Positions 1 to 64,000 of a stretch of DNA of 64,000 bases are shown piece by piece. The DNA is taken from contig CAXXIN010000013.1 of assembly GCA_963665275.2 (NCBI GenBank), forward strand, positions 256,001-320,000. Direction: 5' to 3'. The position numbers and the translations under genes are program-made. The stretch's first letter is position 1, and the number at the start of each line of letters is the position of its first letter. The DNA comes from Negativicutes bacterium. Its GTDB lineage: Bacteria; Bacillota; Negativicutes; UBA1444. The notes beneath the pieces are model-generated. The model saw only the letters and a list, made by a program, of their open reading frames with translations, made no database searches and had not been told where the DNA came from.

Positions 1-371
1 TGACGGGACGTAGTATCGCAGCACATCTGCGTCATGTAGCCGCAAATGACGAGTGTATCGACTTCCAGTCCGCGCAGCGTCGCTTCCAGCTCCGTGCCTG
101 TGAAACTACCTGGCAGCTGCTTGTCGATAATACACAAATGTTCTTTGTTCTGCAGCTCGTCATGGATTTCCCAGCCGTTGCTGCCCTTCAGGAAAACCGC
201 CGCATCTTTTTGCGGAGATCCGTGGCGAATCAGAATGACCGGTATTGCATTGCGGTTCGCTGCATCCACGGCCGCCAGGATATGAGCAAAGCTTCCCTCG
301 GGATATGTCACCGGCATTTTCCCGGTAAAGTATTCATTTTGAACGTCGATTACGAGCAATGCTCTTTTCAT
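1..371 (-). CDS. Cysteine hydrolase / isochorismatase family protein (3' end runs off the window)
   Basis: Not in the ORF track; manual translation from ATG at 371 gives MKRALLVIDVQNEYF...IIDKQLPGSFTGT...VICGYMTQMCCDTTSR, with the family D, K and C catalytic motifs. Confidence 0.9.
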   Translation of the reverse strand, partial: MKRALLVIDVQNEYFTGKMPVTYPEGSFAHILAAVDAANRNAIPVILIRHGSPQKDAAVFLKGSNGWEIHDELQNKEHLCIIDKQLPGSFTGTELEATLRGLEVDTLVICGYMTQMCCDTTSR

Positions 372-386
372 TGATTTCACTCCCAT

Positions 387-1026
387 TCATTTATTTTCGC
401 TCTTTCTCAGGGATAACCCGTCGTTGCGAATATCCTGCGCCCGCTTGCCCATGATGCGAAACGCCAGCTGTATCGACGGGCCCAGTGTGAATACCACGAT
501 GATCGTCCCCACTCCAATCGGCCCTCCCAGAAGAAATCCCAGCAGCGTGACGGTCGCTTCGATCGCGGTTCGGACTTTCCACAGCGGCCAGCCTGACCTA
601 CGGATAGCCCCGACCATGAAGCTGTCGCGCGGACCGGCGCCCAAGGAAGCCGACAAGTAGAAAAAGCTCCCCCCAGCCAATCACGAGAACTCCCGCCAGC
701 AAAAGAGCAAGTTGGCTGGCCATCTGTCCCGGCAACGGGATGAAGTTACTACTCATAAACATGTCAATAAAGACCCCGATAAAATAAAGATTGGCAATCG
801 TTCCCCAGCCAGGTTTGATTCCGAGAGCCAGCCCCAAGCCAACCACGATGACCCCTGTCAATTGGGATACTTGACCAACAGTAACCGGGAAATAATTGAT
901 GAGTCCCAGGTGCAGCACATCCCATGGAGCGGTACCCAGGTTACTCCGGATCGTCATCACGATGCCCAGACCAAACAACAGCAAACCAAAAAACAGATAC
1001 GCAACTCGTTGAAACACTTGATCCAT
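387..1026 (-). pseudogene. YczE/YyaS/YitT-family membrane protein, split by one frameshift (likely sequencing error)
   Basis: ORFs 598..1065 (SNLGTAPWDVLHLG, PGWGTIAN) and 387..680 (LGAGPRDSFM, LGGPIGVGTII) join if one base is removed from the C6 run at 669-674. Confidence 0.8.
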
Positions 1027-1229
1027 CCCTTCGCAACAAACGTCATTTTCCCTGAGCAATAGCAAAATTATACCATGTGCGCCGCAAGGTTTTCCTATTT
1101 ATTATCACGATATGATAATAATCCGCTCCACTGTTTGTATTTCTACGCTATTGAAACCGCTCATCAGCCGGTATAAGCTGAACTTGAGTAACCGTCAAAA
1201 GAGTTGGACTCCCAGAGGAGGTAGCAGCC

Positions 1230-1871
1230 ATGCTGATCAACTACTTGTCCGGTGGATGTTTCATTGCCAGCATCTTTTTTATTATCGGGTTATGGTTCGG
1301 CACTCTTCGAGGGCACGAAATTTATCAGCACAAACGGGCATTATTGATCTTCATCACGTTGGTGACGATTGCACTGCCTGTTGTGACGTTTCTGGCGGTT
1401 AGCACCAGCAGTCAGTCAAACCATGCAGAAACATTTGCGAGATATGGCGCGATTGCCGGCTTTTTGATCGCCGCTCTTTATGTCGAATATTTAATGCTCC
1501 CCAAGAAGGTTAGGCGTGCGCCGCTCGCCTCTCCAGCCTCCACGGAGCAATCACAGTCCCCGCCCAATAAGCCGCTCGTTATTTATCGCGACCTGCGTCT
1601 CAGTCTCTATTTTATCATCTTGCTGTTACTTATTTTGTTCCCGCCCTATTATGAGAGCTGGACCCATAATCGCGCCTGGGTGTTTATCGGTTCAGGCAAT
1701 GTACGGCCATTCTTTGTTTTGGATCTCACGTTTCTCCTCTACGAGTTAATACTGACGGCAGCCGTGTGCTCAGGACTCGAATTCTGGATGGTCAAGAGTC
1801 AAAGCGGCACTGAAACCCCAAGGGAGGTCAAACGAATAAAAAACCCTCGCTCGCACTGGCGACCACTGTGA
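1230..1871 (+). CDS. Hypothetical membrane protein (about 5 TM segments)
   Basis: 213-aa ORF, strong RBS GAGGAGG, several hydrophobic stretches. Confidence 0.7.
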   Translation: MLINYLSGGCFIASIFFIIGLWFGTLRGHEIYQHKRALLIFITLVTIALPVVTFLAVSTSSQSNHAETFARYGAIAGFLIAALYVEYLMLPKKVRRAPLASPASTEQSQSPPNKPLVIYRDLRLSLYFIILLLLILFPPYYESWTHNRAWVFIGSGNVRPFFVLDLTFLLYELILTAAVCSGLEFWMVKSQSGTETPREVKRIKNPRSHWRPL

Positions 1872-1925
1872 CGGCAATCACAAGATTTCTTATGGTCGCC
1901 GCGCAAACTTCGGCGTTTACTTCCA

Positions 1926-2519
1926 CTATTTCGCCAAATAGCCCTTGTCGATGCACTCCTCTATGATAGCGTCCACCAAATCCCCCAGGGGGCCGGATAC
2001 CTCGCGGGTCGCCTTATTGCGTTCCCTGACCTTGTCGCTGGTTATTCCGTGTTCTTTCCAGGACTGCCCCTGTGTTGAGTAGTGGAGCAACAGTGGTTGC
2101 AGGCGGTCCAGCACGCCGGCGAAACGGGCTTCCGGTGTCTCTCCGGCTTCGAACTCCTCCCATAGTTGCAGAAGCTCCTGCGCCTGATCCGGAGGCAGTA
2201 TGGGGAATACCCGTGCCGCCGCCACTTTTTCACGCGCGATCTGATCAATGCCCGACTCCACATCGTAGCAGTAGGTGTCTCCCGCATCAATCTCCACGAG
2301 GTCGTGAATGAGCGCCATTTTCATCACCCGTAGCACATCGAGAGAGCTGTCGCCGCCAACATGTTCCGCGAGCAGCACGGCCATCAGCGCCAGGTGCCAG
2401 GAATGCTCAGCGTCAGTCTCATGTCTGGATTTGTCCGTTATGATATTCTGTCGGTATATCCGCTTTAATTTATCTACTTCTATAATAAATTCGATCTGCT
2501 GTTTGATGCGCGTTTCCAT
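1926..2519 (-). CDS. HD-domain phosphohydrolase (HDDC2/YGK1-like)
   Basis: KLKRIYRQ, ETDAEHSW, LIHDLVEIDAGD, WEEFE, LDRLQP motifs. Confidence 0.9.
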   Translation of the reverse strand: METRIKQQIEFIIEVDKLKRIYRQNIITDKSRHETDAEHSWHLALMAVLLAEHVGGDSSLDVLRVMKMALIHDLVEIDAGDTYCYDVESGIDQIAREKVAAARVFPILPPDQAQELLQLWEEFEAGETPEARFAGVLDRLQPLLLHYSTQGQSWKEHGITSDKVRERNKATREVSGPLGDLVDAIIEECIDKGYLAK

Positions 2520-2601
2520 TGATTTTTCTCCTATTGCTTCTGGTCTCTGCGCTAAATATTACACAAGGTTCTCTTTTTGTCAATTTGTGTATGAGTAAAA
2601 A

Positions 2602-2641
2602 GAAGACCTGATCCCCAGTGAAGGGGTCAGGCCTTCTTTTT
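2602..2641. terminator. Intrinsic terminator downstream of cheW
   Basis: Imperfect hairpin cctgatcccc...ggggtcagg with A/T-rich flanks. Confidence 0.55.
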
Positions 2642-2645
2642 ACCG

Positions 2646-3113
2646 TTATTTGGCTACTGTGGCGGACTCGAGGCTCTCAACATCTTCGATTGACAGGATT
2701 TTTTCCGGGTCCAGTATAACAATCAACCGGTCATCCACTTTGCCAATCCCTTTGATATAGCTGTTATTGACGCCGGTTATAAAGGCGGGCGCATTTTGCA
2801 GTTCAGCATCATCGATTCTCACAATATCCGTGACTTCGTCGACGATCCATCCACATACCGAATCATTGACATTCAACATAATAAACTTACTTTCGTCTGA
2901 AAGCGCCTTTTCGGCAAACCCGAATTTCATGCGCAGATTGTAAATAAACTTAATTTGTCCCCGTAAATTAATCATGCCGGCGATTTCTTTGGGCATGCCC
3001 GGCAGAAACTCTATTTTGAACTTCTTCGAACGCAATATGCCGTTTACGGCTGAAGCGTCGATGCCATACTCCTGGTTGTCCAATGCAAACACGACCAATT
3101 GAATATTCGCCAC
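2646..3113 (-). CDS. cheW: Chemotaxis coupling protein CheW
   Basis: QLVVFAL..YGID, GMINLRG, IVDEVTDI, IKGIGKVDDRLIVILD. Confidence 0.92.
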   Translation of the reverse strand: MANIQLVVFALDNQEYGIDASAVNGILRSKKFKIEFLPGMPKEIAGMINLRGQIKFIYNLRMKFGFAEKALSDESKFIMLNVNDSVCGWIVDEVTDIVRIDDAELQNAPAFITGVNNSYIKGIGKVDDRLIVILDPEKILSIEDVESLESATVAK

Positions 3114-3139
3114 AAGCCTATCCTCCTCCCCTGTTATCG

Positions 3140-4210
3140 TTACACTTCGCCTGCGAGATCGTTCAATTGTTCCGTTAAACTCAGCAATTCTTGAACACTG
3201 GCGGTAACTTCTTGAATGGCGGCGGCCTGCTGTTCGACGATCGAAGTGGTTTCATTTCCCATAGACACGGTTTTATCAACCGATTCTTTGATGCTTGTGG
3301 TTAGTTCTTTAATTTTGCCGACAGTTTGTTTGGAATCCCCCGAAAGTTTTCGGATTTCCTGGGCCACCACGCCAAATCCCAGACCGGCCTCACCGGCGCG
3401 GGCCGCTTCAATCGCCGCATTCAACCCCAACAAGCGGGTCTCATCGGCAATATCTTTGATGAACTCCATGACTTCGTCAATCTTTCCGGTTACGGCATTA
3501 ACATTTTTGATTTCCTGATTCAAACTGCTTTGAGTACCACTAACACTAGTAGCCGTTGCCGCTAATTCTTCCATGGTCGCAGAAATTTGGCTGACCCCGT
3601 CACTGAGGGTTTCCACAACCGCTTTCAATTTACGCTGGTGATAAGCAGACTTCGACATGCTGTTCGCAACATCGAATAACACATTGGCAGCCGCTTCAAT
3701 GCTCTCCTTGGAAAGTTTGCGGATCTCATGCACCGCTTCAATATAGCCGTCCTCGTCGACTCCAATTTCGCTCGCAATTTTTCGATACTTGGCATCATCC
3801 GGCAATGTTGTCAAGACTTGTCCGCCCAGAATGGTGCCAATGAGCCGCCCTTCCAACATAATCGGCGCCGCGAAATCAATCAGCCCCGCATGGCATTCAT
3901 AAACGACCGGTTTACCGGTTCTGGCCGCTTCTTCTCCGCCCTTGCGGTGAGATTCCGCACACCGCTTGTCGCCGCATTCCGTCGAATGCGTATAATCCAT
4001 ACAGAAACGGGTATAACTGCTGGGATTGGTAACGGGAGTTCCGTCCGGATCGACCGTCACGCTGGCCAATCCGACTCCTTTGGCAAAATCGTCCTGAAAT
4101 CGTTGAAGAAATTTAAGATCAATCACATCTGCCAGCTTAATGTTCTGAATATCTGAAGTCTGCCGCCCCCAGTTATTATTTTGTTGTCCCTTAGCGCTGT
4201 TCGCTTGCAT
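3140..4210 (-). CDS. Soluble methyl-accepting chemotaxis protein with N-terminal PocR sensor domain
   Basis: PocR motifs ([10 protein letters not shown]...[23 protein letters not shown]) followed by MCP tip [36 protein letters not shown]; no TM segment. Confidence 0.9.
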
Positions 4211-4262
4211 CCTTTTTTCCTCCTCAATGCTTATGGGTGGGTCACAATTGATTATTGTTTTA

Positions 4263-4291
4263 ATATTCGCCGTATTTAAGCATATTCCTGC
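4263..4291 (-). promoter_or_regulatory. Sigma-H-like promoter for the PocR-MCP/cheW operon
   Basis: Minus strand GCAGGAATA-N11-GGCGAATAT matches RNAGGAWWW-N11/12-RNNGAATWW. Confidence 0.6.
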
Positions 4292-4303
4292 TTTAGCTCA
4301 TAA

Positions 4304-4341
4304 AGAAGCCCCCATACCCATCAGGGCTTGGGGGTTCTTCT
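4304..4341. terminator. Intrinsic terminator hairpin
   Basis: agaagccccca...tgggggttcttct just downstream of the 4375 gene. Confidence 0.5.
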
Positions 4342-4374
4342 ATTATTGAGGAAATGCTTTATTTATTTCCAGTC

Positions 4375-4845
4375 TTATCCTCTGCGTTGGTAGGGATTTT
4401 CGTCCTTTTTCTCCTTGCTGGTCCGATAGCGCGTCCATGCATACCGCAAGCCGAACACAACGAGGAATACAAGCATGAGGTTAAAGAGGACCCCGATAAT
4501 CTCGGCGAACATGCCGTTGGAACCGAAGCCGAACATATTGCCCAGCATACTGCCTAGCAGCATGCCGCCGCCGATCATCGCGGCATTCCGCAGGAAACTG
4601 CTGCCGGTCGAAGGCTGCGCCGCTTGCTGCGGTTTGGCTGGCGTCGCTGGTGCTTTGTTATTATAGCTGTTGGCAGGCGCTGACGGTTTGTAGCCCGGGG
4701 CCGTGCTGGGTGATGTCGGGGCCGCCGGCCGCGAAACGCTTGGCGTTCTGGGTGCCGAGCTGCCTTTGGAACCGCTGACCGCAGCAAAAGTCATGGACTG
4801 AAACGCGAACAGTAACAAGAATGTGAATAGCAGTATCTTTTTCAA
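4375..4845 (-). CDS. Hypothetical exported/membrane protein with Pro/Ala/Ser-rich linker and Gly-rich segment
   Basis: TTG start after GGAGG overlapping the upstream stop; signal peptide (KKILLFTFLLLFAFQSMTFA), low-complexity linker, GGGMLLGSMLGNMFG, C-terminal TM. Confidence 0.7.
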   Translation of the reverse strand: MKKILLFTFLLLFAFQSMTFAAVSGSKGSSAPRTPSVSRPAAPTSPSTAPGYKPSAPANSYNNKAPATPAKPQQAAQPSTGSSFLRNAAMIGGGMLLGSMLGNMFGFGSNGMFAEIIGVLFNLMLVFLVVFGLRYAWTRYRTSKEKKDENPYQRRG

Positions 4846-4846
4846 G

Positions 4847-5125
4847 TTATTCCTCCTTGTGGGTTTTGACATCTTCGGGGAAGGCATAGATGTCGGCCAA
4901 CGTTGACAATTCCCCCGACAGATACCGGTCGATATCATGCACATCTACATAGAAAGTGCAGGCGACTTCCAGATAACCCTGCTCCTTTCCCTGACTGGCA
5001 TCGCGAATTGCCAGTAATTTTTCCCTCAGCTTCAGGCATTCTGCTTCCGATGCCTGAACCCCAAGTGTGACCAGGGGCGTTCCATAGTCGTGAAGTACAT
5101 CAAGCAAACTGAGTCTTTCGGACAT
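4847..5125 (-). CDS. Hypothetical protein (92 aa)
   Basis: ORF with RBS AAGGAG, directly upstream of and coupled to the 4375 gene. Confidence 0.65.
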   Translation of the reverse strand: MSERLSLLDVLHDYGTPLVTLGVQASEAECLKLREKLLAIRDASQGKEQGYLEVACTFYVDVHDIDRYLSGELSTLADIYAFPEDVKTHKEE

Positions 5126-5259
5126 CGTTCATTCTCCTTTTTCATCTTACCTATAGCATACAATTTTCATTGTACGCCACTCCATTATTAAAGCATACTT
5201 ATAGCCCTCTTGGCAAAGGGAGCGAATACTCCAAACGGCATTGAAGTGCGGCGCCCTCT

Positions 5260-5757
5260 TCAATATTTGAGCGCCAGATCCCAGCGCTGTTCGATCAGCA
5301 GGTCTTTCCATTCATGGTTTTCTTTTTCCTCGGTCAGGGTGAATCCATCCTTCTGGTACAGATGGACGGCGGCATCCAATCCTTTAAACGTCCATAGCAT
5401 GATGTGCGTGTAGCCTTTCTGCCGGCAATAGTCCATCAAGGTCTCCATCAGTCTGCGGCCGAGGCCGATACCGCGAAACTCCGGTTCCATCAGGAACCAG
5501 CGCAATTGCGCGGTAGTCTTGTCGATTTCCACCAGCCCGATAAATCCGGCGATAACGCCGCCGACTTCAGCCATCCAGATTTCCCCCTTGGCTGGCTCCT
5601 CCAGAAACTTGCTCAAACTCTGCAGCACATATTTTTCAAAGACATGGTCAAACCCGTATTCCCGCGCATACAATACGCCGTGCCGATAGGCGACGTATCC
5701 GGCATCTCCGGGTTGATAGGTTCGGATGGTAATGGGAGGATTTTTTCTTAAGGGCAT
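5260..5757 (-). CDS. GNAT-family N-acetyltransferase
   Basis: HGVLYAREYGFD, AQLRWFLMEPEFRGIGLGRRL acetyl-CoA motif, LYQKDGF. Confidence 0.9.
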   Translation of the reverse strand: MPLRKNPPITIRTYQPGDAGYVAYRHGVLYAREYGFDHVFEKYVLQSLSKFLEEPAKGEIWMAEVGGVIAGFIGLVEIDKTTAQLRWFLMEPEFRGIGLGRRLMETLMDYCRQKGYTHIMLWTFKGLDAAVHLYQKDGFTLTEEKENHEWKDLLIEQRWDLALKY

Positions 5758-5782
5758 GGGTTCCCCCTCCTTCTATGATGAA

Positions 5783-6496
5783 TTAAAACAGGATTTCCTG
5801 CCCCTCATGTGTGATCTCCACTGTCGGCGCAGAAAGTTTCTTTGCCCGCAGCGCAAAAGCCTTGGTCGCTGCGAAATCAACGCCAAAATGCATGGGAATC
5901 AATAGTTTCGGCTTCATCATCGCCGCAAAATACTCAGCCCCCAAGCAATAATGTTCTTCCAACCGGCGGTCTACCGGGAAAAAGGCAATATCAATCTTGC
6001 GTCCGGCGATTTTATCCATCTCCGCTTTAAAAATCTTTTCCGCATAATCTTGTTCGTCCTGCGTTTCACCGCTCCACCGCCACCAGTTCAAATCGCCGGC
6101 ATGAAAAATCGCCAGTCCGTCCACCTGAACCAAGAAAGAAATGCCCGCATCCGTTGAGCCGAACGTTTCCACTTCGATACTCTGATCAGCCCACTGTTCG
6201 TAGGCGGACAGAACCTGACACCGAATGGCGCTGCGATCAACAAGGATGTCACTGCTGAAAACATACGTAATCGCCGGATTCGCCTTGGCCCATCGCAAAA
6301 TAGCCGGGTCATAATGGTCGCCGTGGCTGTGCGAAACAAATACATAAATATTTCGTTTGGTCTGCAGTAACTCAGGGGTAATGATCGGCTCTTTCACGAG
6401 TGAAGGGCAATAATCAAAAAGAAAAAAACAATTCGCCGTTTCCACCGCAAAACCGCTGTGCGCCAAAAAAGTAATTTTCGCCTGTGGTTTTTCCAA
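5783..6496 (-). CDS. MBL-fold metallo-hydrolase
   Basis: HSGF, VSHSHGDH, FHAGDLN, IPMHF. Confidence 0.9.
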   Translation of the reverse strand: MEKPQAKITFLAHSGFAVETANCFFLFDYCPSLVKEPIITPELLQTKRNIYVFVSHSHGDHYDPAILRWAKANPAITYVFSSDILVDRSAIRCQVLSAYEQWADQSIEVETFGSTDAGISFLVQVDGLAIFHAGDLNWWRWSGETQDEQDYAEKIFKAEMDKIAGRKIDIAFFPVDRRLEEHYCLGAEYFAAMMKPKLLIPMHFGVDFAATKAFALRAKKLSAPTVEITHEGQEILF

Positions 6497-6514
6497 ACCG
6501 ATCCCCTCATTTCA

Positions 6515-7972
6515 TTAATAATTTTTGTTGCGAAATCCGACTTGACGGACCGTATAAATCTTCCCCTTGATCTTGGCGCGCGAAAGAGTCTCCAAGACCA
6601 TATCTCCCTTATCGCCCAGGATCTCCACATACGAGCAGGTCTCCTGAATGTCGATAATCCCGATATCCGCCGCGACCACCCCGGCGATAGCCGTAACGGC
6701 GCCCACGATGTCGCCCGGCCGCATTTTCGCCTTGCGTCCGGCATTGATCCGTATCCGGGTAATCTCCCGGTTGATGATTTCGCTCCGATCGACGGGAAAA
6801 GCCGGCATGGCGGTATCTGCGGTGAAGATCAATTTCCCTTTCTCAACAGCCGCTGCATTCGGGGCTTCCCGTCTAAGGATCCGATAACCCAGATATTCTT
6901 CCAGCTCCGCCAGACGCCTCTGCTCCTGCGGCGGCACGAAGGTAATGGCTTCTCCCTCATTGCCGGCGCGTCCGGTCCGGCCGATGCGGTGCACGTAATT
7001 CTCAGGTTCCAGCGGCAGGTCATAGTTGATCACCAGCGAAATATCGTCCACGTGAATGCCCCGGGCCGCCACATCTGTCGCGACCAGGAATTGGAGCCCG
7101 CCGAGTTTGAAGCTCTGCATCGTGTTCAGCCGTTCCCGCTGCTCCATGCCGCCATGCAAACTCCCCCACAGTTTCCCGTCCCGCTTGAATTCCGCAAACA
7201 AAGACACGACCCGTTCCCGCGTATTGCAAAATATGAGACAGCGGTCCGGTCTCATCGTATAGATCAGCTTTCGCAGCAAGCCGGCTTTTTCGGGTTCCGG
7301 GATCAGATAGTAGCCCTGTCGAATCATTTCCGTCGTCGGCTTCACCGACTCCACTGCAATCCGCACCGGATTTTGCATGTACTGGTTGCAAATCTCCTGC
7401 ACCGACTCAGGCAGCGTGGCGGAAAAGACCAGGGTGACCCGATCTCTCGGCAACAGTCTGATAATCGCCCCAACCTGTTCGATGAATCCCATGTCCAACA
7501 TTTTATCCGCTTCGTCGAGAATGAGATAGCGGATCTCACTTAACTCGATATTGCCTCGTTCAATATGATCGAAGGTTCGCCCCGGCGTCCCGGCAATCAC
7601 ATGCACCCGTTGCCGCAGCTCTCTCTTCTGCGTTTCCATTGGTTGTTTGCCAAAAATCGCCGCACAGCGGATTCTTTTGAACCGGCCGATATTGGAGATA
7701 TCCTGCTTGACCTGCACTGCCAATTCCCGGGTCGGTGTGAGCACGAGCGCCTGCGGACGACGCTGGTCCAGTTGGATCCTTTCGCAGACCGGAATGGCGA
7801 AGGCCGCCGTCTTGCCGCTGCCGGTCTGGGAGCTGACGATGACATCCTGCCCGGCCAAAACCGCCGGGATCGCCAGTTCCTGCACCTCTGTCAGCGTTTC
7901 ATACCCCAGATTCTCCAGAGATTTCACCATTTCCTCGCTGAAACCGCAGGAGTCCAGACCTCTTCCATCCAT
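6515..7972 (-). CDS. dbpA: DEAD-box RNA helicase with DbpA-type C-terminal RNA-binding domain
   Basis: Q motif, SQTGSGKT, PTRELA, DEAD, SAT, HRIGRTGRAG; C-terminal GRKAKMRPGDIVGA. Confidence 0.9.
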   Translation of the reverse strand: MDGRGLDSCGFSEEMVKSLENLGYETLTEVQELAIPAVLAGQDVIVSSQTGSGKTAAFAIPVCERIQLDQRRPQALVLTPTRELAVQVKQDISNIGRFKRIRCAAIFGKQPMETQKRELRQRVHVIAGTPGRTFDHIERGNIELSEIRYLILDEADKMLDMGFIEQVGAIIRLLPRDRVTLVFSATLPESVQEICNQYMQNPVRIAVESVKPTTEMIRQGYYLIPEPEKAGLLRKLIYTMRPDRCLIFCNTRERVVSLFAEFKRDGKLWGSLHGGMEQRERLNTMQSFKLGGLQFLVATDVAARGIHVDDISLVINYDLPLEPENYVHRIGRTGRAGNEGEAITFVPPQEQRRLAELEEYLGYRILRREAPNAAAVEKGKLIFTADTAMPAFPVDRSEIINREITRIRINAGRKAKMRPGDIVGAVTAIAGVVAADIGIIDIQETCSYVEILGDKGDMVLETLSRAKIKGKIYTVRQVGFRNKNY

Positions 7973-8032
7973 GCCTTTGCCCTCTTTTCTCCGACCTTCC
8001 GCTGCCGCGTTTGCCCATTGTTTCTATCTATT

Positions 8033-8062
8033 ATATTCACCAATCGATTATGGAAACCCTTG
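8033..8062 (-). promoter_or_regulatory. Sigma-H-like promoter upstream of dbpA
   Basis: Minus strand CAAGGGTTT-N12-GGTGAATAT. Confidence 0.4.
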
Positions 8063-8111
8063 AATTTGGGCACATAGCATGAATCAAAAAAACCAGTCTA
8101 TACCATAGCAC

Positions 8112-9484
8112 CTACTCATTCGCAGTCATCTGCGCAAGTTCCTCGTAAAGCTTCGGAATTCCCTTCTTAATCTCATCTACCGTTGTTCTTGCCACGCTAA
8201 TTCTTATGCCCTTTTTATAGTACCGGCTATGAATATAACATTCGCTGCCCGGTGTCGTAAGAATCCCTTTCCTGCGCAAATTCTCCACGAACTTATTTTC
8301 GTCGACACAGTCAGGCAGTAGCAAATAGCAATAAAATCCGCTTTCACCACCGATCCACTCAGCTCCATATTCTTCTGCTATGACAAAGTATGTTTTTAAA
8401 CACTCAAGTCTTGCCTTTAGCTCACGTTTTATCGATGCGGTATGCTTTTTCAACATCTTACTGCGTATATAAATTTCCAACGTTGCCTGGGATAGCAATG
8501 ATGGTGAAAAATAGGCGTTGGGGTAGGAGCCTCCCACATGTTCGGCAAAAACCGGCAATAGGTGTGAGGGGAGAACCGTTATGCCGATTCTGATCCATGG
8601 TATTATTTTGATAAAACTTTTTAAATAGATATGATGCCTGTGATCGCCGTAAGAATATATAGGATCGCTGTGGTCGCCAAATTGGATGTCGCCGAAGTAA
8701 TCATCTTCAACAATATAGACATCATGTTTTTCCGCCAGTTGTGCAATTGTTTTGCGCTGCGCCTTGGAATAGCAAGTTCCCAACGGATTGTGGCTGTTGG
8801 GAATCGTATAAAAAAATTTAGTTTTTCCTTTTTTAAAAATGCTTTCCAGCAAGTCAACGTCGATTCCATCAGCCGTGCGGGGGATACCCAACGTTCTGGC
8901 AAAATTACTCTTCAAGAACTTATTGTAATACCTATATGTCGGTTGTTCGACTAAAATAACCTCTTTTTTTATTCGGGAAGGGCATACTATTCAAAACACT
9001 GAGTGCATGCTGAACACCAAGGTTAACAAGAATATTTTCGGGGCAATGCAAATATTTTAAAATCCGCCAAATACTTTGGCAGCAATTTCCGTAATGACGG
9101 CGCCCCGTAAAGTTCATGCCATTCAGAACTATTTACAGTACACATATCGATTGCCTGATTCAGGCAGTGTTTAATGTCAGGCATAAAAAAATTGTCCAAC
9201 AAGGGATTGCCACGAGAAAAATCGATTATCTCCGGGTCGGGCTGCATCGGGCGAAACCGATTCTCAAGAATATACCATCCACTCCGAGGAATAGAGTAAA
9301 CCACATGTTCGTTCTTCAATACATCGTATGCTTTCACAGCAGTGCTTGCACTTACATTATAAGCAATGCACAATGCACGAATGGAGGGTAATTTCTCCCC
9401 GCGTTTATATCTGCCTTCCCGTATATCCGCCTTCATGATATCGGCAATTTTCTGATAGGATTTTTTCAACGCGCTCCCACCCAT
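8112..9484 (-). pseudogene. MocR/GabR-type GntR regulator with PLP aminotransferase-like domain; two apparent frameshifts (likely sequencing errors)
   Basis: wHTH KLPSIRALC...STAVKAYDVL (9023..9484), middle GVQHAL (8932..9117), VEQPTY and HNPLG...IVEDDY...SFIK...RIG (8112..8915); extra bases in the runs near 9040 and 8965; likely true start TTG at 9469. Confidence 0.8.
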
Positions 9485-9500
9485 CTGTATCGATACAGAT
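9483..9500. promoter_or_regulatory. Candidate MocR operator (perfect 18-bp palindrome)
   Basis: ATCTGTATCGATACAGAT between the divergent MocR and MFS genes. Confidence 0.55.
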
Positions 9501-9572
9501 AGACTATAACATAATTATAATCGATTCTTCCATGCTATTATAAACTCAGTTTAGTTGTGGGAGAATTGAAAG

Positions 9573-10770
9573 ATGCGATCTCGGCGGTTCTTGCTTAATA
9601 TTTCCACATTCGCCATTACTGACGGCTTATTCGACAGCGTACCCATACTACTTTCTTTTATAATCGTATCGTTCGGCGCTGGGGAAAGGGAAGCCGGCAT
9701 TATTATCTCCCTTGCAATGATGGGCAGTACCCTTTGCGGACTATTTACCCGTTATCTTTTGCGGCGCCTTCGATTGAACCATATTGTAAGCTTAATCACT
9801 GCATTATATGGTATCGGTTTTTGCGCTAATGCCTTTGCGAAAAATATTTTTTTCGCAGGATTCGGCTTTATCCTTTCTCTCTCAGGATATGGCCTCTTTC
9901 ACAACGCAGCATTTACATATTTGGCTTCAAATTCGGCCAGACAATCTATCGGCAAAACAATAGGTGAATTTACGGCCATAGGTGACCTAGGCAGAATTCC
10001 ATTTGCTTCGCTTGCCGGCTTCATCGCTGCGTTCTCAATTTGGGGATTTCCCGGTTGGCGAATTGCGTGTTTGTCCTATGGCATAGGTGCTCTTCTCATG
10101 GCCGGATGGCTATTTTTTTCACCTCGCCATCCGCCGGTAGATGCCGCGCCTACGCCTCTCATAACGCCGGAATCGAAAGGATCCGTTTTGCCTTTTTCAC
10201 TTTTGCGTCACCGGCAATTTGCATTGCCAATAGCTGCAAACATACTTGACGCCCTCGGAAGTGACCAAGTTTTCATTTTCCTGCCCTACCTGCTTTTTGC
10301 CAAAGGTATTGATGCCAATTTTTTGGGCCCTTTTGCACTCGTTTTCACAGCTGGGTGTTTGGGTGGAAAAATAGTGTGCGGAAGAATCGTTGATTGCTAT
10401 GGCCCACGCAGGACTTTTGTCGCAGCGGAAGCTTGTTTGGCGATATTGCTTCTAACCATTATGTTGGCGCAGAAACCCTTTATCATCCTTGGAGTTTCCT
10501 TTTTACTTGGCATTGTGACCAAAGGCACAGTTCCAGTAATTCAGGCTATGATCACGGAACCCTGCCAAAAACAGGGGCAACATAACCGACGTGATTACTA
10601 TCAGCTCCTTTGCTCGCGGAACGGTCAATATACTGGCGCCGCTGCTATTCGGTTTTATTGCTTCACGAACTCATATCAACTGGATTTACTGTATCATGGC
10701 GGCAATGACCGGATGCGCCATATTGCCGGCATTGAAAATGGACAGCAATAATACGAGCGATTCCGTCTAA
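9573..10770 (+). pseudogene. MFS transporter with one apparent frameshift near 10587 (likely sequencing error)
   Basis: Multi-TM profile, GRIVDCYGPRR motif-A-like; the last two TMs (ILAPLLFGFIA, WIYCIMAAMTG) continue in another frame to TAA at 10770. Confidence 0.78.
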
Positions 10771-11001
10771 ACTCATGCCAACTCAACCACCATTTCAATC
10801 ACCAAATGCCAACATTCCTTTTGCTAATAATCAAGTTTAAGCCATTACCCGTTTTCCTTCCTGTTTTTTGCTTGCGAATCTGTGTTTCCTCCGCCTCCAC
10901 ACTTCTTCATAGTCGCGCTTCTTGGTTGGGAGGCCCAGTCCCGTCACGTCCCTCCGCTTTTGGAAATTTCCACCCTCCTGAGGTTAGGGTCTGTTTCTAG
11001 C

Positions 11002-11040
11002 AAAAAACGGCACTTTACGTTTCGCGTAAAATGCCGTTTT
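11002..11040 (-). terminator. Intrinsic terminator after rubrerythrin (second hairpin at about 11057-11078)
   Basis: Minus strand aaaacggcattttacgcgaaacgtaaagtgccgtttttt. Confidence 0.65.
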
Positions 11041-11130
11041 CGTCTGCAGTCTGAAAGGCAGCACACGATCGTGCTGCCTGTTCCAGTTCGGAAAACCAGT
11101 TTGCCTGATTGGTGAGATATAGCCTTAAAT

Positions 11131-11717
11131 TCAATAGTTCTCGACAAACACTTCGAAATAGCCCTGGGGATGCGCGCAAGCTGGGCAGATATTGGCGCGC
11201 GCTGTCGCCGCAATGGATATAGCCGCAATTGTCGCACTTTCCATTCCTTCACCGCCGGTTTCTTGAATACTTCGCCAGCGACTAGGTTCGCATGCAATTT
11301 TCGATAGCGAGCTTCGTGATGCTTTTCGATTTCAACCAACTTTCGGAACAGAAAGGCAACCGCAGGGAATCCTTCTGTCTCGGCAGTTTCAGCAAAAGCG
11401 GGATACAATTCGCCCCACTCTTCTTTTTCCCCTTCCGCCGCAGCCAACAGATTGCTTTTGGTGTCGCTGAGCGCCACCGGGAATGTGGCGGTGATTTCGA
11501 CCATTTCCCCATTCATAGCTGCCGCGAGATGCTTAAACAACAACTTGGCGTGTTCTTTCTCATTTTCCGCCGTCTCCGTAAAGAGATTGGCGATTTGCAC
11601 GAAGTTCTCTTTTTTTGCCACGGAGGCGTAAAATGTGTAGCGGTTTCGGGCCTGCGATTCTCCGGCAAATGCCTTCATCAGGTTTTCCGCTGTTTTAGTC
11701 CCTTTCAATTGGTTCAT
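11131..11717 (-). pseudogene. rbr: Rubrerythrin; C-terminal rubredoxin domain out of frame by two single-base insertions (likely errors)
   Basis: [32 protein letters not shown]; corrected tail [10 protein letters not shown]...[12 protein letters not shown] to TGA at 11131. Confidence 0.85.
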
Positions 11718-12160
11718 GTTGTACCCTCCTGTTTTCTTTCATTTTTATCTTTCAAACACCTGGGACAGGCGCCTGTAAAATAAACATTTTTCTCTTTGAC
11801 TTCAAAAGCATCGAGTTCCTCCACCACGAAATCATCAATGCGAATTGCAAAATTGAAAATGGTTTCACAGACTTCGCATTTAAAGTGTCCATGATTCTCC
11901 ATGATGATATCGTAACGGGTCTCATTGTCCTCAATGGTCAGAATTCTTGCCAATTTCGCCTTGATAAACAAGTTTAAGGTATTGTAGATCGTAGATTTGG
12001 ACAGCGTGGGATTATCCTTGGTCAGGTCCGTGAATATCTGATCAACAGTAGGGTGGCATTGATGAGTGATAAGATATTCCAACACTTTAATCCTTGGATG
12101 GGAAGGACGTATAGCTCGGTTTGAAAGGTCATCCGCCAGGACTTTTAATGACGGTTTCAT
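11714..12160 (-). CDS. perR: Fur-family regulator, PerR-like
   Basis: [20 protein letters not shown]...[15 protein letters not shown]; overlaps the rubrerythrin start. Confidence 0.8.
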
Positions 12161-12216
12161 CGATACCTCTCCCATCATGCATAGTCGGACAATGCCAATT
12201 TATTACTATTCTATAT

Positions 12217-12231
12217 TTGTAATGATTACAT
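12217..12231. promoter_or_regulatory. Per/Fur-box-like inverted repeat
   Basis: TTGTAATGATTACAT versus Per box TTATAATNATTATAA, upstream of perR-rbr. Confidence 0.55.
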
Positions 12232-12427
12232 ATATAGATTAGTCTGATAAAAATATTTTGTCAATGCCATATTCCAGACTGTATGCAACCATACCCTGTT
12301 GAATAACGGGCGCCTGCTATTTGGAGATCGAAGCGCAGATTATTTTCGAGGCTTCTATATCTCATCTATTTTATTTACTTGGAATTGGCGAGACGCGCTC
12401 TAATTAATCCAGCTCGTAGCAAAAAAA

Positions 12428-12456
12428 CGAATAGCTCCCTGCGCGGGAGCTATTCG
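12428..12456 (-). terminator. Terminator of the CoA-transferase/bcd/crt operon
   Basis: cgaatagctccc-tgcgc-gggagctattcg followed by a U-tract on the minus strand. Confidence 0.7.
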
Positions 12457-12492
12457 GGATGGCTTTTCAAGCCCATTGAAGAATCTTGAGGA

Positions 12493-13884
12493 TCAGAGGA
12501 TCGGCAGGAATGTCGCCAACAATACCATGAGCAACGCAACTGTAGTCTTCAACATGGTAAGGGCAAAAATGTCCTTATACGATTGGCGGTGCGTCAGCCC
12601 GCAGATTGCCAACAGCGTGATGACCGCGCCGTTGTGCGGCAAGGTATCCATCCCGCCGGCCGCCAGTGAAGCAATCCGATGCAGCAGTTCCGGACTGACG
12701 CCAGCTTTGACGCCCCATTCCAGATAGGTTTTTCCCATCAGTTCCAATGCAATTCCGAGACCGCCTGACGCGGAACCGGTGATCCCTGCGATGACATTGA
12801 TCATCACGGCTTCCGAGAGCAGGGGACCGTTGCCGATATGAATTCCCATCAAGAAAGTCGACACCTGCTTGAAGCCTTCCTGGGTGGCAATAACGCCGCC
12901 ATAACCGACTTCCGAACCGGTGTTCATGACGGCCAGCAAAGAGCCCATGATTGCAATCTGCGTAGATTTCCCCAAAGCGGTTCCATCCCTAAACTTGTGG
13001 AAATTAACGATTAGACAGGTCACAATCGCTGTTGATAAAGCGATAATCAAGGCCCATATGCCTGTCACCTGTTTCAGGGTTACGCCTGTAGTGAAGCCCT
13101 TCAAAACCGACGGATCCCAGGTTGCAATCCACTTCGTCAGGAAGAAGTTCCCGACCAGCACGATCAATAAGGGCAGCACGGCGATAAATCCGCTGGGCAG
13201 CTTGGTGTCGTCAAGTTTGCTCAAATCCGGCTCATTGGTATGGCCCTCGCCATAGCCTTCACCGGAGGCAACCAGTTTCTTGCGACGCCACTCCATGTAG
13301 CCGACTCCGCCCGTGTAGAGAAGAACGGCGGCAATCAGTCCGGTCACAGGCGCCGCATAGGCATCGGTGCCGAAATACATGGTAGGGATGATGTTCTGGA
13401 TCTGCGGCGTTCCAGGCAGCGCATCCATGGCCAGGCCAAAGCCGCCGAATGCGATACAGGCAGGAATCAAACGCTTCGGATAATCCGCTTCACGAAACAG
13501 GGCTGCGGCAAGCGGATACAGCGCAAAAGAGATTACGTGAGTGCTGATGCCGCCGTAACAAAGTACGATGCCGGAAGTGATAATGGCCATGATCGCCCGC
13601 TCTTTTCCCAATACCTTGATGATCATTAAGGCTATCTTGCGAGCTGAACCGGAGTCCTCCATTACTTTCCCCAGAACAGCGCCCAACAGGAACAGTGGGA
13701 AAAAGTTTTTGACGAACCCTACTGTTTTGGGCATGAATACCTCAGTGTACGTCGGTAAGACGGCCTGCCCGGATAACGCTGCCGCCAACAGGGCAAAAAC
13801 CGGCGCAAACAAAACCACGGAAAAACCCCTGTAAGCAAAGAACATGAGCAGGAACAAACTTACCATAATGGCCAAAACTTCCAT
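12493..13884 (-). CDS. GntP-family permease (3-hydroxybutyrate/short-chain acid permease-like)
   Basis: FPLFLLGAVLGKVMEDSG, ALPGTPQIQNIIP, AGITGSASGGL, DTLPHNGAVITLL. Confidence 0.85.
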   Translation of the reverse strand: MEVLAIMVSLFLLMFFAYRGFSVVLFAPVFALLAAALSGQAVLPTYTEVFMPKTVGFVKNFFPLFLLGAVLGKVMEDSGSARKIALMIIKVLGKERAIMAIITSGIVLCYGGISTHVISFALYPLAAALFREADYPKRLIPACIAFGGFGLAMDALPGTPQIQNIIPTMYFGTDAYAAPVTGLIAAVLLYTGGVGYMEWRRKKLVASGEGYGEGHTNEPDLSKLDDTKLPSGFIAVLPLLIVLVGNFFLTKWIATWDPSVLKGFTTGVTLKQVTGIWALIIALSTAIVTCLIVNFHKFRDGTALGKSTQIAIMGSLLAVMNTGSEVGYGGVIATQEGFKQVSTFLMGIHIGNGPLLSEAVMINVIAGITGSASGGLGIALELMGKTYLEWGVKAGVSPELLHRIASLAAGGMDTLPHNGAVITLLAICGLTHRQSYKDIFALTMLKTTVALLMVLLATFLPIL

Positions 13885-14055
13885 GAAAATACGGGCCTCC
13901 TTTATTTTTCGGATCGTGAAGCGTGAGGACTTTTATCCATCGCACAGCCTGTAAGACCCCGCCCTCTTAGGCCTTCGGATAAACAGGCTGTAGTTCGAAG
14001 TAAATTCGACTAAGATTCAGGTGGCGTTAAAACACCATCTGAATCAAGTCTACAT

Positions 14056-14841
14056 TTATTTACCGACAAACATTGCTTTGCGTTTTTCCACGAAGGCTGC
14101 CATCCCCTCGGATTGGTCAGCTGTAGCGAAGCACAGGCCGAACACTTCGGATTCGTAGGCCTGGCCCGATTCAAAGTCCATATCCAGGCCTTCGTTCACA
14201 GCCGCCTTGCATAGCTGAACTGCCACCGGACCGCGTGAAAGAATCACTTTTGCCCATTCTCTCGCCACATCCATCAATTGTTCGGCGGGAACCACCTTGT
14301 TGACCAAGCCGATGCGATAGGCTTCGGTCGCATCAATCTGGTTGCCTGTGAAAAGAAGCTCTTTAGCGCGGCCTTTGCCGATGAGTCGGGGCAATCGCTG
14401 TGTGCCGGCAAACCCGGGAACGACGCCGAGCAACACTTCCGGTTGCCCGAATTTGGCTTTTTCCGATGCGATACGCATATCACAGCACATCGCGAGTTCG
14501 CAGCCGCCACCCAGAGCATATCCATTCACGGCGGCAATAACAGGTTGAGGCAGATTTTCAATGGCATTGAAGACACCTTGGCTGAAACGGCCCCATTGCC
14601 GTCCTTCAAGGGCTGACATCGACTGCATTTGGCTGATATCGGCTCCGGCAACGAAGGATTTTTCGCCGCTGCCTGTGACGATCACTACGCCGACGGTTTT
14701 GTCGATGGCGATTCTTTCCACCAGATCCTTTAGTTCCTGCATGGTTTCCTGATTCAACGCATTGAGAACCTTGGGACGATTGATGGTGAGAACGCCGATG
14801 GAATCCTGAACTTCAAATGTGAGATTATCATACTGGCTCAT
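14056..14841 (-). CDS. crt: Short-chain enoyl-CoA hydratase (crotonase)
   Basis: INRPKVLNALN, FVAGADI, NGYALGGGCELAM, FGQPEV. Confidence 0.92.
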   Translation of the reverse strand: MSQYDNLTFEVQDSIGVLTINRPKVLNALNQETMQELKDLVERIAIDKTVGVVIVTGSGEKSFVAGADISQMQSMSALEGRQWGRFSQGVFNAIENLPQPVIAAVNGYALGGGCELAMCCDMRIASEKAKFGQPEVLLGVVPGFAGTQRLPRLIGKGRAKELLFTGNQIDATEAYRIGLVNKVVPAEQLMDVAREWAKVILSRGPVAVQLCKAAVNEGLDMDFESGQAYESEVFGLCFATADQSEGMAAFVEKRKAMFVGK

Positions 14842-14861
14842 ATTCTTCCCTCCCCGGATGA

Positions 14862-15302
14862 TTACTTTTTCATGATCATGACGACAGCTTTGCCGTCGAC
14901 AACGACTTCGTCGCGCTGGTTTTTGATCACCGTCTTGAGGACCAGACGCTGCTTGGCATCGATTTTTTCAGTCACTTCCGCATACGCGGTGATGGTATCG
15001 CCGATTTTGACCGGCTTGACGAATTTGATGTCCTGTGACAGATAGAGCGCGTTGATGCCGGGTAGACAACAGCCGACTAGTGTGGAGATAAACGATGCAG
15101 TCAGCATGCCGTGGGCGATCCGTTCGCCGAACATGGTGGTTTTGGCATATTCGGGATTGATGTGCACCGGGTTGAAATCGCCGATGATTCCTGCGAAATT
15201 GACAATATCGGCCTCACTGATCATTTTTGTGATGGATGCGCTTTCCCCGATTTCGATCTCGGCATAGGGGCGTTCTACAACAAATGCGGTGTGAATAGGC
15301 AT
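14862..15302 (-). CDS. MaoC/PhaJ-like (R)-specific enoyl-CoA hydratase
   Basis: Hydratase-2 motif GDFNPVH and IAHGML. Confidence 0.9.
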   Translation of the reverse strand: MPIHTAFVVERPYAEIEIGESASITKMISEADIVNFAGIIGDFNPVHINPEYAKTTMFGERIAHGMLTASFISTLVGCCLPGINALYLSQDIKFVKPVKIGDTITAYAEVTEKIDAKQRLVLKTVIKNQRDEVVVDGKAVVMIMKK

Positions 15303-15319
15303 AATTTTTTCCTCCCTTA

Positions 15320-16456
15320 CTATTTCAAAATATGTCCGGCAATGACCACACGCTGAATCTGATTAGTTCCTTCGTAGATCTGGGTTATCTTGGCATCGCG
15401 CATCATGCGCTCCACTGGATATTCACGGGAATAGCCGTACCCGCCCATGACCTGAATCGCGTCAAGCGTCACCTTCACTGCCATATCGGACGCGAAAGTC
15501 TTGGCCATGGCCGCTTCTTTGCCATATGGCAATTTGGCATCCTTCAGCGCCGCCGCGTGATAGACCAGATGACGGGCTGCTTCGATCTGAATGGCCATAT
15601 CCGCGAGCATGAAAGCAACAGCTTGCTGCGCAGCGATCGGTTTACCAAACTGCTCCCTGACCTTGGAATATTGCAGAGCCTCTTCATATGCTCCCTGGGC
15701 GATTCCGACAGCCTGGGCGCCGATACCAATACGGGCCCCGTCCAGCACGATCATGGCGATTTTGAAGCCTTCGCCCTCTTTACCCAGCATGTTTTCGCGC
15801 GGAATGCGGCAGTTTTCGAAGATCAGTTCGGTGGTTGAGGAAGCGCGGATTCCCATCTTTTCTTCTTTCTTGCCGATGGTGAAACCGGGTGTGCCTTTTT
15901 CCACGATGAAACCGGTGATCCCTTTGATGCCCTTGCTTTTGTCGAGGCTCGCGAATACACAATAGATTTCGGCGGCGCCGCCATTAGTGATGAAGCATTT
16001 GCTTCCGTTCAGCACGAAGCTGTCGCCGTCCAGTTCCGCCGTTGTCGCAACCTTGGAGGCATCAGAGCCGGCGCCAGGCTCGGTCAGGGCAAATGCGCCT
16101 ATTTTCTCTCCGCTAGCCAGCGCCGGGATATATTTTTGTTTCTGCTCTTCCGTGCCAAACAGATAGATCGGCACGATTCCGGCTGAAGTATGCACCGCCA
16201 TGATAGCGCCGGTTGATGCGCAAGCCTTGGAGATCTCTTCGATGGCGGCTGCGTAGCTGACGCTGTCAACACCTGCTCCACCGTACTGTTCGGGAATCGG
16301 TAGGCCCATCAGTCCCAGTTCGGCCATCTTCGCAACATTGTCGTAGGGGAATTCTTCGGTGTGGTCGTAATGCGCAGCATGCGGAGCGATCTCTTTTTTT
16401 GCAAATCCAGCGACCAGTTTTCGCAGATCTTCCTGTTCAGCACTAAGCAAAGCCAT
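15320..16456 (-). CDS. bcd: Acyl-CoA (butyryl-CoA-like) dehydrogenase
   Basis: [52 protein letters not shown]. Confidence 0.88.
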
Positions 16457-16475
16457 AATATTATCCGTCCCTTCC

Positions 16476-18047
16476 TTATTTCGCTTTGGCTGCGAACTCA
16501 GCCTTGATGCCCATGAGCGACTCGCCAAAAATCCGTGGGTCCATGACTTTCATATCAGCCGCAACTTTGACCGGAAAATCGATCTGGTCCAGCACTTCTG
16601 TTTGCAAATCAATGCCTGGCGCGATTTCGGTCAACACCATACCTTCGGGACGCAGTTCGAACATGGCCCGCTCCGTTAGATAAATGACGGCTTGTCCGAC
16701 TTCCTGCGCATAGGCGCCGCTGAAAGTAATCTGGTCGACTTTTTTGACGAACTTTTTGCTTTTGCCTTCTTTGACAATTCGTAGTTTCCCGTTCTCCACA
16801 GCCACTTCCAGGCCGCCTGCAGTCAGTGTGCCGCAAAATACGACTTTCTTCGCGTTCTGCGTAATATTTACGAAGCCGCCGCAACCAGCGATGCGGTTGC
16901 CGAATTTGCTGACGTTGATATTGCCTGCTTCGTCGGCCTGCGCCAGACCCAGATAGGCTACATCCAATGCGCCGCCATCATAAAGATCGAACATGTTGGG
17001 ATGCTCCAGAATTACTTCCGGATTATATGCACAGCCAAAATTGAGACCGCCGGCAGCCACGCCGCCCATTGGACCGGATTCCAGCGTTAGCGTGATATCT
17101 TCCAGCATTCCTTCTTCATTCGCAACCACGGCCACGCCGTCCGGCACACCGATCCCCAGATTGACGATGGCATCAGGCGTCAGTTCCATTGCGCCGCGGC
17201 GGGCAATCACCTTGCGTTCGCTCAATTCCATAACAGGCAGATTATCTAAAGGTCGACGGGTTTCGCCGCACAAGGATGGATCAAACTGAACTTCGTTGGT
17301 CTGCCAGTGATATTCAGGTTGGGCGACGACGATGGCATCCACCAGGGCGCCGGGCACCTTGACTTGCTGCGGCGGCAGCGTTCCTTTGGCGACCATGCGC
17401 TCTACCTGAACGATTACGATACCGCCATGGCGCTTCGTAGCCTGCGCAAGATGAAACGCTTCCAGCAGTACACATTCCTTTTCCATCGTCAGATTGCCTT
17501 TTTCGTCCGCGCTCGTTCCTCGAATGAACGCCACGTCGATTTTTTGCGGCAAATAGTGCAGATATTCTTTGCCTTCGATATTGATTACTTTGACGATGTC
17601 TTCCGTCGTTTTGGCGTTCAGTTTGCCGCCTTCAACGCGAGGATCGGCAAAAGTCTTCAGCCCGACATGGGTGATGACGCCAGGCTTGGCGCCGGCCATG
17701 TTGCGGATCATATGCAGAATGACGCCCTGCGGCAAATTGTAGGCTTCCACCGCATTATCGGATATTAGTTTCCCCAGTTTGGGCGCCAGGTTGTAATGAC
17801 CGCCGATAATGCGCTTCAACAATCCGGCGTGACCATAACGGTTCACGCAACGATCCTTGCCATCACCCTGTCCAGCGGCATAAAGCAAGGTGAGATTGTT
17901 CGGCGCGCCTTCTTCCAGAAAACGCTTTTCCAGCATGACGCTGAGTTCTTCCGGATGGGAGAAGCCCACGAATCCTTGGACAGCCAGCGTATCGCCGGAC
18001 TTGACCAATTTGACGGCCTCTGCTGATGAGATTACTTTGTTCTTCAT
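16476..18047 (-). CDS. Family I acyl-CoA:acetate CoA-transferase (Pct/YdiF-like, fused alpha/beta)
   Basis: [24 protein letters not shown], catalytic [17 protein letters not shown]. Confidence 0.9.
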
Positions 18048-18099
18048 TGATACCCTCCATTCGCACCACGTGCTTGTTCTTATTTTCACAATCTAATAA

Positions 18100-18116
18100 T
18101 GCAAGAACAATGCCAA
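18100..18116 (-). promoter_or_regulatory. Sigma-54 (-24/-12) promoter of the CoA-transferase operon
   Basis: Minus strand TTGGCATTGTTCTTGCA; sigma-54 activator gene adjacent. Confidence 0.85.
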
Positions 18117-18345
18117 GTCTTATTCACTGGTTGCCAAAAACGCGAAAGCGCTTTGTTTACAGGATATTTAAATTATTTAGCGAACCATTTTACTGCATTC
18201 AAAAACAAAATCGGCGTGCAATTTGCAATATTGCCAATTGCATTAATACCAACCTGCAGTAATATGCAAGAAAACCTGACCATAAAAAAGAACACTGCCC
18301 CCAAGCAGTGTTCGTCATTCATCCTTACGCGTGATTCAACCTTCT

Positions 18346-20082
18346 TTAGACGGCAGGAATCCCTTTCGTTTTGCGGTTGCGCTTGCGTATCAGCGTGGTT
18401 ACATCGACGCCGAGACTGCGGGATGCTTCTTTCAACGAACCGCATTCTTCCACGGCCTCTTCGATGATCTCTTCTTCTACCGCCTGCACCAAGTCTTTCA
18501 GTGATGCGGTCGGATGCCAGAGTCGCTTCTTGTCTTTGACCTGCGCCTTCCGCTCCCCCACGGTCTCAATGATCTTGAGCAAATCCGAATTCGCGGCAAC
18601 TTCAGCCAAGTGCCGAAGTTCGATCACCGGTGAGTCCACGATCACAACGATCCGTTCAATCACATTCATCACTTCTCGTATGTTACCGGGCCATTTGTAT
18701 TTCAGCAAAATATCAATAGCTTCCGGTGCGATGGTCTTATTTCGTTTATATCGTTGATTCGATTTTTCCAGATAATGCGTGATTAGCGGCAGCAAATCAT
18801 CCCGTCGTTCCGAGAGCGGCGGAATCCGCACCGGAATAACATTCAGCCGATAAAACAGGTCTTGGCGGAATAAGCCTTTGGCAATCAGTTGCTCCAGATT
18901 GGTATTAGTCGCTGCAATAATGCGAACATCAACCGCCACCTCTTTGGTCCCGCCAACGCGATAGAAGCTGCGTTCCTGCAGCACATTCAATATTTTTGCC
19001 TGCAAGGGCAGCGGCATATCGCCAATCTCATCGAGGAACAACGTGCCTTTATTGGCCAGTTCGAACATGCCGGCCTTGAACTTCTTCGCGCCGGTGAACG
19101 AACCTTCTTCATAGCCGAACAACTCGGATTCCAACAGGGATTCAGGTATCGCACTGCAATTGACATGGATAAAATTGCCGGTGTGTTGCCTTTCACTCGC
19201 CGCATGAACAAACTTGGCCATGGCAGTTTTTCCGACGCCGGATTCACCGGTAATCAAGAGCTGCAGATCCGTATCCGCCACTTTCATGATCAGCTCGTAC
19301 AGGGTCTCCATCACACGGCTGCGTACCAGGGCGCGATTCGCATCCGAACTGGCGATCTGCATCGCTTTCAGTTCCCGTTGGTAGCCTTTGGCGATCCCTT
19401 TGATATTGTTCAGTTTTTCATGCAGCCCGTTCAGCTCCGAAATATCCCGTACATTGGAAATCACCCGAATGATCCGTCCCGCCTCATCAAACAGCGGCGT
19501 GCTGGAAACGATCGCGTCCTTGCCCTGAAAATACTTGACGGCAGCGCTGACCGACTGACGTTGCTCCACCGCATGCACTGTACAGGAATAGGGCAGGATT
19601 TCCTCATTCACGAGTTCCTGCAGATTACGTCCCACCATTACCTCGCGCGTCAGCCCTGAAATATGAATGAATGCCTCGTTGATGGCCAGAACCTTGCAAT
19701 GTCCATCGGCAACCAGCATTCCGTCATAGGAAGTATCAATGAAGCGCTGCACCCCGATGATCGCATCAGCCGCCTCGCACCACAGATGATCCAGATCCTG
19801 GTATTCATAATAATTTCTAAAATAAATATGAAAGCCGGAGCCCGGGCTTTTGTCCGCAATCACATCCAACAGGTATTTTTCCGAAATGGAAGTCTTGACG
19901 ATGCGGGACGACAATTCGTGACGAAACCAGCTTTTTCGCAGCCACGGCAATGCGGTCGCGACCGGGCTTCCAATCGTCAAGGCATCCCCCAATAGAACGC
20001 CGGCGCGTTCGTTTGCCGCTAAAATAATCCCGGCCGCATCAATTTGTAAGTACGCCCAATGTTGGCAACGACCTTCTGCCAT
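18346..20082 (-). CDS. PAS-domain sigma-54 enhancer-binding protein
   Basis: PAS region, [40 protein letters not shown]-terminal HTH. Confidence 0.92.
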
Positions 20083-20143
20083 TCGAATTCCTCCGCAGTA
20101 CATATTTATATTAGTGAAATTTATCACAAACTTATCTAATATA

Positions 20144-20172
20144 TAATTCGACACAAAAAAACAAAACCCTGC
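20144..20172 (-). promoter_or_regulatory. Sigma-H-like promoter upstream of the activator gene
   Basis: Minus strand GCAGGGTTT-N11-GTCGAATTA. Confidence 0.45.
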
Positions 20173-20198
20173 TGACTAAATAGCCGGCCTTGCACTTC

Positions 20199-20429
20199 CT
20201 ATTTTGTGACGAACTCCAGAATCTCACTGATGGCGATGGAGACTTCTCCCGGCCAGTGAATCGATTTCCCGTCAGTGGTCGCCGCCGCAAACACCGCTTC
20301 TTTTTTGAGCCCTGAGAATCGGATCGTATGCAGCTTTCCGTTCATATCGAGAGTCACCGAATGATGGTTGTCAAAATGAACCGTAATACAATGTTCAGCC
20401 CCAGGAGTTACGCTTACAATTCTCATCAC
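20199..20429 (-). CDS. DUF2442-like small protein
   Basis: IVSVTP...ITVHFDN...RFSGL...F..ATTDGKSIHW pattern; RBS GAAAGGA. Confidence 0.75.
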   Translation of the reverse strand: MMRIVSVTPGAEHCITVHFDNHHSVTLDMNGKLHTIRFSGLKKEAVFAAATTDGKSIHWPGEVSIAISEILEFVTK

Positions 20430-20514
20430 AAAATATCCTTTCGCTAATAGATTGTTTGAAAAGAGGATTCATGTTCATCATATGTTGAATCAGCTATTTG
20501 TGATATTATCCACG

Positions 20515-23043
20515 CTAATAAATTTTGCGCGTATTATCAGGCATTTTTTGTTCAATGATTAGCCTCGCCAATACGCTCCTGCTGCTAATGCCCATTTTGG
20601 CAAAAATGTTCTGCAGGGTCTTTTTCACAGTCGCCTCTTCGATCAGAAGCCTTGCTGCGATCGTTTGATTCGGCAAACCGGCGGCGACCAGACTGGAAAC
20701 TTCCATCTCTCTCTCGGAAAGGCTGGCCAACTTGCCAAAAGTCCTCGTTTCACCTTGCATCGCTGCGATCTTCCCGGCGTACGCAGCATAAAAAGTTGCA
20801 ATCCTGTCGATAAATCCGGCATGCCGTCCTCTTTGCCCCAGCGTCTGCAGGATGGGAAAGACATACTCCCCGTTTTCGACGAAAGGCATGATCAGTTGGT
20901 CGGGCGCCGCGATATCAAGAGCCCGTTTCAGTGAAGTATGGGCTTCTGCGAACTGTTCCAGTTGATACTGCGCCGCCGCTGCATAAATATTGATATACAC
21001 TTGCCCCTGCATATTATGAGCAGCTGTTGCTATTGCGGTGAATGGACCGATCCGCTCGAGGAGTTTCCGGTAATGACCACCCAACAATAGCGCTTTGCCT
21101 TGGACAATATTAAAAAAAGTGTGCGTCGTTGCGTAGAGGACGCTGGACTTGGCTTCTCCTTGCGCAATCCATGCGGGAATTTTTCCTGTCTGGTTCAGGC
21201 ACGCATAAATAAAGCCCTCGCACAAATCGACGGTGTAATTATAGGAATATAATTTCTGCCGCTTGAGTTCTTCCCGCGTTTGCGCCAGAGTGCTTTGCAT
21301 GACCGCCAAGTCTCCTCTTACGAGCGCCAATCGCATCTGAAGAAATACCACACATAGCACGATGGCTGTCTGCTCCCGTGACTGCGCCGCATGCAGCGCT
21401 TCATACGCTGTGATTTCCGCTTTTTCGAAATCACCAATCACGTAATAGCGTTCCGCCTGCATCACCAGTTCCGCTCCAAAACCGTGGCCGCCGGTTAGAC
21501 GATAATAGTGCGGCATGGCTTGCGCCATTTCCACGACTTCCTTCTCCAGCTGTCCGCTCTCGCGATAATACATGTACAAAACCGAGGGCGCGCCGAAGGT
21601 CCACGGGGCGCGGTTGCTGATGAACTTTGACGGTCCCTGTAACAATCGGGCAGCTTGCTGGTGATGCCTAGTCATCCCTGCTATGCAATTAAACTGGGTG
21701 AAACTGAGCAGTATTTCGAGTTCTCCCGCCAGCTGCTGTTTCGTCCGTTGTTCATCTTCCTCCATCAGTGCAATATAGCCGCCAATTTCAGCACATTGTC
21801 CGGAAAACAACTCCATTTCGTTAAACACAAACAGATACATCGCATATACCAGGCAAGCCCAGGGGTGGGTACGTCTGATTCGCGAGGGGCAATCATGGAA
21901 ATAGCGGATCATCCTGTCTTTATGTTCGTTTTTTATGCTGTGCCCCTTATCCTCTTCCATGATCATAAGCAACCTGTCATAATCAGCCGCCTGGAAAAAA
22001 CAATCAATAGCATGGATATAGTCGCGGCTCCTTGCATACCATTCCCCGGCCAGCCGCCAGACAGCTTGCTGCCGTTCCCGTTCTTGAAGTCCCAGGAGTT
22101 CCCGCAGGTACGTCGTGAAAATATTATGCATTTGATAGGTTTTTTTGCTGCCATCATATTGAATCAGAGCATTATTTTCGACAAGTTCGTCCAAAATCGC
22201 TGCGGCATCCTCGCCTTGCCACATTGCCTGGGCCTGGGCCAAAGTAAATCTGTCGAACACGCTGACTGTTAATAGAAAATCTTTCACTACGGCTGTGCAC
22301 TGCCGATAGACAACTTTCTCGATCAGCTCATGCAGACTGGCTTGGCGGTCAACCCGACCCTCCCGCGCAAAACTCAGCATGCTCAGATACAGCGCACTGA
22401 TCCAGCCTTCGGTATAGGCATGTAGCTGGGCAGCTTCATCCGTTGTGATACGCAGACCGCACAATTTGTAATACTCCATAATTTCAGCTTGCGTGAATTC
22501 AAACTGTTTTTTGCCAATAACGATGCAGTAGCCTTTGAGTGCGAGCTCTGTCGTGTTTTCGCCAAACCGCGCTCTCGATATGATAACAATATGAAACCCT
22601 GGCGACGCGTTTTTGACAACAAGTTCAATAAATTGCTCGATGGTATCGGACGACAGTAAATGGTAATCATCCAGCACCAAAACCGACTTTTCCGGCCACA
22701 CCACATTTTTGACCAGTTCAACTGCGGATGCCATGAGTTGGCTGTCGCACGGACTTTCCAGCTCACTCAACCCTTCTGCGCATCGTGGAGCTATGTGCTT
22801 GAACAACTGGCTAAAATTCCGCCAAAATTCGCTCGCGGAATCACTAGCTACTGTGTGCCACAAAAGGTTCGCCTGACACTCGGTTAGATATTCTCTCACG
22901 GCTGTAGTTTTACCATATCCCAGAGGCGCTTCCACAACAGTCAGCGGATATTCCCAAATCTGCTTCAGAATTTGCCGAACGGGAACACGCATATACAAAG
23001 CCGCAGGATTGAATCGGTATGCTGAATTTTCCCGACGACGCAT
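20515..23043 (-). CDS. MalT-like STAND ATPase / helical sensor / LuxR-HTH regulator (copy 1)
   Basis: Walker A APLGYGKTT, Walker B VLDDYH, TEGWISALYL, LuxR LSEREMEV...NQTIA...TVKK. Confidence 0.9.
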   Translation of the reverse strand: MRRRENSAYRFNPAALYMRVPVRQILKQIWEYPLTVVEAPLGYGKTTAVREYLTECQANLLWHTVASDSASEFWRNFSQLFKHIAPRCAEGLSELESPCDSQLMASAVELVKNVVWPEKSVLVLDDYHLLSSDTIEQFIELVVKNASPGFHIVIISRARFGENTTELALKGYCIVIGKKQFEFTQAEIMEYYKLCGLRITTDEAAQLHAYTEGWISALYLSMLSFAREGRVDRQASLHELIEKVVYRQCTAVVKDFLLTVSVFDRFTLAQAQAMWQGEDAAAILDELVENNALIQYDGSKKTYQMHNIFTTYLRELLGLQERERQQAVWRLAGEWYARSRDYIHAIDCFFQAADYDRLLMIMEEDKGHSIKNEHKDRMIRYFHDCPSRIRRTHPWACLVYAMYLFVFNEMELFSGQCAEIGGYIALMEEDEQRTKQQLAGELEILLSFTQFNCIAGMTRHHQQAARLLQGPSKFISNRAPWTFGAPSVLYMYYRESGQLEKEVVEMAQAMPHYYRLTGGHGFGAELVMQAERYYVIGDFEKAEITAYEALHAAQSREQTAIVLCVVFLQMRLALVRGDLAVMQSTLAQTREELKRQKLYSYNYTVDLCEGFIYACLNQTGKIPAWIAQGEAKSSVLYATTHTFFNIVQGKALLLGGHYRKLLERIGPFTAIATAAHNMQGQVYINIYAAAAQYQLEQFAEAHTSLKRALDIAAPDQLIMPFVENGEYVFPILQTLGQRGRHAGFIDRIATFYAAYAGKIAAMQGETRTFGKLASLSEREMEVSSLVAAGLPNQTIAARLLIEEATVKKTLQNIFAKMGISSRSVLARLIIEQKMPDNTRKIY

Positions 23044-23089
23044 ATTTCGCCTCCCTTTTTTATAAAGAATCAGTCCGCGGCAAATCAGC

Positions 23090-24379
23090 TCAGTCCGGCC
23101 AATATCCTGCCATAAATTCCAAAAACCGATCCGTCAAGGCCGGATCAAACTGTGACCCTTTCCCTGCGGCGATTTCGTTCAATGCTTCCTGTTGCGTCTT
23201 GACCGTGCCGTAAGGACGCTCGTGCGTCAGAACGTCATAGACGTCAACCAATGCAAACATCCGGGCCAAAAAAGGGATCTGTTCCCCAGCTGCCTTGGCG
23301 GGATATCCGGTTCCATCCCAGCGTTCATGAATTGCCAATACCACCTCGGCCAGTTTGGGTTCACCAATGGCTTGCGCCATTCGATAGCCAATTTCGCCGT
23401 GCCGTTGAACGATCTCCCACTCATCTGCCGAAAGCGGATCGCGTTTGCCCAGTATTTCACCAGAAATCGCAACTTTGCCAATATCATGCAAGGCAGCCAA
23501 CTGCTTCAGCAATTTCACCTCCGCCGGTGCAGAAGCCATTCCCAGAAAAGCAGCGAATGCGATGGCCCAATCTTGAATCCGCTCACTATGCCCCGGATTT
23601 TCGAAACACCAGTGATGCAGCTTATGTTCCATATCGGCGATGAGATTCACCCTGACATCTCGGCTTTGCGCCAATTTGTCGCTATACATGCGGTTTTCGG
23701 CGACAACGAACAGCTTCGCAATCCCTTTGCCGCTTTCGCTGGTGGCAGCGCCAATCGCCGCACTCAAACGGACAGAAAGATTGCCCTCCTGTTCGCACGC
23801 TTCACGAATTCGCTTGCATACTTGTTCGCAGGCTATGCTGCCGGTTTGCGGCAACAAAACCAGGAATTCATCACCGCCCCAACGCGCGATGATATCGGTT
23901 TGCCGGCATACCTTTAGCAGAACCTGCCCCATGGCGGCCAACAGGCGGTCGCCCTGCACATGTCCGAACACGTCATTGGTAAGTTTAAGTCCATTCATAT
24001 CAATCATAATCAAACTCAACACAGTTTTATTGGTCTGTTCCAGCTCGAATATGATTTTTTCGATATATGCGCGATTATACAGGGATGTCAATTGATCGTG
24101 ATAGCCGATGTAATTAATTTCCGCCTCGGTTTGACGCTTTTCGACGAGGTCATGCAAGATGATTCTGGGCAGTTCCGACTCGCTCATTTTGCTGGAACGC
24201 GAAGCAAACTGGATGACCTTGCAGCCGGAGGGTCTTTGAGAATCTCCAGCTACAGCTTCCTGTTGCGTGTAGACAGCTCCTCTCAACGCACCTTTCAGAT
24301 CTACCGTCAGCGAGTAATTATTATCAAAATACACCGTAATACAAGACTCAGACTCGGGAACGACTTGCAAGATTTTCAT
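23090..24379 (-). CDS. GGDEF + HD-GYP c-di-GMP enzyme with N-terminal DUF2442-like segment
   Basis: HDQLTSLYNR, DMNGLK..ND.FGH..GD, RQTD I-site, ARWGGDEF; LHDIGK, HERWDGTGYP, RPY, GSQFDP. Confidence 0.9.
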   Translation of the reverse strand: MKILQVVPESESCITVYFDNNYSLTVDLKGALRGAVYTQQEAVAGDSQRPSGCKVIQFASRSSKMSESELPRIILHDLVEKRQTEAEINYIGYHDQLTSLYNRAYIEKIIFELEQTNKTVLSLIMIDMNGLKLTNDVFGHVQGDRLLAAMGQVLLKVCRQTDIIARWGGDEFLVLLPQTGSIACEQVCKRIREACEQEGNLSVRLSAAIGAATSESGKGIAKLFVVAENRMYSDKLAQSRDVRVNLIADMEHKLHHWCFENPGHSERIQDWAIAFAAFLGMASAPAEVKLLKQLAALHDIGKVAISGEILGKRDPLSADEWEIVQRHGEIGYRMAQAIGEPKLAEVVLAIHERWDGTGYPAKAAGEQIPFLARMFALVDVYDVLTHERPYGTVKTQQEALNEIAAGKGSQFDPALTDRFLEFMAGYWPD

Positions 24380-24444
24380 TGATCCATCCCTTTCGTCAAA
24401 AACTTGTCCAAGTTACACTCAAATAAATATCCTGTCGGGATAAA

Positions 24445-24490
24445 ACAAAAAACTACTTCACCTTTATCATAAAGTGAAATAGTTTTTTGT
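24445..24490. terminator. Hairpin between MalT-like copy 2 and the GGDEF/HD-GYP gene
   Basis: acaaaaaactacttcac...gtgaaatagttttttgt. Confidence 0.55.
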
Positions 24491-24514
24491 GATATTATCC
24501 AAAAGTATAATTTA

Positions 24515-27001
24515 TTATTTCTTTACCCACTTTCGTTCCAATACCATCCGCATCAGCTCCGTTCTACGGGTGATGCCAAGTTTGGCGTAGATGTTCTGCA
24601 AAGTTTTTTTAACCGTCGTCACTCCGATATACAACCTTGCCGCAATGCCCTGATTCAGCAGGCCGTTTGCCACGAGTTCGGCGATTTCAAGTTCCCGCGC
24701 TGAAAGGCGGGACAGCGGAGCATCCTGCTCTTCGGCAGTTCTCATGATGGCTACGTTTTTCGCATAGGCGGCGTAGGCCGTTCTGATGCGATCAATAAAT
24801 TTCGTGTGTTGATCGTCTATGTCGAGCGGTGCGAGGAGCTCTTGAATATATTCTCCGTTTTCGACAAACGGCATGAGCAGTTGATCCGGCGCCGCGATAT
24901 CGAGCGCCTTTTTGAGAGATTCTTGCGCTTCCTCCAAGTGCTGTAGCCGGTATCTCGCCACCGCCACATAGATATGAGTATAGACCTGCCCCAGCAGATT
25001 CGGGAAAACACCCGCAATATCATTGAAATGTCCAGCCAAACCGAGCAATTTCATATATTGCCCGCTGATCAACAACGCCTTGCCATAGATTATATTAAAG
25101 TACGCATGGCTGGGAAAATGCAGTCGACTTTCATGTAAATTGCCGGCGGCAATCCATGCAGGGATTTTTTCCTGTATGTTTAGTTGCGCATAAATCTGGG
25201 CTTCGCACATATCGACAGTATGAACAACCTGATACTGTCCATACGCCTCAATCTCCGAACGCATTTGTCGCAAAAAATTTTGCACCGCCGGCAACTCTCC
25301 CCTGACAAACGCCAGCCGGGTTTGCAGAAACAATGCGCATAATAGGATGGAAATCTGGCGGTGAGAACGAGCTGGCTCCATTGCCTCAGAAATCCCCAAG
25401 TCGGCTTGTTCAAATTCTCCCCGATAAAAATGCCACTCGGCCTGCATCACATATTCGGCGCCGGCGCCGTGGCCGGAAGTGATCTGGCCGTAAAGGGGCA
25501 TAAACGCAAGCAGATCCTTGACTTCCTGCGCAACCCGTCCGCTTTTTCGGTAATACATATAGAGAATGGAGGGCGAGCCAAAAGTCCAGAAACTCTTATT
25601 GTCAAAAAGCCTGGTGGGTCCGTCAAGCAATTCGTAGGCTTTTCGCTGATGTCCAGCCATCCCCTCGATATCGTTGTATCTGGCAAAGCTCTTGATCAGT
25701 TCAAGTTCTCCCAACAGCTGATTGCGGGTTTTCACATCGTGAATCTCGTTGATATAGTCCCCGACCTCCTGGCATTGGGCAGTATACAGCGCTCTTTCAT
25801 TAAACGAGAACATCTTGCGCGCAAAAGTCAGACCTGCGATTGGATGCTTTCGTTTAATCTCCACCGGACATTTAATGAAATACCCCTTTAACATTTCTTT
25901 TCGCTCCATGTAAATACTATTGGCATTGTCCAGTTCCAGAGCCGTGAATAGTTCGTCAAAATCCCCGACAGCTTCAAAACAGTCCATGGCATTGAGATAG
26001 TCCCCGATTTTGATATACCAGGCTGCCGCCAGCCGCAATACCGCGTGCTTTTTCGGAGTCCCTTGCCGCTCCAGCAACTCCCTCAGGTAAGCGGTCAATA
26101 TATTGTGCATATGATAGGTTTGGCTGTAACTGTCATATTTGATAAAGGCATTGTTGGCCATCAGGTATTTTAGAGCCGCTTCGACCTTTTCCGCGCTCCA
26201 CATCTCTTTGGCCTGAGCTAGGGAAAAGTTGTCAAAAACGCAAAGCGTCAGTAGAAATTCTTTCACTTCCGGCGGGCACTGACGGTAGACAACTTTTTCG
26301 AGCAACTCTTGCAAGCTGGCCTGTTGCTCGACCCGACCCTCTCGCAAAAAGCTTAGCATGCTGAGATATAGTGCGCTAATCCAACCCTCGGTATATTCAT
26401 AAAGAGCAGCGGCTTCACTTGCTTTCAGACGAATCCCGCACAGTTTGTAATATTCGCCAATCTCCTCTTGCGTGAGTTCAAAAGAGCTTTTATCGATCGC
26501 ATGGCAGTAGGCTTTATGCTCTGTTCCCATTGTAGTTTCGCCAAACATGGCGCGGGATATGATGACGAGGTGGAGATTGGGAGGCAGGTTTCTGGCCAAT
26601 AGCTCAATGAAGCGGTCCAGCTTCGCTTCGCTCAGCAAGTGGTAATCATCGAGAACTACGACAGATCGATCAGGAAATTCAATCCCATGGATGAGCCGCA
26701 GAGCCGTTTCCGCATAGAGGCTGTTATCCGGCGCACCCAGGCCCATCAGGCCCGCGGCGGATTTGGCATCTATCCGACTGAACAAGCGGCTGAACTCCTG
26801 CCAAAACGAGGTCACCGAGTCATTCGCTATGGTTTGCCAATAGACATTCGCGCCTGAATCCGACAAATATTCTTTCACAGCGGTCGTTTTGCCGTAGCCC
26901 ATCGGTGCTTCCACAAGCGTCAACGGATAATTCCAAATTCCATTCAGCTCCTGCTGGATTGAAGTGCGCATGTACAGGGCCGCGGGGTTATATCGAGACA
27001 C
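24515..27001 (-). CDS. MalT-like STAND ATPase / helical sensor / LuxR-HTH regulator (copy 2)
   Basis: APMGYGKTT, VVLDDYH, TEGWISALYLSMLSF, LuxR LSARELEIA; clear paralog of 20515..23043; GTG start after GGAGG. Confidence 0.9.
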   Translation of the reverse strand: MSRYNPAALYMRTSIQQELNGIWNYPLTLVEAPMGYGKTTAVKEYLSDSGANVYWQTIANDSVTSFWQEFSRLFSRIDAKSAAGLMGLGAPDNSLYAETALRLIHGIEFPDRSVVVLDDYHLLSEAKLDRFIELLARNLPPNLHLVIISRAMFGETTMGTEHKAYCHAIDKSSFELTQEEIGEYYKLCGIRLKASEAAALYEYTEGWISALYLSMLSFLREGRVEQQASLQELLEKVVYRQCPPEVKEFLLTLCVFDNFSLAQAKEMWSAEKVEAALKYLMANNAFIKYDSYSQTYHMHNILTAYLRELLERQGTPKKHAVLRLAAAWYIKIGDYLNAMDCFEAVGDFDELFTALELDNANSIYMERKEMLKGYFIKCPVEIKRKHPIAGLTFARKMFSFNERALYTAQCQEVGDYINEIHDVKTRNQLLGELELIKSFARYNDIEGMAGHQRKAYELLDGPTRLFDNKSFWTFGSPSILYMYYRKSGRVAQEVKDLLAFMPLYGQITSGHGAGAEYVMQAEWHFYRGEFEQADLGISEAMEPARSHRQISILLCALFLQTRLAFVRGELPAVQNFLRQMRSEIEAYGQYQVVHTVDMCEAQIYAQLNIQEKIPAWIAAGNLHESRLHFPSHAYFNIIYGKALLISGQYMKLLGLAGHFNDIAGVFPNLLGQVYTHIYVAVARYRLQHLEEAQESLKKALDIAAPDQLLMPFVENGEYIQELLAPLDIDDQHTKFIDRIRTAYAAYAKNVAIMRTAEEQDAPLSRLSARELEIAELVANGLLNQGIAARLYIGVTTVKKTLQNIYAKLGITRRTELMRMVLERKWVKK

Positions 27002-27179
27002 GGGAACACCTCCAGGCAATACCGATTCCTTCCCTCATTATATTCCGATTTTGTTTCGATTTCATTTGCTGACAAAATATTTATGCAAAACAATCACTCC
27101 TAGGACCAGGGGAAGGAATATTCACCGTCAACCAAGAAACTCTAGGAAACATTTCACATAATACTAAGGGGGCCACATT

Positions 27180-28250
27180 ATGGGCAATTATGTTGATATT
27201 AAGAGGGAAGACTATCAGTGTGTAATCAATGGCAAACAGGTGGACCTTTACATCCTGCGGAACAAGAATGGCATGGTCGCCAAAATCACCAACTACGCGG
27301 GAAAACTGGTCCAATTGTTGGTTCCGGACCGGAATGGAACAATGGGCGACGTGTTGCTTGGCTACGAGACCCTTGCGCAGGCAATACAGGGTCAGGTATC
27401 CATGGGTTCAGCCATCGGCCGTTTTGCCAATCGGATCCGCAAGGGAAAATTCACCTTGAATGGGGCGGAATATCAGCTTACCATCAACAATGGCCCCAAT
27501 CATCTCCATGGTGGGACCAAAGGTTCACGTTTTGTGGTATTTGATGCCCTGCAAATCGATGACAATACATTGCAACTGAACTATTGTTTTAAAGACGGCG
27601 AAGAAGGTTATCCGGGCAATTGCAGCTTGAAATTGATCTACACATTGACTGATAACAACGAGTTTGTTATTTCATATGAAGCAAAAACCGAAAAACCGAC
27701 CATCGTCAATTTTACGAACCACGCTTTTTGGAATCTGGCCGGGGAAGGATGCGGCGATATTTTAAACCATATTCTTACGCTCAACGCCGACGCTTTTACA
27801 CCAGTGGACGATACATTGATCGCTACTGGAGAAATCCGTCCTGTGGCTGGAACTCCGCTTGATTTCACCTCGCCACATGCAATGGGCGCTAGGATCAATA
27901 GTGATTATGAGCAGATGCAATATGGGCAGGGTTATGATTTCAATTGGGTCCTCAACAAGGGCGCTGCCCAAGAAATGAGTTTTGCCGCCAGGGTATGCGA
28001 GAAAACTTCTGGAAGAGTCATGGAAGTCTACACCACTGAGCCGGGTATGCAATTTTATTCCGGCAATTTCCTTACCGGGAAAACGCCGACAGATATCGGC
28101 AAAGGCGGCAAACCATACGTCCACCGAAGTGGATTCTGTTTAGAAACGCAACATTTCCCGGATTCTCCGAACAAACCGCAGTTCCCTACCACTGTTTTAA
28201 ATCCTGGCGAAGGGTTTTCAAGCACCTCGATTTATAAATTTTCCATATGA
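27180..28250 (+). CDS. galM: Aldose 1-epimerase (mutarotase)
   Basis: IGRFANRI, NHLHGG, EGYPG, NFTNHAFWNL, GFCLETQHFPDSPN. Confidence 0.93.
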   Translation: MGNYVDIKREDYQCVINGKQVDLYILRNKNGMVAKITNYAGKLVQLLVPDRNGTMGDVLLGYETLAQAIQGQVSMGSAIGRFANRIRKGKFTLNGAEYQLTINNGPNHLHGGTKGSRFVVFDALQIDDNTLQLNYCFKDGEEGYPGNCSLKLIYTLTDNNEFVISYEAKTEKPTIVNFTNHAFWNLAGEGCGDILNHILTLNADAFTPVDDTLIATGEIRPVAGTPLDFTSPHAMGARINSDYEQMQYGQGYDFNWVLNKGAAQEMSFAARVCEKTSGRVMEVYTTEPGMQFYSGNFLTGKTPTDIGKGGKPYVHRSGFCLETQHFPDSPNKPQFPTTVLNPGEGFSSTSIYKFSI

Positions 28251-28312
28251 CCTTCGCCAGCAGTAAGTTCGTCGACAAAAAGCCAGGTAGGACGCTTCAT
28301 TTTTTACAAGCC

Positions 28313-28368
28313 CGAAAATGGATCAAGGCTCTTCGAATAATTATTCGAAGAGCCTTGATCCATTTTCG
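28313..28368. repeat. Perfect 56-bp palindrome between convergent genes (probable bidirectional terminator)
   Basis: CGAAAATGGATCAAGGCTCTTCGAATAA|TTATTCGAAGAGCCTTGATCCATTTTCG, 28-bp arms, no spacer. Confidence 0.85.
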
Positions 28369-28372
28369 CCGC

Positions 28373-29599
28373 TTATTCAGCTGGGACTTTTTTTACCAGC
28401 GGCCATTTGTCGAAGAAAGTATTCATTAACAGGTAAACCATCATAAAGGCAAACTGGCCGGCCAGCGGCCCCATGACCGGGAACATCCCGCCCAAACTGT
28501 TTCCGCCGAAAGTCAGCAACGGGAATGTTTTGAGCCAAACCACACCGAGAACCGAGCCCAACCCGATCCAGATCGCAAGCCGCGTGAACAGGCGTGTTTT
28601 GAGATCCGGCACCATCTGGGCCGTCGGATAGTCGTCAAACATGTGATGCCAGAGCAGCAACGTGAAAACGACCGAAAGCTCGAGTGATGCAATAACGAGA
28701 TCCACAGGGGCGCCGGGCAATAAATTCAGGGGGCCCACTATGGGACGAAGGATCATCGGAGTGATGATTCCCATCGGCAATGCGATGGCCAGGCCGACCA
28801 GTCCCATGTATGGCTGTTTTTTTGCAAAAAGTTTCATCGGGTAGTGTTCCAGCCCTTCGGCCGGGAGCAGGAAAAAGAAGATGAAGGCTTGCGCAAAAGC
28901 CAGGAAGCCGGTCCACGAGCCGAAAGGCTTGACGACAACCACGTGTCCGTCCAGTGATAAATTCATCAGGCTGGGAAAGAACATGGCGATCCATACGATT
29001 AATGTAAAAACCGTACTTGTCATCATGACGGCGACACCATCCAGCGGCGCGGGGACTTTGCCGGCAAAGGGCCATTTGTGAAAGCAGGCCACATAGACGA
29101 TCTGGACCATGATGACCGCGAGGCAGTAAAAATTGCCAACTTCCCAGCCTTCTATAGACATCTGTACTTCCGCGGCTGTGCTGGGCATGAACAAAATGCC
29201 CATGCTGAAAGGTTTCCACCAAATGCCGATAAAACCAACCAAGATCAAGAATCCGATAATCCCTGACAAAAAGCCAATCAAAGTGTATCGGACGCCTGCT
29301 GTCGGTTGAAGCTCAGACACGGCATACTTGTTGTAGTTGCCAAAAATCAGGGTCTGCCAGATCCAGGGGTTGATGACCAACCAAAAGAACGTTCCCTCAG
29401 CCAGAACCGAAAGATACTTGGTCACGACCTTTGCATCCACCAGCTTCAGCCCTTCACCCGCGAGTGTCATGCCAACGGATTTCACGATGAGTCCCCAGAT
29501 CGGCCAATAAATCAGGGCTACGACGAAACAGATGGTAGTAGCGACGACTCCTGTGGTGAAGATGCTCGGGAACTGTCTTTTTACTAAATATTGGCTCAT
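28373..29599 (-). CDS. Polytopic membrane protein (about 10 TM), putative transporter
   Basis: Very hydrophobic 408-aa ORF, last gene of the CaiB-Fix operon; repeated F-x-x-[WY]-P motif. Confidence 0.75.
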   Translation of the reverse strand: MSQYLVKRQFPSIFTTGVVATTICFVVALIYWPIWGLIVKSVGMTLAGEGLKLVDAKVVTKYLSVLAEGTFFWLVINPWIWQTLIFGNYNKYAVSELQPTAGVRYTLIGFLSGIIGFLILVGFIGIWWKPFSMGILFMPSTAAEVQMSIEGWEVGNFYCLAVIMVQIVYVACFHKWPFAGKVPAPLDGVAVMMTSTVFTLIVWIAMFFPSLMNLSLDGHVVVVKPFGSWTGFLAFAQAFIFFFLLPAEGLEHYPMKLFAKKQPYMGLVGLAIALPMGIITPMILRPIVGPLNLLPGAPVDLVIASLELSVVFTLLLWHHMFDDYPTAQMVPDLKTRLFTRLAIWIGLGSVLGVVWLKTFPLLTFGGNSLGGMFPVMGPLAGQFAFMMVYLLMNTFFDKWPLVKKVPAE

Positions 29600-29628
29600 A
29601 TGCACCCCTCCTGTTTTTTAGGCCCGCC

Positions 29629-29919
29629 TCAACCGTAGCGGTACGAAATCCCGAAAGTCCCGCGCGGATACTCCCATTTGGTGATCCCCTTATCCTTGCA
29701 CATCACGCGGCAGGTGCCGCATTCGAGACAACCGGCATAATCAAAATGAACTTCGCCGTCCTGCAAGGTGTACAGAACCGCCGGGCAAACGACCAGGCAG
29801 GCTTTGTCCGCGCACGTCGCGCAGATGGCTTTATCGATGGTAATATGAGCCTCTTCCTCGTCCACCTCGAATTTGTCGAGGCCAAGGAGTTCTTCGGGAG
29901 TCATGCTTCGAATCGTCAC
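29629..29919 (-). CDS. fixX: FixX-type ferredoxin
   Basis: CATCADKACLVVCPA, GCLECGTCRVMC, WEYPRG.FGISYRYG. Confidence 0.9.
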   Translation of the reverse strand: MTIRSMTPEELLGLDKFEVDEEEAHITIDKAICATCADKACLVVCPAVLYTLQDGEVHFDYAGCLECGTCRVMCKDKGITKWEYPRGTFGISYRYG

Positions 29920-31199
29920 AGTGACCGCCACCCTTTCCACGCATCCGCCAGCAATCTTCCCACGCCGCCGTGAGCTCCAATCGCTTGCCGGATAACGTCC
30001 GTGATCTTGTCCGGCACCCGTCCGTCAACAGTGAAGGCCCCCTTGAAGACAGCCCGCCCCAGTGCCGGATATTCGGTGAACATGCGAGGGTTCGCCAGCA
30101 GGTCCGGATAGCCTGCAAAACGTTTCATCGTTCCAATCAGGCCTATTTTCTCCAGCTCCGCCATGTAAGCCGGACCCGTCGTCGCTGCGTCTTTGGCGGC
30201 CAAAATCCCTTCTGCCGCCGCAATACCGCTGGCAATCGCCAAATCGATCCCGCGCACCACAAAGCCGCCGTTGATGGCGAATCCAGCTGCGTCCCCGATG
30301 ATGAGCAATCCCTCGCGGTAAAGCTTGGACGGAACTCCCCGCCAACCGGCTTCCGGAATCAGATGGGCGCTGTACTCGGCCGTCTCGCCGCCGTCGATGA
30401 GAGGGCGTACTGCCGGATGCAGTTTAAACTCCTGGATGATTTCCTGAACTTTTTTTCCGTGTCGGGCCGCCTCTTCCGGTGAAAAGACCAGCCCGAGCGA
30501 AATGGAATCCTTGTTGGTGTAAAGAAAGCCACCGCCCTGAATTCCTTCGGTGCAGCCGAGGAACAGGCGCGTTGCCCCCTGCCCGCCTCCTACTTGGAAA
30601 CGGGCTTCGATAGCCGCTGCGTCCAGCCGGATCACTTCTTTCACGCCAACCGCAACGGAATGCGGGGTAAGCTCACCGCACAGACCGGCTTTTTGTGCAA
30701 TAAGAGAATTGACTCCGTCAGCAGCAATAACCACATCGGCCAGAATTCGGTCTTCACCGGCCTGCACCCCGATGATCCGTCCCCCTTCCTCAACGAGGCC
30801 GTCCACACGAATTCCGGCCGCCAGCATCGCTCCGGCGGACTCGGCCTGCCCGGCCAGCCACTCGTCGAAAGTCGCCCGGAGAATTGTGTAAGAATGGGGC
30901 ACTTCCCCGTCAAAGGCGGGTTCGAAATAGTCTACGGTCGTTGCCGAACCGCCGCTCATCAGTGTGATCTGTTCCCGAATCACTTTTCTTTCCAGCGGAG
31001 CTGCAGCATGCAGACCCGCTTCCAGACGCTCCAGCGCCCAGGTATAGACCCGGCCGCCGGTGACATTTTTCGTCCCGGCCGATGCCCCGCGTTCCACCAG
31101 CAGCACACTCCGGCCGGCCCGGGCCAGCACCAGGGCACAGGCGGAACCTGCCGGTCCCGCCCCGATCACGATAGCATCAAATCTTTCTTCTTCTGCCAT
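29916..31199 (-). CDS. fixC: FixC-type ETF:quinone oxidoreductase (FAD)
   Basis: IGAGPAG, GTKNVTGG, AADGVNS, GGGFLYTNKDSISLG, EYSAHLIPE, GDAAG. Confidence 0.9.
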   Translation of the reverse strand: MAEEERFDAIVIGAGPAGSACALVLARAGRSVLLVERGASAGTKNVTGGRVYTWALERLEAGLHAAAPLERKVIREQITLMSGGSATTVDYFEPAFDGEVPHSYTILRATFDEWLAGQAESAGAMLAAGIRVDGLVEEGGRIIGVQAGEDRILADVVIAADGVNSLIAQKAGLCGELTPHSVAVGVKEVIRLDAAAIEARFQVGGGQGATRLFLGCTEGIQGGGFLYTNKDSISLGLVFSPEEAARHGKKVQEIIQEFKLHPAVRPLIDGGETAEYSAHLIPEAGWRGVPSKLYREGLLIIGDAAGFAINGGFVVRGIDLAIASGIAAAEGILAAKDAATTGPAYMAELEKIGLIGTMKRFAGYPDLLANPRMFTEYPALGRAVFKGAFTVDGRVPDKITDVIRQAIGAHGGVGRLLADAWKGWRSL

Positions 31200-31210
31200 G
31201 TCCGCCTCCC

Positions 31211-32159
31211 TCAGCCTATCCGGGCCTTCAGTGCGGCCGTCAGCAAAGGCGCCGCTTCGTTGAGATCGCCCACGATTCCGTAATCTGCTGCGGCAAAAAT
31301 AGGCGCATTTTCGTTGGTGTCAACCCCAACGATGATCTTGGAATCCCGAATTCCGGCCACATGCTGGACCTGCCCGGAGACGCCAAGTGAAATGTACAGT
31401 TTGGGCCTGATTTTACGACCCGACAAGCCAATGTAGGTTTCTTCCGGCATCCAGCCGTAGTCTTCTGCAATGGACCGAGTGCAGCCGACTGCACCGCCGA
31501 GAAACCGACGCCAGGTCTTCTGCCAGCTTTAAGTCTTCCTGTTTCCCCATGCCGCGTCCCACGCAGACCACGCGTTTCCGCCTCTGCAATATCGGCGCCG
31601 CCGCGCTCTACGGGACACACTTCACCGACGACGGCGCGGCTGGCTGTGTCCGCCTGAACTGTAACCACCTGGGCCGTGCGGGACTGATCCGGCGCAGGCG
31701 ACTCATAGTTTGCCGCCGGCACAGTTACGAGGGTCATTTCGTTCAGTGTCTCAGTGCAGACAGCCAGTCCGTCCGTACATCAGCCGTTCGGTATCTCGAA
31801 CCCGGTTGCGCCGCGGCGAACCGAGAAAGCCTCCGATACCAGGCCTGCCCGAAGATGTGCCGCAACCGTCGCGGCGATCTCCTTGCCCCGCAGCGTTGCC
31901 GCTACGAGAAAAAGTTCCGGGGTATGTTCTGAACAAAGTTTAGCCATTGCCGGTGCGTAACTTTTCCGGCCAAGAACTGGCGCCGGTCAGCACATAGACC
32001 GTATCTGCGCCCGCCGCAGTCAATGCCGGAGTTGAAGCCGAATCCAGCGTCAGCACTCCTACCGTAAAAGGCATTCCATCCGCCAGGTTTCGCGCCAACC
32101 CGATCAACCGGGCACTCAGCGGCAGCATCTTCGGAAAAAACCCATATACAGGCCATCAT
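31211..32159 (-). pseudogene. fixB: ETF alpha subunit (FixB), multiple apparent frameshifts
   Basis: Fragments IWVFSED, GADTVYVL, YIGLSG..IRPKLYISLGVSGQVQHVAGI...NENAPIF..ADYGIVGDL lie in several frames. Confidence 0.78.
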
Positions 32160-32171
32160 ATTCTCTCCTTC

Positions 32172-32961
32172 CTATGCAAGGACTCCTTCTTTGACCAGCG
32201 CATCCGCGAGGATTTCCACCCGTTCCGCCATTGTCCCGTCTTTCAGTACGATATTTTTCCGGTTCATCACATAGCCCCGGATACCGGTAACGGTGGTTTT
32301 GGGCGTCAGAGTCAGAAGCTGCCAACCCTAATTCATCCAGTTTTATTTCGGTCTGCGGTTTTTTCGCCGCTGCAAGCACCTGTTTCAATCCGGGGATACG
32401 GGGTTTGTTCACTTCAGGCAATACCGTGACGAGGACCGAGAAAATCGGCCACAACTGTCTCGGTGCAATCACCCAAGCTTGCGTACTGCAGACACCTGGT
32501 TTCCTTCAATCGACAGTTCCTTTACGAACGTGATGACCGGAATTCCAAGCAACGCCGCCACTCGCGGCCCCACTTGCTGGGCATAGGTGTCGGTCGGCGC
32601 CTTCGCCGCACAGGATCAGGTCATAGTTGCCGCTTTTTTTTCAACATGGCCGCCAGCACATTGGCTGTAACAAACCCATCCGTTTTCGCCGCCGCCTCTT
32701 CACCCGTCCAGAATACTTTATCCGGACCGCGTGAAAGCACGTCCTTGAGGGAGTTCTTCACTCGCCGCCCCGAAGGTCAGGGGCAGACACCTCGCAGCCG
32801 CCTGTCTTTTCGGCGATGAGTACCGCCTCCTCGAGTGCGTTGCGGTCGTAGTCACTGATCTTTGATTTCGCCCGACTGAAGTCGAGTGAGCGATCCGAAG
32901 CGTTGATACGAATATCCTGCTCATCAGGTACCCATTTATAGCATACGGCAATGTTCGCCAT
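32172..32961 (-). pseudogene. fixA: ETF beta subunit (FixA), multiple apparent frameshifts
   Basis: MANIAVCYKWVPDEQDI...KISDYDRNALEEAV and VLVTVLPEVNKPRIPGLKQVLAAAKKP in different frames. Confidence 0.78.
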
Positions 32962-33045
32962 CGCGAATCTCCTTTCATTACGGCCGCCGCAGGACCTACC
33001 TCGGTCCTGCGGCAGCCTCGACATCACAGCTCAATGCCCGAAAAC

Positions 33046-34196
33046 TCAAGATAGTACTGTTCGGCTGATTACCACTTTGCAGATCTCCGAAGTTCCTTCG
33101 CCAATGGTCAGAAGCTTGGAGTCCCGGAGGAACCGTTCCACTTCGAAGTCCTGGCTGTAGCCGTTGCCGCCGTGAATCTGGACAGAACGGTCGCATACCC
33201 GGACACACATTTCGGATGAGAATAGTTTTCAGCATCGCTGCCTCATGGGTAAACGGCACGCCCGCATCTCGCATGGCGGCAACCCGGTTAGAGCATCGTA
33301 CGGGCCAGTTCGATCTCAGTCGCCATGTCTGCAATATAGAAAGCGATGGCTTGGTGGTTCCGCGATCGGCTATGCCGAACTGGATTCGTTCCTTCGCATA
33401 TGTAACGGCCCGGTCAAGCGAACCCTGGGCCATGCCGACGGCCATAGCCGAGATAGCGATGCGCCCTTCGTCGAGTCCTTTCATGAACAGCGGGAAGCCC
33501 TTGTTCAGGGCCGCCCAGCAGGTTTCTCTTGAGGAACACGGTCAGTTGCGGAAAATGAGCTCGCCGGTGGCAGAGCTGTGCAGCCCCATCTTCTTTTCCA
33601 GTTTGCCGATTTCAAAACCCGACGTACCTTTTTCAATGATGAAGGCGCTGATGCCGCGCGGCCCCTTTGGAGGGATCGGTTTTGGCTGTGACAATGTAGA
33701 TTTCGGCCACACCGACATTGGTAATCCAGCATTTGGACCCGTTGATGACCCATTCGTCGCCTTCGAGCACAGCCACCGTTTTCGAAGCGGCTGCGTCGGA
33801 ACCGGCGCCCGGTTCGGTGAGACCAAAGGACATCAATTTTTCGCCCTTGGCCGCCGGCACCAGATATTTTTTCTTTTGGGCTTCACTGCCCGCCAGGAAG
33901 AGCGGCATGCAGCCTAGCGAAGTGTGAGCGTCGATGATGAGCGCGAGTGAACCGTTTTCCTTGGCGATCTCTTCGATGATCAGGCACTCACTGATCGAAT
34001 CCGCACCCGCTCCACCGTACTCTTCGGGAATGGGTATACCTAGAAAGTTGAGTTCGGCGCAGCGTTTCACCAGATCATGCGGGAATTCATGCGCCTGATC
34101 CAACTTCTTGGTGACTGGCGCCACCTCATTTTTGGCGAATTCACGCGCAATGTTGCGCATTAGTTCATGCTCTTCCGTCAGTTGTATGTGTGACAT
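33046..34196 (-). pseudogene. Acyl-CoA dehydrogenase 2, multiple apparent frameshifts
   Basis: [36 protein letters not shown] and terminal ...VVISRTVLS across frames. Confidence 0.8.
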
Positions 34197-34232
34197 GGAT
34201 ATGCCTCCCTGTTATATGAATCATGGGGTTTA

Positions 34233-35369
34233 TCAGCGCAGGGCAATCCCTGATATGACCATCCTCTGAACTTCGGAGGTCCCTTCGTAAATTTCCGTGA
34301 TTTTGGCGTCCCGCATGAGGCGTTCGACTTTGGCGCCCCTCATGTAACCGTAGCCGCCTTGAATCTGAATGGCCTTGATCGAATGCTTCATGGCGGTTTC
34401 TGCAGCGAAAACTTTGCAGCAGGCTGCTTCCAACGAGAACGGCTTGCCCGCATCTTTCAGCGAAGCGGCGGTGTGCACCAGCTGGCGCGCTGCCAGGACA
34501 TCCATTTGCATGTCGGCGATCATCCACTGGATTGCCTGGTTTGCTGCCAGGGGCTTGCCGAATTGTTTGCGCTCCTTGGCATAGAGGATTGATTCGTCCA
34601 GACACGCCTGGGCAATGCCCACAGCCTGGGCTCCGATGCCGATGCGTCCGCCATCAAGTGTGCCCATTGCGACTTTGAAGCCATCGCCTTCTTTGCCAAT
34701 CAGGTTTGCTTTTGGAACACGGCAATCTTTGAAGAAAATCTCTGTGGTATGGGAGCCGCGTACGCCCATCTTGTCCTCATGCTTGCCTACTGTCCACGGC
34801 GATACGGCCTTTTCCACGACGAAGGCGCTGATGCCTTTGGTCCCGATGCCCTGAGTGGTCTTTGCCATCACGATCATCAGCCCGCAGCCATCGCCGTTGG
34901 TGATGAAAGTTTTGGTTCCGTTGAGCACATAATAATCGCCCTCCAGAGTCGCCGTCGTTGCGAGCGCCCCTGCGTCCGAACCGGCGCTGGCCTCTGTCAG
35001 AGCAAACCCGCCGAGGGTTTTGTAGTCGGTAATCATGGGAAGGAACTGGGCTTTTTGTTCGGGCGTTCCGAACATGTAAATCGGCACGCCAGCGAGAAGA
35101 TGGCAGGCCAGAATAACTCCGGTGGATGCGCAGGAACGGGACAACTCTTCAATGACCAGCGCGTAGCTCATATAGTCTGCGCCGGCTCCGCCGTATTCGG
35201 CCGGAAACTGGATTCCTGTCATGCCCAATCCAGCCAGCTTCTGCATGGCTTCCGCAGGGAAAATGCCGTCCAAGTCTGTCTTGGATGCTACGGGTTCCAG
35301 CTCCGTCAGTGCGAATTCACGAGCTGCCGCTCGGATGAGTTCTTGTTCCTCTGACAATTCAAATCCCAT
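34233..35369 (-). CDS. Acyl-CoA dehydrogenase 1
   Basis: GGFALTEASAGSDA, NGTKTFITNG, LDGGRIGIGAQ, GGYGY, DAKITEIYEGTSEVQR. Confidence 0.92.
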   Translation of the reverse strand: MGFELSEEQELIRAAAREFALTELEPVASKTDLDGIFPAEAMQKLAGLGMTGIQFPAEYGGAGADYMSYALVIEELSRSCASTGVILACHLLAGVPIYMFGTPEQKAQFLPMITDYKTLGGFALTEASAGSDAGALATTATLEGDYYVLNGTKTFITNGDGCGLMIVMAKTTQGIGTKGISAFVVEKAVSPWTVGKHEDKMGVRGSHTTEIFFKDCRVPKANLIGKEGDGFKVAMGTLDGGRIGIGAQAVGIAQACLDESILYAKERKQFGKPLAANQAIQWMIADMQMDVLAARQLVHTAASLKDAGKPFSLEAACCKVFAAETAMKHSIKAIQIQGGYGYMRGAKVERLMRDAKITEIYEGTSEVQRMVISGIALR

Positions 35370-35387
35370 TTCGATTCAACCTCCCAG

Positions 35388-36647
35388 TTAAATATTTCCT
35401 TTTTCTTTAAGCGCCTGAATTTTTTCTGGTGAAAAACCTAATATTTTGCTCAAAATCGCTTCCGTATCTTGTCCCACGGTGGGAGCTCCGCGCCAGACCT
35501 TTCCCGGAGTTTCGCTGAATTTCGGCACGATGCCGAAAGCCTTGATTTGCTTCAACAGGGTCTGGTCTTCGTATTCGATGAAGTCGTCTCGGCCGATCCA
35601 GTGTGGGTCAGCTACCGCGTCAGCTGCATTGTATACCTTGTTACAGCCAACTTTGGCCTTGCAAAGGATTGCTTCGATTTCCTGCCAAGTGTGCTGTGCG
35701 GCCCATTCAACCGTTTTATTGTGCAACTCCTGCCCTTTTTCTGACGATACTGCCTGGGGCGAAGAGGCACAGTCCTTGAAATTGAAGTATTCGAGATCAA
35801 ATCCGACAGTCTTGACGAAACGGTTGTATACTCCGGGACCGAAGGCGCCGATGACAACATATTCGCCATTCTTGTCCTGGAACAGCCCGTAAGGCTGGAA
35901 TGCGTCGGCCTTCGACGATTGCGTTCTTGCCCGTGTAACATTCGCTTCGGTGAAAGAAACAAAAGTATCAGCCATGATGCGTGCGGCCGCTTCAAACTGT
36001 GCTACATCTATGGCCTGGCCCTTGCCAGTCTTCTGCGCGGAGATGTAGCCTGTCAGCGCCGCGAACGCTGCGGTAAGCGCTGCCTGATAGTCATTGGCCC
36101 AAGGTTTGGTAATCGAAGGCGGACGGTCTTTGTCGCCGTTCAGGAACATCAAACCGCTGGCGGCCTGGCCGATCATGTCGTAGGAAGCGCGGTCGCATTT
36201 TTCGGGATCTCCACCGAACTGGGGACGCCCGTAACCGCTTACGTGTACGATAACCAATTTGGGATTTGTTTCGAGCAGCAGTTCATCCGTGATGCCGTAT
36301 TTATCGAGCCATACCAAGTTTTCCATGAAAATGTCCGATTCTTTAATCAAACCCAGGAACACTTCTTTCACTTCGGGAATGTCGAGATCGAGTTCAAGCG
36401 AAAGGCTCATGCGATTGCGAGCATCCTGTGCCCAGCTGGTGCTGACCTTTTTTCCCTCGTGGACAGCGAAAGGGCCCAGTACGCGAAAGGTATCTCCTAC
36501 TCCCGGCCTTTCGATGTGAATGACTTCAGCACCGAAATCCGCCAACATGTTCGCTCCATGCGGCATAGCAACGATAGAGCCTGCGGTTAACGCGCGGACA
36601 CCCGCGAGTGGGCCGAACTCGGGAACGAGAAATTGTCGTTTACTCAT
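35388..36647 (-). CDS. Family III CoA-transferase (CaiB/BaiF clade)
   Basis: PEFGPLAGVR, LADFGAEVIHIERP, NPKLVIVHVSGYG, RASYDMIGQA (catalytic Asp), WRGAP.VGQDT. Confidence 0.9.
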   Translation of the reverse strand: MSKRQFLVPEFGPLAGVRALTAGSIVAMPHGANMLADFGAEVIHIERPGVGDTFRVLGPFAVHEGKKVSTSWAQDARNRMSLSLELDLDIPEVKEVFLGLIKESDIFMENLVWLDKYGITDELLLETNPKLVIVHVSGYGRPQFGGDPEKCDRASYDMIGQAASGLMFLNGDKDRPPSITKPWANDYQAALTAAFAALTGYISAQKTGKGQAIDVAQFEAAARIMADTFVSFTEANVTRARTQSSKADAFQPYGLFQDKNGEYVVIGAFGPGVYNRFVKTVGFDLEYFNFKDCASSPQAVSSEKGQELHNKTVEWAAQHTWQEIEAILCKAKVGCNKVYNAADAVADPHWIGRDDFIEYEDQTLLKQIKAFGIVPKFSETPGKVWRGAPTVGQDTEAILSKILGFSPEKIQALKEKGNI

Positions 36648-36689
36648 GTCCATTCCTCCATTTTCTGAATTATTCTTTAATTTACATGT

Positions 36690-36706
36690 TGCAAGAATAA
36701 TGCCAA
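36690..36706 (-). promoter_or_regulatory. Sigma-54 promoter of the CaiB-ACAD-fixABCX operon
   Basis: Minus strand TTGGCATTATTCTTGCA. Confidence 0.85.
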
Positions 36707-36710
36707 GAAA

Positions 36711-36745
36711 AAAGCCGCCGCTCCCAAGCAGGAGCGACGGCATTT
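36711..36745 (-). terminator. Hairpin terminator after the sigma-54 activator gene
   Basis: gccgccgctcc-caagca-ggagcgacggc with A-tract on the plus strand. Confidence 0.55.
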
Positions 36746-36883
36746 CAGACTATGCAGTTCTGGGCATTAGCGTTTTATAGCTTATGGCGCATGGTTTTTC
36801 TTCGCCCTCACCAATTTTATGCGATATTGCACATTACACCAACCATAGGTTATGCAATCCGTCACAAAGCAAGCATTTGTTTG

Positions 36884-38344
36884 CTATCTATCTTCCATGT
36901 GCAATTCTGCACTAGAGTTATGCGAATTTGCACTTTTCTTAAATATTCCGTATTTTTGTTTCTTGCGTGTTAGTGTCGACATATCGATTCCCAATTGTCC
37001 GGCCGCATCCAGAAGCGTGTCCGTGTTCTGCATCGCCTTCAAAATCAGAGCTTTTTCCACTTTTTCGACGACGGTTTTCAGGGACATCGCATCAGATAGG
37101 CGTATCGCTTCCGCCGTAAATAAATTCTCCGAGAATTGCTCTGGCAGATGATCGATCCGAATGACATCTTCTTGGCAAAGCACCATTGCCCGCTCAATCG
37201 TGTGTTCCAATTCACGCACATTGCCTGGCCAATCATAACTCATCAGCGCTTCACATACTTCATTGCTCATCGCTTTGTTCTGATGGTACTTCTCATTGCA
37301 TCGTTTCACAAAATAGGTCATAAGAGGCGGGATATCATCTTTTCTCTCCCTGAGGCTCGCAATGGTTATTTTGAACATGTTAAGACGATAGTAAAGATCC
37401 CGCCGGAATTTCCCAGCCGCCACCAACGCTTCAACATCCTTGTTCGTCGCGGCGATAATCTTAACGTCAACTGGAATTTCCTTCGTATCGCCGAGGCGCA
37501 TAATGGTTTTCTCCTGCAATACTTTCAAAAGTTTTGCCTGCATCAATAGGGGGAGTTCGGCAACTTCATCCAAAAACAGTGTTCCTTTGTCGGCGATTTC
37601 GAGCAAACCAGGTTTGCCACCTTTGTTCGCGCCAGTAAAAGCGCCGGCGACGTAACCGAATAACTCCGATTCGAACAGTGCTTCTGGAATCGCGCCGCAG
37701 TTGACGTGAACCAAAGTGCCTTCGCTAACTCGGGAACTGTGTTTATGCATAAATCGGGCAAGTACGTCTTTTCCTACCCCCGATTCTCCAAGAATCAGCG
37801 CTGTTGAATCCACCTTTGCGATGCGTGCGGCCATCTGCAGCATCGTTCTGGATCGGCGGTCCTTAGCGATAAAATCGCTGTCTTCCAATTGTTGCAAATG
37901 CAAATTATCAAGCTGCTGCTTGTATCGCTCGGACTTCTGTTTGACGGAGTTGAGTTCCCGATATACTTCGGTCAACCGGTTCCAGTCCCTCATGGTGCAA
38001 ACGATCAGGCTCAGTTCTCCTTGGGAGTTAAATACCGGTTTGCCGGTGACGATAACGTCTTTTTCCTCTTTGCCCATATAATTCAGGATACAGGTAACCG
38101 GCTGCAAAGCTCGCATCACTTTCTGGCAGACGGAGTCATTGAGGTACCCCTTGTCTAGCATATACTGAACATTTTTGCCGAGCAGTTCTTCCCGGGACAA
38201 GGTGGTGATTTTTTCAAAATTAGTGTTGACCGCTACGATCAAGCCGTTTTTATCTGCGATAAAAACGCCCGCGTCGATTGCCTCAATAATCTTGGCAACA
38301 AATTTATTGGTTGCCAGAGAGTAGTCAATATTCAAATGCCGCAC
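36884..38344 (-). CDS. PAS-domain sigma-54 enhancer-binding protein
   Basis: PAS, LGESGVGKD, SELFGYVAGAFTGA, LFLDEVAE, WPGNVREL, HTH. Confidence 0.92.
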   Translation of the reverse strand: MRHLNIDYSLATNKFVAKIIEAIDAGVFIADKNGLIVAVNTNFEKITTLSREELLGKNVQYMLDKGYLNDSVCQKVMRALQPVTCILNYMGKEEKDVIVTGKPVFNSQGELSLIVCTMRDWNRLTEVYRELNSVKQKSERYKQQLDNLHLQQLEDSDFIAKDRRSRTMLQMAARIAKVDSTALILGESGVGKDVLARFMHKHSSRVSEGTLVHVNCGAIPEALFESELFGYVAGAFTGANKGGKPGLLEIADKGTLFLDEVAELPLLMQAKLLKVLQEKTIMRLGDTKEIPVDVKIIAATNKDVEALVAAGKFRRDLYYRLNMFKITIASLRERKDDIPPLMTYFVKRCNEKYHQNKAMSNEVCEALMSYDWPGNVRELEHTIERAMVLCQEDVIRIDHLPEQFSENLFTAEAIRLSDAMSLKTVVEKVEKALILKAMQNTDTLLDAAGQLGIDMSTLTRKKQKYGIFKKSANSHNSSAELHMEDR

Positions 38345-38578
38345 CCCTCATAATACGATCCAGCTAAGATTCCTTGTTGGAAGGCTTCGCCGCACAACAG
38401 GAAACTCCTGCACGTAGCCAAGGAGTTGTGGCAGCACCTATTTCACACTATATTCAATTGCATTATTTTTCTTTTCTCAACTGGATCCCCAGTCTCTGCC
38501 ACTCCCTGGCCATAAGCCAGCTCAGTTTTTCAGCCGATCTGTCCCCTCTTTGCCCAAACTATTATTCTTGCTTCCACT

Positions 38579-39529
38579 TCAGAAGGTATTTTTAAGCGTT
38601 ACTTCCATTTTGGTATTTTTGGTGTTGTCCGCCAGGGCGACCTGATCTTTGTAGACCACTTCCAAAGATAGCTTGTCATTGAAGGAATGAGTTATTCCGT
38701 AGTAAAATCCTCGATTGTTGTTGTCATACTCACTTTGTTGCCCCATGTCGCCATTGGCCTCCACGCGAAAATTGGTCACATACAGGGCTGTTTTATCAGT
38801 GAACTGATAATTCCAGGTTATTGCGTACGCTTTGTTTTCATCACTCTTATTCGACTGGGTGTATTCTGCCGTCAGACTATTTTTGCCAGAAGTAACGGTT
38901 CCATCCACAGCCCAGTGATTGCTGTTCTCTGCATTGTAATATTGATATTGAGCCAGCGTGAGCCCCACATTTGCATTCTTTGACAGGCTGTACCCGGCTC
39001 TCATTGCATACAAGCTGTTGTTGGGCAGCCATATACTGTTTTCGCGGGCCACGATTCCCGATAAGTCGATAACGCCGATGCTGCCAGTGATGGAAAGCCC
39101 GTCTACGAAGGCATTGTTGCCGACATTCGTTTCCGGTCGGTTGTACAGCAGTTCAGTGACGCCCACGGCGATATCCTGCCGCCCCAATTTGTAGACGAGT
39201 TTATTGGACTTGTAGATCAGGCCGAACTGATCAATGGTTGCAATTGCTTTGGTATCTTGCCCATACACCGACAAGTCATAGTCTCCCAAGATCGGATTAC
39301 TGGCATATTGGGCGCCAAGTCGTCCATACAGGGACAGCCCTTTGCCTATTTTTTTCTCGCCCTTTAGTGTCAATGTGTACATCATGCCGGACTCTGCTGC
39401 AGTATTTTCAGCCGTGTCGGCTTCATATTTGACCGAGACGTCCCCGCTGATTTCCACCGGTGCGGCAGCTCCAACCGGCATCATGGCGAACATCAACCCA
39501 GTCATGATCGTTGCAATATAGGTTTTCAC
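38579..39529 (-). CDS. Putative outer-membrane beta-barrel/porin-like protein
   Basis: Signal peptide, ISGDVSVKY start, alternating aromatic/hydrophobic strands, KLGRQ, C-terminal Phe. Confidence 0.65.
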   Translation of the reverse strand: MKTYIATIMTGLMFAMMPVGAAAPVEISGDVSVKYEADTAENTAAESGMMYTLTLKGEKKIGKGLSLYGRLGAQYASNPILGDYDLSVYGQDTKAIATIDQFGLIYKSNKLVYKLGRQDIAVGVTELLYNRPETNVGNNAFVDGLSITGSIGVIDLSGIVARENSIWLPNNSLYAMRAGYSLSKNANVGLTLAQYQYYNAENSNHWAVDGTVTSGKNSLTAEYTQSNKSDENKAYAITWNYQFTDKTALYVTNFRVEANGDMGQQSEYDNNNRGFYYGITHSFNDKLSLEVVYKDQVALADNTKNTKMEVTLKNTF

Positions 39530-39654
39530 ATGTCACTTCCTTTCCCGTTGATGTTGTTGATTATACACTAAATGATTTATTTTCTCAACTAGCAAATTTA
39601 TCCGCTTATTTCGCTGCCATTTTTCCAGTCCTTTCGTGGAAGAAACCGGGATAT

Positions 39655-39682
39655 AAAAAAATCCCGGCAAAAATTGCCGGGA
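39655..39682 (-). terminator. Intrinsic terminator after the PDZ gene
   Basis: tcccggcaa-aaa-ttgccggga with A-tract on the plus strand. Confidence 0.6.
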
Positions 39683-39693
39683 AGAAGTATGCG

Positions 39694-40833
39694 TTAGATG
39701 GATACAGGAACGACCAAGTCCACGAAGGCATCCCCGCGTCTCACCTTGATCTTGCTGACCGGAGTGGATGCAGAGAGAACTTCTTGCAAGTGCGCAACAT
39801 TTTTCAGAGAAACCCCGTTAACCTCCACGATAATGTCGTTCACCATCAAATTCATACGCTGAGCCGTGCTATTGTTGTCTACACCGGTAACCACCACTCC
39901 TGCGGCAGAAGGAAGGTTCAAGGTTTTGACATCCTCGTCGGTAAGAGCGCGGATGGTTGCCCCCAACTTCGGTTTATCCGGCGGCGGTTGCGCCGGAGCG
40001 AGCGGTTGATCGATCAACTTGCGGATTTCAGCGGCTTTGACATTGGGATTTTGATAGGTGACTTCCTTCTCCAGAATTTCTCCGCGCCGAAACACTTTGA
40101 CAACCACTTTGATGTCATATGAATTGACAGAGGCGAAGCCTTGCTGGATTTTCCAAAGCATCGCCGCATCGGCGATCTCCTGTCCGCCGAAGGTCACCAC
40201 AATATCTTCGTTCTGGATCCCCGCCCGATCGAACGGTCCTCCGGCCAAGACAGTTTTGAGTACGGCGCCAGTTTTATTTTTCCAACCGAGTTTGCTGCGA
40301 AACCAGTCTTCACTGGTAGGAATCGTATAGCCGCCGCTAATCACCCACTTGGCGCCGGAAGCTGCGGCCAGAGTGGCTACCGCGTCCGCGAACCGCCGCG
40401 CTGTCGCCTCATTTTTGACGCAGAAAGTCGTCGCCACAGAGTTATCCTGAGTCACACACCAAGGATTGACCGCAGCGGATTCGGTATTCGAGTTAGGGCC
40501 GATCGTCAGCGACGAAACAGTCTTAAAGACGAGAGTGGCGTTTTCGGAGCGCAGGTCCGGCACTGTCATATAATACATATCCCAGGTATTCCAGACCTTC
40601 TTGGTGCCGAGGTATTCCGAAAACAGCCGCAAGCCGTACTTATCAATTTCAGCCGTTTGCTTGGGATAATTTGACCAGCCGAAGAAGGAACCCTTGAGAC
40701 TCTGCAGCACTTCCAACGCTTCTTTATCCGAGACGAAGAAGGACGGAGCGTACCACGTTTCGCAATGTCCTACAGCAAGGGAACCCGTCATGATAAATAC
40801 GGCAATCAGGAATGCGGCCCAATATCGTTTCAT
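39694..40833 (-). CDS. Exported protein with two PDZ domains
   Basis: Signal peptide; GPFDRAGIQNEDIVVTFGG and KLGATIRAL...GVVVTGV...NDIIVEVNG; no trypsin catalytic motif seen. Confidence 0.75.
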   Translation of the reverse strand: MKRYWAAFLIAVFIMTGSLAVGHCETWYAPSFFVSDKEALEVLQSLKGSFFGWSNYPKQTAEIDKYGLRLFSEYLGTKKVWNTWDMYYMTVPDLRSENATLVFKTVSSLTIGPNSNTESAAVNPWCVTQDNSVATTFCVKNEATARRFADAVATLAAASGAKWVISGGYTIPTSEDWFRSKLGWKNKTGAVLKTVLAGGPFDRAGIQNEDIVVTFGGQEIADAAMLWKIQQGFASVNSYDIKVVVKVFRRGEILEKEVTYQNPNVKAAEIRKLIDQPLAPAQPPPDKPKLGATIRALTDEDVKTLNLPSAAGVVVTGVDNNSTAQRMNLMVNDIIVEVNGVSLKNVAHLQEVLSASTPVSKIKVRRGDAFVDLVVPVSI

Positions 40834-40854
40834 TCAATTAGCCTCCTTGCCAGA

Positions 40855-41331
40855 TTATCGGCTAATGGCGCCTTTTTCATGCAGATCCTTGATCATGGCC
40901 CAAACAACTTCCGCGCCCGTTCCGGGAGTAATTGCCTTGTATTCCGCATTCTTTGACTCATCCGTGCTGAGGATCCGTCCCTGGACGTCATAAAGAACTC
41001 CATAAATCACGGCCGCCTTCTTGTTATTGAGGTCCACTTTATATTTGAGTTCGACGGCAGTGGTGTCCGGCGGACATCCAATACTTAACAGCTTGGCATA
41101 ATCCGGATCGCCTTTGCCATCGAAGACTGTTTTCCCCCAGAACACGACGAGGGGATTTTTGCTGGAGCTCCCCTCCGCGTAACTCATTTTCGTATCATAG
41201 TAATATTTTGTTCCATATGCACTTTCATGTAGCTTGCTCTCCAGCAGCTTCCATTCCGCACTGCAACTCGTCGGTATCCATAGCACCAATAGCAGAATAA
41301 ACAGCAACACCGCCCTGTTTTTCACAAGCAC
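40855..41331 (-). CDS. Hypothetical exported protein (surface-adhesin-E-like pattern)
   Basis: Signal peptide, WKLL...YYYD...VFWGK...YDVQGRIL...ITPGT. Confidence 0.6.
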   Translation of the reverse strand: MLVKNRAVLLFILLLVLWIPTSCSAEWKLLESKLHESAYGTKYYYDTKMSYAEGSSSKNPLVVFWGKTVFDGKGDPDYAKLLSIGCPPDTTAVELKYKVDLNNKKAAVIYGVLYDVQGRILSTDESKNAEYKAITPGTGAEVVWAMIKDLHEKGAISR

Positions 41332-41502
41332 GTCTCCCCTGCATTGAAATCCGCCGGAACGATTTTGGGTGTAAAGACTTTTTCGTCATCTTCATCCAAA
41401 ATCCTCTATGGTCGACGGATATCGAACCAAAATAAGCAAAGGCGGCGTTGACGTTTGGCATCAACACCGCCTTTCCTATTCATTCAGGAATGGAATACAG
41501 AC

Positions 41503-42897
41503 TTATGCTTTGGGTGCGCAAGCATCCGGGTTCGTCGCACTGCAATCTTCCAGGTTCTTGCCTTTGGTCTCGGTCCCCAGAATCCCGACGGCCGCAGCCG
41601 CCAGAATAAAGCCAACCGCGACGACCGACAAGGTCATGTACAAGCCGATAAGCGGATACAGATAACCGACAACCGTCGGCGCCAGCACGCCGCCAATACG
41701 ACCCCAGGACATGGCGGTTCCCGTACCGGTTCCACGCACTTCCGTCGGGTAGTTCTCCGGTGTGTAAGCGTATACGACAGAGTATGCTCCAGCCAGGAAC
41801 AGCACTGACAGCGATCCAAACGCCAGCATGATTTCCACCGGCAGTTTTTGCGACAGCGCCCAGCCATACATCACACTGGTAATGCCGGCCAGGGTCAGAT
41901 AAACCACGATAGGCATTTTCCGGCCGACTTTATCCGCCAGATATGATCCGAAAATTCCGCTGGGAATCCAAACCAAGTTCATGATCAATACATAGCCGAT
42001 GGACGCAACCATGGAATAACCCGAGTTTTTCAACAACGTCGGCAGCCAGGTGTTCAGGCCCCAATAGCCGAACATCAGGCAAAACCATAGAATCCAGAGC
42101 ATCATCGTGCGCCGGGAGTAGTTTGGTTTGAAGAGAACGGCCATTTTATTGCCGGTTTCGGCAAAGACTTTGGGTACAGGCACAGCCACAGGCAATGTTT
42201 TGCCTGTTTCGGCTTCAATGTCTCTTTCCAGTTGGCTTAAATGTTCTTCAGCTTCCGCCGGGCTTCCTTTTACCATGTACCAACGGGGAGATTCAGGAAT
42301 CCCTTTACGCAGGAACCAGACCAACAGTGCCGGGAAAACTCCGGCAAAGAACGCACTCCGCCAGCCATATGTCGGCACCAGCAAGAGAGCAACAGCAGCA
42401 GCAGTCAAAACTCCGCCGCCCCAAAGTGCTTCCGTTAGGCCATTCAGGCGTCCACGATATTCACTGGGCATCATTTCACTGTTATAAGTAAACACAACAG
42501 GCTGTTCCGCTCCCAGCCCCAAGCCGGTGAGAAAGCGCAATACCAAGAGCATCTCATAACTATTTACAAAGCCGGTAAAGAATGTCGCAATAGAAAATGT
42601 CAGCAATGTCACTTTAAAAATCTTCAACCGACCAAATAAGTCGGCGAGGATTCCGCCCGACAGTGCTCCGCAGAACATCCCCAGGAACGAAATGCTGAAA
42701 GAAAGACCGATTTGAACAGGCGAAAGGCCGAGATCTTTTGCCAATGCCGGCATGACGAAACTCAGCAGCATGATATCGAATGCGTCAAATAGGTATCCCG
42801 CCGCCGTCAAGGAGTAGATCTTTTTGTGCACCTTGGAAAATGGCAATCGTTCCATTCGTCCAACCAGTTCTTCCATGGTCAATGTGTTTGTTGACAT
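41503..42897 (-). CDS. MFS metabolite:H+ symporter, NiaP-like (candidate nicotinate transporter)
   Basis: YLFDAFD, LADLFGR, RFLTGLGLG, PESPRW, YTPENYPTEVRGTG; directly downstream of the nicotinate genes. Confidence 0.82.
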   Translation of the reverse strand: MSTNTLTMEELVGRMERLPFSKVHKKIYSLTAAGYLFDAFDIMLLSFVMPALAKDLGLSPVQIGLSFSISFLGMFCGALSGGILADLFGRLKIFKVTLLTFSIATFFTGFVNSYEMLLVLRFLTGLGLGAEQPVVFTYNSEMMPSEYRGRLNGLTEALWGGGVLTAAAVALLLVPTYGWRSAFFAGVFPALLVWFLRKGIPESPRWYMVKGSPAEAEEHLSQLERDIEAETGKTLPVAVPVPKVFAETGNKMAVLFKPNYSRRTMMLWILWFCLMFGYWGLNTWLPTLLKNSGYSMVASIGYVLIMNLVWIPSGIFGSYLADKVGRKMPIVVYLTLAGITSVMYGWALSQKLPVEIMLAFGSLSVLFLAGAYSVVYAYTPENYPTEVRGTGTGTAMSWGRIGGVLAPTVVGYLYPLIGLYMTLSVVAVGFILAAAAVGILGTETKGKNLEDCSATNPDACAPKA

Positions 42898-43043
42898 CCT
42901 AGATAGCCTCCTTATTTACATTATGATGCAATGAGTCCTTTCAGCTGGTCCCTGTACCCCGTTCTGCTTTGCACGGATCACTCCTCTCAACGTCGTAGCA
43001 ATTGCGAAGGCGGTTTTACGACTATAGTGCTATATCTTGATGG

Positions 43044-43925
43044 CTAGAGAACTTGTTCCCAGCCGCCAAAAACTTGTCCCAGCGCGGAATCGACAGCACG
43101 GCGGATAATGGCGGGACCGGCCTGCTTTTTGTACACAGCCGAAGCGCGTTCCCCGAGCGTCGCACTGATCTCTTTTAAGGCCGCTTTGACGCAGTTGTCA
43201 CGGTTGCTATGCGTCAGGCTGCAGTTCTGCCAGATGTTTTCCGCCGTTCTGACCCGAAACGGGTTTTTCGCCACGGAACCCACGGCAATCCGGCAGTCGG
43301 TGCAGGTCATGTCCGCTTCGTCGTAGCCAACGATAGCGGCCACGCTCACCCGTGAAATGGCCAGAGATTTTCTGCGGCCCAGTTTGACGAAGGCGCTCCC
43401 GGTCTTCGGCGCCAGCGCCTTGAATGAAATCCCTGCCAATACCTCGCCAGGGGCGATATCCGTCTTGCAGATACCGAGCAAGAACTCTTCGAGTCCCAGT
43501 TCTCTTTCACCCGCTTGGGAAACAAGACGCAGTCTGGCATCCAGCGCCATCAAGGCTGGTACCGAATCGGCGGCAGGCGAACCTTTGACAATGTTGCCCC
43601 CGACAGTGCCGCGATTTCGGATCTGGGGCGATCCGACGGATTGTGCGGCCTGCGCCAGCACAAAGGCATTCTCGCGAATGATTTGCGACTCCACAATTTC
43701 GGTGAAGGTCGTGGCCGGTCCGAGGTGAATCGTGTCCCCCTCAAGTCGGACCCCCTTCATTTCAGAGAGTTTGGTAATATCCACGAGACATTCCGTCTGG
43801 TGTCCGGCGCGAATTTCCACCATCACGTCGGTCCCACCGGCTATGATCATGGCCCCGTCTTTCTTTTCGGCCAGAATGTCCAGCAGTTCAGGCATCGTCC
43901 TCGGTGCGTAATACAAGTAACTCAT
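43044..43925 (-). CDS. ndhF: Nicotinate dehydrogenase FAD subunit (xanthine dehydrogenase family)
   Basis: IAGGTD, SVGSPQIRNRGTVGGNI...SPAAD, KLGRRKSLAIS; supplies the subunit missing from ndhSLM. Confidence 0.82.
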   Translation of the reverse strand: MSYLYYAPRTMPELLDILAEKKDGAMIIAGGTDVMVEIRAGHQTECLVDITKLSEMKGVRLEGDTIHLGPATTFTEIVESQIIRENAFVLAQAAQSVGSPQIRNRGTVGGNIVKGSPAADSVPALMALDARLRLVSQAGERELGLEEFLLGICKTDIAPGEVLAGISFKALAPKTGSAFVKLGRRKSLAISRVSVAAIVGYDEADMTCTDCRIAVGSVAKNPFRVRTAENIWQNCSLTHSNRDNCVKAALKEISATLGERASAVYKKQAGPAIIRRAVDSALGQVFGGWEQVL

Positions 43926-43944
43926 AAGCAGCCTCCTTATCGGC

Positions 43945-44817
43945 CTATTTGGAAGGCAGCAGGAATTTGTCTTCGATCTCGCGTACTGCCGGCAATCCGA
44001 CCAGTTCATTGAACTGCTGGAACGGGATCATCTCGCCCATCATCGCCTGAGTTGTGCCAGTGGTCTTCAGTTCCTGCATGACGCGGGTCACTGCCTGCGC
44101 CGTAATATAGGTCGAGGATGTGGGGAAAATGACCAGAGCGTAGCCCAGTTCCTGCAGTTCCTGCGCAGTCATGAGCGGCGTGCGTCCCCCTTCGACCATG
44201 TTCGCCAACACCGGGATATTGAAGCTGGAAGTGATCAGTTTCATTTCTTCCAGGCTTTCCGGCGACTCAATGAATAGAACATCCGCTCCCGCTTCGGCAA
44301 AAGCCTTCCCACGGCGAAGCGCTTCTTCAATCCCCAGATTCGTCCGAGCATCGGTCCGGGCAATGATCACAAAATCGGGATCCTGTCGGGCTGAGACCGC
44401 CGCTTTGATTTTGCTGACCATTTCTTCCAGAGGCACTACTTGGCGACCGGTCATGTGACCGCATTTTTTCGGCGCCACTTGGTCTTCCAACTGAATGGCA
44501 GCTACTCCGGCTGCTTCATATTCCTGCACGGTACGCATTACGTTGATCACGTTGCCGAATCCGGTGTCGCCGTCGGCAATTACCGGGACATCGACCGCAG
44601 CTGCGAAATTGCGGGCCCGCATGACCATTTCGGTCATCGTCATCAGTCCGACGTCAGGGCCGCCCAGATGACTGGCCGCCTGCCCGTATCCCGTGAAATA
44701 GACCGCATCGAAACCAGCTTTGGCGACAATTTTCGCCGACAGGGCATCATGAGCACCAGGAGCTACTAGTATTTGCGGCTGAGCGAGCAGCTCTCGCAAT
44801 CTTGTTGTTTTTTTCAT
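43945..44817 (-). CDS. dml: (2R,3S)-dimethylmalate lyase (ICL/PEP-mutase family)
   Basis: PGAHDALSA, ADGDTGFG, LEDQVAPKKCGH, IARTDA, ANMVEGGRTP; pathway context. Confidence 0.85.
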   Translation of the reverse strand: MKKTTRLRELLAQPQILVAPGAHDALSAKIVAKAGFDAVYFTGYGQAASHLGGPDVGLMTMTEMVMRARNFAAAVDVPVIADGDTGFGNVINVMRTVQEYEAAGVAAIQLEDQVAPKKCGHMTGRQVVPLEEMVSKIKAAVSARQDPDFVIIARTDARTNLGIEEALRRGKAFAEAGADVLFIESPESLEEMKLITSSFNIPVLANMVEGGRTPLMTAQELQELGYALVIFPTSSTYITAQAVTRVMQELKTTGTTQAMMGEMIPFQQFNELVGLPAVREIEDKFLLPSK

Positions 44818-44835
44818 AGGTTCCACCTCTCTCGG

Positions 44836-46281
44836 CTACTTAACGCCGAAATGTTTTTTGGCAAATCGCAGGGCTGCTGTCGGATGATATTGCGCCAACA
44901 CCCCGATCGCGTAAGTCAGATAATTTCCATCCACAATAATCCTGGCATGTTTCGGCAACAGCGATATTCCCGGCCGGTTCAGCGCTGCTGCAACAATCGC
45001 TTGGGCCTCCTCCTCGGAGGAATGGGCGAAGACTCCGCCCACAGCCAGTACCACTTCGACCTGCCGCAAATCCCGTCCGATCGGAGTTCCCGGGATCACG
45101 CCCATCACCGGATCGAAATGTTCGGCGATGTAGCCGGCATGACGTTTGAGCGCCACTTCGACCGCCACTTCCGCCATTACGCGGTCCAGCTTCACTTCTA
45201 TTTCATTTTCTGCCAGATGCTCCGGGCTCGCTTCCAGCTGCGCGGCATAATCAACGACAGCCTTCTCCCCTGCCTCGCCTTCAAGTCCAGCCCGCAGGGC
45301 AATCGCTTTTTCACCGACCGCTTCCACGATGCCCCGCGCGCTGACACGCAGGCCCAAATTCCCTTCGACCGTCCGATAAGCCGGCTGCTTCTCATTGGTA
45401 AGAACCAGCCCCTTTTCTTCGATCGACAGTTCTTCCAGGTGCGGCAGTACGGAGTGGATATCTGTCGTCGCACCGCCGAGATCGACCACTACCAGCCCGC
45501 CGATCCCGTCTTCTTCCTTCGTGCCGCGTGCGATGAGCTCCGCTGCCATCAGGATGGCCCCTGGGGTGGGGACCACTTTTTTCACGCTCAATCGGTCCAG
45601 TAGTTTCGAAAGGCCCTTGGCTTTCGTGATCTGGTCGATGAAGTGTTCGTGGATTGCCTCACGCGCCGGTTTGACTTTCAATTCGTGAATCGTCGGCATG
45701 ACGTTGGGTACCCTGACTGTCTGAAATCCGGCCTCCCGCAGCAACCCGTCCACCCTCGGTTGGGCCGCCTGATTGCCTGCGACCACTACCGCCGCCTTCA
45801 CTTTGCTATCAACGATGATTTTCGCATCCGCGATCAATGCATCCGTTTCACCGCCGTCGGTCCCGCCTGCGAGCAAAATGATATCCGGGCGGATCTCGCG
45901 CAGCATCTCCAGCTTCTGTTCGGGGTGATCGTCGTAGGACATCACCTCGAGCACGCGGGCGCCGGCGCTCATGGCAACTTCTTTGGCCGCTTTGGCCGTC
46001 ACTCTGGGCATATAGCCCATCGCCACCATGCGCAGGCCCCCTGCGGCGCTGGATGCCGCATAGGTACTGTCGGCAACCAATCTTTCTCTGCCGATGCCGG
46101 CAGCAATCGCCGTCGAAGCATTCGCGAGACCGATCTCAATGTCTTCGACGGTCGTCGGCGCCTGGGCTCTGCCCAGCCAGGACAGTTCCTGTCTGTTCAT
46201 CTCGAACGCACTCGCTTTGGTAAAGGTGCTGCCCACGTCAAATACCAATAGGGTTTTCGGCTTTTCGTCCAATGTTTGCAT
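44836..46281 (-). CDS. GlmL/MutL-type B12-mutase reactivating ATPase
   Basis: DVGSTFTK, SSAAGGLRM, LLAGGTDGG, PTPGA, DLGGATTD, RTVEGNLG; two genes from mgm. Confidence 0.88.
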   Translation of the reverse strand: MQTLDEKPKTLLVFDVGSTFTKASAFEMNRQELSWLGRAQAPTTVEDIEIGLANASTAIAAGIGRERLVADSTYAASSAAGGLRMVAMGYMPRVTAKAAKEVAMSAGARVLEVMSYDDHPEQKLEMLREIRPDIILLAGGTDGGETDALIADAKIIVDSKVKAAVVVAGNQAAQPRVDGLLREAGFQTVRVPNVMPTIHELKVKPAREAIHEHFIDQITKAKGLSKLLDRLSVKKVVPTPGAILMAAELIARGTKEEDGIGGLVVVDLGGATTDIHSVLPHLEELSIEEKGLVLTNEKQPAYRTVEGNLGLRVSARGIVEAVGEKAIALRAGLEGEAGEKAVVDYAAQLEASPEHLAENEIEVKLDRVMAEVAVEVALKRHAGYIAEHFDPVMGVIPGTPIGRDLRQVEVVLAVGGVFAHSSEEEAQAIVAAALNRPGISLLPKHARIIVDGNYLTYAIGVLAQYHPTAALRFAKKHFGVK

Positions 46282-46292
46282 GAAAACGTCCC

Positions 46293-47447
46293 CTACTTTT
46301 TCTCAGGGATCACATACACCGATCCGTCCATGATCCGCCGCGCCGTGCGGGAAATCGCGGCCCGCGTGATGGCCACTTTGCCGTCAGCAAGATCCGAAGC
46401 CATTTCGATATCGATCACGCCTGCCGGATGTCCAATGCGCAACAATTTTTTCTCGCGCGGTTTGTTGATCTGTTCATACACCACCGTACCGGGGATCACC
46501 GCCGCAGAACCTGTGCACACCGTGCCGGTTCCCGCATACGTCTTGTGGATGACCTGCATGAACATCAGCCGGGAAACCACGTCGACGTCGCTGGCTTTGA
46601 TGGGATTGCCTGTGGTGAAGTCGGTATAATCCTGGGGCGGACTGACGAAAGCGATCATCGGGAAAGCCGGTACAAGTTCCAGCGCCTCAGCCGGATCTTT
46701 GGCCATTCCCATAATCACCGCGGCAGCACCGCGGATGCTCTCGAGCGTCTTCAGCAGTTCGGGGTTGGAGTTGACCTGCTGCGGTGTTTCGATCCCGGTC
46801 AGGCCGAGATCTTTGGCCCGCACGAATACCATCGGATTGGCCACATCAACCAAGCTGGCTTCAATTTTGCCAAAGCCGGGGATTTCCAGAACATCGACCG
46901 GGTTTCCGGTCGGCAGCAGCTTCTTGGTTACAGCGCCAGTCGTATCCGAATAATCCAGCATGATCATCGCGCCGGTACCCGGAACTCCGTCGCACACGCA
47001 ATCCCCCAGAACCGCAGCTTTGCCGTCGACTGTCGGCACATCGGCGATAATGAGTTTTCCGGTGTTCGTGTTATGGATGCGTACGGTGGTGATGCCTTCC
47101 TGACACCGCACCAGTCCTTCATCAATCGCGAAAGGTCCGACTGCGGAGGAAATGTTGCCGCAGTTGCCGCTGTAATCGATGTATGGTTTATTGATGCTGA
47201 CCTGACCGAAGGTATAGTCGACATCGGCATCCGGGCGGGATGAAGGGCCGATGATGGCCAGTTTGCTTGTCAGAGGGTCGGCCCCGCCCAGCCCGTCGAT
47301 CTGACGGACATCCGGGCTGCCGAATACTTTCAGGATCACTTTGTCGCGTGCAGCGTGATCGCGCGGCAGATCGTTTTCCATGAGAAACATTGCCTTACTC
47401 GTACCGCCGCGCAGAATCGCGCAGCGAATTTTTTCCATTTGGGCCAT
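46293..47447 (-). CDS. mii: 3-methylitaconate isomerase (PrpF family)
   Basis: RGGTSKA, QIDGLGGADPLTSK, GNCGNI, HKTYAGTG, RTARRIMDG. Confidence 0.88.
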   Translation of the reverse strand: MAQMEKIRCAILRGGTSKAMFLMENDLPRDHAARDKVILKVFGSPDVRQIDGLGGADPLTSKLAIIGPSSRPDADVDYTFGQVSINKPYIDYSGNCGNISSAVGPFAIDEGLVRCQEGITTVRIHNTNTGKLIIADVPTVDGKAAVLGDCVCDGVPGTGAMIMLDYSDTTGAVTKKLLPTGNPVDVLEIPGFGKIEASLVDVANPMVFVRAKDLGLTGIETPQQVNSNPELLKTLESIRGAAAVIMGMAKDPAEALELVPAFPMIAFVSPPQDYTDFTTGNPIKASDVDVVSRLMFMQVIHKTYAGTGTVCTGSAAVIPGTVVYEQINKPREKKLLRIGHPAGVIDIEMASDLADGKVAITRAAISRTARRIMDGSVYVIPEKK

Positions 47448-47448
47448 C

Positions 47449-49290
47449 TTATTTCCCCTCCTCGACGTTCTTCTGAATCCACTCGATCACTTTTTCCGGC
47501 GGTGTGCCCGGGCCAAAGAACGCATCCACACCCAGGAACCCAGTCCCCTGGGTTTTGATTTTTTCTTCCATTGCTGCATGTTCTTCTTCCTTTTCCGCGG
47601 CGCGGCCCCCGGCAATGACCTTGATCTTGTCGCGCTGACCCAGTTGAGACAGACGGGCGCTGATACGGGGGAACAGGATCGTACCCATGCCGAGCAGATT
47701 CCCGGCGCCGATGACGTCCGCCTTGGCTTCAGCGGCAATTTCCGCAACGGTTTCCGGCAAATTCATCCCCCGCAGGAAGATGACTTCGTATCCGGCCTGC
47801 GACATCGCTTCCTTGATGGTGTTGATCCCGACCACATGAGCGTCGGCGCCCACTGTGGCCAGCACAATCTTCGTCTTTTTGCTGACTGGTTTCGCCGAAT
47901 CAACATGTACATCTTCGGTCGTGAAGGAAACCTTTTCCTGCGGCACCTCAGCCGGTCCATAACCGACCACATACCGCTTGATTCCGTCTTTGCCGCGATG
48001 CGTCCGCACGCCGCGTTTCAGATCCCATCCACCGGCCTGCGGCGCATCCAGAACGCCTTTTTTGCCTGCCGAAACAATGTTTTCGACGAGGTCATCCAGC
48101 CCATAGGACTGCCAGAAGGCCGGGTTGATCTCGCCGGGCGCCAGCTCTCGCCGGCCGAGCACCGAGCAGAGCACCGCCATGGCCTCGGTCAGAATTTCAT
48201 TCTTTCGATAATCGATGGCCGGATCATTGATCGTCAAAGGCACAATGCTTTCAAATACGTTTTGCGACGCCCAGATGGCCTTGGCCATGGAAGCGCCGGT
48301 TGGAATGCCGACCGACTCCGCGGCTTTCGGGCGATAGAAATCCGCGCCACCGAGTTTCGCGCTCATCGCCATGCGGGCAAAATGCGCCGATTCCACTATC
48401 AGATCAGGCGGCGGGTTTTGGAAGGTCTCAGGCACGACAATCAGCGATCCGCTCCACATGGTCTCCCGGAACGCCCGCATGGCGGCGATATCCGCGAGCA
48501 GATTGATGCCGGCAACATTCATTTGTAACGCGCTGAGTTCGGGTGGCAATTTGGCATGTACTGCCAAACCTTCAGCCAACAGACACATGGCCAGAGCCAT
48601 GCCGTCCGTGCCGCCGATGTTGTTCAGATGCTTATGCGATTCGATCTGAGCCGAGACTTTGTTTTCGGCGCAGATTTCCATCGTTTTAAAGCCATTTTTG
48701 ACTTTTGTCTTGTAGTCATGAATCCCGCGTCCACCAAAATGCACATGGATGACCGGGCCGATATCGGTGCCGTCAAAACCCGCGATCATGGCATTGATGA
48801 CCGAAAGGTGAGGCGTGTCGCCGGTGGCGTTGATTCGCATGGGATGTTTGGCGCCGCCGCCCATGGCGACATATTCGCGTTCACCTGCCGGTGTGATGCC
48901 GCCTTTGCCTCGCGACTGCTCGATCAGCTCCGCTCCGTCCTTCGGGTCGATGTGACGGGTGGCTTCGGAGTGCACGAAGTGGAACAGGGTGATTCCCAGC
49001 TCTTCCGCCACCTTATACATCTCGATCGATTCTTTCATGGTCTCTTCTGCTGAGTTGCGTCCCAAGATCGGGTTCTGCACCGGTATCTTCGTACGCTTCG
49101 CCTGTTGGGACAGTTCCCAGATGCGGTGACCGCCGCGTTCGACGCCATGAACCATTCTCGGATATGGCGCGGGCAGGCCGTCCACATCGCCGTCCGGCGT
49201 TACTTTTGGCATGGGCACGTTAAAGACCCGTTCATAGGCCTGAACTCGTTCATAATCGTCGACGATAATCTGCTTTGTGCGTTCCTGCAT
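47449..49290 (-). CDS. mgm: Coenzyme B12-dependent 2-methyleneglutarate mutase
   Basis: 613 aa; C-terminal cobalamin domain with DxHxxG (GADAHVVG), GGR, FGPGT; flanked by mii and dmdAB. Confidence 0.88.
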
Positions 49291-49294
49291 CTTT

Positions 49295-49804
49295 CTATAT
49301 CTCCTTTGTTGCCAGCTGTCGGCGCACTTTGGCGATCAGACCGCCTGCCGCCAGGATGGCGATTACATTTTCTCCCGGTACGGTTCCCGTCAGGGTTTCC
49401 CCTGTCGGCAATTGAATTTGCGCGCTGCGGATATCCGCCGTGACAGACTCGCCATCTTTCACTTTGCCGACCAGGTCGGCCTGCAACACCGGCAGCCCGA
49501 TATTGATCGCATTACGGCGGAATATCCGCGCGAAGGATGTTGCGATGATCAGACCGACTCCGGCGTCCTTGAGCGCGAGCGGCGCCTGTTCGCGGCTTGA
49601 ACCGCAGCCGAAATTCGCTCCTGCGATGATAACATCCCCGGCTTTCACCTGCTTGGAAAAGTCGGCAATCTTGCTGCCGGCCATTGCATGATCTTTCAGC
49701 GCCTCACGCGGATAGACCATGGCATAGCCGGGTAAAATCTGGTCGGTGTCAATATTGTCTTCAAAATTCCAGACGCGGCCTGTGCATTTCAATTCATCAA
49801 CCAT
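49295..49804 (-). CDS. dmdB: 2,3-dimethylmalate dehydratase small subunit (LeuD-like)
   Basis: [35 protein letters not shown]. Confidence 0.85.
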
Positions 49805-51020
49805 GGGCCTTCACCCCTTCCAGCGGCGCAGAGGTTCCCGGTACGACGATCTTCCCGGCGACTGCGGCTTCCGCCGCCGACCGGGCCGATGCGAGGTAGA
49901 TCTGCGCGGTTTTGGCGCCCATTCGTCCTGCGAAATTGCGATTGGTTGTGGATACAACGACATCGTCTGCCGTAGACAGCCCCATATGTCCGCCATAGCA
50001 GGGACCGCAGCCGGGACTGGTCACCGTGGCTCCGGCCTGGTTGAAGATGCGGGTCAGCCCCTCTTCTTCCATTTGCATCGCTACCTGACGTGAAGCAGGT
50101 AAGATGACGCAGTTGACGTCTTCATTCACCGGCGCGTGTTTGAACACGGAGGCGGCGTCACGCATATCACTGATCCGGCCATTGGTGCAGGAACCGATAA
50201 TCACCTGACTCACCGGTTTCCCGGCAAGCTCGGAGATCGGTTTCACATTTGCGGGGAAAGGCGGCGCCGCCATCAACGCCGGAATCTGCCCGACATCGAT
50301 GTGATGGCTTCTGGCCACCGGCCCGACCGCGTCGGCATCTGCCAAAACGGAAAAATAACTCAGCATTGCTCCCATCTCGATGGTCATATTGCTGATCGTC
50401 ATCCTCTCGTCCTGCGAGGCTTCTCGCACCCAGCTGCCTGCGAACAGCACGGCCTGGTCGGTCAAGCCGCCGCCGCCGAACTTCCCGATTAAATATAGAA
50501 TCACATCTTTGGCGCATACGCCGGGGGCCAGCTTTCCGTCCAAAAAGACTGCCTGCACTTCGGGAACCTCAATATCGAGAGTTCCTGTAGCCATGGCCGC
50601 TGCTGCTTCTGTCGAGCCGACCCCGAAAGCCAACGCTCCATAAGCGCCTGCCGTACAAGTGTGCGAGTCCGCACCAACGACAATCGCTCCCCGCGGCAGC
50701 TGGTATCGTTCCGAAATGACCTGATGACAAACGCCTTCCCCTTCGAGGATGGGGAACCCGAATTCATGGGCAAAGGCCCGCATGTCCCGGTGGCTCTGCC
50801 TCGCCTGCACCGAAGGCGCCGGATAGACATGGTCGATGACAAAGAGAACCTTCTTCGGGTCGAACACCTTGTCGACACCGATTTCACGGTAAGGCGCCAA
50901 GGCCAGAGGGGCCGTCACATCATGTGCCATGACCAGATCTACATTGACAGTGATATCCTGCCCCGCTCCGACATTCTGCAAGCCTGCAGCAGCAGCCAGA
51001 TAGCGTTCGATTTCGTTCAA
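49797..51020 (-). CDS. dmdA: 2,3-dimethylmalate dehydratase large subunit (LeuC-like, 4Fe-4S)
   Basis: HD, IDH, GVCHQ, DSHTCT, GSCTNGR, PGCGPC, STTNRNF.GRMG. Confidence 0.85.
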   Translation of the reverse strand: MNEIERYLAAAAGLQNVGAGQDITVNVDLVMAHDVTAPLALAPYREIGVDKVFDPKKVLFVIDHVYPAPSVQARQSHRDMRAFAHEFGFPILEGEGVCHQVISERYQLPRGAIVVGADSHTCTAGAYGALAFGVGSTEAAAAMATGTLDIEVPEVQAVFLDGKLAPGVCAKDVILYLIGKFGGGGLTDQAVLFAGSWVREASQDERMTISNMTIEMGAMLSYFSVLADADAVGPVARSHHIDVGQIPALMAAPPFPANVKPISELAGKPVSQVIIGSCTNGRISDMRDAASVFKHAPVNEDVNCVILPASRQVAMQMEEEGLTRIFNQAGATVTSPGCGPCYGGHMGLSTADDVVVSTTNRNFAGRMGAKTAQIYLASARSAAEAAVAGKIVVPGTSAPLEGVKAHG

Positions 51021-51032
51021 CGCTGTTTCCCC

Positions 51033-52445
51033 CTATCCGACAACTTCGATATTCAGTTTACGGGCGACCTGCAGCGCTTCTTCCAGAGACGGCGATGCAC
51101 TGCGCAGCGCCAACCGGGCTCCACCACGGTTGAAGCTCTCCACCATCGAATTTTGTTCTTTGGCGTACACGGTGATGCGCTGCAGTTGTGATTCATCCAC
51201 TTCCAGCATCTCGACGCTCACACCGGCGGCTTTCACCTTGTCCATAATTTCCCGGTACAACTGGGCATTGTCGGTAGATGCGCCATATACCGCAGCCATC
51301 AGAATTCCCGGAACGTTGATCCCGCGTCTGGCAAAGAGTTCCGGGTACAATTCGATTTTCACGCCGGTGACTTCGCCTTTGGCCAGGAAGTGGGCAATGC
51401 GGGCGGCGTTGGTCGGTGAACCGACGGCCTGGCTGCTGCCGCCCACCACTGCATCGCCGAACGGCTTGATGATGGAGTTGGCCTTGGCAGACAGCGCTCT
51501 GGCTTCCTGCCGGGCTGACGACTTGGTTTCGCTGATGCGGGTCGCTTCACGATCCTTGACATCGGGCGGAACGTATTCCTCCACTCCGGTATGCGTCTTG
51601 AAAAACGGCTCCATATAATGAATGACGACCGGCACGATGTATTTGGCCGAAACCGGATGCACCGCCGCTGCCATGGCAATCATTACATCAGGCGGAACGG
51701 TTACAGGGATGGAAGTCTTGACCGCCAGATTGGCCGACTGGCAACCGATGGTCACACCGCCGCCGAGGTGGGTCGAGCATAACCCCGACACCATGACTCT
51801 TGGCGTGCAGGGATTACCGATCGTGGGTGACAAGGCCAGGACTATGGCTTTGCCGACCTGCTCCGGAGTGCCGCCAAGCATTTCGGCGACAACAGCCGCC
51901 GTAGCCGCCGCTCCTGCTCCGAAGCCTTCCATGTTGCAGCCGGTGGTCGTCTTGCCCACCCGGAAGATCGTACCGATTTTCAGCATTGATGCAACCAGCC
52001 GCGCCAGTTGTTCCTTGTCTTCGACCGTTTCTGTCAGTGCGCGCGTAAGACCGGTGAACGTGCAGGCATCGCCTGTCCCGGCGCACGGCTGCAGACCGAC
52101 CGAATGGTTGCCGACCTGAGCGGCTAAGGTATAACGAAGAACTTTATCGACGAAAGGATCGCCGGAAAGCGTGATTCCGCTGGCCAGTTCCCGGCCGAGC
52201 TGCCCCATGAGGAAGCTGGCGCCGGAACTAAGTCCGATATCCAAAGCGTATAGGTTGTGACAGAATGAGTCCATCACCGCCGAGGTGACTTCTTCCCGGC
52301 TCATTTTATTGGCGATCATCGCTTCCGCAATCGCAGTTTCACCAAAAGACCATCCCATGTCGGTTGCAACATCGATGCATTCGCCTACCGTCAGGGCTCC
52401 GATCTCGTAGCCGCGTTCTTCCGCCAGTTTGATAAATTTATCCAT
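51033..52445 (-). CDS. hmd: 2-(hydroxymethyl)glutarate dehydratase (Fe-S serine dehydratase-like, alpha-beta fusion)
   Basis: QPCAGTG, TGCNMEG, GNPCTP...GLC (alpha-like) then AVVGGSSQ...AARIA (beta-like); follows hgd. Confidence 0.8.
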   Translation of the reverse strand: MDKFIKLAEERGYEIGALTVGECIDVATDMGWSFGETAIAEAMIANKMSREEVTSAVMDSFCHNLYALDIGLSSGASFLMGQLGRELASGITLSGDPFVDKVLRYTLAAQVGNHSVGLQPCAGTGDACTFTGLTRALTETVEDKEQLARLVASMLKIGTIFRVGKTTTGCNMEGFGAGAAATAAVVAEMLGGTPEQVGKAIVLALSPTIGNPCTPRVMVSGLCSTHLGGGVTIGCQSANLAVKTSIPVTVPPDVMIAMAAAVHPVSAKYIVPVVIHYMEPFFKTHTGVEEYVPPDVKDREATRISETKSSARQEARALSAKANSIIKPFGDAVVGGSSQAVGSPTNAARIAHFLAKGEVTGVKIELYPELFARRGINVPGILMAAVYGASTDNAQLYREIMDKVKAAGVSVEMLEVDESQLQRITVYAKEQNSMVESFNRGGARLALRSASPSLEEALQVARKLNIEVVG

Positions 52446-52481
52446 TGGTTTTCCCTCTCCCCCTGTTCGATTGGTTCTCCC

Positions 52482-53372
52482 CTACTCGCGGACTTTCACC
52501 CCTGCCAGCTCTTCCTGCATCGCCACGACGACCGAAATATCCTTACGGCCCAGGCCTTTGGCGCGCGCGGTTTCAAATACCTGCTCCGCCACATTGGTCA
52601 GCATCAGCGGCACACCCAGTTCTTTGCCTGTCTGGGTCGCCATTTCGAGATCCTTGTATTGAAGGTCCACCGCAAATCCCGGTTCGAAATTGCCTTTCAG
52701 CACGAAACTGGGCATCTTGGCCTCCAGCGCATAGCTTCGGCCGGAACTGACCGAAATCACATCAAACAGCACTTTGGGGTCAATTCCCGCCTTCACGCCG
52801 AGGGTCATGGCTTCCGCCACCGCCGCCATGTTGACGCCAAGCAGCAGGTTATTCACCAATTTCACGGCATCTCCGGCGCCGACCGGACCCACATGATAGA
52901 TTTTTTTACCGAGCACTTCCAGGATCGGCTTGCATTTTTCCAGTGTCGTCGCTTCCGCACCGACCATGATGGTCAGACTGCCTGCGGTAGCCCCGGCGAC
53001 ACCGCCGCTGACCGGCGCATCCATATACTCTACGCCGAACTTGGCTGCAGCAGCCGCGGTCTTGCGGGTGTGCTGCGGGGTAACGCTCGACATGTCGATG
53101 ATGGCCATGCCGGGCCGGCTACCTGCCAGCAGACCGGTTTCGCCGCAGACAACCGCTTCCACGATTGCTGCGTTCGGCAGCATTGTGATCACCACATCGC
53201 AGACTGCGGCCAGGTCCTTGGGGGTAGAGGCCTGCGTCGCACCCTTGGCCGTCATTTCGGCAACGGCGGCTGCCGCTACGTCATTGACGGCAACCGGGTA
53301 TCCGGCAGTCAGTAGGTTGGCCGCCATGGGTTTCCCCATGGCGCCAAGTCCGATAAATCCAATACGCAACAT
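52482..53372 (-). CDS. hgd: 2-(hydroxymethyl)glutarate dehydrogenase (beta-hydroxyacid dehydrogenase family)
   Basis: GFIGLGAMG, DAPVSGG, GSLTIMVG, VKLVNN, KDL. Confidence 0.85.
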   Translation of the reverse strand: MLRIGFIGLGAMGKPMAANLLTAGYPVAVNDVAAAAVAEMTAKGATQASTPKDLAAVCDVVITMLPNAAIVEAVVCGETGLLAGSRPGMAIIDMSSVTPQHTRKTAAAAAKFGVEYMDAPVSGGVAGATAGSLTIMVGAEATTLEKCKPILEVLGKKIYHVGPVGAGDAVKLVNNLLLGVNMAAVAEAMTLGVKAGIDPKVLFDVISVSSGRSYALEAKMPSFVLKGNFEPGFAVDLQYKDLEMATQTGKELGVPLMLTNVAEQVFETARAKGLGRKDISVVVAMQEELAGVKVRE

Positions 53373-53381
53373 AGTATCCTC

Positions 53382-53960
53382 CTACCGCAATCCGTCTTCG
53401 CCTTTGGCCTCTTCCATAGTCAATCCACCGATACGCGGCAGAGGACGTCCGGAATCAGTCACGGCGACGATCAACACGACTTCGTTGTCTCGGGGAGCAT
53501 CGGCGATTCTCACTTCCATGGAATCAAAATGGGTCCGCACATAGGCGGCGTTTTTATATCCGAGGGGTACATCGAGCGCCGTTCCAGGTCCGCCGACCTT
53601 GTTGGAGGAAGGCAACAGCGCCTTGCCGCCGCCGACGTTGGCGCGAATCGGGGTGCCAAGCTTGGGATGCATCATGGCCGCAGCATGTTCAATCTCGCCA
53701 TTAATGCCCACAATAGCAGCCTTGCCGTAGCTTTCCACTTTCTCCGGCGCGATTCCCAGCGCTTCCACTGCGCGTTTTGTCAGCAATTCGCCAAGCTCCA
53801 CGCTTGCGTCGATGAGCGGCGTCAAATCTTCCACATATTTCCCTGCGAACGGATTGGTGATTACAGCCATTGCCGCTGCTTTCCGGGTCGGATTGGCCAG
53901 TTGGCGGCCTGCCTCCTGCCGGGTTTCTTCCACAACTGTTACTATTTTACGAATTTCCAT
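53382..53960 (-). CDS. DUF1185 / 'amino acid synthesis' family protein
   Basis: IRKIVT.VEE, NPFAG, ESYGKAAIVG..GEIEH, YVRTHFD, DAPR..E, GRPLPR. Confidence 0.85.
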   Translation of the reverse strand: MEIRKIVTVVEETRQEAGRQLANPTRKAAAMAVITNPFAGKYVEDLTPLIDASVELGELLTKRAVEALGIAPEKVESYGKAAIVGINGEIEHAAAMMHPKLGTPIRANVGGGKALLPSSNKVGGPGTALDVPLGYKNAAYVRTHFDSMEVRIADAPRDNEVVLIVAVTDSGRPLPRIGGLTMEEAKGEDGLR

Positions 53961-53984
53961 GATAAGCCCTCCTCTAAATTTTTA

Positions 53985-54818
53985 TTATGGCAAGGGAGTT
54001 ACCAGCCCTTCCGGCAGCATCACTCCCGCTTGTCCGATGAAGAGTACGCAGCCTCTGATAAGGCCCTTATCCTGCAACATTTTCGCATGTCGCCACCCAT
54101 TTTCGAGCGCCGCTTGAATTGTTTCCGGCGGCAATTCACCCACATCCCGCACGACCCAGTGTCCGGCCAGATCAGTCAGAGGATCAAGCTCTTCCGCCCT
54201 TGCCATGCGAATGGATGGGTGAAGGGAGAAAGTGGCATTCCCGATGCTGGTGGCGCAGGCGTCGGCAATCGAGGCGGTTTGCGCTACTACTGTCGCCGCA
54301 GTGGCAATTCCTTTGGTGAAGCTGCGCCCACCCGACCCGCTGGTTGTCACCCCGCCGATCCCATCGGCGGAGGTGATGCGAAGCACGTGTGTCGGCGGCA
54401 TCCCCAGAGTCGGTGCGATTCCTACGGTGGCAAGCTGGTCTCCCGACAGCCGTATGGCAATATCCCCGCCGTTGTTGACGATGATTTTGGCAATGCCTCT
54501 GGCAAATAGCCAGTCCGCCGTCATATCCGACACGGTCCCGGCCACCGCCGCCATCGGCGTGAGGTCTGTATCGCCCGAATTCCTGACCGCTTCGATCATC
54601 TTCTGCAAGATGACAGGGTAAGTGTCCACCGATCCGATCTCACTTTGCGGCAGCGCCGCAATCTTTTTGAATTCGGCCAGTTCGGTTACCAGCCGGGCAG
54701 CGAACATTGCCGCTTCCGTGGCGATAGCAGTATTGGCATTCTCGCCGGACACATGTATATTCATCTGGGTGGGGCCAAAATCAAGCGCCACCTTGCCCGG
54801 CCCCAATTCCCTGATCAT
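53985..54818 (-). CDS. ApbE-like / UPF0280 flavin transferase (no signal peptide)
   Basis: TPMAAVAG, VNNGGDIA, GVTTSG.GGRS, ADACATSIGN. Confidence 0.82.
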   Translation of the reverse strand: MIRELGPGKVALDFGPTQMNIHVSGENANTAIATEAAMFAARLVTELAEFKKIAALPQSEIGSVDTYPVILQKMIEAVRNSGDTDLTPMAAVAGTVSDMTADWLFARGIAKIIVNNGGDIAIRLSGDQLATVGIAPTLGMPPTHVLRITSADGIGGVTTSGSGGRSFTKGIATAATVVAQTASIADACATSIGNATFSLHPSIRMARAEELDPLTDLAGHWVVRDVGELPPETIQAALENGWRHAKMLQDKGLIRGCVLFIGQAGVMLPEGLVTPLP

Positions 54819-54821
54819 GAG

Positions 54822-56324
54822 TTACTCGCCTTTCTTTAACGTCGAAAGGGGTTTGATGGATTCGATGTGGCCGCCAATTTCTTCATATTTCTGACGGGTC
54901 ATTGTATATTCCACCGGCGCCACCGTCGCGGGCGTCGGCACCCAAGTAAAGGCTTTGGGAGCTACTTTTTCAACATCCACCAGGAAGTTGATTCCTCCGC
55001 CAGGGAGAATATAGGTCTGCGCGCCGCCAATCGTCAGCTTCGCCTCGCCTGCATGCACTGCTCGTGAAAGCTTGATCGGATAGGTCGTCACACCGGCCCT
55101 GGCGCTGCCTCCGGTCCCGCCGACATAGACGGCCGAAACCCGAGCTTCCTCGCAATTATCAGAGATTAAATCGACAGCGGCCTGCACTTCTTTGGTCATC
55201 GGCAATTCAACGACACTGCCGTCAGCCTGCACTTCCAGCAACGCGCCTTTTTGGCCGGTGGTTTCGGTAACCAGAATTTTCATGCCCGCTTTGGCGATTT
55301 GCATATCCACCGACTTGACGGCATCCAGCGGCTGTTCGATATGCGTGCCGCCCCAGCCATGCCCGTGTTCGCCAAAATAGCGCCCACGCGTACTTTTTCT
55401 GCCGTTGGGCACGACGCCGCTCCAAGTCATCCCGACTTCTTCCCCTGCTCGATGTTCGGACAAGAGTCCGATGACATGGTGATCGAGCACGATGGCTTCA
55501 TCTACAACTTGGCACATGGTTCGTGCGAACATTCCAACGGTCGCGCTACCACAGCCGACGCGCATTTTCTTTTCCGCCACCCCGTCGATAAGGGGCGCAT
55601 AGCCAACCTGCAGTTCCAACTTGCTGCCTTTTTCGACTTGCAGCGTTACCCGCTCCTCGTTCGCCAGCTCGACAATGGTTCGCGCAGCGGCAAATCCGTT
55701 CTTGCCGCTCAGAATATTGGCGCCACCGATGTAGATCATCTTCGATCCATATTCTTCGGTGTCCACCATGCCGACCAGTGCGCCGTCGCGGAATATCTTC
55801 GCGCCTTCTTCGCCGATATGATGATTGGCGTCGATCTTGACTTTGATACCGCTGTAACTAAGCGGCGCTTCGGTTACGACAGTCACCACATCGATGCCGT
55901 CGATGGTTTCGCCGACGATATGCGGGGCCGGACGGCAACAGGGATATGCCGTCCCGGCGCCGACAGCAGTGATCAGCGGCGTATCCGGAATCGTTCGGTC
56001 CGGAGCCGTAGCCCGGGTGTTCTCCAGTACAAGTTCCCGGTTGCGCACCAATTTGCCGTTGATATTGCTATACCGCTTGCATGCGCCCTCGAATCCGGCT
56101 TTGATTTCACACTGGACCGGGCATGAACGGCAGGAAACCGCCCCGGCGGCGACTTCCGGCTCGCGGGAGATCGCCTGGAATGGGCATACCCTGACGCAAA
56201 CGCCGCAACTGACGCAATTCGCCTGCACCACGGCCAGTTTGTCAATCACTTTGATGGCGCCGGCCGGGCAGCTTTTCACGCACAGAGTACAGGCTTTACA
56301 TGATTCTTTTTTGACAACGATCAT
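54822..56324 (-). CDS. hnr: 6-hydroxynicotinate reductase (Fe-S flavoprotein)
   Basis: Two ferredoxin CxxCxxCxxxCP motifs, CRSCPVQC...C, YPCCRPAP, TEEYGSKM, MRVGCGSAT, GGSARAGVT. Confidence 0.88.
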   Translation of the reverse strand: MIVVKKESCKACTLCVKSCPAGAIKVIDKLAVVQANCVSCGVCVRVCPFQAISREPEVAAGAVSCRSCPVQCEIKAGFEGACKRYSNINGKLVRNRELVLENTRATAPDRTIPDTPLITAVGAGTAYPCCRPAPHIVGETIDGIDVVTVVTEAPLSYSGIKVKIDANHHIGEEGAKIFRDGALVGMVDTEEYGSKMIYIGGANILSGKNGFAAARTIVELANEERVTLQVEKGSKLELQVGYAPLIDGVAEKKMRVGCGSATVGMFARTMCQVVDEAIVLDHHVIGLLSEHRAGEEVGMTWSGVVPNGRKSTRGRYFGEHGHGWGGTHIEQPLDAVKSVDMQIAKAGMKILVTETTGQKGALLEVQADGSVVELPMTKEVQAAVDLISDNCEEARVSAVYVGGTGGSARAGVTTYPIKLSRAVHAGEAKLTIGGAQTYILPGGGINFLVDVEKVAPKAFTWVPTPATVAPVEYTMTRQKYEEIGGHIESIKPLSTLKKGE

Positions 56325-56346
56325 AGATTCTTAACCTCCCGCTCGC

Positions 56347-57519
56347 CTAAGCGATCGTAACTTTTCCCACTGCAGGCGGAGTGTTGCGGCTCTTGTTCAC
56401 CTTGACCACTCCATCGACAAGCACCAACGCGACACCAGGGATGTCGCCGGCCTCGATCGCTTCGAGCGCGTTCTTGCCGACCGAACCCATTGGCGTATCC
56501 ATGATGACAATATCCGCCTCTTTACCCGGAGCGATCACACCCGTATTCAGACCATATACGCGAGCCGTGTTTCCAGTCGCCATGGCCACCGCCACCGCCG
56601 CCGGAACCTCCGACATGCTGGCAATCTGGCAGATATTCCGCAGAATTCCGAGGGGAATCACGCCGGTGCCCGAAGGTGCATCATTACCGAAAATAAGCCG
56701 GCTCAATTGTTTTTTGGCAGTTGCCTGACGGGCCACATAATCAGCCACTTTCGGATTCCCGCATTGTACGATCTCCAGTGCGATCTGCGTCTCATCTATC
56801 AGCCGGTCGACTTCCTTCAGGGAAACCGCCGTCGGTCCGCCGTTGATATGGGATACCACGTCCGGGTCGGTTTTGATCACGTCGTCCGCCGAAACGGTCG
56901 AGCTGCCCGGAATCGAAGTTCCGCCTGTATGCATCATGACTTTCATGTTGTGTTTTTTCGCCCAGGCTACCATCGGCGCCGCATCTTCTGGTTTTTTAAT
57001 GGATCCGAGACCCACTTCCCCGACGACTGTGACTCCAGCTGCCGCCATTTCGGCAAAATCAGCTTCGGTCAGGCCTTTTTCCAAAATGACCGAACCGGCA
57101 TGAACTTTCACTCCGCCCGGTTTCAAAAGCGCAAACGATTTGTGCGCCAAGATGGCCAACGCCTTCACCCCTGCCGGATCTGTCGGGCGACCCGGCGTAT
57201 GGCATTCACCGGCGGAAATCATGGAAGTGACACCACCATGAATGGAACTGTCAATGAAATCCGACATTTTTTGACGCGGCGTGTAGTCGCCGATCACCGG
57301 ATGAACGTGTGAATCAATCAGACCGGGGGTCACTGTCATGCCGCCCGCATCAATGGTTTTAAATTCTACCGAATCCTTTTTGAGAGAATCCACTAACGCC
57401 ATAGTGCCGACTGCGTCAATCTTACCGTCTTTTATGACGATAACGTCCCCTGCGATGATGGGTTGTTCCACCAGCCCTGAAACGATAGTTCCGATGTTTG
57501 TGATAACTGTTACTGCCAT
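56347..57519 (-). CDS. ena: Enamidase (amidohydrolase superfamily)
   Basis: PGLIDSHVH, ISAGE.H.PGRP, MHTGGTSIPGS, SHINGGPTA, GNDAPSGTGV. Confidence 0.88.
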   Translation of the reverse strand: MAVTVITNIGTIVSGLVEQPIIAGDVIVIKDGKIDAVGTMALVDSLKKDSVEFKTIDAGGMTVTPGLIDSHVHPVIGDYTPRQKMSDFIDSSIHGGVTSMISAGECHTPGRPTDPAGVKALAILAHKSFALLKPGGVKVHAGSVILEKGLTEADFAEMAAAGVTVVGEVGLGSIKKPEDAAPMVAWAKKHNMKVMMHTGGTSIPGSSTVSADDVIKTDPDVVSHINGGPTAVSLKEVDRLIDETQIALEIVQCGNPKVADYVARQATAKKQLSRLIFGNDAPSGTGVIPLGILRNICQIASMSEVPAAVAVAMATGNTARVYGLNTGVIAPGKEADIVIMDTPMGSVGKNALEAIEAGDIPGVALVLVDGVVKVNKSRNTPPAVGKVTIA

Positions 57520-57543
57520 ACTGATCCACTCTCCATTCTCACT

Positions 57544-58539
57544 TTAGTTTTTTGCCGCAGCAGAATCCTTATTGGCAAGCGCTTGCAGCACTCGCTCCGG
57601 CGTAATCGGCAGGGAATAGATCCTCACGCCGATCGCGTCATACACAGCGTTGGCGATGGCCGCCGCCGTAGGTATCAAAGCGGGCTCGCCGACTCCTTTT
57701 GCGCCAAAAGGCCCGGTGGGCTCAGGGTCCTCAACAATGAACGAATATATTTCAGGCGTATCAAGAGACATGGGCAACAGATAACCATCGAAATTCGGAT
57801 TGGAAATCCGGCCCTTGGACACGTTGATTTCTTCGAGCAAAGCATACCCGCTGCCCATGACTGCACCGCCCTCGATCTGCGCTTCAACCAATTTGGGATT
57901 GATAGCCCTGCCGACATCATGGGAAGCCACGATTCGCAGCACTTCGACCTTGCCTGTTTCCGTATCCACTTCCACTTCCGCCACCTGGGTGGCAAAAGCG
58001 TACGTTCCATAGGGAGATCCCTCGCCAGTAGAGGCATCCAATCCGGTTGTCGCCGGATTGAACCAGCCGTGTCCGAGCGTGAGCTTGCCCTTCATACGGC
58101 AACTCCCGAGTACTTCCTTCACCGTCATGGTCCCTGGTTTGTCGTCGACCACCACCACGCCATCGGCAAAATCAACTTCCCCGTTGGTTTTCAGCATTTC
58201 CCTGGCCTCGGCAATCGCTACCTGCTTGGCTTCTTTTGCTGCCAGGCGAGCCGCGTTGCCTGAAATGTAAGTCTGTCGGCTGGCGCTGGTCGCACCGCCT
58301 TCCGGCGTAATCATCGTGTCCGCCGAAGTGACCATCACATTCTCCGCTCCGATGCCCAGTTCTTCTGCCACAATCTGGGCGAGAACGGTATCAGACCCTT
58401 GTCCGATGTCGGCGCACCCAGCCAACAAATTGGCGGTCCCGTCATCCAGCCATTCCACGAAAGCCGCCGCCGGGTTCGGCAATCCGGTGTTGCCGACGCC
58501 ATACCACATGCAGCCGATTCCTGTGCCACGTTTCTTCAT
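57544..58539 (-). CDS. ndhM: Nicotinate dehydrogenase medium molybdopterin subunit
   Basis: MKKRG.G...MWYG.GNTGLPNPAAAFVE, DIGQGS, TSASRQT, QIEGG, GAKGVGEP. Confidence 0.88.
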   Translation of the reverse strand: MKKRGTGIGCMWYGVGNTGLPNPAAAFVEWLDDGTANLLAGCADIGQGSDTVLAQIVAEELGIGAENVMVTSADTMITPEGGATSASRQTYISGNAARLAAKEAKQVAIAEAREMLKTNGEVDFADGVVVVDDKPGTMTVKEVLGSCRMKGKLTLGHGWFNPATTGLDASTGEGSPYGTYAFATQVAEVEVDTETGKVEVLRIVASHDVGRAINPKLVEAQIEGGAVMGSGYALLEEINVSKGRISNPNFDGYLLPMSLDTPEIYSFIVEDPEPTGPFGAKGVGEPALIPTAAAIANAVYDAIGVRIYSLPITPERVLQALANKDSAAAKN

Positions 58540-59811
58540 TTACAATACCCCCGTGCGGAACATTTTTTGAGCTTCCGCGCACGCCTGTTCCAGCGTCATT
58601 CCAATCCCCACACTATGCTCCAGGACTTGGCCGGTCGCGGTTACGCTCCCCGGACGCAAAACATTCAGCCGCCGGATTTCCAATGGTGACATGCCCAATT
58701 CTTCGGCCAATATATTCATCTGCGTCTCATGTGCGAACGCCATCTGAGGCACGCCGAATCCGCGCATGGCTCCTGCCTGCGGATTGTTCGTATAGACGGC
58801 ATAGGCATCAACAAAGACATTTGGTACTTCATAGGGACCGGTCGCATGAACTGCCGCCCGGGTCAGCACCGCCGGCCCGTAGGATGCGTAAGCGCCGCTA
58901 TCGCCAACGATGTTCGCTTTCACCGCCAGCAATTTCCCCTCTGCGCTAACCCCGGTCTTATAATCAATCACATAGGGATGCCGCTTGGCTGAGGCGATCA
59001 TGGATTCTTCCCTTTGCCAGACCATCTTTACCGGACGGCCTGTCTTATAAGCCGCCAGCGCCAGGTAACATTGCACCGAAATATCCAGCTTGCCGCCGAA
59101 TCCGCCACCGGTTACCGCCTGCACAATCCGAACCTGGTTGACACCCAGCCCCAGAGTCCGCGCGACTTCTTTGCGGTCAAAGTGCACATTCTGGGTGGAA
59201 ACCCAAACCGTCACCATTTTTCCGTCATACTCGGCCAACCCGGCTTCCGGCTCTATGTAGGCATGCTCTGCGCATTGGGTGAAATATTGCCGTTCGACGA
59301 TGAACTTCGAAGCGGCGAATCCCGCCTCCACATCGCCTTTACGCAACTTGCGCAACGTCAGTATATTGGAGGACCCGTGGATTTTAACCGCACCGGCTGC
59401 CATGGCCGATTGGGTATCAAAATACGCCGGCAATTCCCGTAGCGTCACCTTCAGGTTTTTTCCCGCCGCGATCGCTATTTCTTCGGTTTCAGCCACGACC
59501 AGCGCCAACGCGTCGCCGTGACGCCGAACTTTTTCCCCTGCGAGTACCGGTTCGTCCTTTAAAATAATACCAACGCCATTGGGTCCCGGAATGTCTTTCG
59601 CGGTAAATACCGCCACTACCCCTGGAACTGCCGCCACTGCCGACACATCGATGTTTTCGATCACGGCATGCGCCAATCCGCTTTCATTACGAATCACCTT
59701 GCAGAACAGCATCCCCGGGCGCTTCATATCAGCGGCGAATAGCGCCTGCCCCGTCACTTTCGCGATCGCGTCATGCTTCAAAATCGAGCTGCCAACGCCG
59801 GTATGCGTCAT
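58540..59811 (-). CDS. ndhL: Nicotinate dehydrogenase large molybdopterin subunit
   Basis: AKVTGQA.FAAD, EHAYIEPE, GGGFGGKLD, GAYASYG, AMRGFGVPQ; ATGA overlap with ndhS. Confidence 0.88.
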   Translation of the reverse strand: MTHTGVGSSILKHDAIAKVTGQALFAADMKRPGMLFCKVIRNESGLAHAVIENIDVSAVAAVPGVVAVFTAKDIPGPNGVGIILKDEPVLAGEKVRRHGDALALVVAETEEIAIAAGKNLKVTLRELPAYFDTQSAMAAGAVKIHGSSNILTLRKLRKGDVEAGFAASKFIVERQYFTQCAEHAYIEPEAGLAEYDGKMVTVWVSTQNVHFDRKEVARTLGLGVNQVRIVQAVTGGGFGGKLDISVQCYLALAAYKTGRPVKMVWQREESMIASAKRHPYVIDYKTGVSAEGKLLAVKANIVGDSGAYASYGPAVLTRAAVHATGPYEVPNVFVDAYAVYTNNPQAGAMRGFGVPQMAFAHETQMNILAEELGMSPLEIRRLNVLRPGSVTATGQVLEHSVGIGMTLEQACAEAQKMFRTGVL

Positions 59812-60284
59812 ACGACTTCGCCTCCCTGCTTCGCGACAGCTTCCACAGCATCGACAATTTTGGAATAGCCGGTGCAACGGCAGGCGTTGCCGGAAATGGC
59901 CACCCGGATCTCTTCCCGCGACGGGGTCGGGTTTTTATCCAATAAAGCCTTCGCTGACAGCAGCATCCCCGGTGTGCAAAAACCGCATTGCACGGCGCCA
60001 TGATCTATAAAAGCCCGTTGCAGCACATGAAGTTTCTCTCCCTCAGACAAACCCTCAACCGTTAAAATGTCCGAACCGTCGATTGAAGCAGCCGGCACGA
60101 TGCACGATGCTACAGTCCGTCCATCCAGAATGACTGTGCAGGCGCCACATTCACCGATGCCACAGCCGCGTTTCGTGCCTGTCAAGCCGAGGTCGTCCCG
60201 CAGAAAATCCACCAACAGAAGCTCTGGCCGAACAGCGGTTTTAACTTCCTTCCCATTGATCATACAGGTTATTTCGACATTCAA
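59808..60284 (-). CDS. ndhS: Nicotinate dehydrogenase 2x[2Fe-2S] subunit
   Basis: GCGIGECGACTV, SC, QCGFCTPG, GNACRCTGY. Confidence 0.88.
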   Translation of the reverse strand: MNVEITCMINGKEVKTAVRPELLLVDFLRDDLGLTGTKRGCGIGECGACTVILDGRTVASCIVPAASIDGSDILTVEGLSEGEKLHVLQRAFIDHGAVQCGFCTPGMLLSAKALLDKNPTPSREEIRVAISGNACRCTGYSKIVDAVEAVAKQGGEVV

Positions 60285-60311
60285 TGCTCACACCCCCATT
60301 TTATATACCAA

Positions 60312-60328
60312 TGCAAGAGCCGTGCCAA
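60312..60328 (-). promoter_or_regulatory. Sigma-54 promoter of the nicotinate operon
   Basis: Minus strand TTGGCACGGCTCTTGCA, near-consensus. Confidence 0.9.
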
Positions 60329-60488
60329 AGTTCCGATTAAACAAAAGAAGCCCGCAAAATCAACTTGCCGGGCTCCATTGCCATTCTCATCGTTCTTTAA
60401 TTGCACGAATTCATTGCATTATTGAAACAGTCAGTTACTTTTCTGCGATCTACGTCATCCTTTTCATTGCAAAAAAGAAACGCGCATT

Positions 60489-62087
60489 TCAATTTTGCAA
60501 TATGCCGTGTTCGACCATCTTTCGCCATAGAGTAGTTGTACTAATCCCTAATTTTTTCGCTGCCAACCCTCGATTTTCCTTCTCTTCCTGCAGAATTCTT
60601 ACAATCACAGACTTTTCCGTTTCCTTCAGAATAGAGTCCAAATTCAGTTCAGCCCTGCGACCCCCACCCGAAACCTTCTCGAACTGCGAAGGCAGATGAC
60701 GTTTCTGCAGCAACCGTTCATGCGGCTCGACAATGTTCAGTGCACTTTCAATGCAGTTTTGCAATTCCCGCACGTTGCCCGGCCACTCGTGCCGAGAGAA
60801 AACATCGAGAACATCAGTCGCCACATCCTCAACGATCCGACCCAGAACACGATTATATTTTTCGAGGAAACAGCGGGCCAATTGATGAATGTCGTCATAC
60901 CGCTCCCGCAGGGCCGGCACTTTTAGCTCCACCACGTTGAGGCGATAGAAAAGGTCTTCCCGGAATTTTTTTTCTTCGACAAGCAGGCGCAAATTACGAT
61001 TCGTCGATGAAATGATCCGAATGTTGACACGAATCGGCTTGCTGCTGCCCAAGCGGGTCACTTCCTGCTCCTGCAACACTCGCAGCAAGCGGGCCTGGAG
61101 GTCCCATTCCATCTCACTGATCTCATCCAAAAAAACCGTGCCCCCATTGGCTGATTCAAAGATTCCCGCATTGCCGCCTTTTTTTGCTCCGGTAAAGGAG
61201 CCTTCCACATACCCGAACAGTGTTCCTTCGATTAGGCTTGGAGGCACCGCGCCGCAATTAATGGCAATAAACGGTTTGTCGCAGCGGGGTGAGGCGTTGT
61301 GAATCGCCTGCGCGAACAATTCCTTCCCGGTGCCGGTCTCCCCGAAAATCAAGACTGACGAAATGCCTTGCGAAACGTTGCGGGCCACCGCCTTGCAACG
61401 CTGAATGCTTTCGCTGACCCCAACAATATCGTCGAAATTATAGCGCGCATACTGAAACTTTTTGACTTCTTCAATCAGTTTATGTTTCTGCGAAACCATC
61501 ATTTCATTATTGAAACCCAAGCCGTATTGTTCTGTAATGGGAATGCGTACAGCCATGGCCCCTGGGACAGACATGGATTTCCCCACTACCGGTCGCTGCG
61601 TCTGCATGGCCTCCAAGGCCGCCTTGCTGACCTTGCCGATATATTCACCTTTTTGCACGCCAAAGGAATCGACACTCTGGAGCCTGCGCCCTTCCTGATC
61701 GAACAGTACCGCTTCGCCGCCCGCCACACGAGCAATAATCGGCAATGCTTGCGATAACGAATCCCACAGCTTCCCTTCACGCTCGATCTTTTCCGTATTG
61801 GATGCACTCAGGACATATTCGCCGATTGGCAACGCCCATGCTTCGGAGTTCGGCACAAAAGCCGAATACCCGAACGCTGGAGCGTTTTTTTCACTGGCGT
61901 CCCGCGCTAAATCGTACACCACTCCATGGTATTCCGCCAGTTCGTTGCCATGCGAATCAACCGTCCGCATGCGCTTTCCCGCTCTATCCGTCACGCTGGC
62001 ATATCCGCCCGATATTCGCGCAATCAATGGCAACGCCTTGAAAAGTTGTTCCAACAATGTTCCGTTGCGAGAGTTTTCCGTCGCCAT
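60489..62087 (-). CDS. Sigma-54 enhancer-binding protein with duplicated N-terminal sensor (candidate nicotinate activator)
   Basis: GETGTGKELFAQAIH, GSFTGA, FLDEISE, WPGNVREL, HTH AAKKLGISTTTLWRK; two N-terminal repeats. Confidence 0.9.
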   Translation of the reverse strand: MATENSRNGTLLEQLFKALPLIARISGGYASVTDRAGKRMRTVDSHGNELAEYHGVVYDLARDASEKNAPAFGYSAFVPNSEAWALPIGEYVLSASNTEKIEREGKLWDSLSQALPIIARVAGGEAVLFDQEGRRLQSVDSFGVQKGEYIGKVSKAALEAMQTQRPVVGKSMSVPGAMAVRIPITEQYGLGFNNEMMVSQKHKLIEEVKKFQYARYNFDDIVGVSESIQRCKAVARNVSQGISSVLIFGETGTGKELFAQAIHNASPRCDKPFIAINCGAVPPSLIEGTLFGYVEGSFTGAKKGGNAGIFESANGGTVFLDEISEMEWDLQARLLRVLQEQEVTRLGSSKPIRVNIRIISSTNRNLRLLVEEKKFREDLFYRLNVVELKVPALRERYDDIHQLARCFLEKYNRVLGRIVEDVATDVLDVFSRHEWPGNVRELQNCIESALNIVEPHERLLQKRHLPSQFEKVSGGGRRAELNLDSILKETEKSVIVRILQEEKENRGLAAKKLGISTTTLWRKMVEHGILQN

Positions 62088-62174
62088 TTTGCCCTCCTGT
62101 AGGTTGCCAACCATCTGAAATGGCTAGGCTTATAGAATCATTATAGCAAAATCCCTCATCCTACTCTATAACAA

Positions 62175-62192
62175 CATTTCAATATTGAAATG
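62175..62192. promoter_or_regulatory. Perfect 18-bp palindrome upstream of the activator gene (candidate autoregulatory site)
   Basis: CATTTCAATATTGAAATG; degenerate copies at 60412 and 60485. Confidence 0.6.
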
Positions 62193-62268
62193 CACCTCAT
62201 TCACTTTATGCCTATTCAACAGAAAAGCCCTCGCAGCTGCGAAGGCTCCGTCGCCAACACTTTCGATT

Positions 62269-62937
62269 TTATTTTATGCCATAAAATCCTGCCTGCAATC
62301 CTGACGCCCAAAGGATTTCCACAGCAGCGAACCCCGCTGCTCTGAGAAGCTCAAGATGGTCACTGATCGATATGGGCAGCAGTTCGACCCCGTATCGGGT
62401 TATGTGCTTTTCGACCTCTTCAGCAGGTTTACCGCTGTCCAACTGATGGCGGCGCCATCGTTCCAATCCGATCTCAGTCCCTCGTTCGGAGAAAGGCCTG
62501 ATCGTTTCAAAAGTCACGTAAATCCCCCCCGACTTTAGGGCTGAAAAACATTTATCAGTCGCGATCTTGCGCATTTCAACACTTAAATAATGATGTGACA
62601 TAATGGCAGTTATCACATCAAACCGACCGTCGTACGACAAGGACTCGCTGCCAGCCTGCACATATTCCACGTCAAGGGCTGCCAACTTTTCTTTGGCGAT
62701 ATCCAACATGGCCCCCGACGGATCAGCCGCCACAAAATGCAGATTGCCAAAATATTCACCGGCCTTCTCGATCAGCCTGCCGGTCCCGCAACCCGCATCA
62801 AGCCAATTGGCGGGACAGTCCTTGACCCCTTTGACAAGCGCCAGAGTTTCTTCATGAAAAGCAGTATATCTGGGAATGGTTTTTTGCACATTGGCATCGT
62901 ATTGCGACGCAGCCTGTGATGTTTTATTGTCGCGCAT
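62269..62937 (-). CDS. Class I SAM-dependent methyltransferase (CmoA-like pattern)
   Basis: TIPRY..FH, WLDAGCGTG, ADPS..ML, FDVITAIMSHH, LKSGGIYV. Confidence 0.88.
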   Translation of the reverse strand: MRDNKTSQAASQYDANVQKTIPRYTAFHEETLALVKGVKDCPANWLDAGCGTGRLIEKAGEYFGNLHFVAADPSGAMLDIAKEKLAALDVEYVQAGSESLSYDGRFDVITAIMSHHYLSVEMRKIATDKCFSALKSGGIYVTFETIRPFSERGTEIGLERWRRHQLDSGKPAEEVEKHITRYGVELLPISISDHLELLRAAGFAAVEILWASGLQAGFYGIK

Positions 62938-62968
62938 TATAGATCCCCCCCATAGCATTTTTCAGCTT

Positions 62969-63808
62969 CTATCCCTGCACATTCATGGTTTCGGCAATCC
63001 GGTCAAGCTCCGCGGCGTTTTGGTTAACCTGTTGTATTGTATCGGCGATTTGGTTGACCGCCACCGCGATTTGACCGATCGCTTTCTGCATATCATTCAT
63101 CTGAGTATAAGTTGCATCGCTGTCTTTGCGAATTGCCGCTATGATCGAGCCAACTTCATTCGTCGACTGTGCACTGGTTCCAGCCAGCTTTCTGATCTCG
63201 GCAGCCACCACACCGAAGCCGCGTCCCTGCTCACCGACCCGCGCCGCTTCAATGGCCGCATTGAGCCCCAGCAGATTCGTCTGATTGGCGATGCCCCTGA
63301 TCAGATCCAAGACCTGATCCGATTGTTTGGCCCGGGTTTGTGACTCGCGCGCCACATCGGTCAACATCCGGCTGGATGCCGCAATCTCCTGGGTCTGCGC
63401 TGAAATTTCCTCGCATGTTGCGGCCAGAGTACCGATATTATCCACCAGACTGGCTGACATGTTCTTGATATTCTCCTGCAACTCCACCGGCTGGGTAATC
63501 GCAATGGCGCCAATCACCTCATGATTCTCATCATAAACGGGTGTGGCCACCGAAGTGTAAGGCATTCCATACAAAGTCTTATCAAAGCGCAGCGCCACCC
63601 GCCGCTTCTCCTGCATAGCGCGGTGCACTCCACTGCCTGGCTTGACTTGGGCATTTAGCGGAACTTTGAGATCTAGTTTTTTCCCCGGCTTGTACAAAAG
63701 AAAATTCTCTCGATTGGTCAAAGTGACGCCGGTGTCTTCATGCAGGGAAAGTTGTACAAGGGGTAAGGCATAGATCAATTTATCCAGAATAGCTTCGGCG
63801 TTCGTCAT
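62969..63808 (-). CDS. Soluble methyl-accepting chemotaxis protein
   Basis: [37 protein letters not shown]; small N-terminal sensor (YGMPY..VATPV), no TM. Confidence 0.9.
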
Positions 63809-63855
63809 AAGTATATTGCACCTCCGAATTATTTTAACCCGCCTTTACTTTCAGT

Positions 63856-63872
63856 TGCAAGAATTATGCCAA
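63856..63872 (-). promoter_or_regulatory. Sigma-54 promoter upstream of the soluble MCP
   Basis: Minus strand TTGGCATAATTCTTGCA. Confidence 0.75.
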
Positions 63873-63883
63873 CATTTAAGAAC

Positions 63884-63920
63884 ACGCAAGGTGTTGATGC
63901 CTGGCATCAACACCTTGCGT
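63884..63920. terminator. Inverted repeat with 18-bp arms (terminator of the upstream gene)
   Basis: acgcaaggtgttgatgcc-t-ggcatcaacaccttgcgt. Confidence 0.65.
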
Positions 63921-63949
63921 TACTGGCAAACTAAAGCAGAATAAGATTC

Positions 63950-64000
63950 TTATGCTTCGGAAGGTTGTGCGCAGTCCTCCGGGTTGGTCGTATTGCAAGA
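63950..64000 (-). CDS. 3' end of a gene entering from outside the window, probably a paralog of the 41503 MFS
   Basis: Translates SCNTTNPEDCAQPSEA*, versus DCSATNPDACAPKA* at the end of the 41503 MFS. Confidence 0.5.
   Translation of the reverse strand, partial: SCNTTNPEDCAQPSEA

What the first reader, a model, noticed from the sequence alone, without database searches (positions are those of the whole stretch)
41503..62087. Complete B12-dependent nicotinate fermentation pathway as one sigma-54 operon
Seen: ndhS-L-M, ena, hnr, apbE-like, DUF1185, hgd, hmd, dmdA, dmdB, mgm, mii, GlmL-like, dml, ndhF, co-directional with tiny gaps and intact frames, then an MFS. Known: this is the Eubacterium barkeri enzyme set converting nicotinate via 6-hydroxynicotinate, 2-formylglutarate, 2-methyleneglutarate and dimethylmalate to propionate and pyruvate; the Mgm branch is rare. 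Inference: this Negativicute-like organism ferments niacin. The chemistry is known; the host, gene order and regulation appear new to me.
Basis: partly seen in the sequence, partly recalled or inferred. Interest (0 to 1): 0.8.

Follow-up and report, generated by a model that had tools for sequence, protein, structure and literature searches.

The report
Sigma-54-controlled nicotinate fermentation operon
This anaerobe carries, as one tightly packed operon behind a sigma-54 promoter, the full enzyme set known from Eubacterium barkeri for fermenting vitamin B3 (nicotinate) to propionate and pyruvate; the chemistry is known and similar clusters sit in many related genomes, so it is a sound but fairly ordinary find.

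Summary
On the minus strand, 17 co-directional intact genes (ndhS-ndhL-ndhM-ena-hnr-UPF0280/ApbE-like-DUF1185-hgd-hmd-dmdA-dmdB-mgm-mii-glmL-like-dml-ndhF, then an MFS transporter) run from 60284 to 41503 with overlaps or gaps of at most 36 nt (146 nt before the MFS gene). Six of seven proteins that could be compared with solved E. barkeri structures hit the E. barkeri enzyme first, by wide margins (NdhL, NdhM, NdhF, Ena, Hgd, Mii); NdhS does not discriminate. Hnr and Mgm relatives carry those names in public records. A consensus sigma-54 promoter (TTGGCACGGCTCTTGCA, 60312-60328) lies about 30 nt upstream of ndhS, just after a terminator-closed gene for a sigma-54 activator; rpoN is in the genome. 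The same gene set, the same activator and sigma-54 promoters recur in other genomes of the class: enamidase in 32 of 301 sampled genomes, full-length Mgm in 10 of 61. The newer points are a dedicated activator with a duplicated PAS-like sensor that matches no Pfam family, two conserved accessory genes of unknown role, and a neighbouring sigma-54-driven chemoreceptor gene. No corrin-ring genes were found, so the B12 step probably depends on salvaged cobamide. Function is inferred; no physiology or RNA data.

The parts
63856..63872 (-). Second sigma-54 promoter-like site (TTGGCATAATTCTTGCA), upstream of the chemoreceptor gene
   Evidence: context
62969..63808 (-). Soluble 279-aa methyl-accepting chemotaxis protein. 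Its N-terminal sensor gives only weak Cache-like hints. It is a conserved neighbour of nicotinate clusters; membership of the regulon is inferred
   Evidence: Pfam MCPsignal 5.4e-30; weak dCache/sCache hits; homologues beside or inside clusters in G012 (79%) and G020 (54%)
62269..62958 (-). Class I SAM-dependent methyltransferase, 10 nt downstream of the MCP gene; role unknown
   Evidence: Pfam Methyltransf_25 1.3e-17; homologues near clusters in G012 67%, G020 58%, G051 61%
62175..62192 (.). Perfect 18-nt palindrome CATTTCAATATTGAAATG upstream of the activator gene; candidate autoregulatory site
   Evidence: sequence; 8-mer positions
60489..62087 (-). Sigma-54 enhancer-binding protein: duplicated PAS-like sensor (residues about 18-206), AAA+ domain with a GSFTGA loop, and a Fis-type HTH
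   Evidence: Pfam Sigma54_activat 7e-66, AAA_lid_14, HTH_8; sequence; no Pfam hit for residues 1-232 at E<=10; AF2 model pLDDT 91.9; Foldseek PAS/dCache matches; internal repeat by hhalign 99.6%
60485..60500 (-). Candidate upstream activator site TTGCAAAATTGAAATG, about 170 nt upstream of the -24 element, overlapping the activator's stop codon
   Evidence: the motif TTG[AC]AAWWWTGAAATG is also found upstream of the cluster promoters in G010 (twice) and G012 (once)
60348..60376 (-). Terminator-like hairpin followed by a U-run, closing the activator gene before the operon promoter
   Evidence: RNA fold -22.6 kcal/mol, z -2.98
60312..60328 (-). Sigma-54 promoter (-24 TTGGCAC / -12 TTGCA), about 30 nt upstream of the ndhS start
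   Evidence: the identical 16-mer lies before ndhS in G012
59808..60284 (-). ndhS, [2Fe-2S] small subunit of nicotinate dehydrogenase
   Evidence: Pfam Fer2_2/Fer2; PDB 3hrd_D 1.2e-48 ranks second to 4zoh_C 2.4e-49, so it does not discriminate
58540..59811 (-). ndhL, large molybdopterin subunit (N-terminal half of a split Mo subunit)
   Evidence: PDB 3hrd_A 8.7e-124, next 3.1e-59
57544..58539 (-). ndhM, medium molybdopterin subunit (C-terminal half)
   Evidence: PDB 3hrd_B 1.5e-103, next 7.2e-50
56347..57519 (-). ena, enamidase
   Evidence: PDB 2vun_A 4.4e-166 over the full length; the only hit at E<=1e-10
54822..56324 (-). hnr, 6-hydroxynicotinate reductase (N-terminal 2x[4Fe-4S] domain)
   Evidence: Pfam Fer4 families; 72-76% identical proteins are named 6-hydroxynicotinate reductase/hnr in Sporomusa records
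53985..54818 (-). UPF0280/ApbE-like protein. Inferred role: maturation (flavinylation) of Hnr
   Evidence: NCBIfam PRK04334.1-2 1e-61, below cut-off; Pfam ApbE 3.3e-5, below cut-off; PDB 2o34 hypothetical protein 9e-9; found in 8 of 10 related clusters
53382..53960 (-). DUF1185 / Pfam AA_synth protein, function unknown
   Evidence: Pfam 3.1e-76; PDB 2qtp 3.6e-81 and 3byq, both 'uncharacterized'; found in 10 of 10 related clusters
52482..53372 (-). hgd, 2-(hydroxymethyl)glutarate dehydrogenase
   Evidence: PDB 3cky_A 6.1e-96, next 3.2e-69
51033..52445 (-). hmd, serine-dehydratase-like 2-(hydroxymethyl)glutarate dehydratase
   Evidence: Pfam SDH_alpha 8.4e-7, NCBIfam sda_alpha 2.7e-8; position conserved in related clusters
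49797..51020 (-). dmdA, dimethylmalate dehydratase large subunit (aconitase family)
   Evidence: Pfam Aconitase 2.6e-86; four other aconitase/LeuC-like paralogues at 32-42% elsewhere in the genome
49295..49804 (-). dmdB, small subunit
   Evidence: NCBIfam TIGR02087 'LeuD/DmdB family' 166.5 bits, cut-off 108.95
47449..49290 (-). [quoted passage not shown]
   Evidence: Pfam B12-binding at residues 474-571; DAHVVG (DxHxxG) at residue 483; 70-73% identical proteins are named 2-methyleneglutarate mutase
46293..47447 (-). mii, 3-methylitaconate isomerase
   Evidence: PDB 3g7k_A 6.2e-147, next (PrpF-like) 6.1e-85
44836..46281 (-). GlmL/MutL-like protein; inferred mutase chaperone/reactivase
   Evidence: Pfam MutL 1.3e-136; NCBIfam GlmL family 319 bits, over the cut-off of 204
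43945..44826 (-). dml, 2,3-dimethylmalate lyase (PEP mutase/isocitrate lyase superfamily)
   Evidence: Pfam PEP_mutase 2.2e-56; PDB best hit is the petal death protein 1.4e-74, A. niger dimethylmalate lyase 1.5e-57
43044..43925 (-). ndhF, FAD subunit of nicotinate dehydrogenase
   Evidence: PDB 3hrd_C 5.6e-42, next 9.3e-33; start codon
41503..42897 (-). MFS transporter of the aromatic acid/H+ symporter type; inferred nicotinate uptake
   Evidence: Pfam MFS_1 5.3e-55; NCBIfam TIGR00895 1.9e-88, below cut-off; an 86% identical paralogue lies just beyond the window end
41438..41474 (-). Intrinsic terminator (16-bp stem followed by a T-run) ending the unit
   Evidence: it is the strongest minus-strand terminator-like site in 41200-61100

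Best explanation
The region is an E. barkeri-type nicotinate fermentation operon. Proposed route, with steps inferred from the established E. barkeri pathway (recalled from Alhapel et al. 2006, which I could not open):
- Nicotinate enters through the MFS symporter.
- It is hydroxylated to 6-hydroxynicotinate by the four-subunit Mo/FAD/[2Fe-2S] nicotinate dehydrogenase NdhSLMF, probably selenium-dependent.
- Hnr, which uses ferredoxin, reduces it to 1,4,5,6-tetrahydro-6-oxonicotinate.
- Enamidase opens the ring, giving 2-formylglutarate and ammonia.
- Hgd reduces this to 2-(hydroxymethyl)glutarate.
- Hmd dehydrates it to 2-methyleneglutarate.
- Adenosylcobalamin-dependent Mgm, serviced by the GlmL-like protein, rearranges it to 3-methylitaconate.
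- Mii isomerises it to dimethylmaleate.
- DmdAB hydrates it to dimethylmalate.
- Dml cleaves that to propionate and pyruvate.
All 17 genes are transcribed as one unit of about 18.9 kb, from a sigma-54 promoter at 60312-60328 to the terminator at 41438-41474. Transcription is switched on by the adjacent enhancer-binding protein. Its duplicated PAS-like N-terminal module most likely binds nicotinate or an early intermediate. It probably acts from TTGCAAAATTGAAATG-type sites about 170 nt upstream. The UPF0280/ApbE-like gene probably matures Hnr. The DUF1185 gene is a conserved part of the cluster with an unknown role. Shown here: gene content, orthology of six proteins to solved E. barkeri enzymes, the promoter sequence, rpoN in the genome, and conservation in relatives. 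Inferred: substrate, effector, binding sites, single transcript and roles of the accessory genes.
For: Domain content of all 17 genes fits the pathway. Best PDB hit is the E. barkeri enzyme with a large margin for NdhL (8.7e-124 vs 3.1e-59), NdhM (1.5e-103 vs 7.2e-50), NdhF (5.6e-42 vs 9.3e-33), Ena (4.4e-166, only hit), Hgd (6.1e-96 vs 3.2e-69) and Mii (6.2e-147 vs 6.1e-85). The Mo subunit is split into L and M pieces of 445 (about 423 from the likely start) and 331 aa, as in 3hrd (425 and 330 aa). The other five Mo-hydroxylase large subunits in the genome are unsplit. Mgm carries DAHVVG, and relatives at 70-73% identity are named 2-methyleneglutarate mutase. Hnr relatives at 72-76% are named 6-hydroxynicotinate reductase. 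Promoter: TTGGCACGGCTCTTGCA; 4 such sites against 0.04 expected. rpoN is present. The activator has a sigma-54 interaction domain, a GSFTGA loop and an HTH. In all 5 related genomes where the flank was covered (G012, G010, G051, G020, G041), an orthologous activator (47-64% identity) sits beside the cluster. At least one TGGCA-N7-TGCA site lies directly upstream of cluster genes in each. The activator's sensor module has 143 homologues. By my reading of the tables, 21 of their contig lengths also appear in the Mgm hit list, an indirect sign of co-location. No convincing minus-strand terminator lies inside the operon, and a strong one follows the MFS gene. selD (with an in-frame TGA) and yqeB are present, as is a PduO-type adenosyltransferase.
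Against: There is no growth, enzyme or transcript evidence; the one RNA run found holds only 0.05 of the sampled words. E. barkeri Hnr, Hmd, Mgm, DmdAB and Dml could not be compared directly, because no solved structures exist and no E. barkeri genome was reachable. Their assignment rests on family membership, names on relatives and position. NdhS does not discriminate. The best solved relative of Dml is the broad-specificity petal death protein, not a dimethylmalate lyase. Hmd matches the serine dehydratase family only weakly (8.4e-7). cbiD, CbiC and CobS were not found in the 92.6%-complete genome, so Mgm may depend on external corrinoid. The effector and the binding sites are guesses. The shared motif was seen only within one family (G000, G010, G012), where common descent could explain it. 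The two Moorella loci show no sigma-54 site or activator in the stretch covered.
Confidence: 0.8

Rival explanations
1. The cluster degrades a different N-heterocyclic or branched dicarboxylic substrate (for example another pyridine carboxylate) through the same enzyme families, and nicotinate is not its physiological substrate.
For: Substrate specificity was not tested. NdhS, Dml, DmdAB and Hmd are assigned only at family level. The genome has five further Mo hydroxylases, which suggests broad heterocycle metabolism.
Against: Six enzymes spread along the whole route are each closest to the E. barkeri nicotinate enzyme by 9 to more than 60 orders of magnitude in E-value. The complete nine-step set is kept together in 10 related genomes.
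Confidence: 0.07
2. The genes are not one sigma-54 transcript. The sigma-54 site drives only the first genes, or is inactive, and internal sigma-70 promoters (and a separate promoter for the MFS gene) do the rest.
For: Four minus-strand sigma-70-like sites lie inside the operon. A 146-nt gap precedes the MFS gene. In G051, G020 and G041 the same genes are split into two or three units, each with its own sigma-54 site. No RNA data are available.
Against: Sigma-70-like sites are no more frequent than in shuffles (15 against 11.0, sd 3.8, both strands). Gaps between genes are at most 36 nt or are overlaps. No terminator-like structure with a long stem lies on the minus strand inside the operon. 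No second sigma-54 site lies inside it except a poor match within the hmd coding sequence (51658-51673).
Confidence: 0.15
3. The operon is carried but is a functional dead end in this organism. Without corrin biosynthesis the Mgm step cannot run, so only the upper pathway (to 2-methyleneglutarate, releasing ammonia) operates.
For: cbiD, CbiC and CobS were not found in the genome.
Against: The genome is only 92.6% complete, and B12 genes usually cluster, so one missing contig could hide them. A PduO-type adenosyltransferase is present, as is a second B12-binding mutase subunit (C7:211990-212379). Both fit cobamide salvage. All lower-pathway genes are intact.
Confidence: 0.1

Closest known systems
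Eubacterium barkeri nicotinate fermentation gene cluster (Alhapel et al. 2006, PNAS; recalled, the paper could not be opened)
   Same: The same nine enzyme activities are encoded by the same protein families. These include the unusual split NdhL/NdhM molybdopterin subunit, enamidase, the B12-dependent Mgm, Mii, and the LeuCD-like and isocitrate-lyase-like final pair. Six proteins are each closest to the solved E. barkeri enzyme.
   Different: The host is a Negativicutes-type organism; the nearest named records are uncultured Veillonellaceae MAGs. Here ndhF lies at the far end of the operon, apart from ndhSLM. From memory the E. barkeri order differs and its regulator is not a sigma-54 activator; neither point could be checked. 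The window's cluster also carries UPF0280/ApbE-like and DUF1185 genes. I could not check whether E. barkeri has them.
Unstudied nicotinate clusters in sequenced Sporomusa, Anaeroselena, Desulfosporosinus, Desulfitobacterium, Dehalobacter, Pelotomaculum and Moorella genomes
   Same: Mgm is 70-79% and Hnr 65-83% identical. The full gene set, including UPF0280, DUF1185 and glmL-like, is shared. The same activator family is present, and sigma-54 sites lie before cluster genes in 5 of 5 Negativicutes genomes examined.
   Different: Gene order and the number of transcription units vary: one unit here and in G012 and G010, two or three in G051, G020 and G041. In Moorella the order is ndhF-S-L-M-ena-hnr-...-dml-dmdAB. 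This window's operon is a mosaic of two relatives' versions.
Sigma-54 catabolic regulons of Clostridia (Nie et al. 2019, BMC Genomics, PMC6615313; term search only)
   Same: An EBP gene lies next to a -24/-12 promoter driving a catabolic operon. The window holds two more such units, for CoA-transferase/acyl-CoA dehydrogenase operons.
   Different: That paper contains none of the words nicotin*, niacin, xanthine, molybd*, methyleneglutarate or Negativicutes. The sensor module here matches no Pfam family.

Membership tests
E. barkeri-type nicotinate fermentation cluster | Nicotinate dehydrogenase with a split molybdopterin subunit (NdhL + NdhM) plus NdhS and NdhF | tested here: met
   3hrd_A 8.7e-124, 3hrd_B 1.5e-103 and 3hrd_C 5.6e-42 are each the top PDB hit. 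NdhS has the right family but does not discriminate. It is the only split paralogue of six in the genome.
E. barkeri-type nicotinate fermentation cluster | Enamidase orthologue | tested here: met
   2vun_A 4.4e-166, residues 1-384 against 1-380.
E. barkeri-type nicotinate fermentation cluster | 6-hydroxynicotinate reductase orthologue | tested here: inconclusive
   A 500-aa protein with an N-terminal 2x[4Fe-4S] domain. Relatives at 72-76% identity are named Hnr. An Atlas cluster of that name scores only 0.84. No direct comparison with E. barkeri Hnr was possible.
E. barkeri-type nicotinate fermentation cluster | 2-(hydroxymethyl)glutarate dehydrogenase and dehydratase | tested here: met
   Hgd: 3cky_A 6.1e-96. 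Hmd is supported at family level only (SDH_alpha 8.4e-7) and by its conserved position.
E. barkeri-type nicotinate fermentation cluster | B12-dependent 2-methyleneglutarate mutase with a DxHxxG base-off/His-on motif, followed by 3-methylitaconate isomerase | tested here: met
   B12-binding domain; DAHVVG at residue 483; named relatives; Mii 3g7k_A 6.2e-147. E. barkeri Mgm itself was not compared.
E. barkeri-type nicotinate fermentation cluster | Dimethylmalate dehydratase (LeuCD-like) and dimethylmalate lyase (isocitrate lyase family) | tested here: inconclusive
   The families are right (TIGR02087 'LeuD/DmdB' is over its cut-off). The genes are paralogues distinct from other copies in the genome. 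Specificity is not shown, and the best solved relative of Dml is the petal death protein.
E. barkeri-type nicotinate fermentation cluster | Nicotinate is converted to propionate, pyruvate/acetate and ammonia | not testable with these tools
   No physiology or usable RNA data.
Sigma-54-dependent operon | -24 GG / -12 GC promoter with canonical spacing, upstream of the first gene | tested here: met
   TTGGCACGGCTCTTGCA at 60312-60328; 4 sites observed against 0.04 expected; conserved in relatives.
Sigma-54-dependent operon | rpoN in the genome, and a cognate EBP with an AAA+ sigma-54 interaction domain, GAFTGA-type loop and HTH | tested here: met
   Sigma54_DBD 5.3e-57 on C19; Sigma54_activat 7e-66 and HTH_8; GSFTGA and the Walker A motif GETGTGKE in the sequence.
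Sigma-54-dependent operon | Upstream activator sites bound by the EBP | tested here: inconclusive
   The motif TTG[AC]AAWWWTGAAATG lies upstream of the promoter in G000, G010 (twice) and G012, all in one family. No binding data.
Selenium-dependent molybdenum hydroxylase | SelD and YqeB-type maturation genes in the genome; labile Se at the Mo site | tested here: inconclusive
   selD 1e-117 with an in-frame TGA; yqeB 1.3e-109, but it lies next to another hydroxylase on C6. Se content is not testable.

The most novel reading that the evidence does not exclude
The adjacent activator founds an undescribed family of sigma-54 enhancer-binding proteins. Its duplicated PAS-like sensor, which matches no Pfam family, senses nicotinate or 6-hydroxynicotinate. 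The family governs nicotinate fermentation across Negativicutes and Peptococcaceae-type Bacillota. Its regulon would also include two so far unassigned pathway components: DUF1185, and a UPF0280/ApbE-like flavin transferase for Hnr. It would further include a soluble chemoreceptor, giving coordinated taxis towards vitamin B3 and its fermentation, in an organism that itself must scavenge vitamin B12.
Probability: 0.35. Interest if true: 0.55.

Novelty: new member of a known kind. Interest (0 to 1): 0.35.

Why it matters
Anaerobic breakdown of vitamin B3 has been worked out biochemically in one organism only, as far as I recall and as far as my searches showed. This locus, with its relatives, indicates that the complete pathway is a recurrent trait of part of the Negativicutes and of other anaerobic Bacillota: enamidase was found in 32 of 301 sampled genomes of the class. 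That bears on vitamin turnover and cross-feeding in anaerobic communities. Here a B3 degrader appears to depend on B12 made by others. The locus also supplies testable candidates for open details. These are a dedicated sigma-54 activator with an unclassified sensor, a probable maturation factor for the covalent flavin of Hnr, and a conserved DUF1185 protein that has two solved structures but no known function.

Tried and rejected
- **E. barkeri paper.** I tried to open Alhapel et al. 2006 by DOI, PMC id and PubMed id; it is not held. E. barkeri gene order and regulator are therefore recalled, not checked.
- **Shared sensor in MCP and activator.** I tested whether the chemoreceptor's N-terminal domain is the same sensor as the activator's. 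BLASTP gave E 0.21 and hhalign gave probability below 6%. The idea is rejected at sequence level.
- **Atlas search of the activator sensor.** It gave only leads at 0.82 (Diacid_rec, PocR, GAF_PdtaS), which I did not use as evidence.
- **Atlas search of Hnr.** The top clusters are ferredoxin-domain proteins with automatic 'sulfite reductase' names. A '6-hydroxynicotinate reductase' cluster scores 0.84, a lead only.
- **Expression data.** It found one RNA run with a 0.05 share. I did not lay reads, because no informative RNA run existed.
- **Earlier scan notes.** None fit this place.
- **Genome-collection scan.** An alignment query would have reached further, and E. barkeri's genome was not reached.
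- **Extent of the regulon upstream.** No sigma-54 site occurs in the next 18 kb beyond the window, and after a second MFS gene the genes there are unrelated to the pathway.

Full report
**Observation.** Every long ORF between 41503 and 62114 lies on the minus strand. Read 5' to 3' on that strand, the Pfam and NCBIfam scans give this order:
- a sigma-54 enhancer-binding protein (EBP)
- a [2Fe-2S] subunit
- two halves of a molybdopterin subunit
- an amidohydrolase
- a 500-aa protein with an N-terminal 2x[4Fe-4S] domain
- a UPF0280 protein (PRK04334; ApbE at 3.3e-5, below cut-off)
- an AA_synth/DUF1185 protein
- a 3-hydroxyisobutyrate-dehydrogenase-family enzyme
- a protein weakly similar to serine dehydratase
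- aconitase-family large and small subunits
- a 613-aa protein with a C-terminal B12-binding domain
- a PrpF-family isomerase
- a GlmL/MutL-family protein
- a PEP-mutase/isocitrate-lyase-family lyase
- an FAD subunit
- an MFS transporter

Frames are intact. With the likely start codons (ndhL ATG 59811, ndhF ATG 43925, EBP ATG 62087), neighbouring genes overlap or are at most 36 nt apart, except for 146 nt before the MFS gene.

**Is it the E. barkeri set?** Seven E. barkeri proteins have solved structures, so the window's proteins could be compared with them against all other PDB chains.
- NdhL: 3hrd_A at 8.7e-124, next hit 3.1e-59.
- NdhM: 3hrd_B at 1.5e-103, next 7.2e-50.
- NdhF: 3hrd_C at 5.6e-42, next 9.3e-33.
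- Enamidase: 2vun_A at 4.4e-166, the only hit at E<=1e-10.
- Hgd: 3cky_A at 6.1e-96, next 3.2e-69.
- Mii: 3g7k_A at 6.2e-147, against 6.1e-85 for the best PrpF-type protein.
- NdhS: 3hrd_D is a close second (1.2e-48 against 2.4e-49), so it is uninformative.

The split of the Mo subunit into L and M pieces mirrors 3hrd. It is unique among the six Mo-hydroxylase large subunits in this genome. Mgm has the DxHxxG motif (DAHVVG at residue 483), and proteins 70-73% identical are named 2-methyleneglutarate mutase in Sporomusa, Pelotomaculum and Thermanaeromonas records. Hnr relatives at 72-76% identity are named 6-hydroxynicotinate reductase or hnr.

Hmd, DmdAB and Dml are supported only by family, by position, and by being paralogues distinct from other copies in the genome. 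The best solved relative of Dml is the petal death protein (1.4e-74); the Aspergillus dimethylmalate lyase scores 1.5e-57. I could not compare these five with E. barkeri directly.

**Regulation.** TTGGCACGGCTCTTGCA lies at 60312-60328, about 30 nt upstream of the ndhS start. The pattern TTGGCA-N6-TTGCA occurs four times in the window against 0.04 expected. All four sites are intergenic and on the coding strand. Three lie directly downstream of an EBP gene (18100, 36690, 60312), and the fourth lies upstream of the chemoreceptor gene (63856).

The EBP gene ends at 60489 and is followed by a hairpin with a U-run (-22.6 kcal/mol, z -2.98), so it is a separate unit. The strongest minus-strand terminator in 41200-61100 follows the MFS gene (16-bp stem, 41438-41474). 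Nothing comparable lies inside the operon, and sigma-70-like sites are at background level. rpoN is present. The EBP has the sigma-54 interaction domain, a GSFTGA loop and a Fis-type HTH. One sigma-54 transcript of about 18.9 kb is the simplest reading, but no RNA data exist to show it.

**The activator's sensor.** Residues 1-232 match no Pfam family even at E<=10. A search with residues 1-222 found 143 homologues, all EBPs of about 520-550 aa. They come from Sporomusa, Anaeroselena, Dehalobacter, Desulfosporosinus, Pelotomaculum, Tepidanaerobacter and many metagenome contigs. By my reading of the two tables, 21 contig lengths occur in both this list and the Mgm list. That is an indirect sign that the two genes share contigs.

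An AlphaFold model built on 47 sequences is confident (pLDDT 91.9). It shows two helix-plus-five-strand modules. Foldseek matches tandem PAS and double-Cache sensors (PctD, PpsR, MmoS, FixL, DhaR N-domain) with probability near 1 but low TM-scores of 0.23-0.33. The two halves are an internal duplication (hhalign 99.6%, E 1.2e-24, 40% identity). The effector is unknown. Nicotinate or 6-hydroxynicotinate is the obvious guess.

**Relatives.** The nearest named records are uncultured Veillonellaceae MAGs with 95-96% Mgm identity.
- Full-length Mgm occurs in 10 of 61 genomes sampled around G000. In the others only B12-binding domains match (49 genomes) or nothing does (2 genomes).
- An enamidase homologue at E<=1e-80 occurs in 32 of 301 genomes of the class, or 14 of 93 genera. 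It is concentrated in a few families and was not found in the three largest families sampled (0 of 66, 0 of 62, 0 of 45).
- tblastn of the window's proteins on 10 related genomes shows the whole set kept together, with DUF1185 in 10 of 10 and UPF0280 in 8 of 10. In the other two, the stretches examined hold no hnr or ndh genes either, and the contigs end close by.
- In the 5 genomes where the upstream flank was covered, an orthologous EBP (47-64% identity) is adjacent, and sigma-54 sites lie directly before cluster genes. G012 and G010 have one such site, G020 two, G051 three and G041 one in its partial contig.
- The two Moorella loci have a different order and show no EBP or sigma-54 site in the part covered.

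A motif, TTG[AC]AAWWWTGAAATG, lies upstream of the promoter in G000, G010 (twice) and G012. A related perfect palindrome lies upstream of the EBP gene (62175-62192). These are candidate binding sites only.

**Cofactors.** selD (with an in-frame TGA) and yqeB are present, which fits a selenium-dependent hydroxylase. However, yqeB lies next to a different hydroxylase. cbiD, CbiC and CobS were not found in the 92.6%-complete genome, while a PduO-type adenosyltransferase is present. The B12 step therefore probably relies on salvaged cobamide.

**Comparison and novelty.** The chemistry is the known E. barkeri pathway, which I recall from Alhapel et al. 2006 because the paper could not be opened. 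The host class, the operon layout and the sigma-54 control are not described in any paper found by my searches. The sigma-54 regulon survey of Clostridiales contains none of the relevant words. Public genome records already name the Hnr and Mgm orthologues, and the cluster is common in parts of the class. I therefore rate it a new member of a known kind, interest 0.35. What is worth following up is the activator family with its unclassified sensor, the DUF1185 and UPF0280 genes, and the linked chemoreceptor.

Noticed in passing
window 62269-63872 (-): A soluble 279-aa MCP and a SAM methyltransferase form a two-gene unit behind their own sigma-54 promoter-like site (TTGGCATAATTCTTGCA), immediately upstream of the activator gene. 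Homologues lie beside or inside nicotinate clusters in G012 (MCP 79%, MTase 67%) and G020 (54%, 58%), and the MTase lies near the cluster in G051 (61%, also behind a sigma-54 site). This could mean niacin taxis. The MCP sensor is not homologous to the activator's sensor.
   Followed up: partly
L027:1-1350 (-) plus window 63950-64000: A second MFS transporter, 86% identical to the one that ends the operon, lies just beyond the window end, so the locus is flanked by paralogous transporters. No sigma-54 site occurs in the next 18 kb.
   Followed up: partly
window 43945-44826 versus L001, L002, L019/L020: The operon is a mosaic. In the closest relatives (G007, G004), glmL is followed directly by ndhF with no dml, and their best dml homologue (70%) lies on another contig. 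The window's dml is 92% identical to that of G012. The block hgd to glmL is 85-96% identical to G007/G004 but only 55-72% to G012, while ndhS to DUF1185 is 83-92% identical to G012. This suggests recombination between cluster variants.
   Followed up: partly
window 18100-20154 and 36690-38344 (-): Two further EBP gene + sigma-54 promoter + operon units lie in the window. They drive CoA-transferase / acyl-CoA dehydrogenase / enoyl-CoA hydratase genes (14056-18089) and CoA-transferase III / acyl-CoA dehydrogenase genes (34233-36743). Sigma-54 control of catabolic operons seems routine in this genome.
   Followed up: partly
G000 whole genome: cbiD, CbiC and CobS were not found, although the genome encodes Mgm, another B12-binding mutase subunit (C7:211990-212379) and a PduO-type adenosyltransferase. 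At 92.6% completeness, the organism is a probable cobamide auxotroph.
   Followed up: partly
G000:C6:73372-77644 and four other places: The genome holds five further unsplit molybdenum hydroxylase large-subunit genes. One lies beside the yqeB maturation gene, and selD has an in-frame TGA.
   Followed up: no
window 3140-4210 (-), 20515-27019 (-): A PocR-domain MCP, two MalT-like LuxR-family regulators of about 840 aa, and a GGDEF/HD-domain protein lie elsewhere in the window.
   Followed up: no
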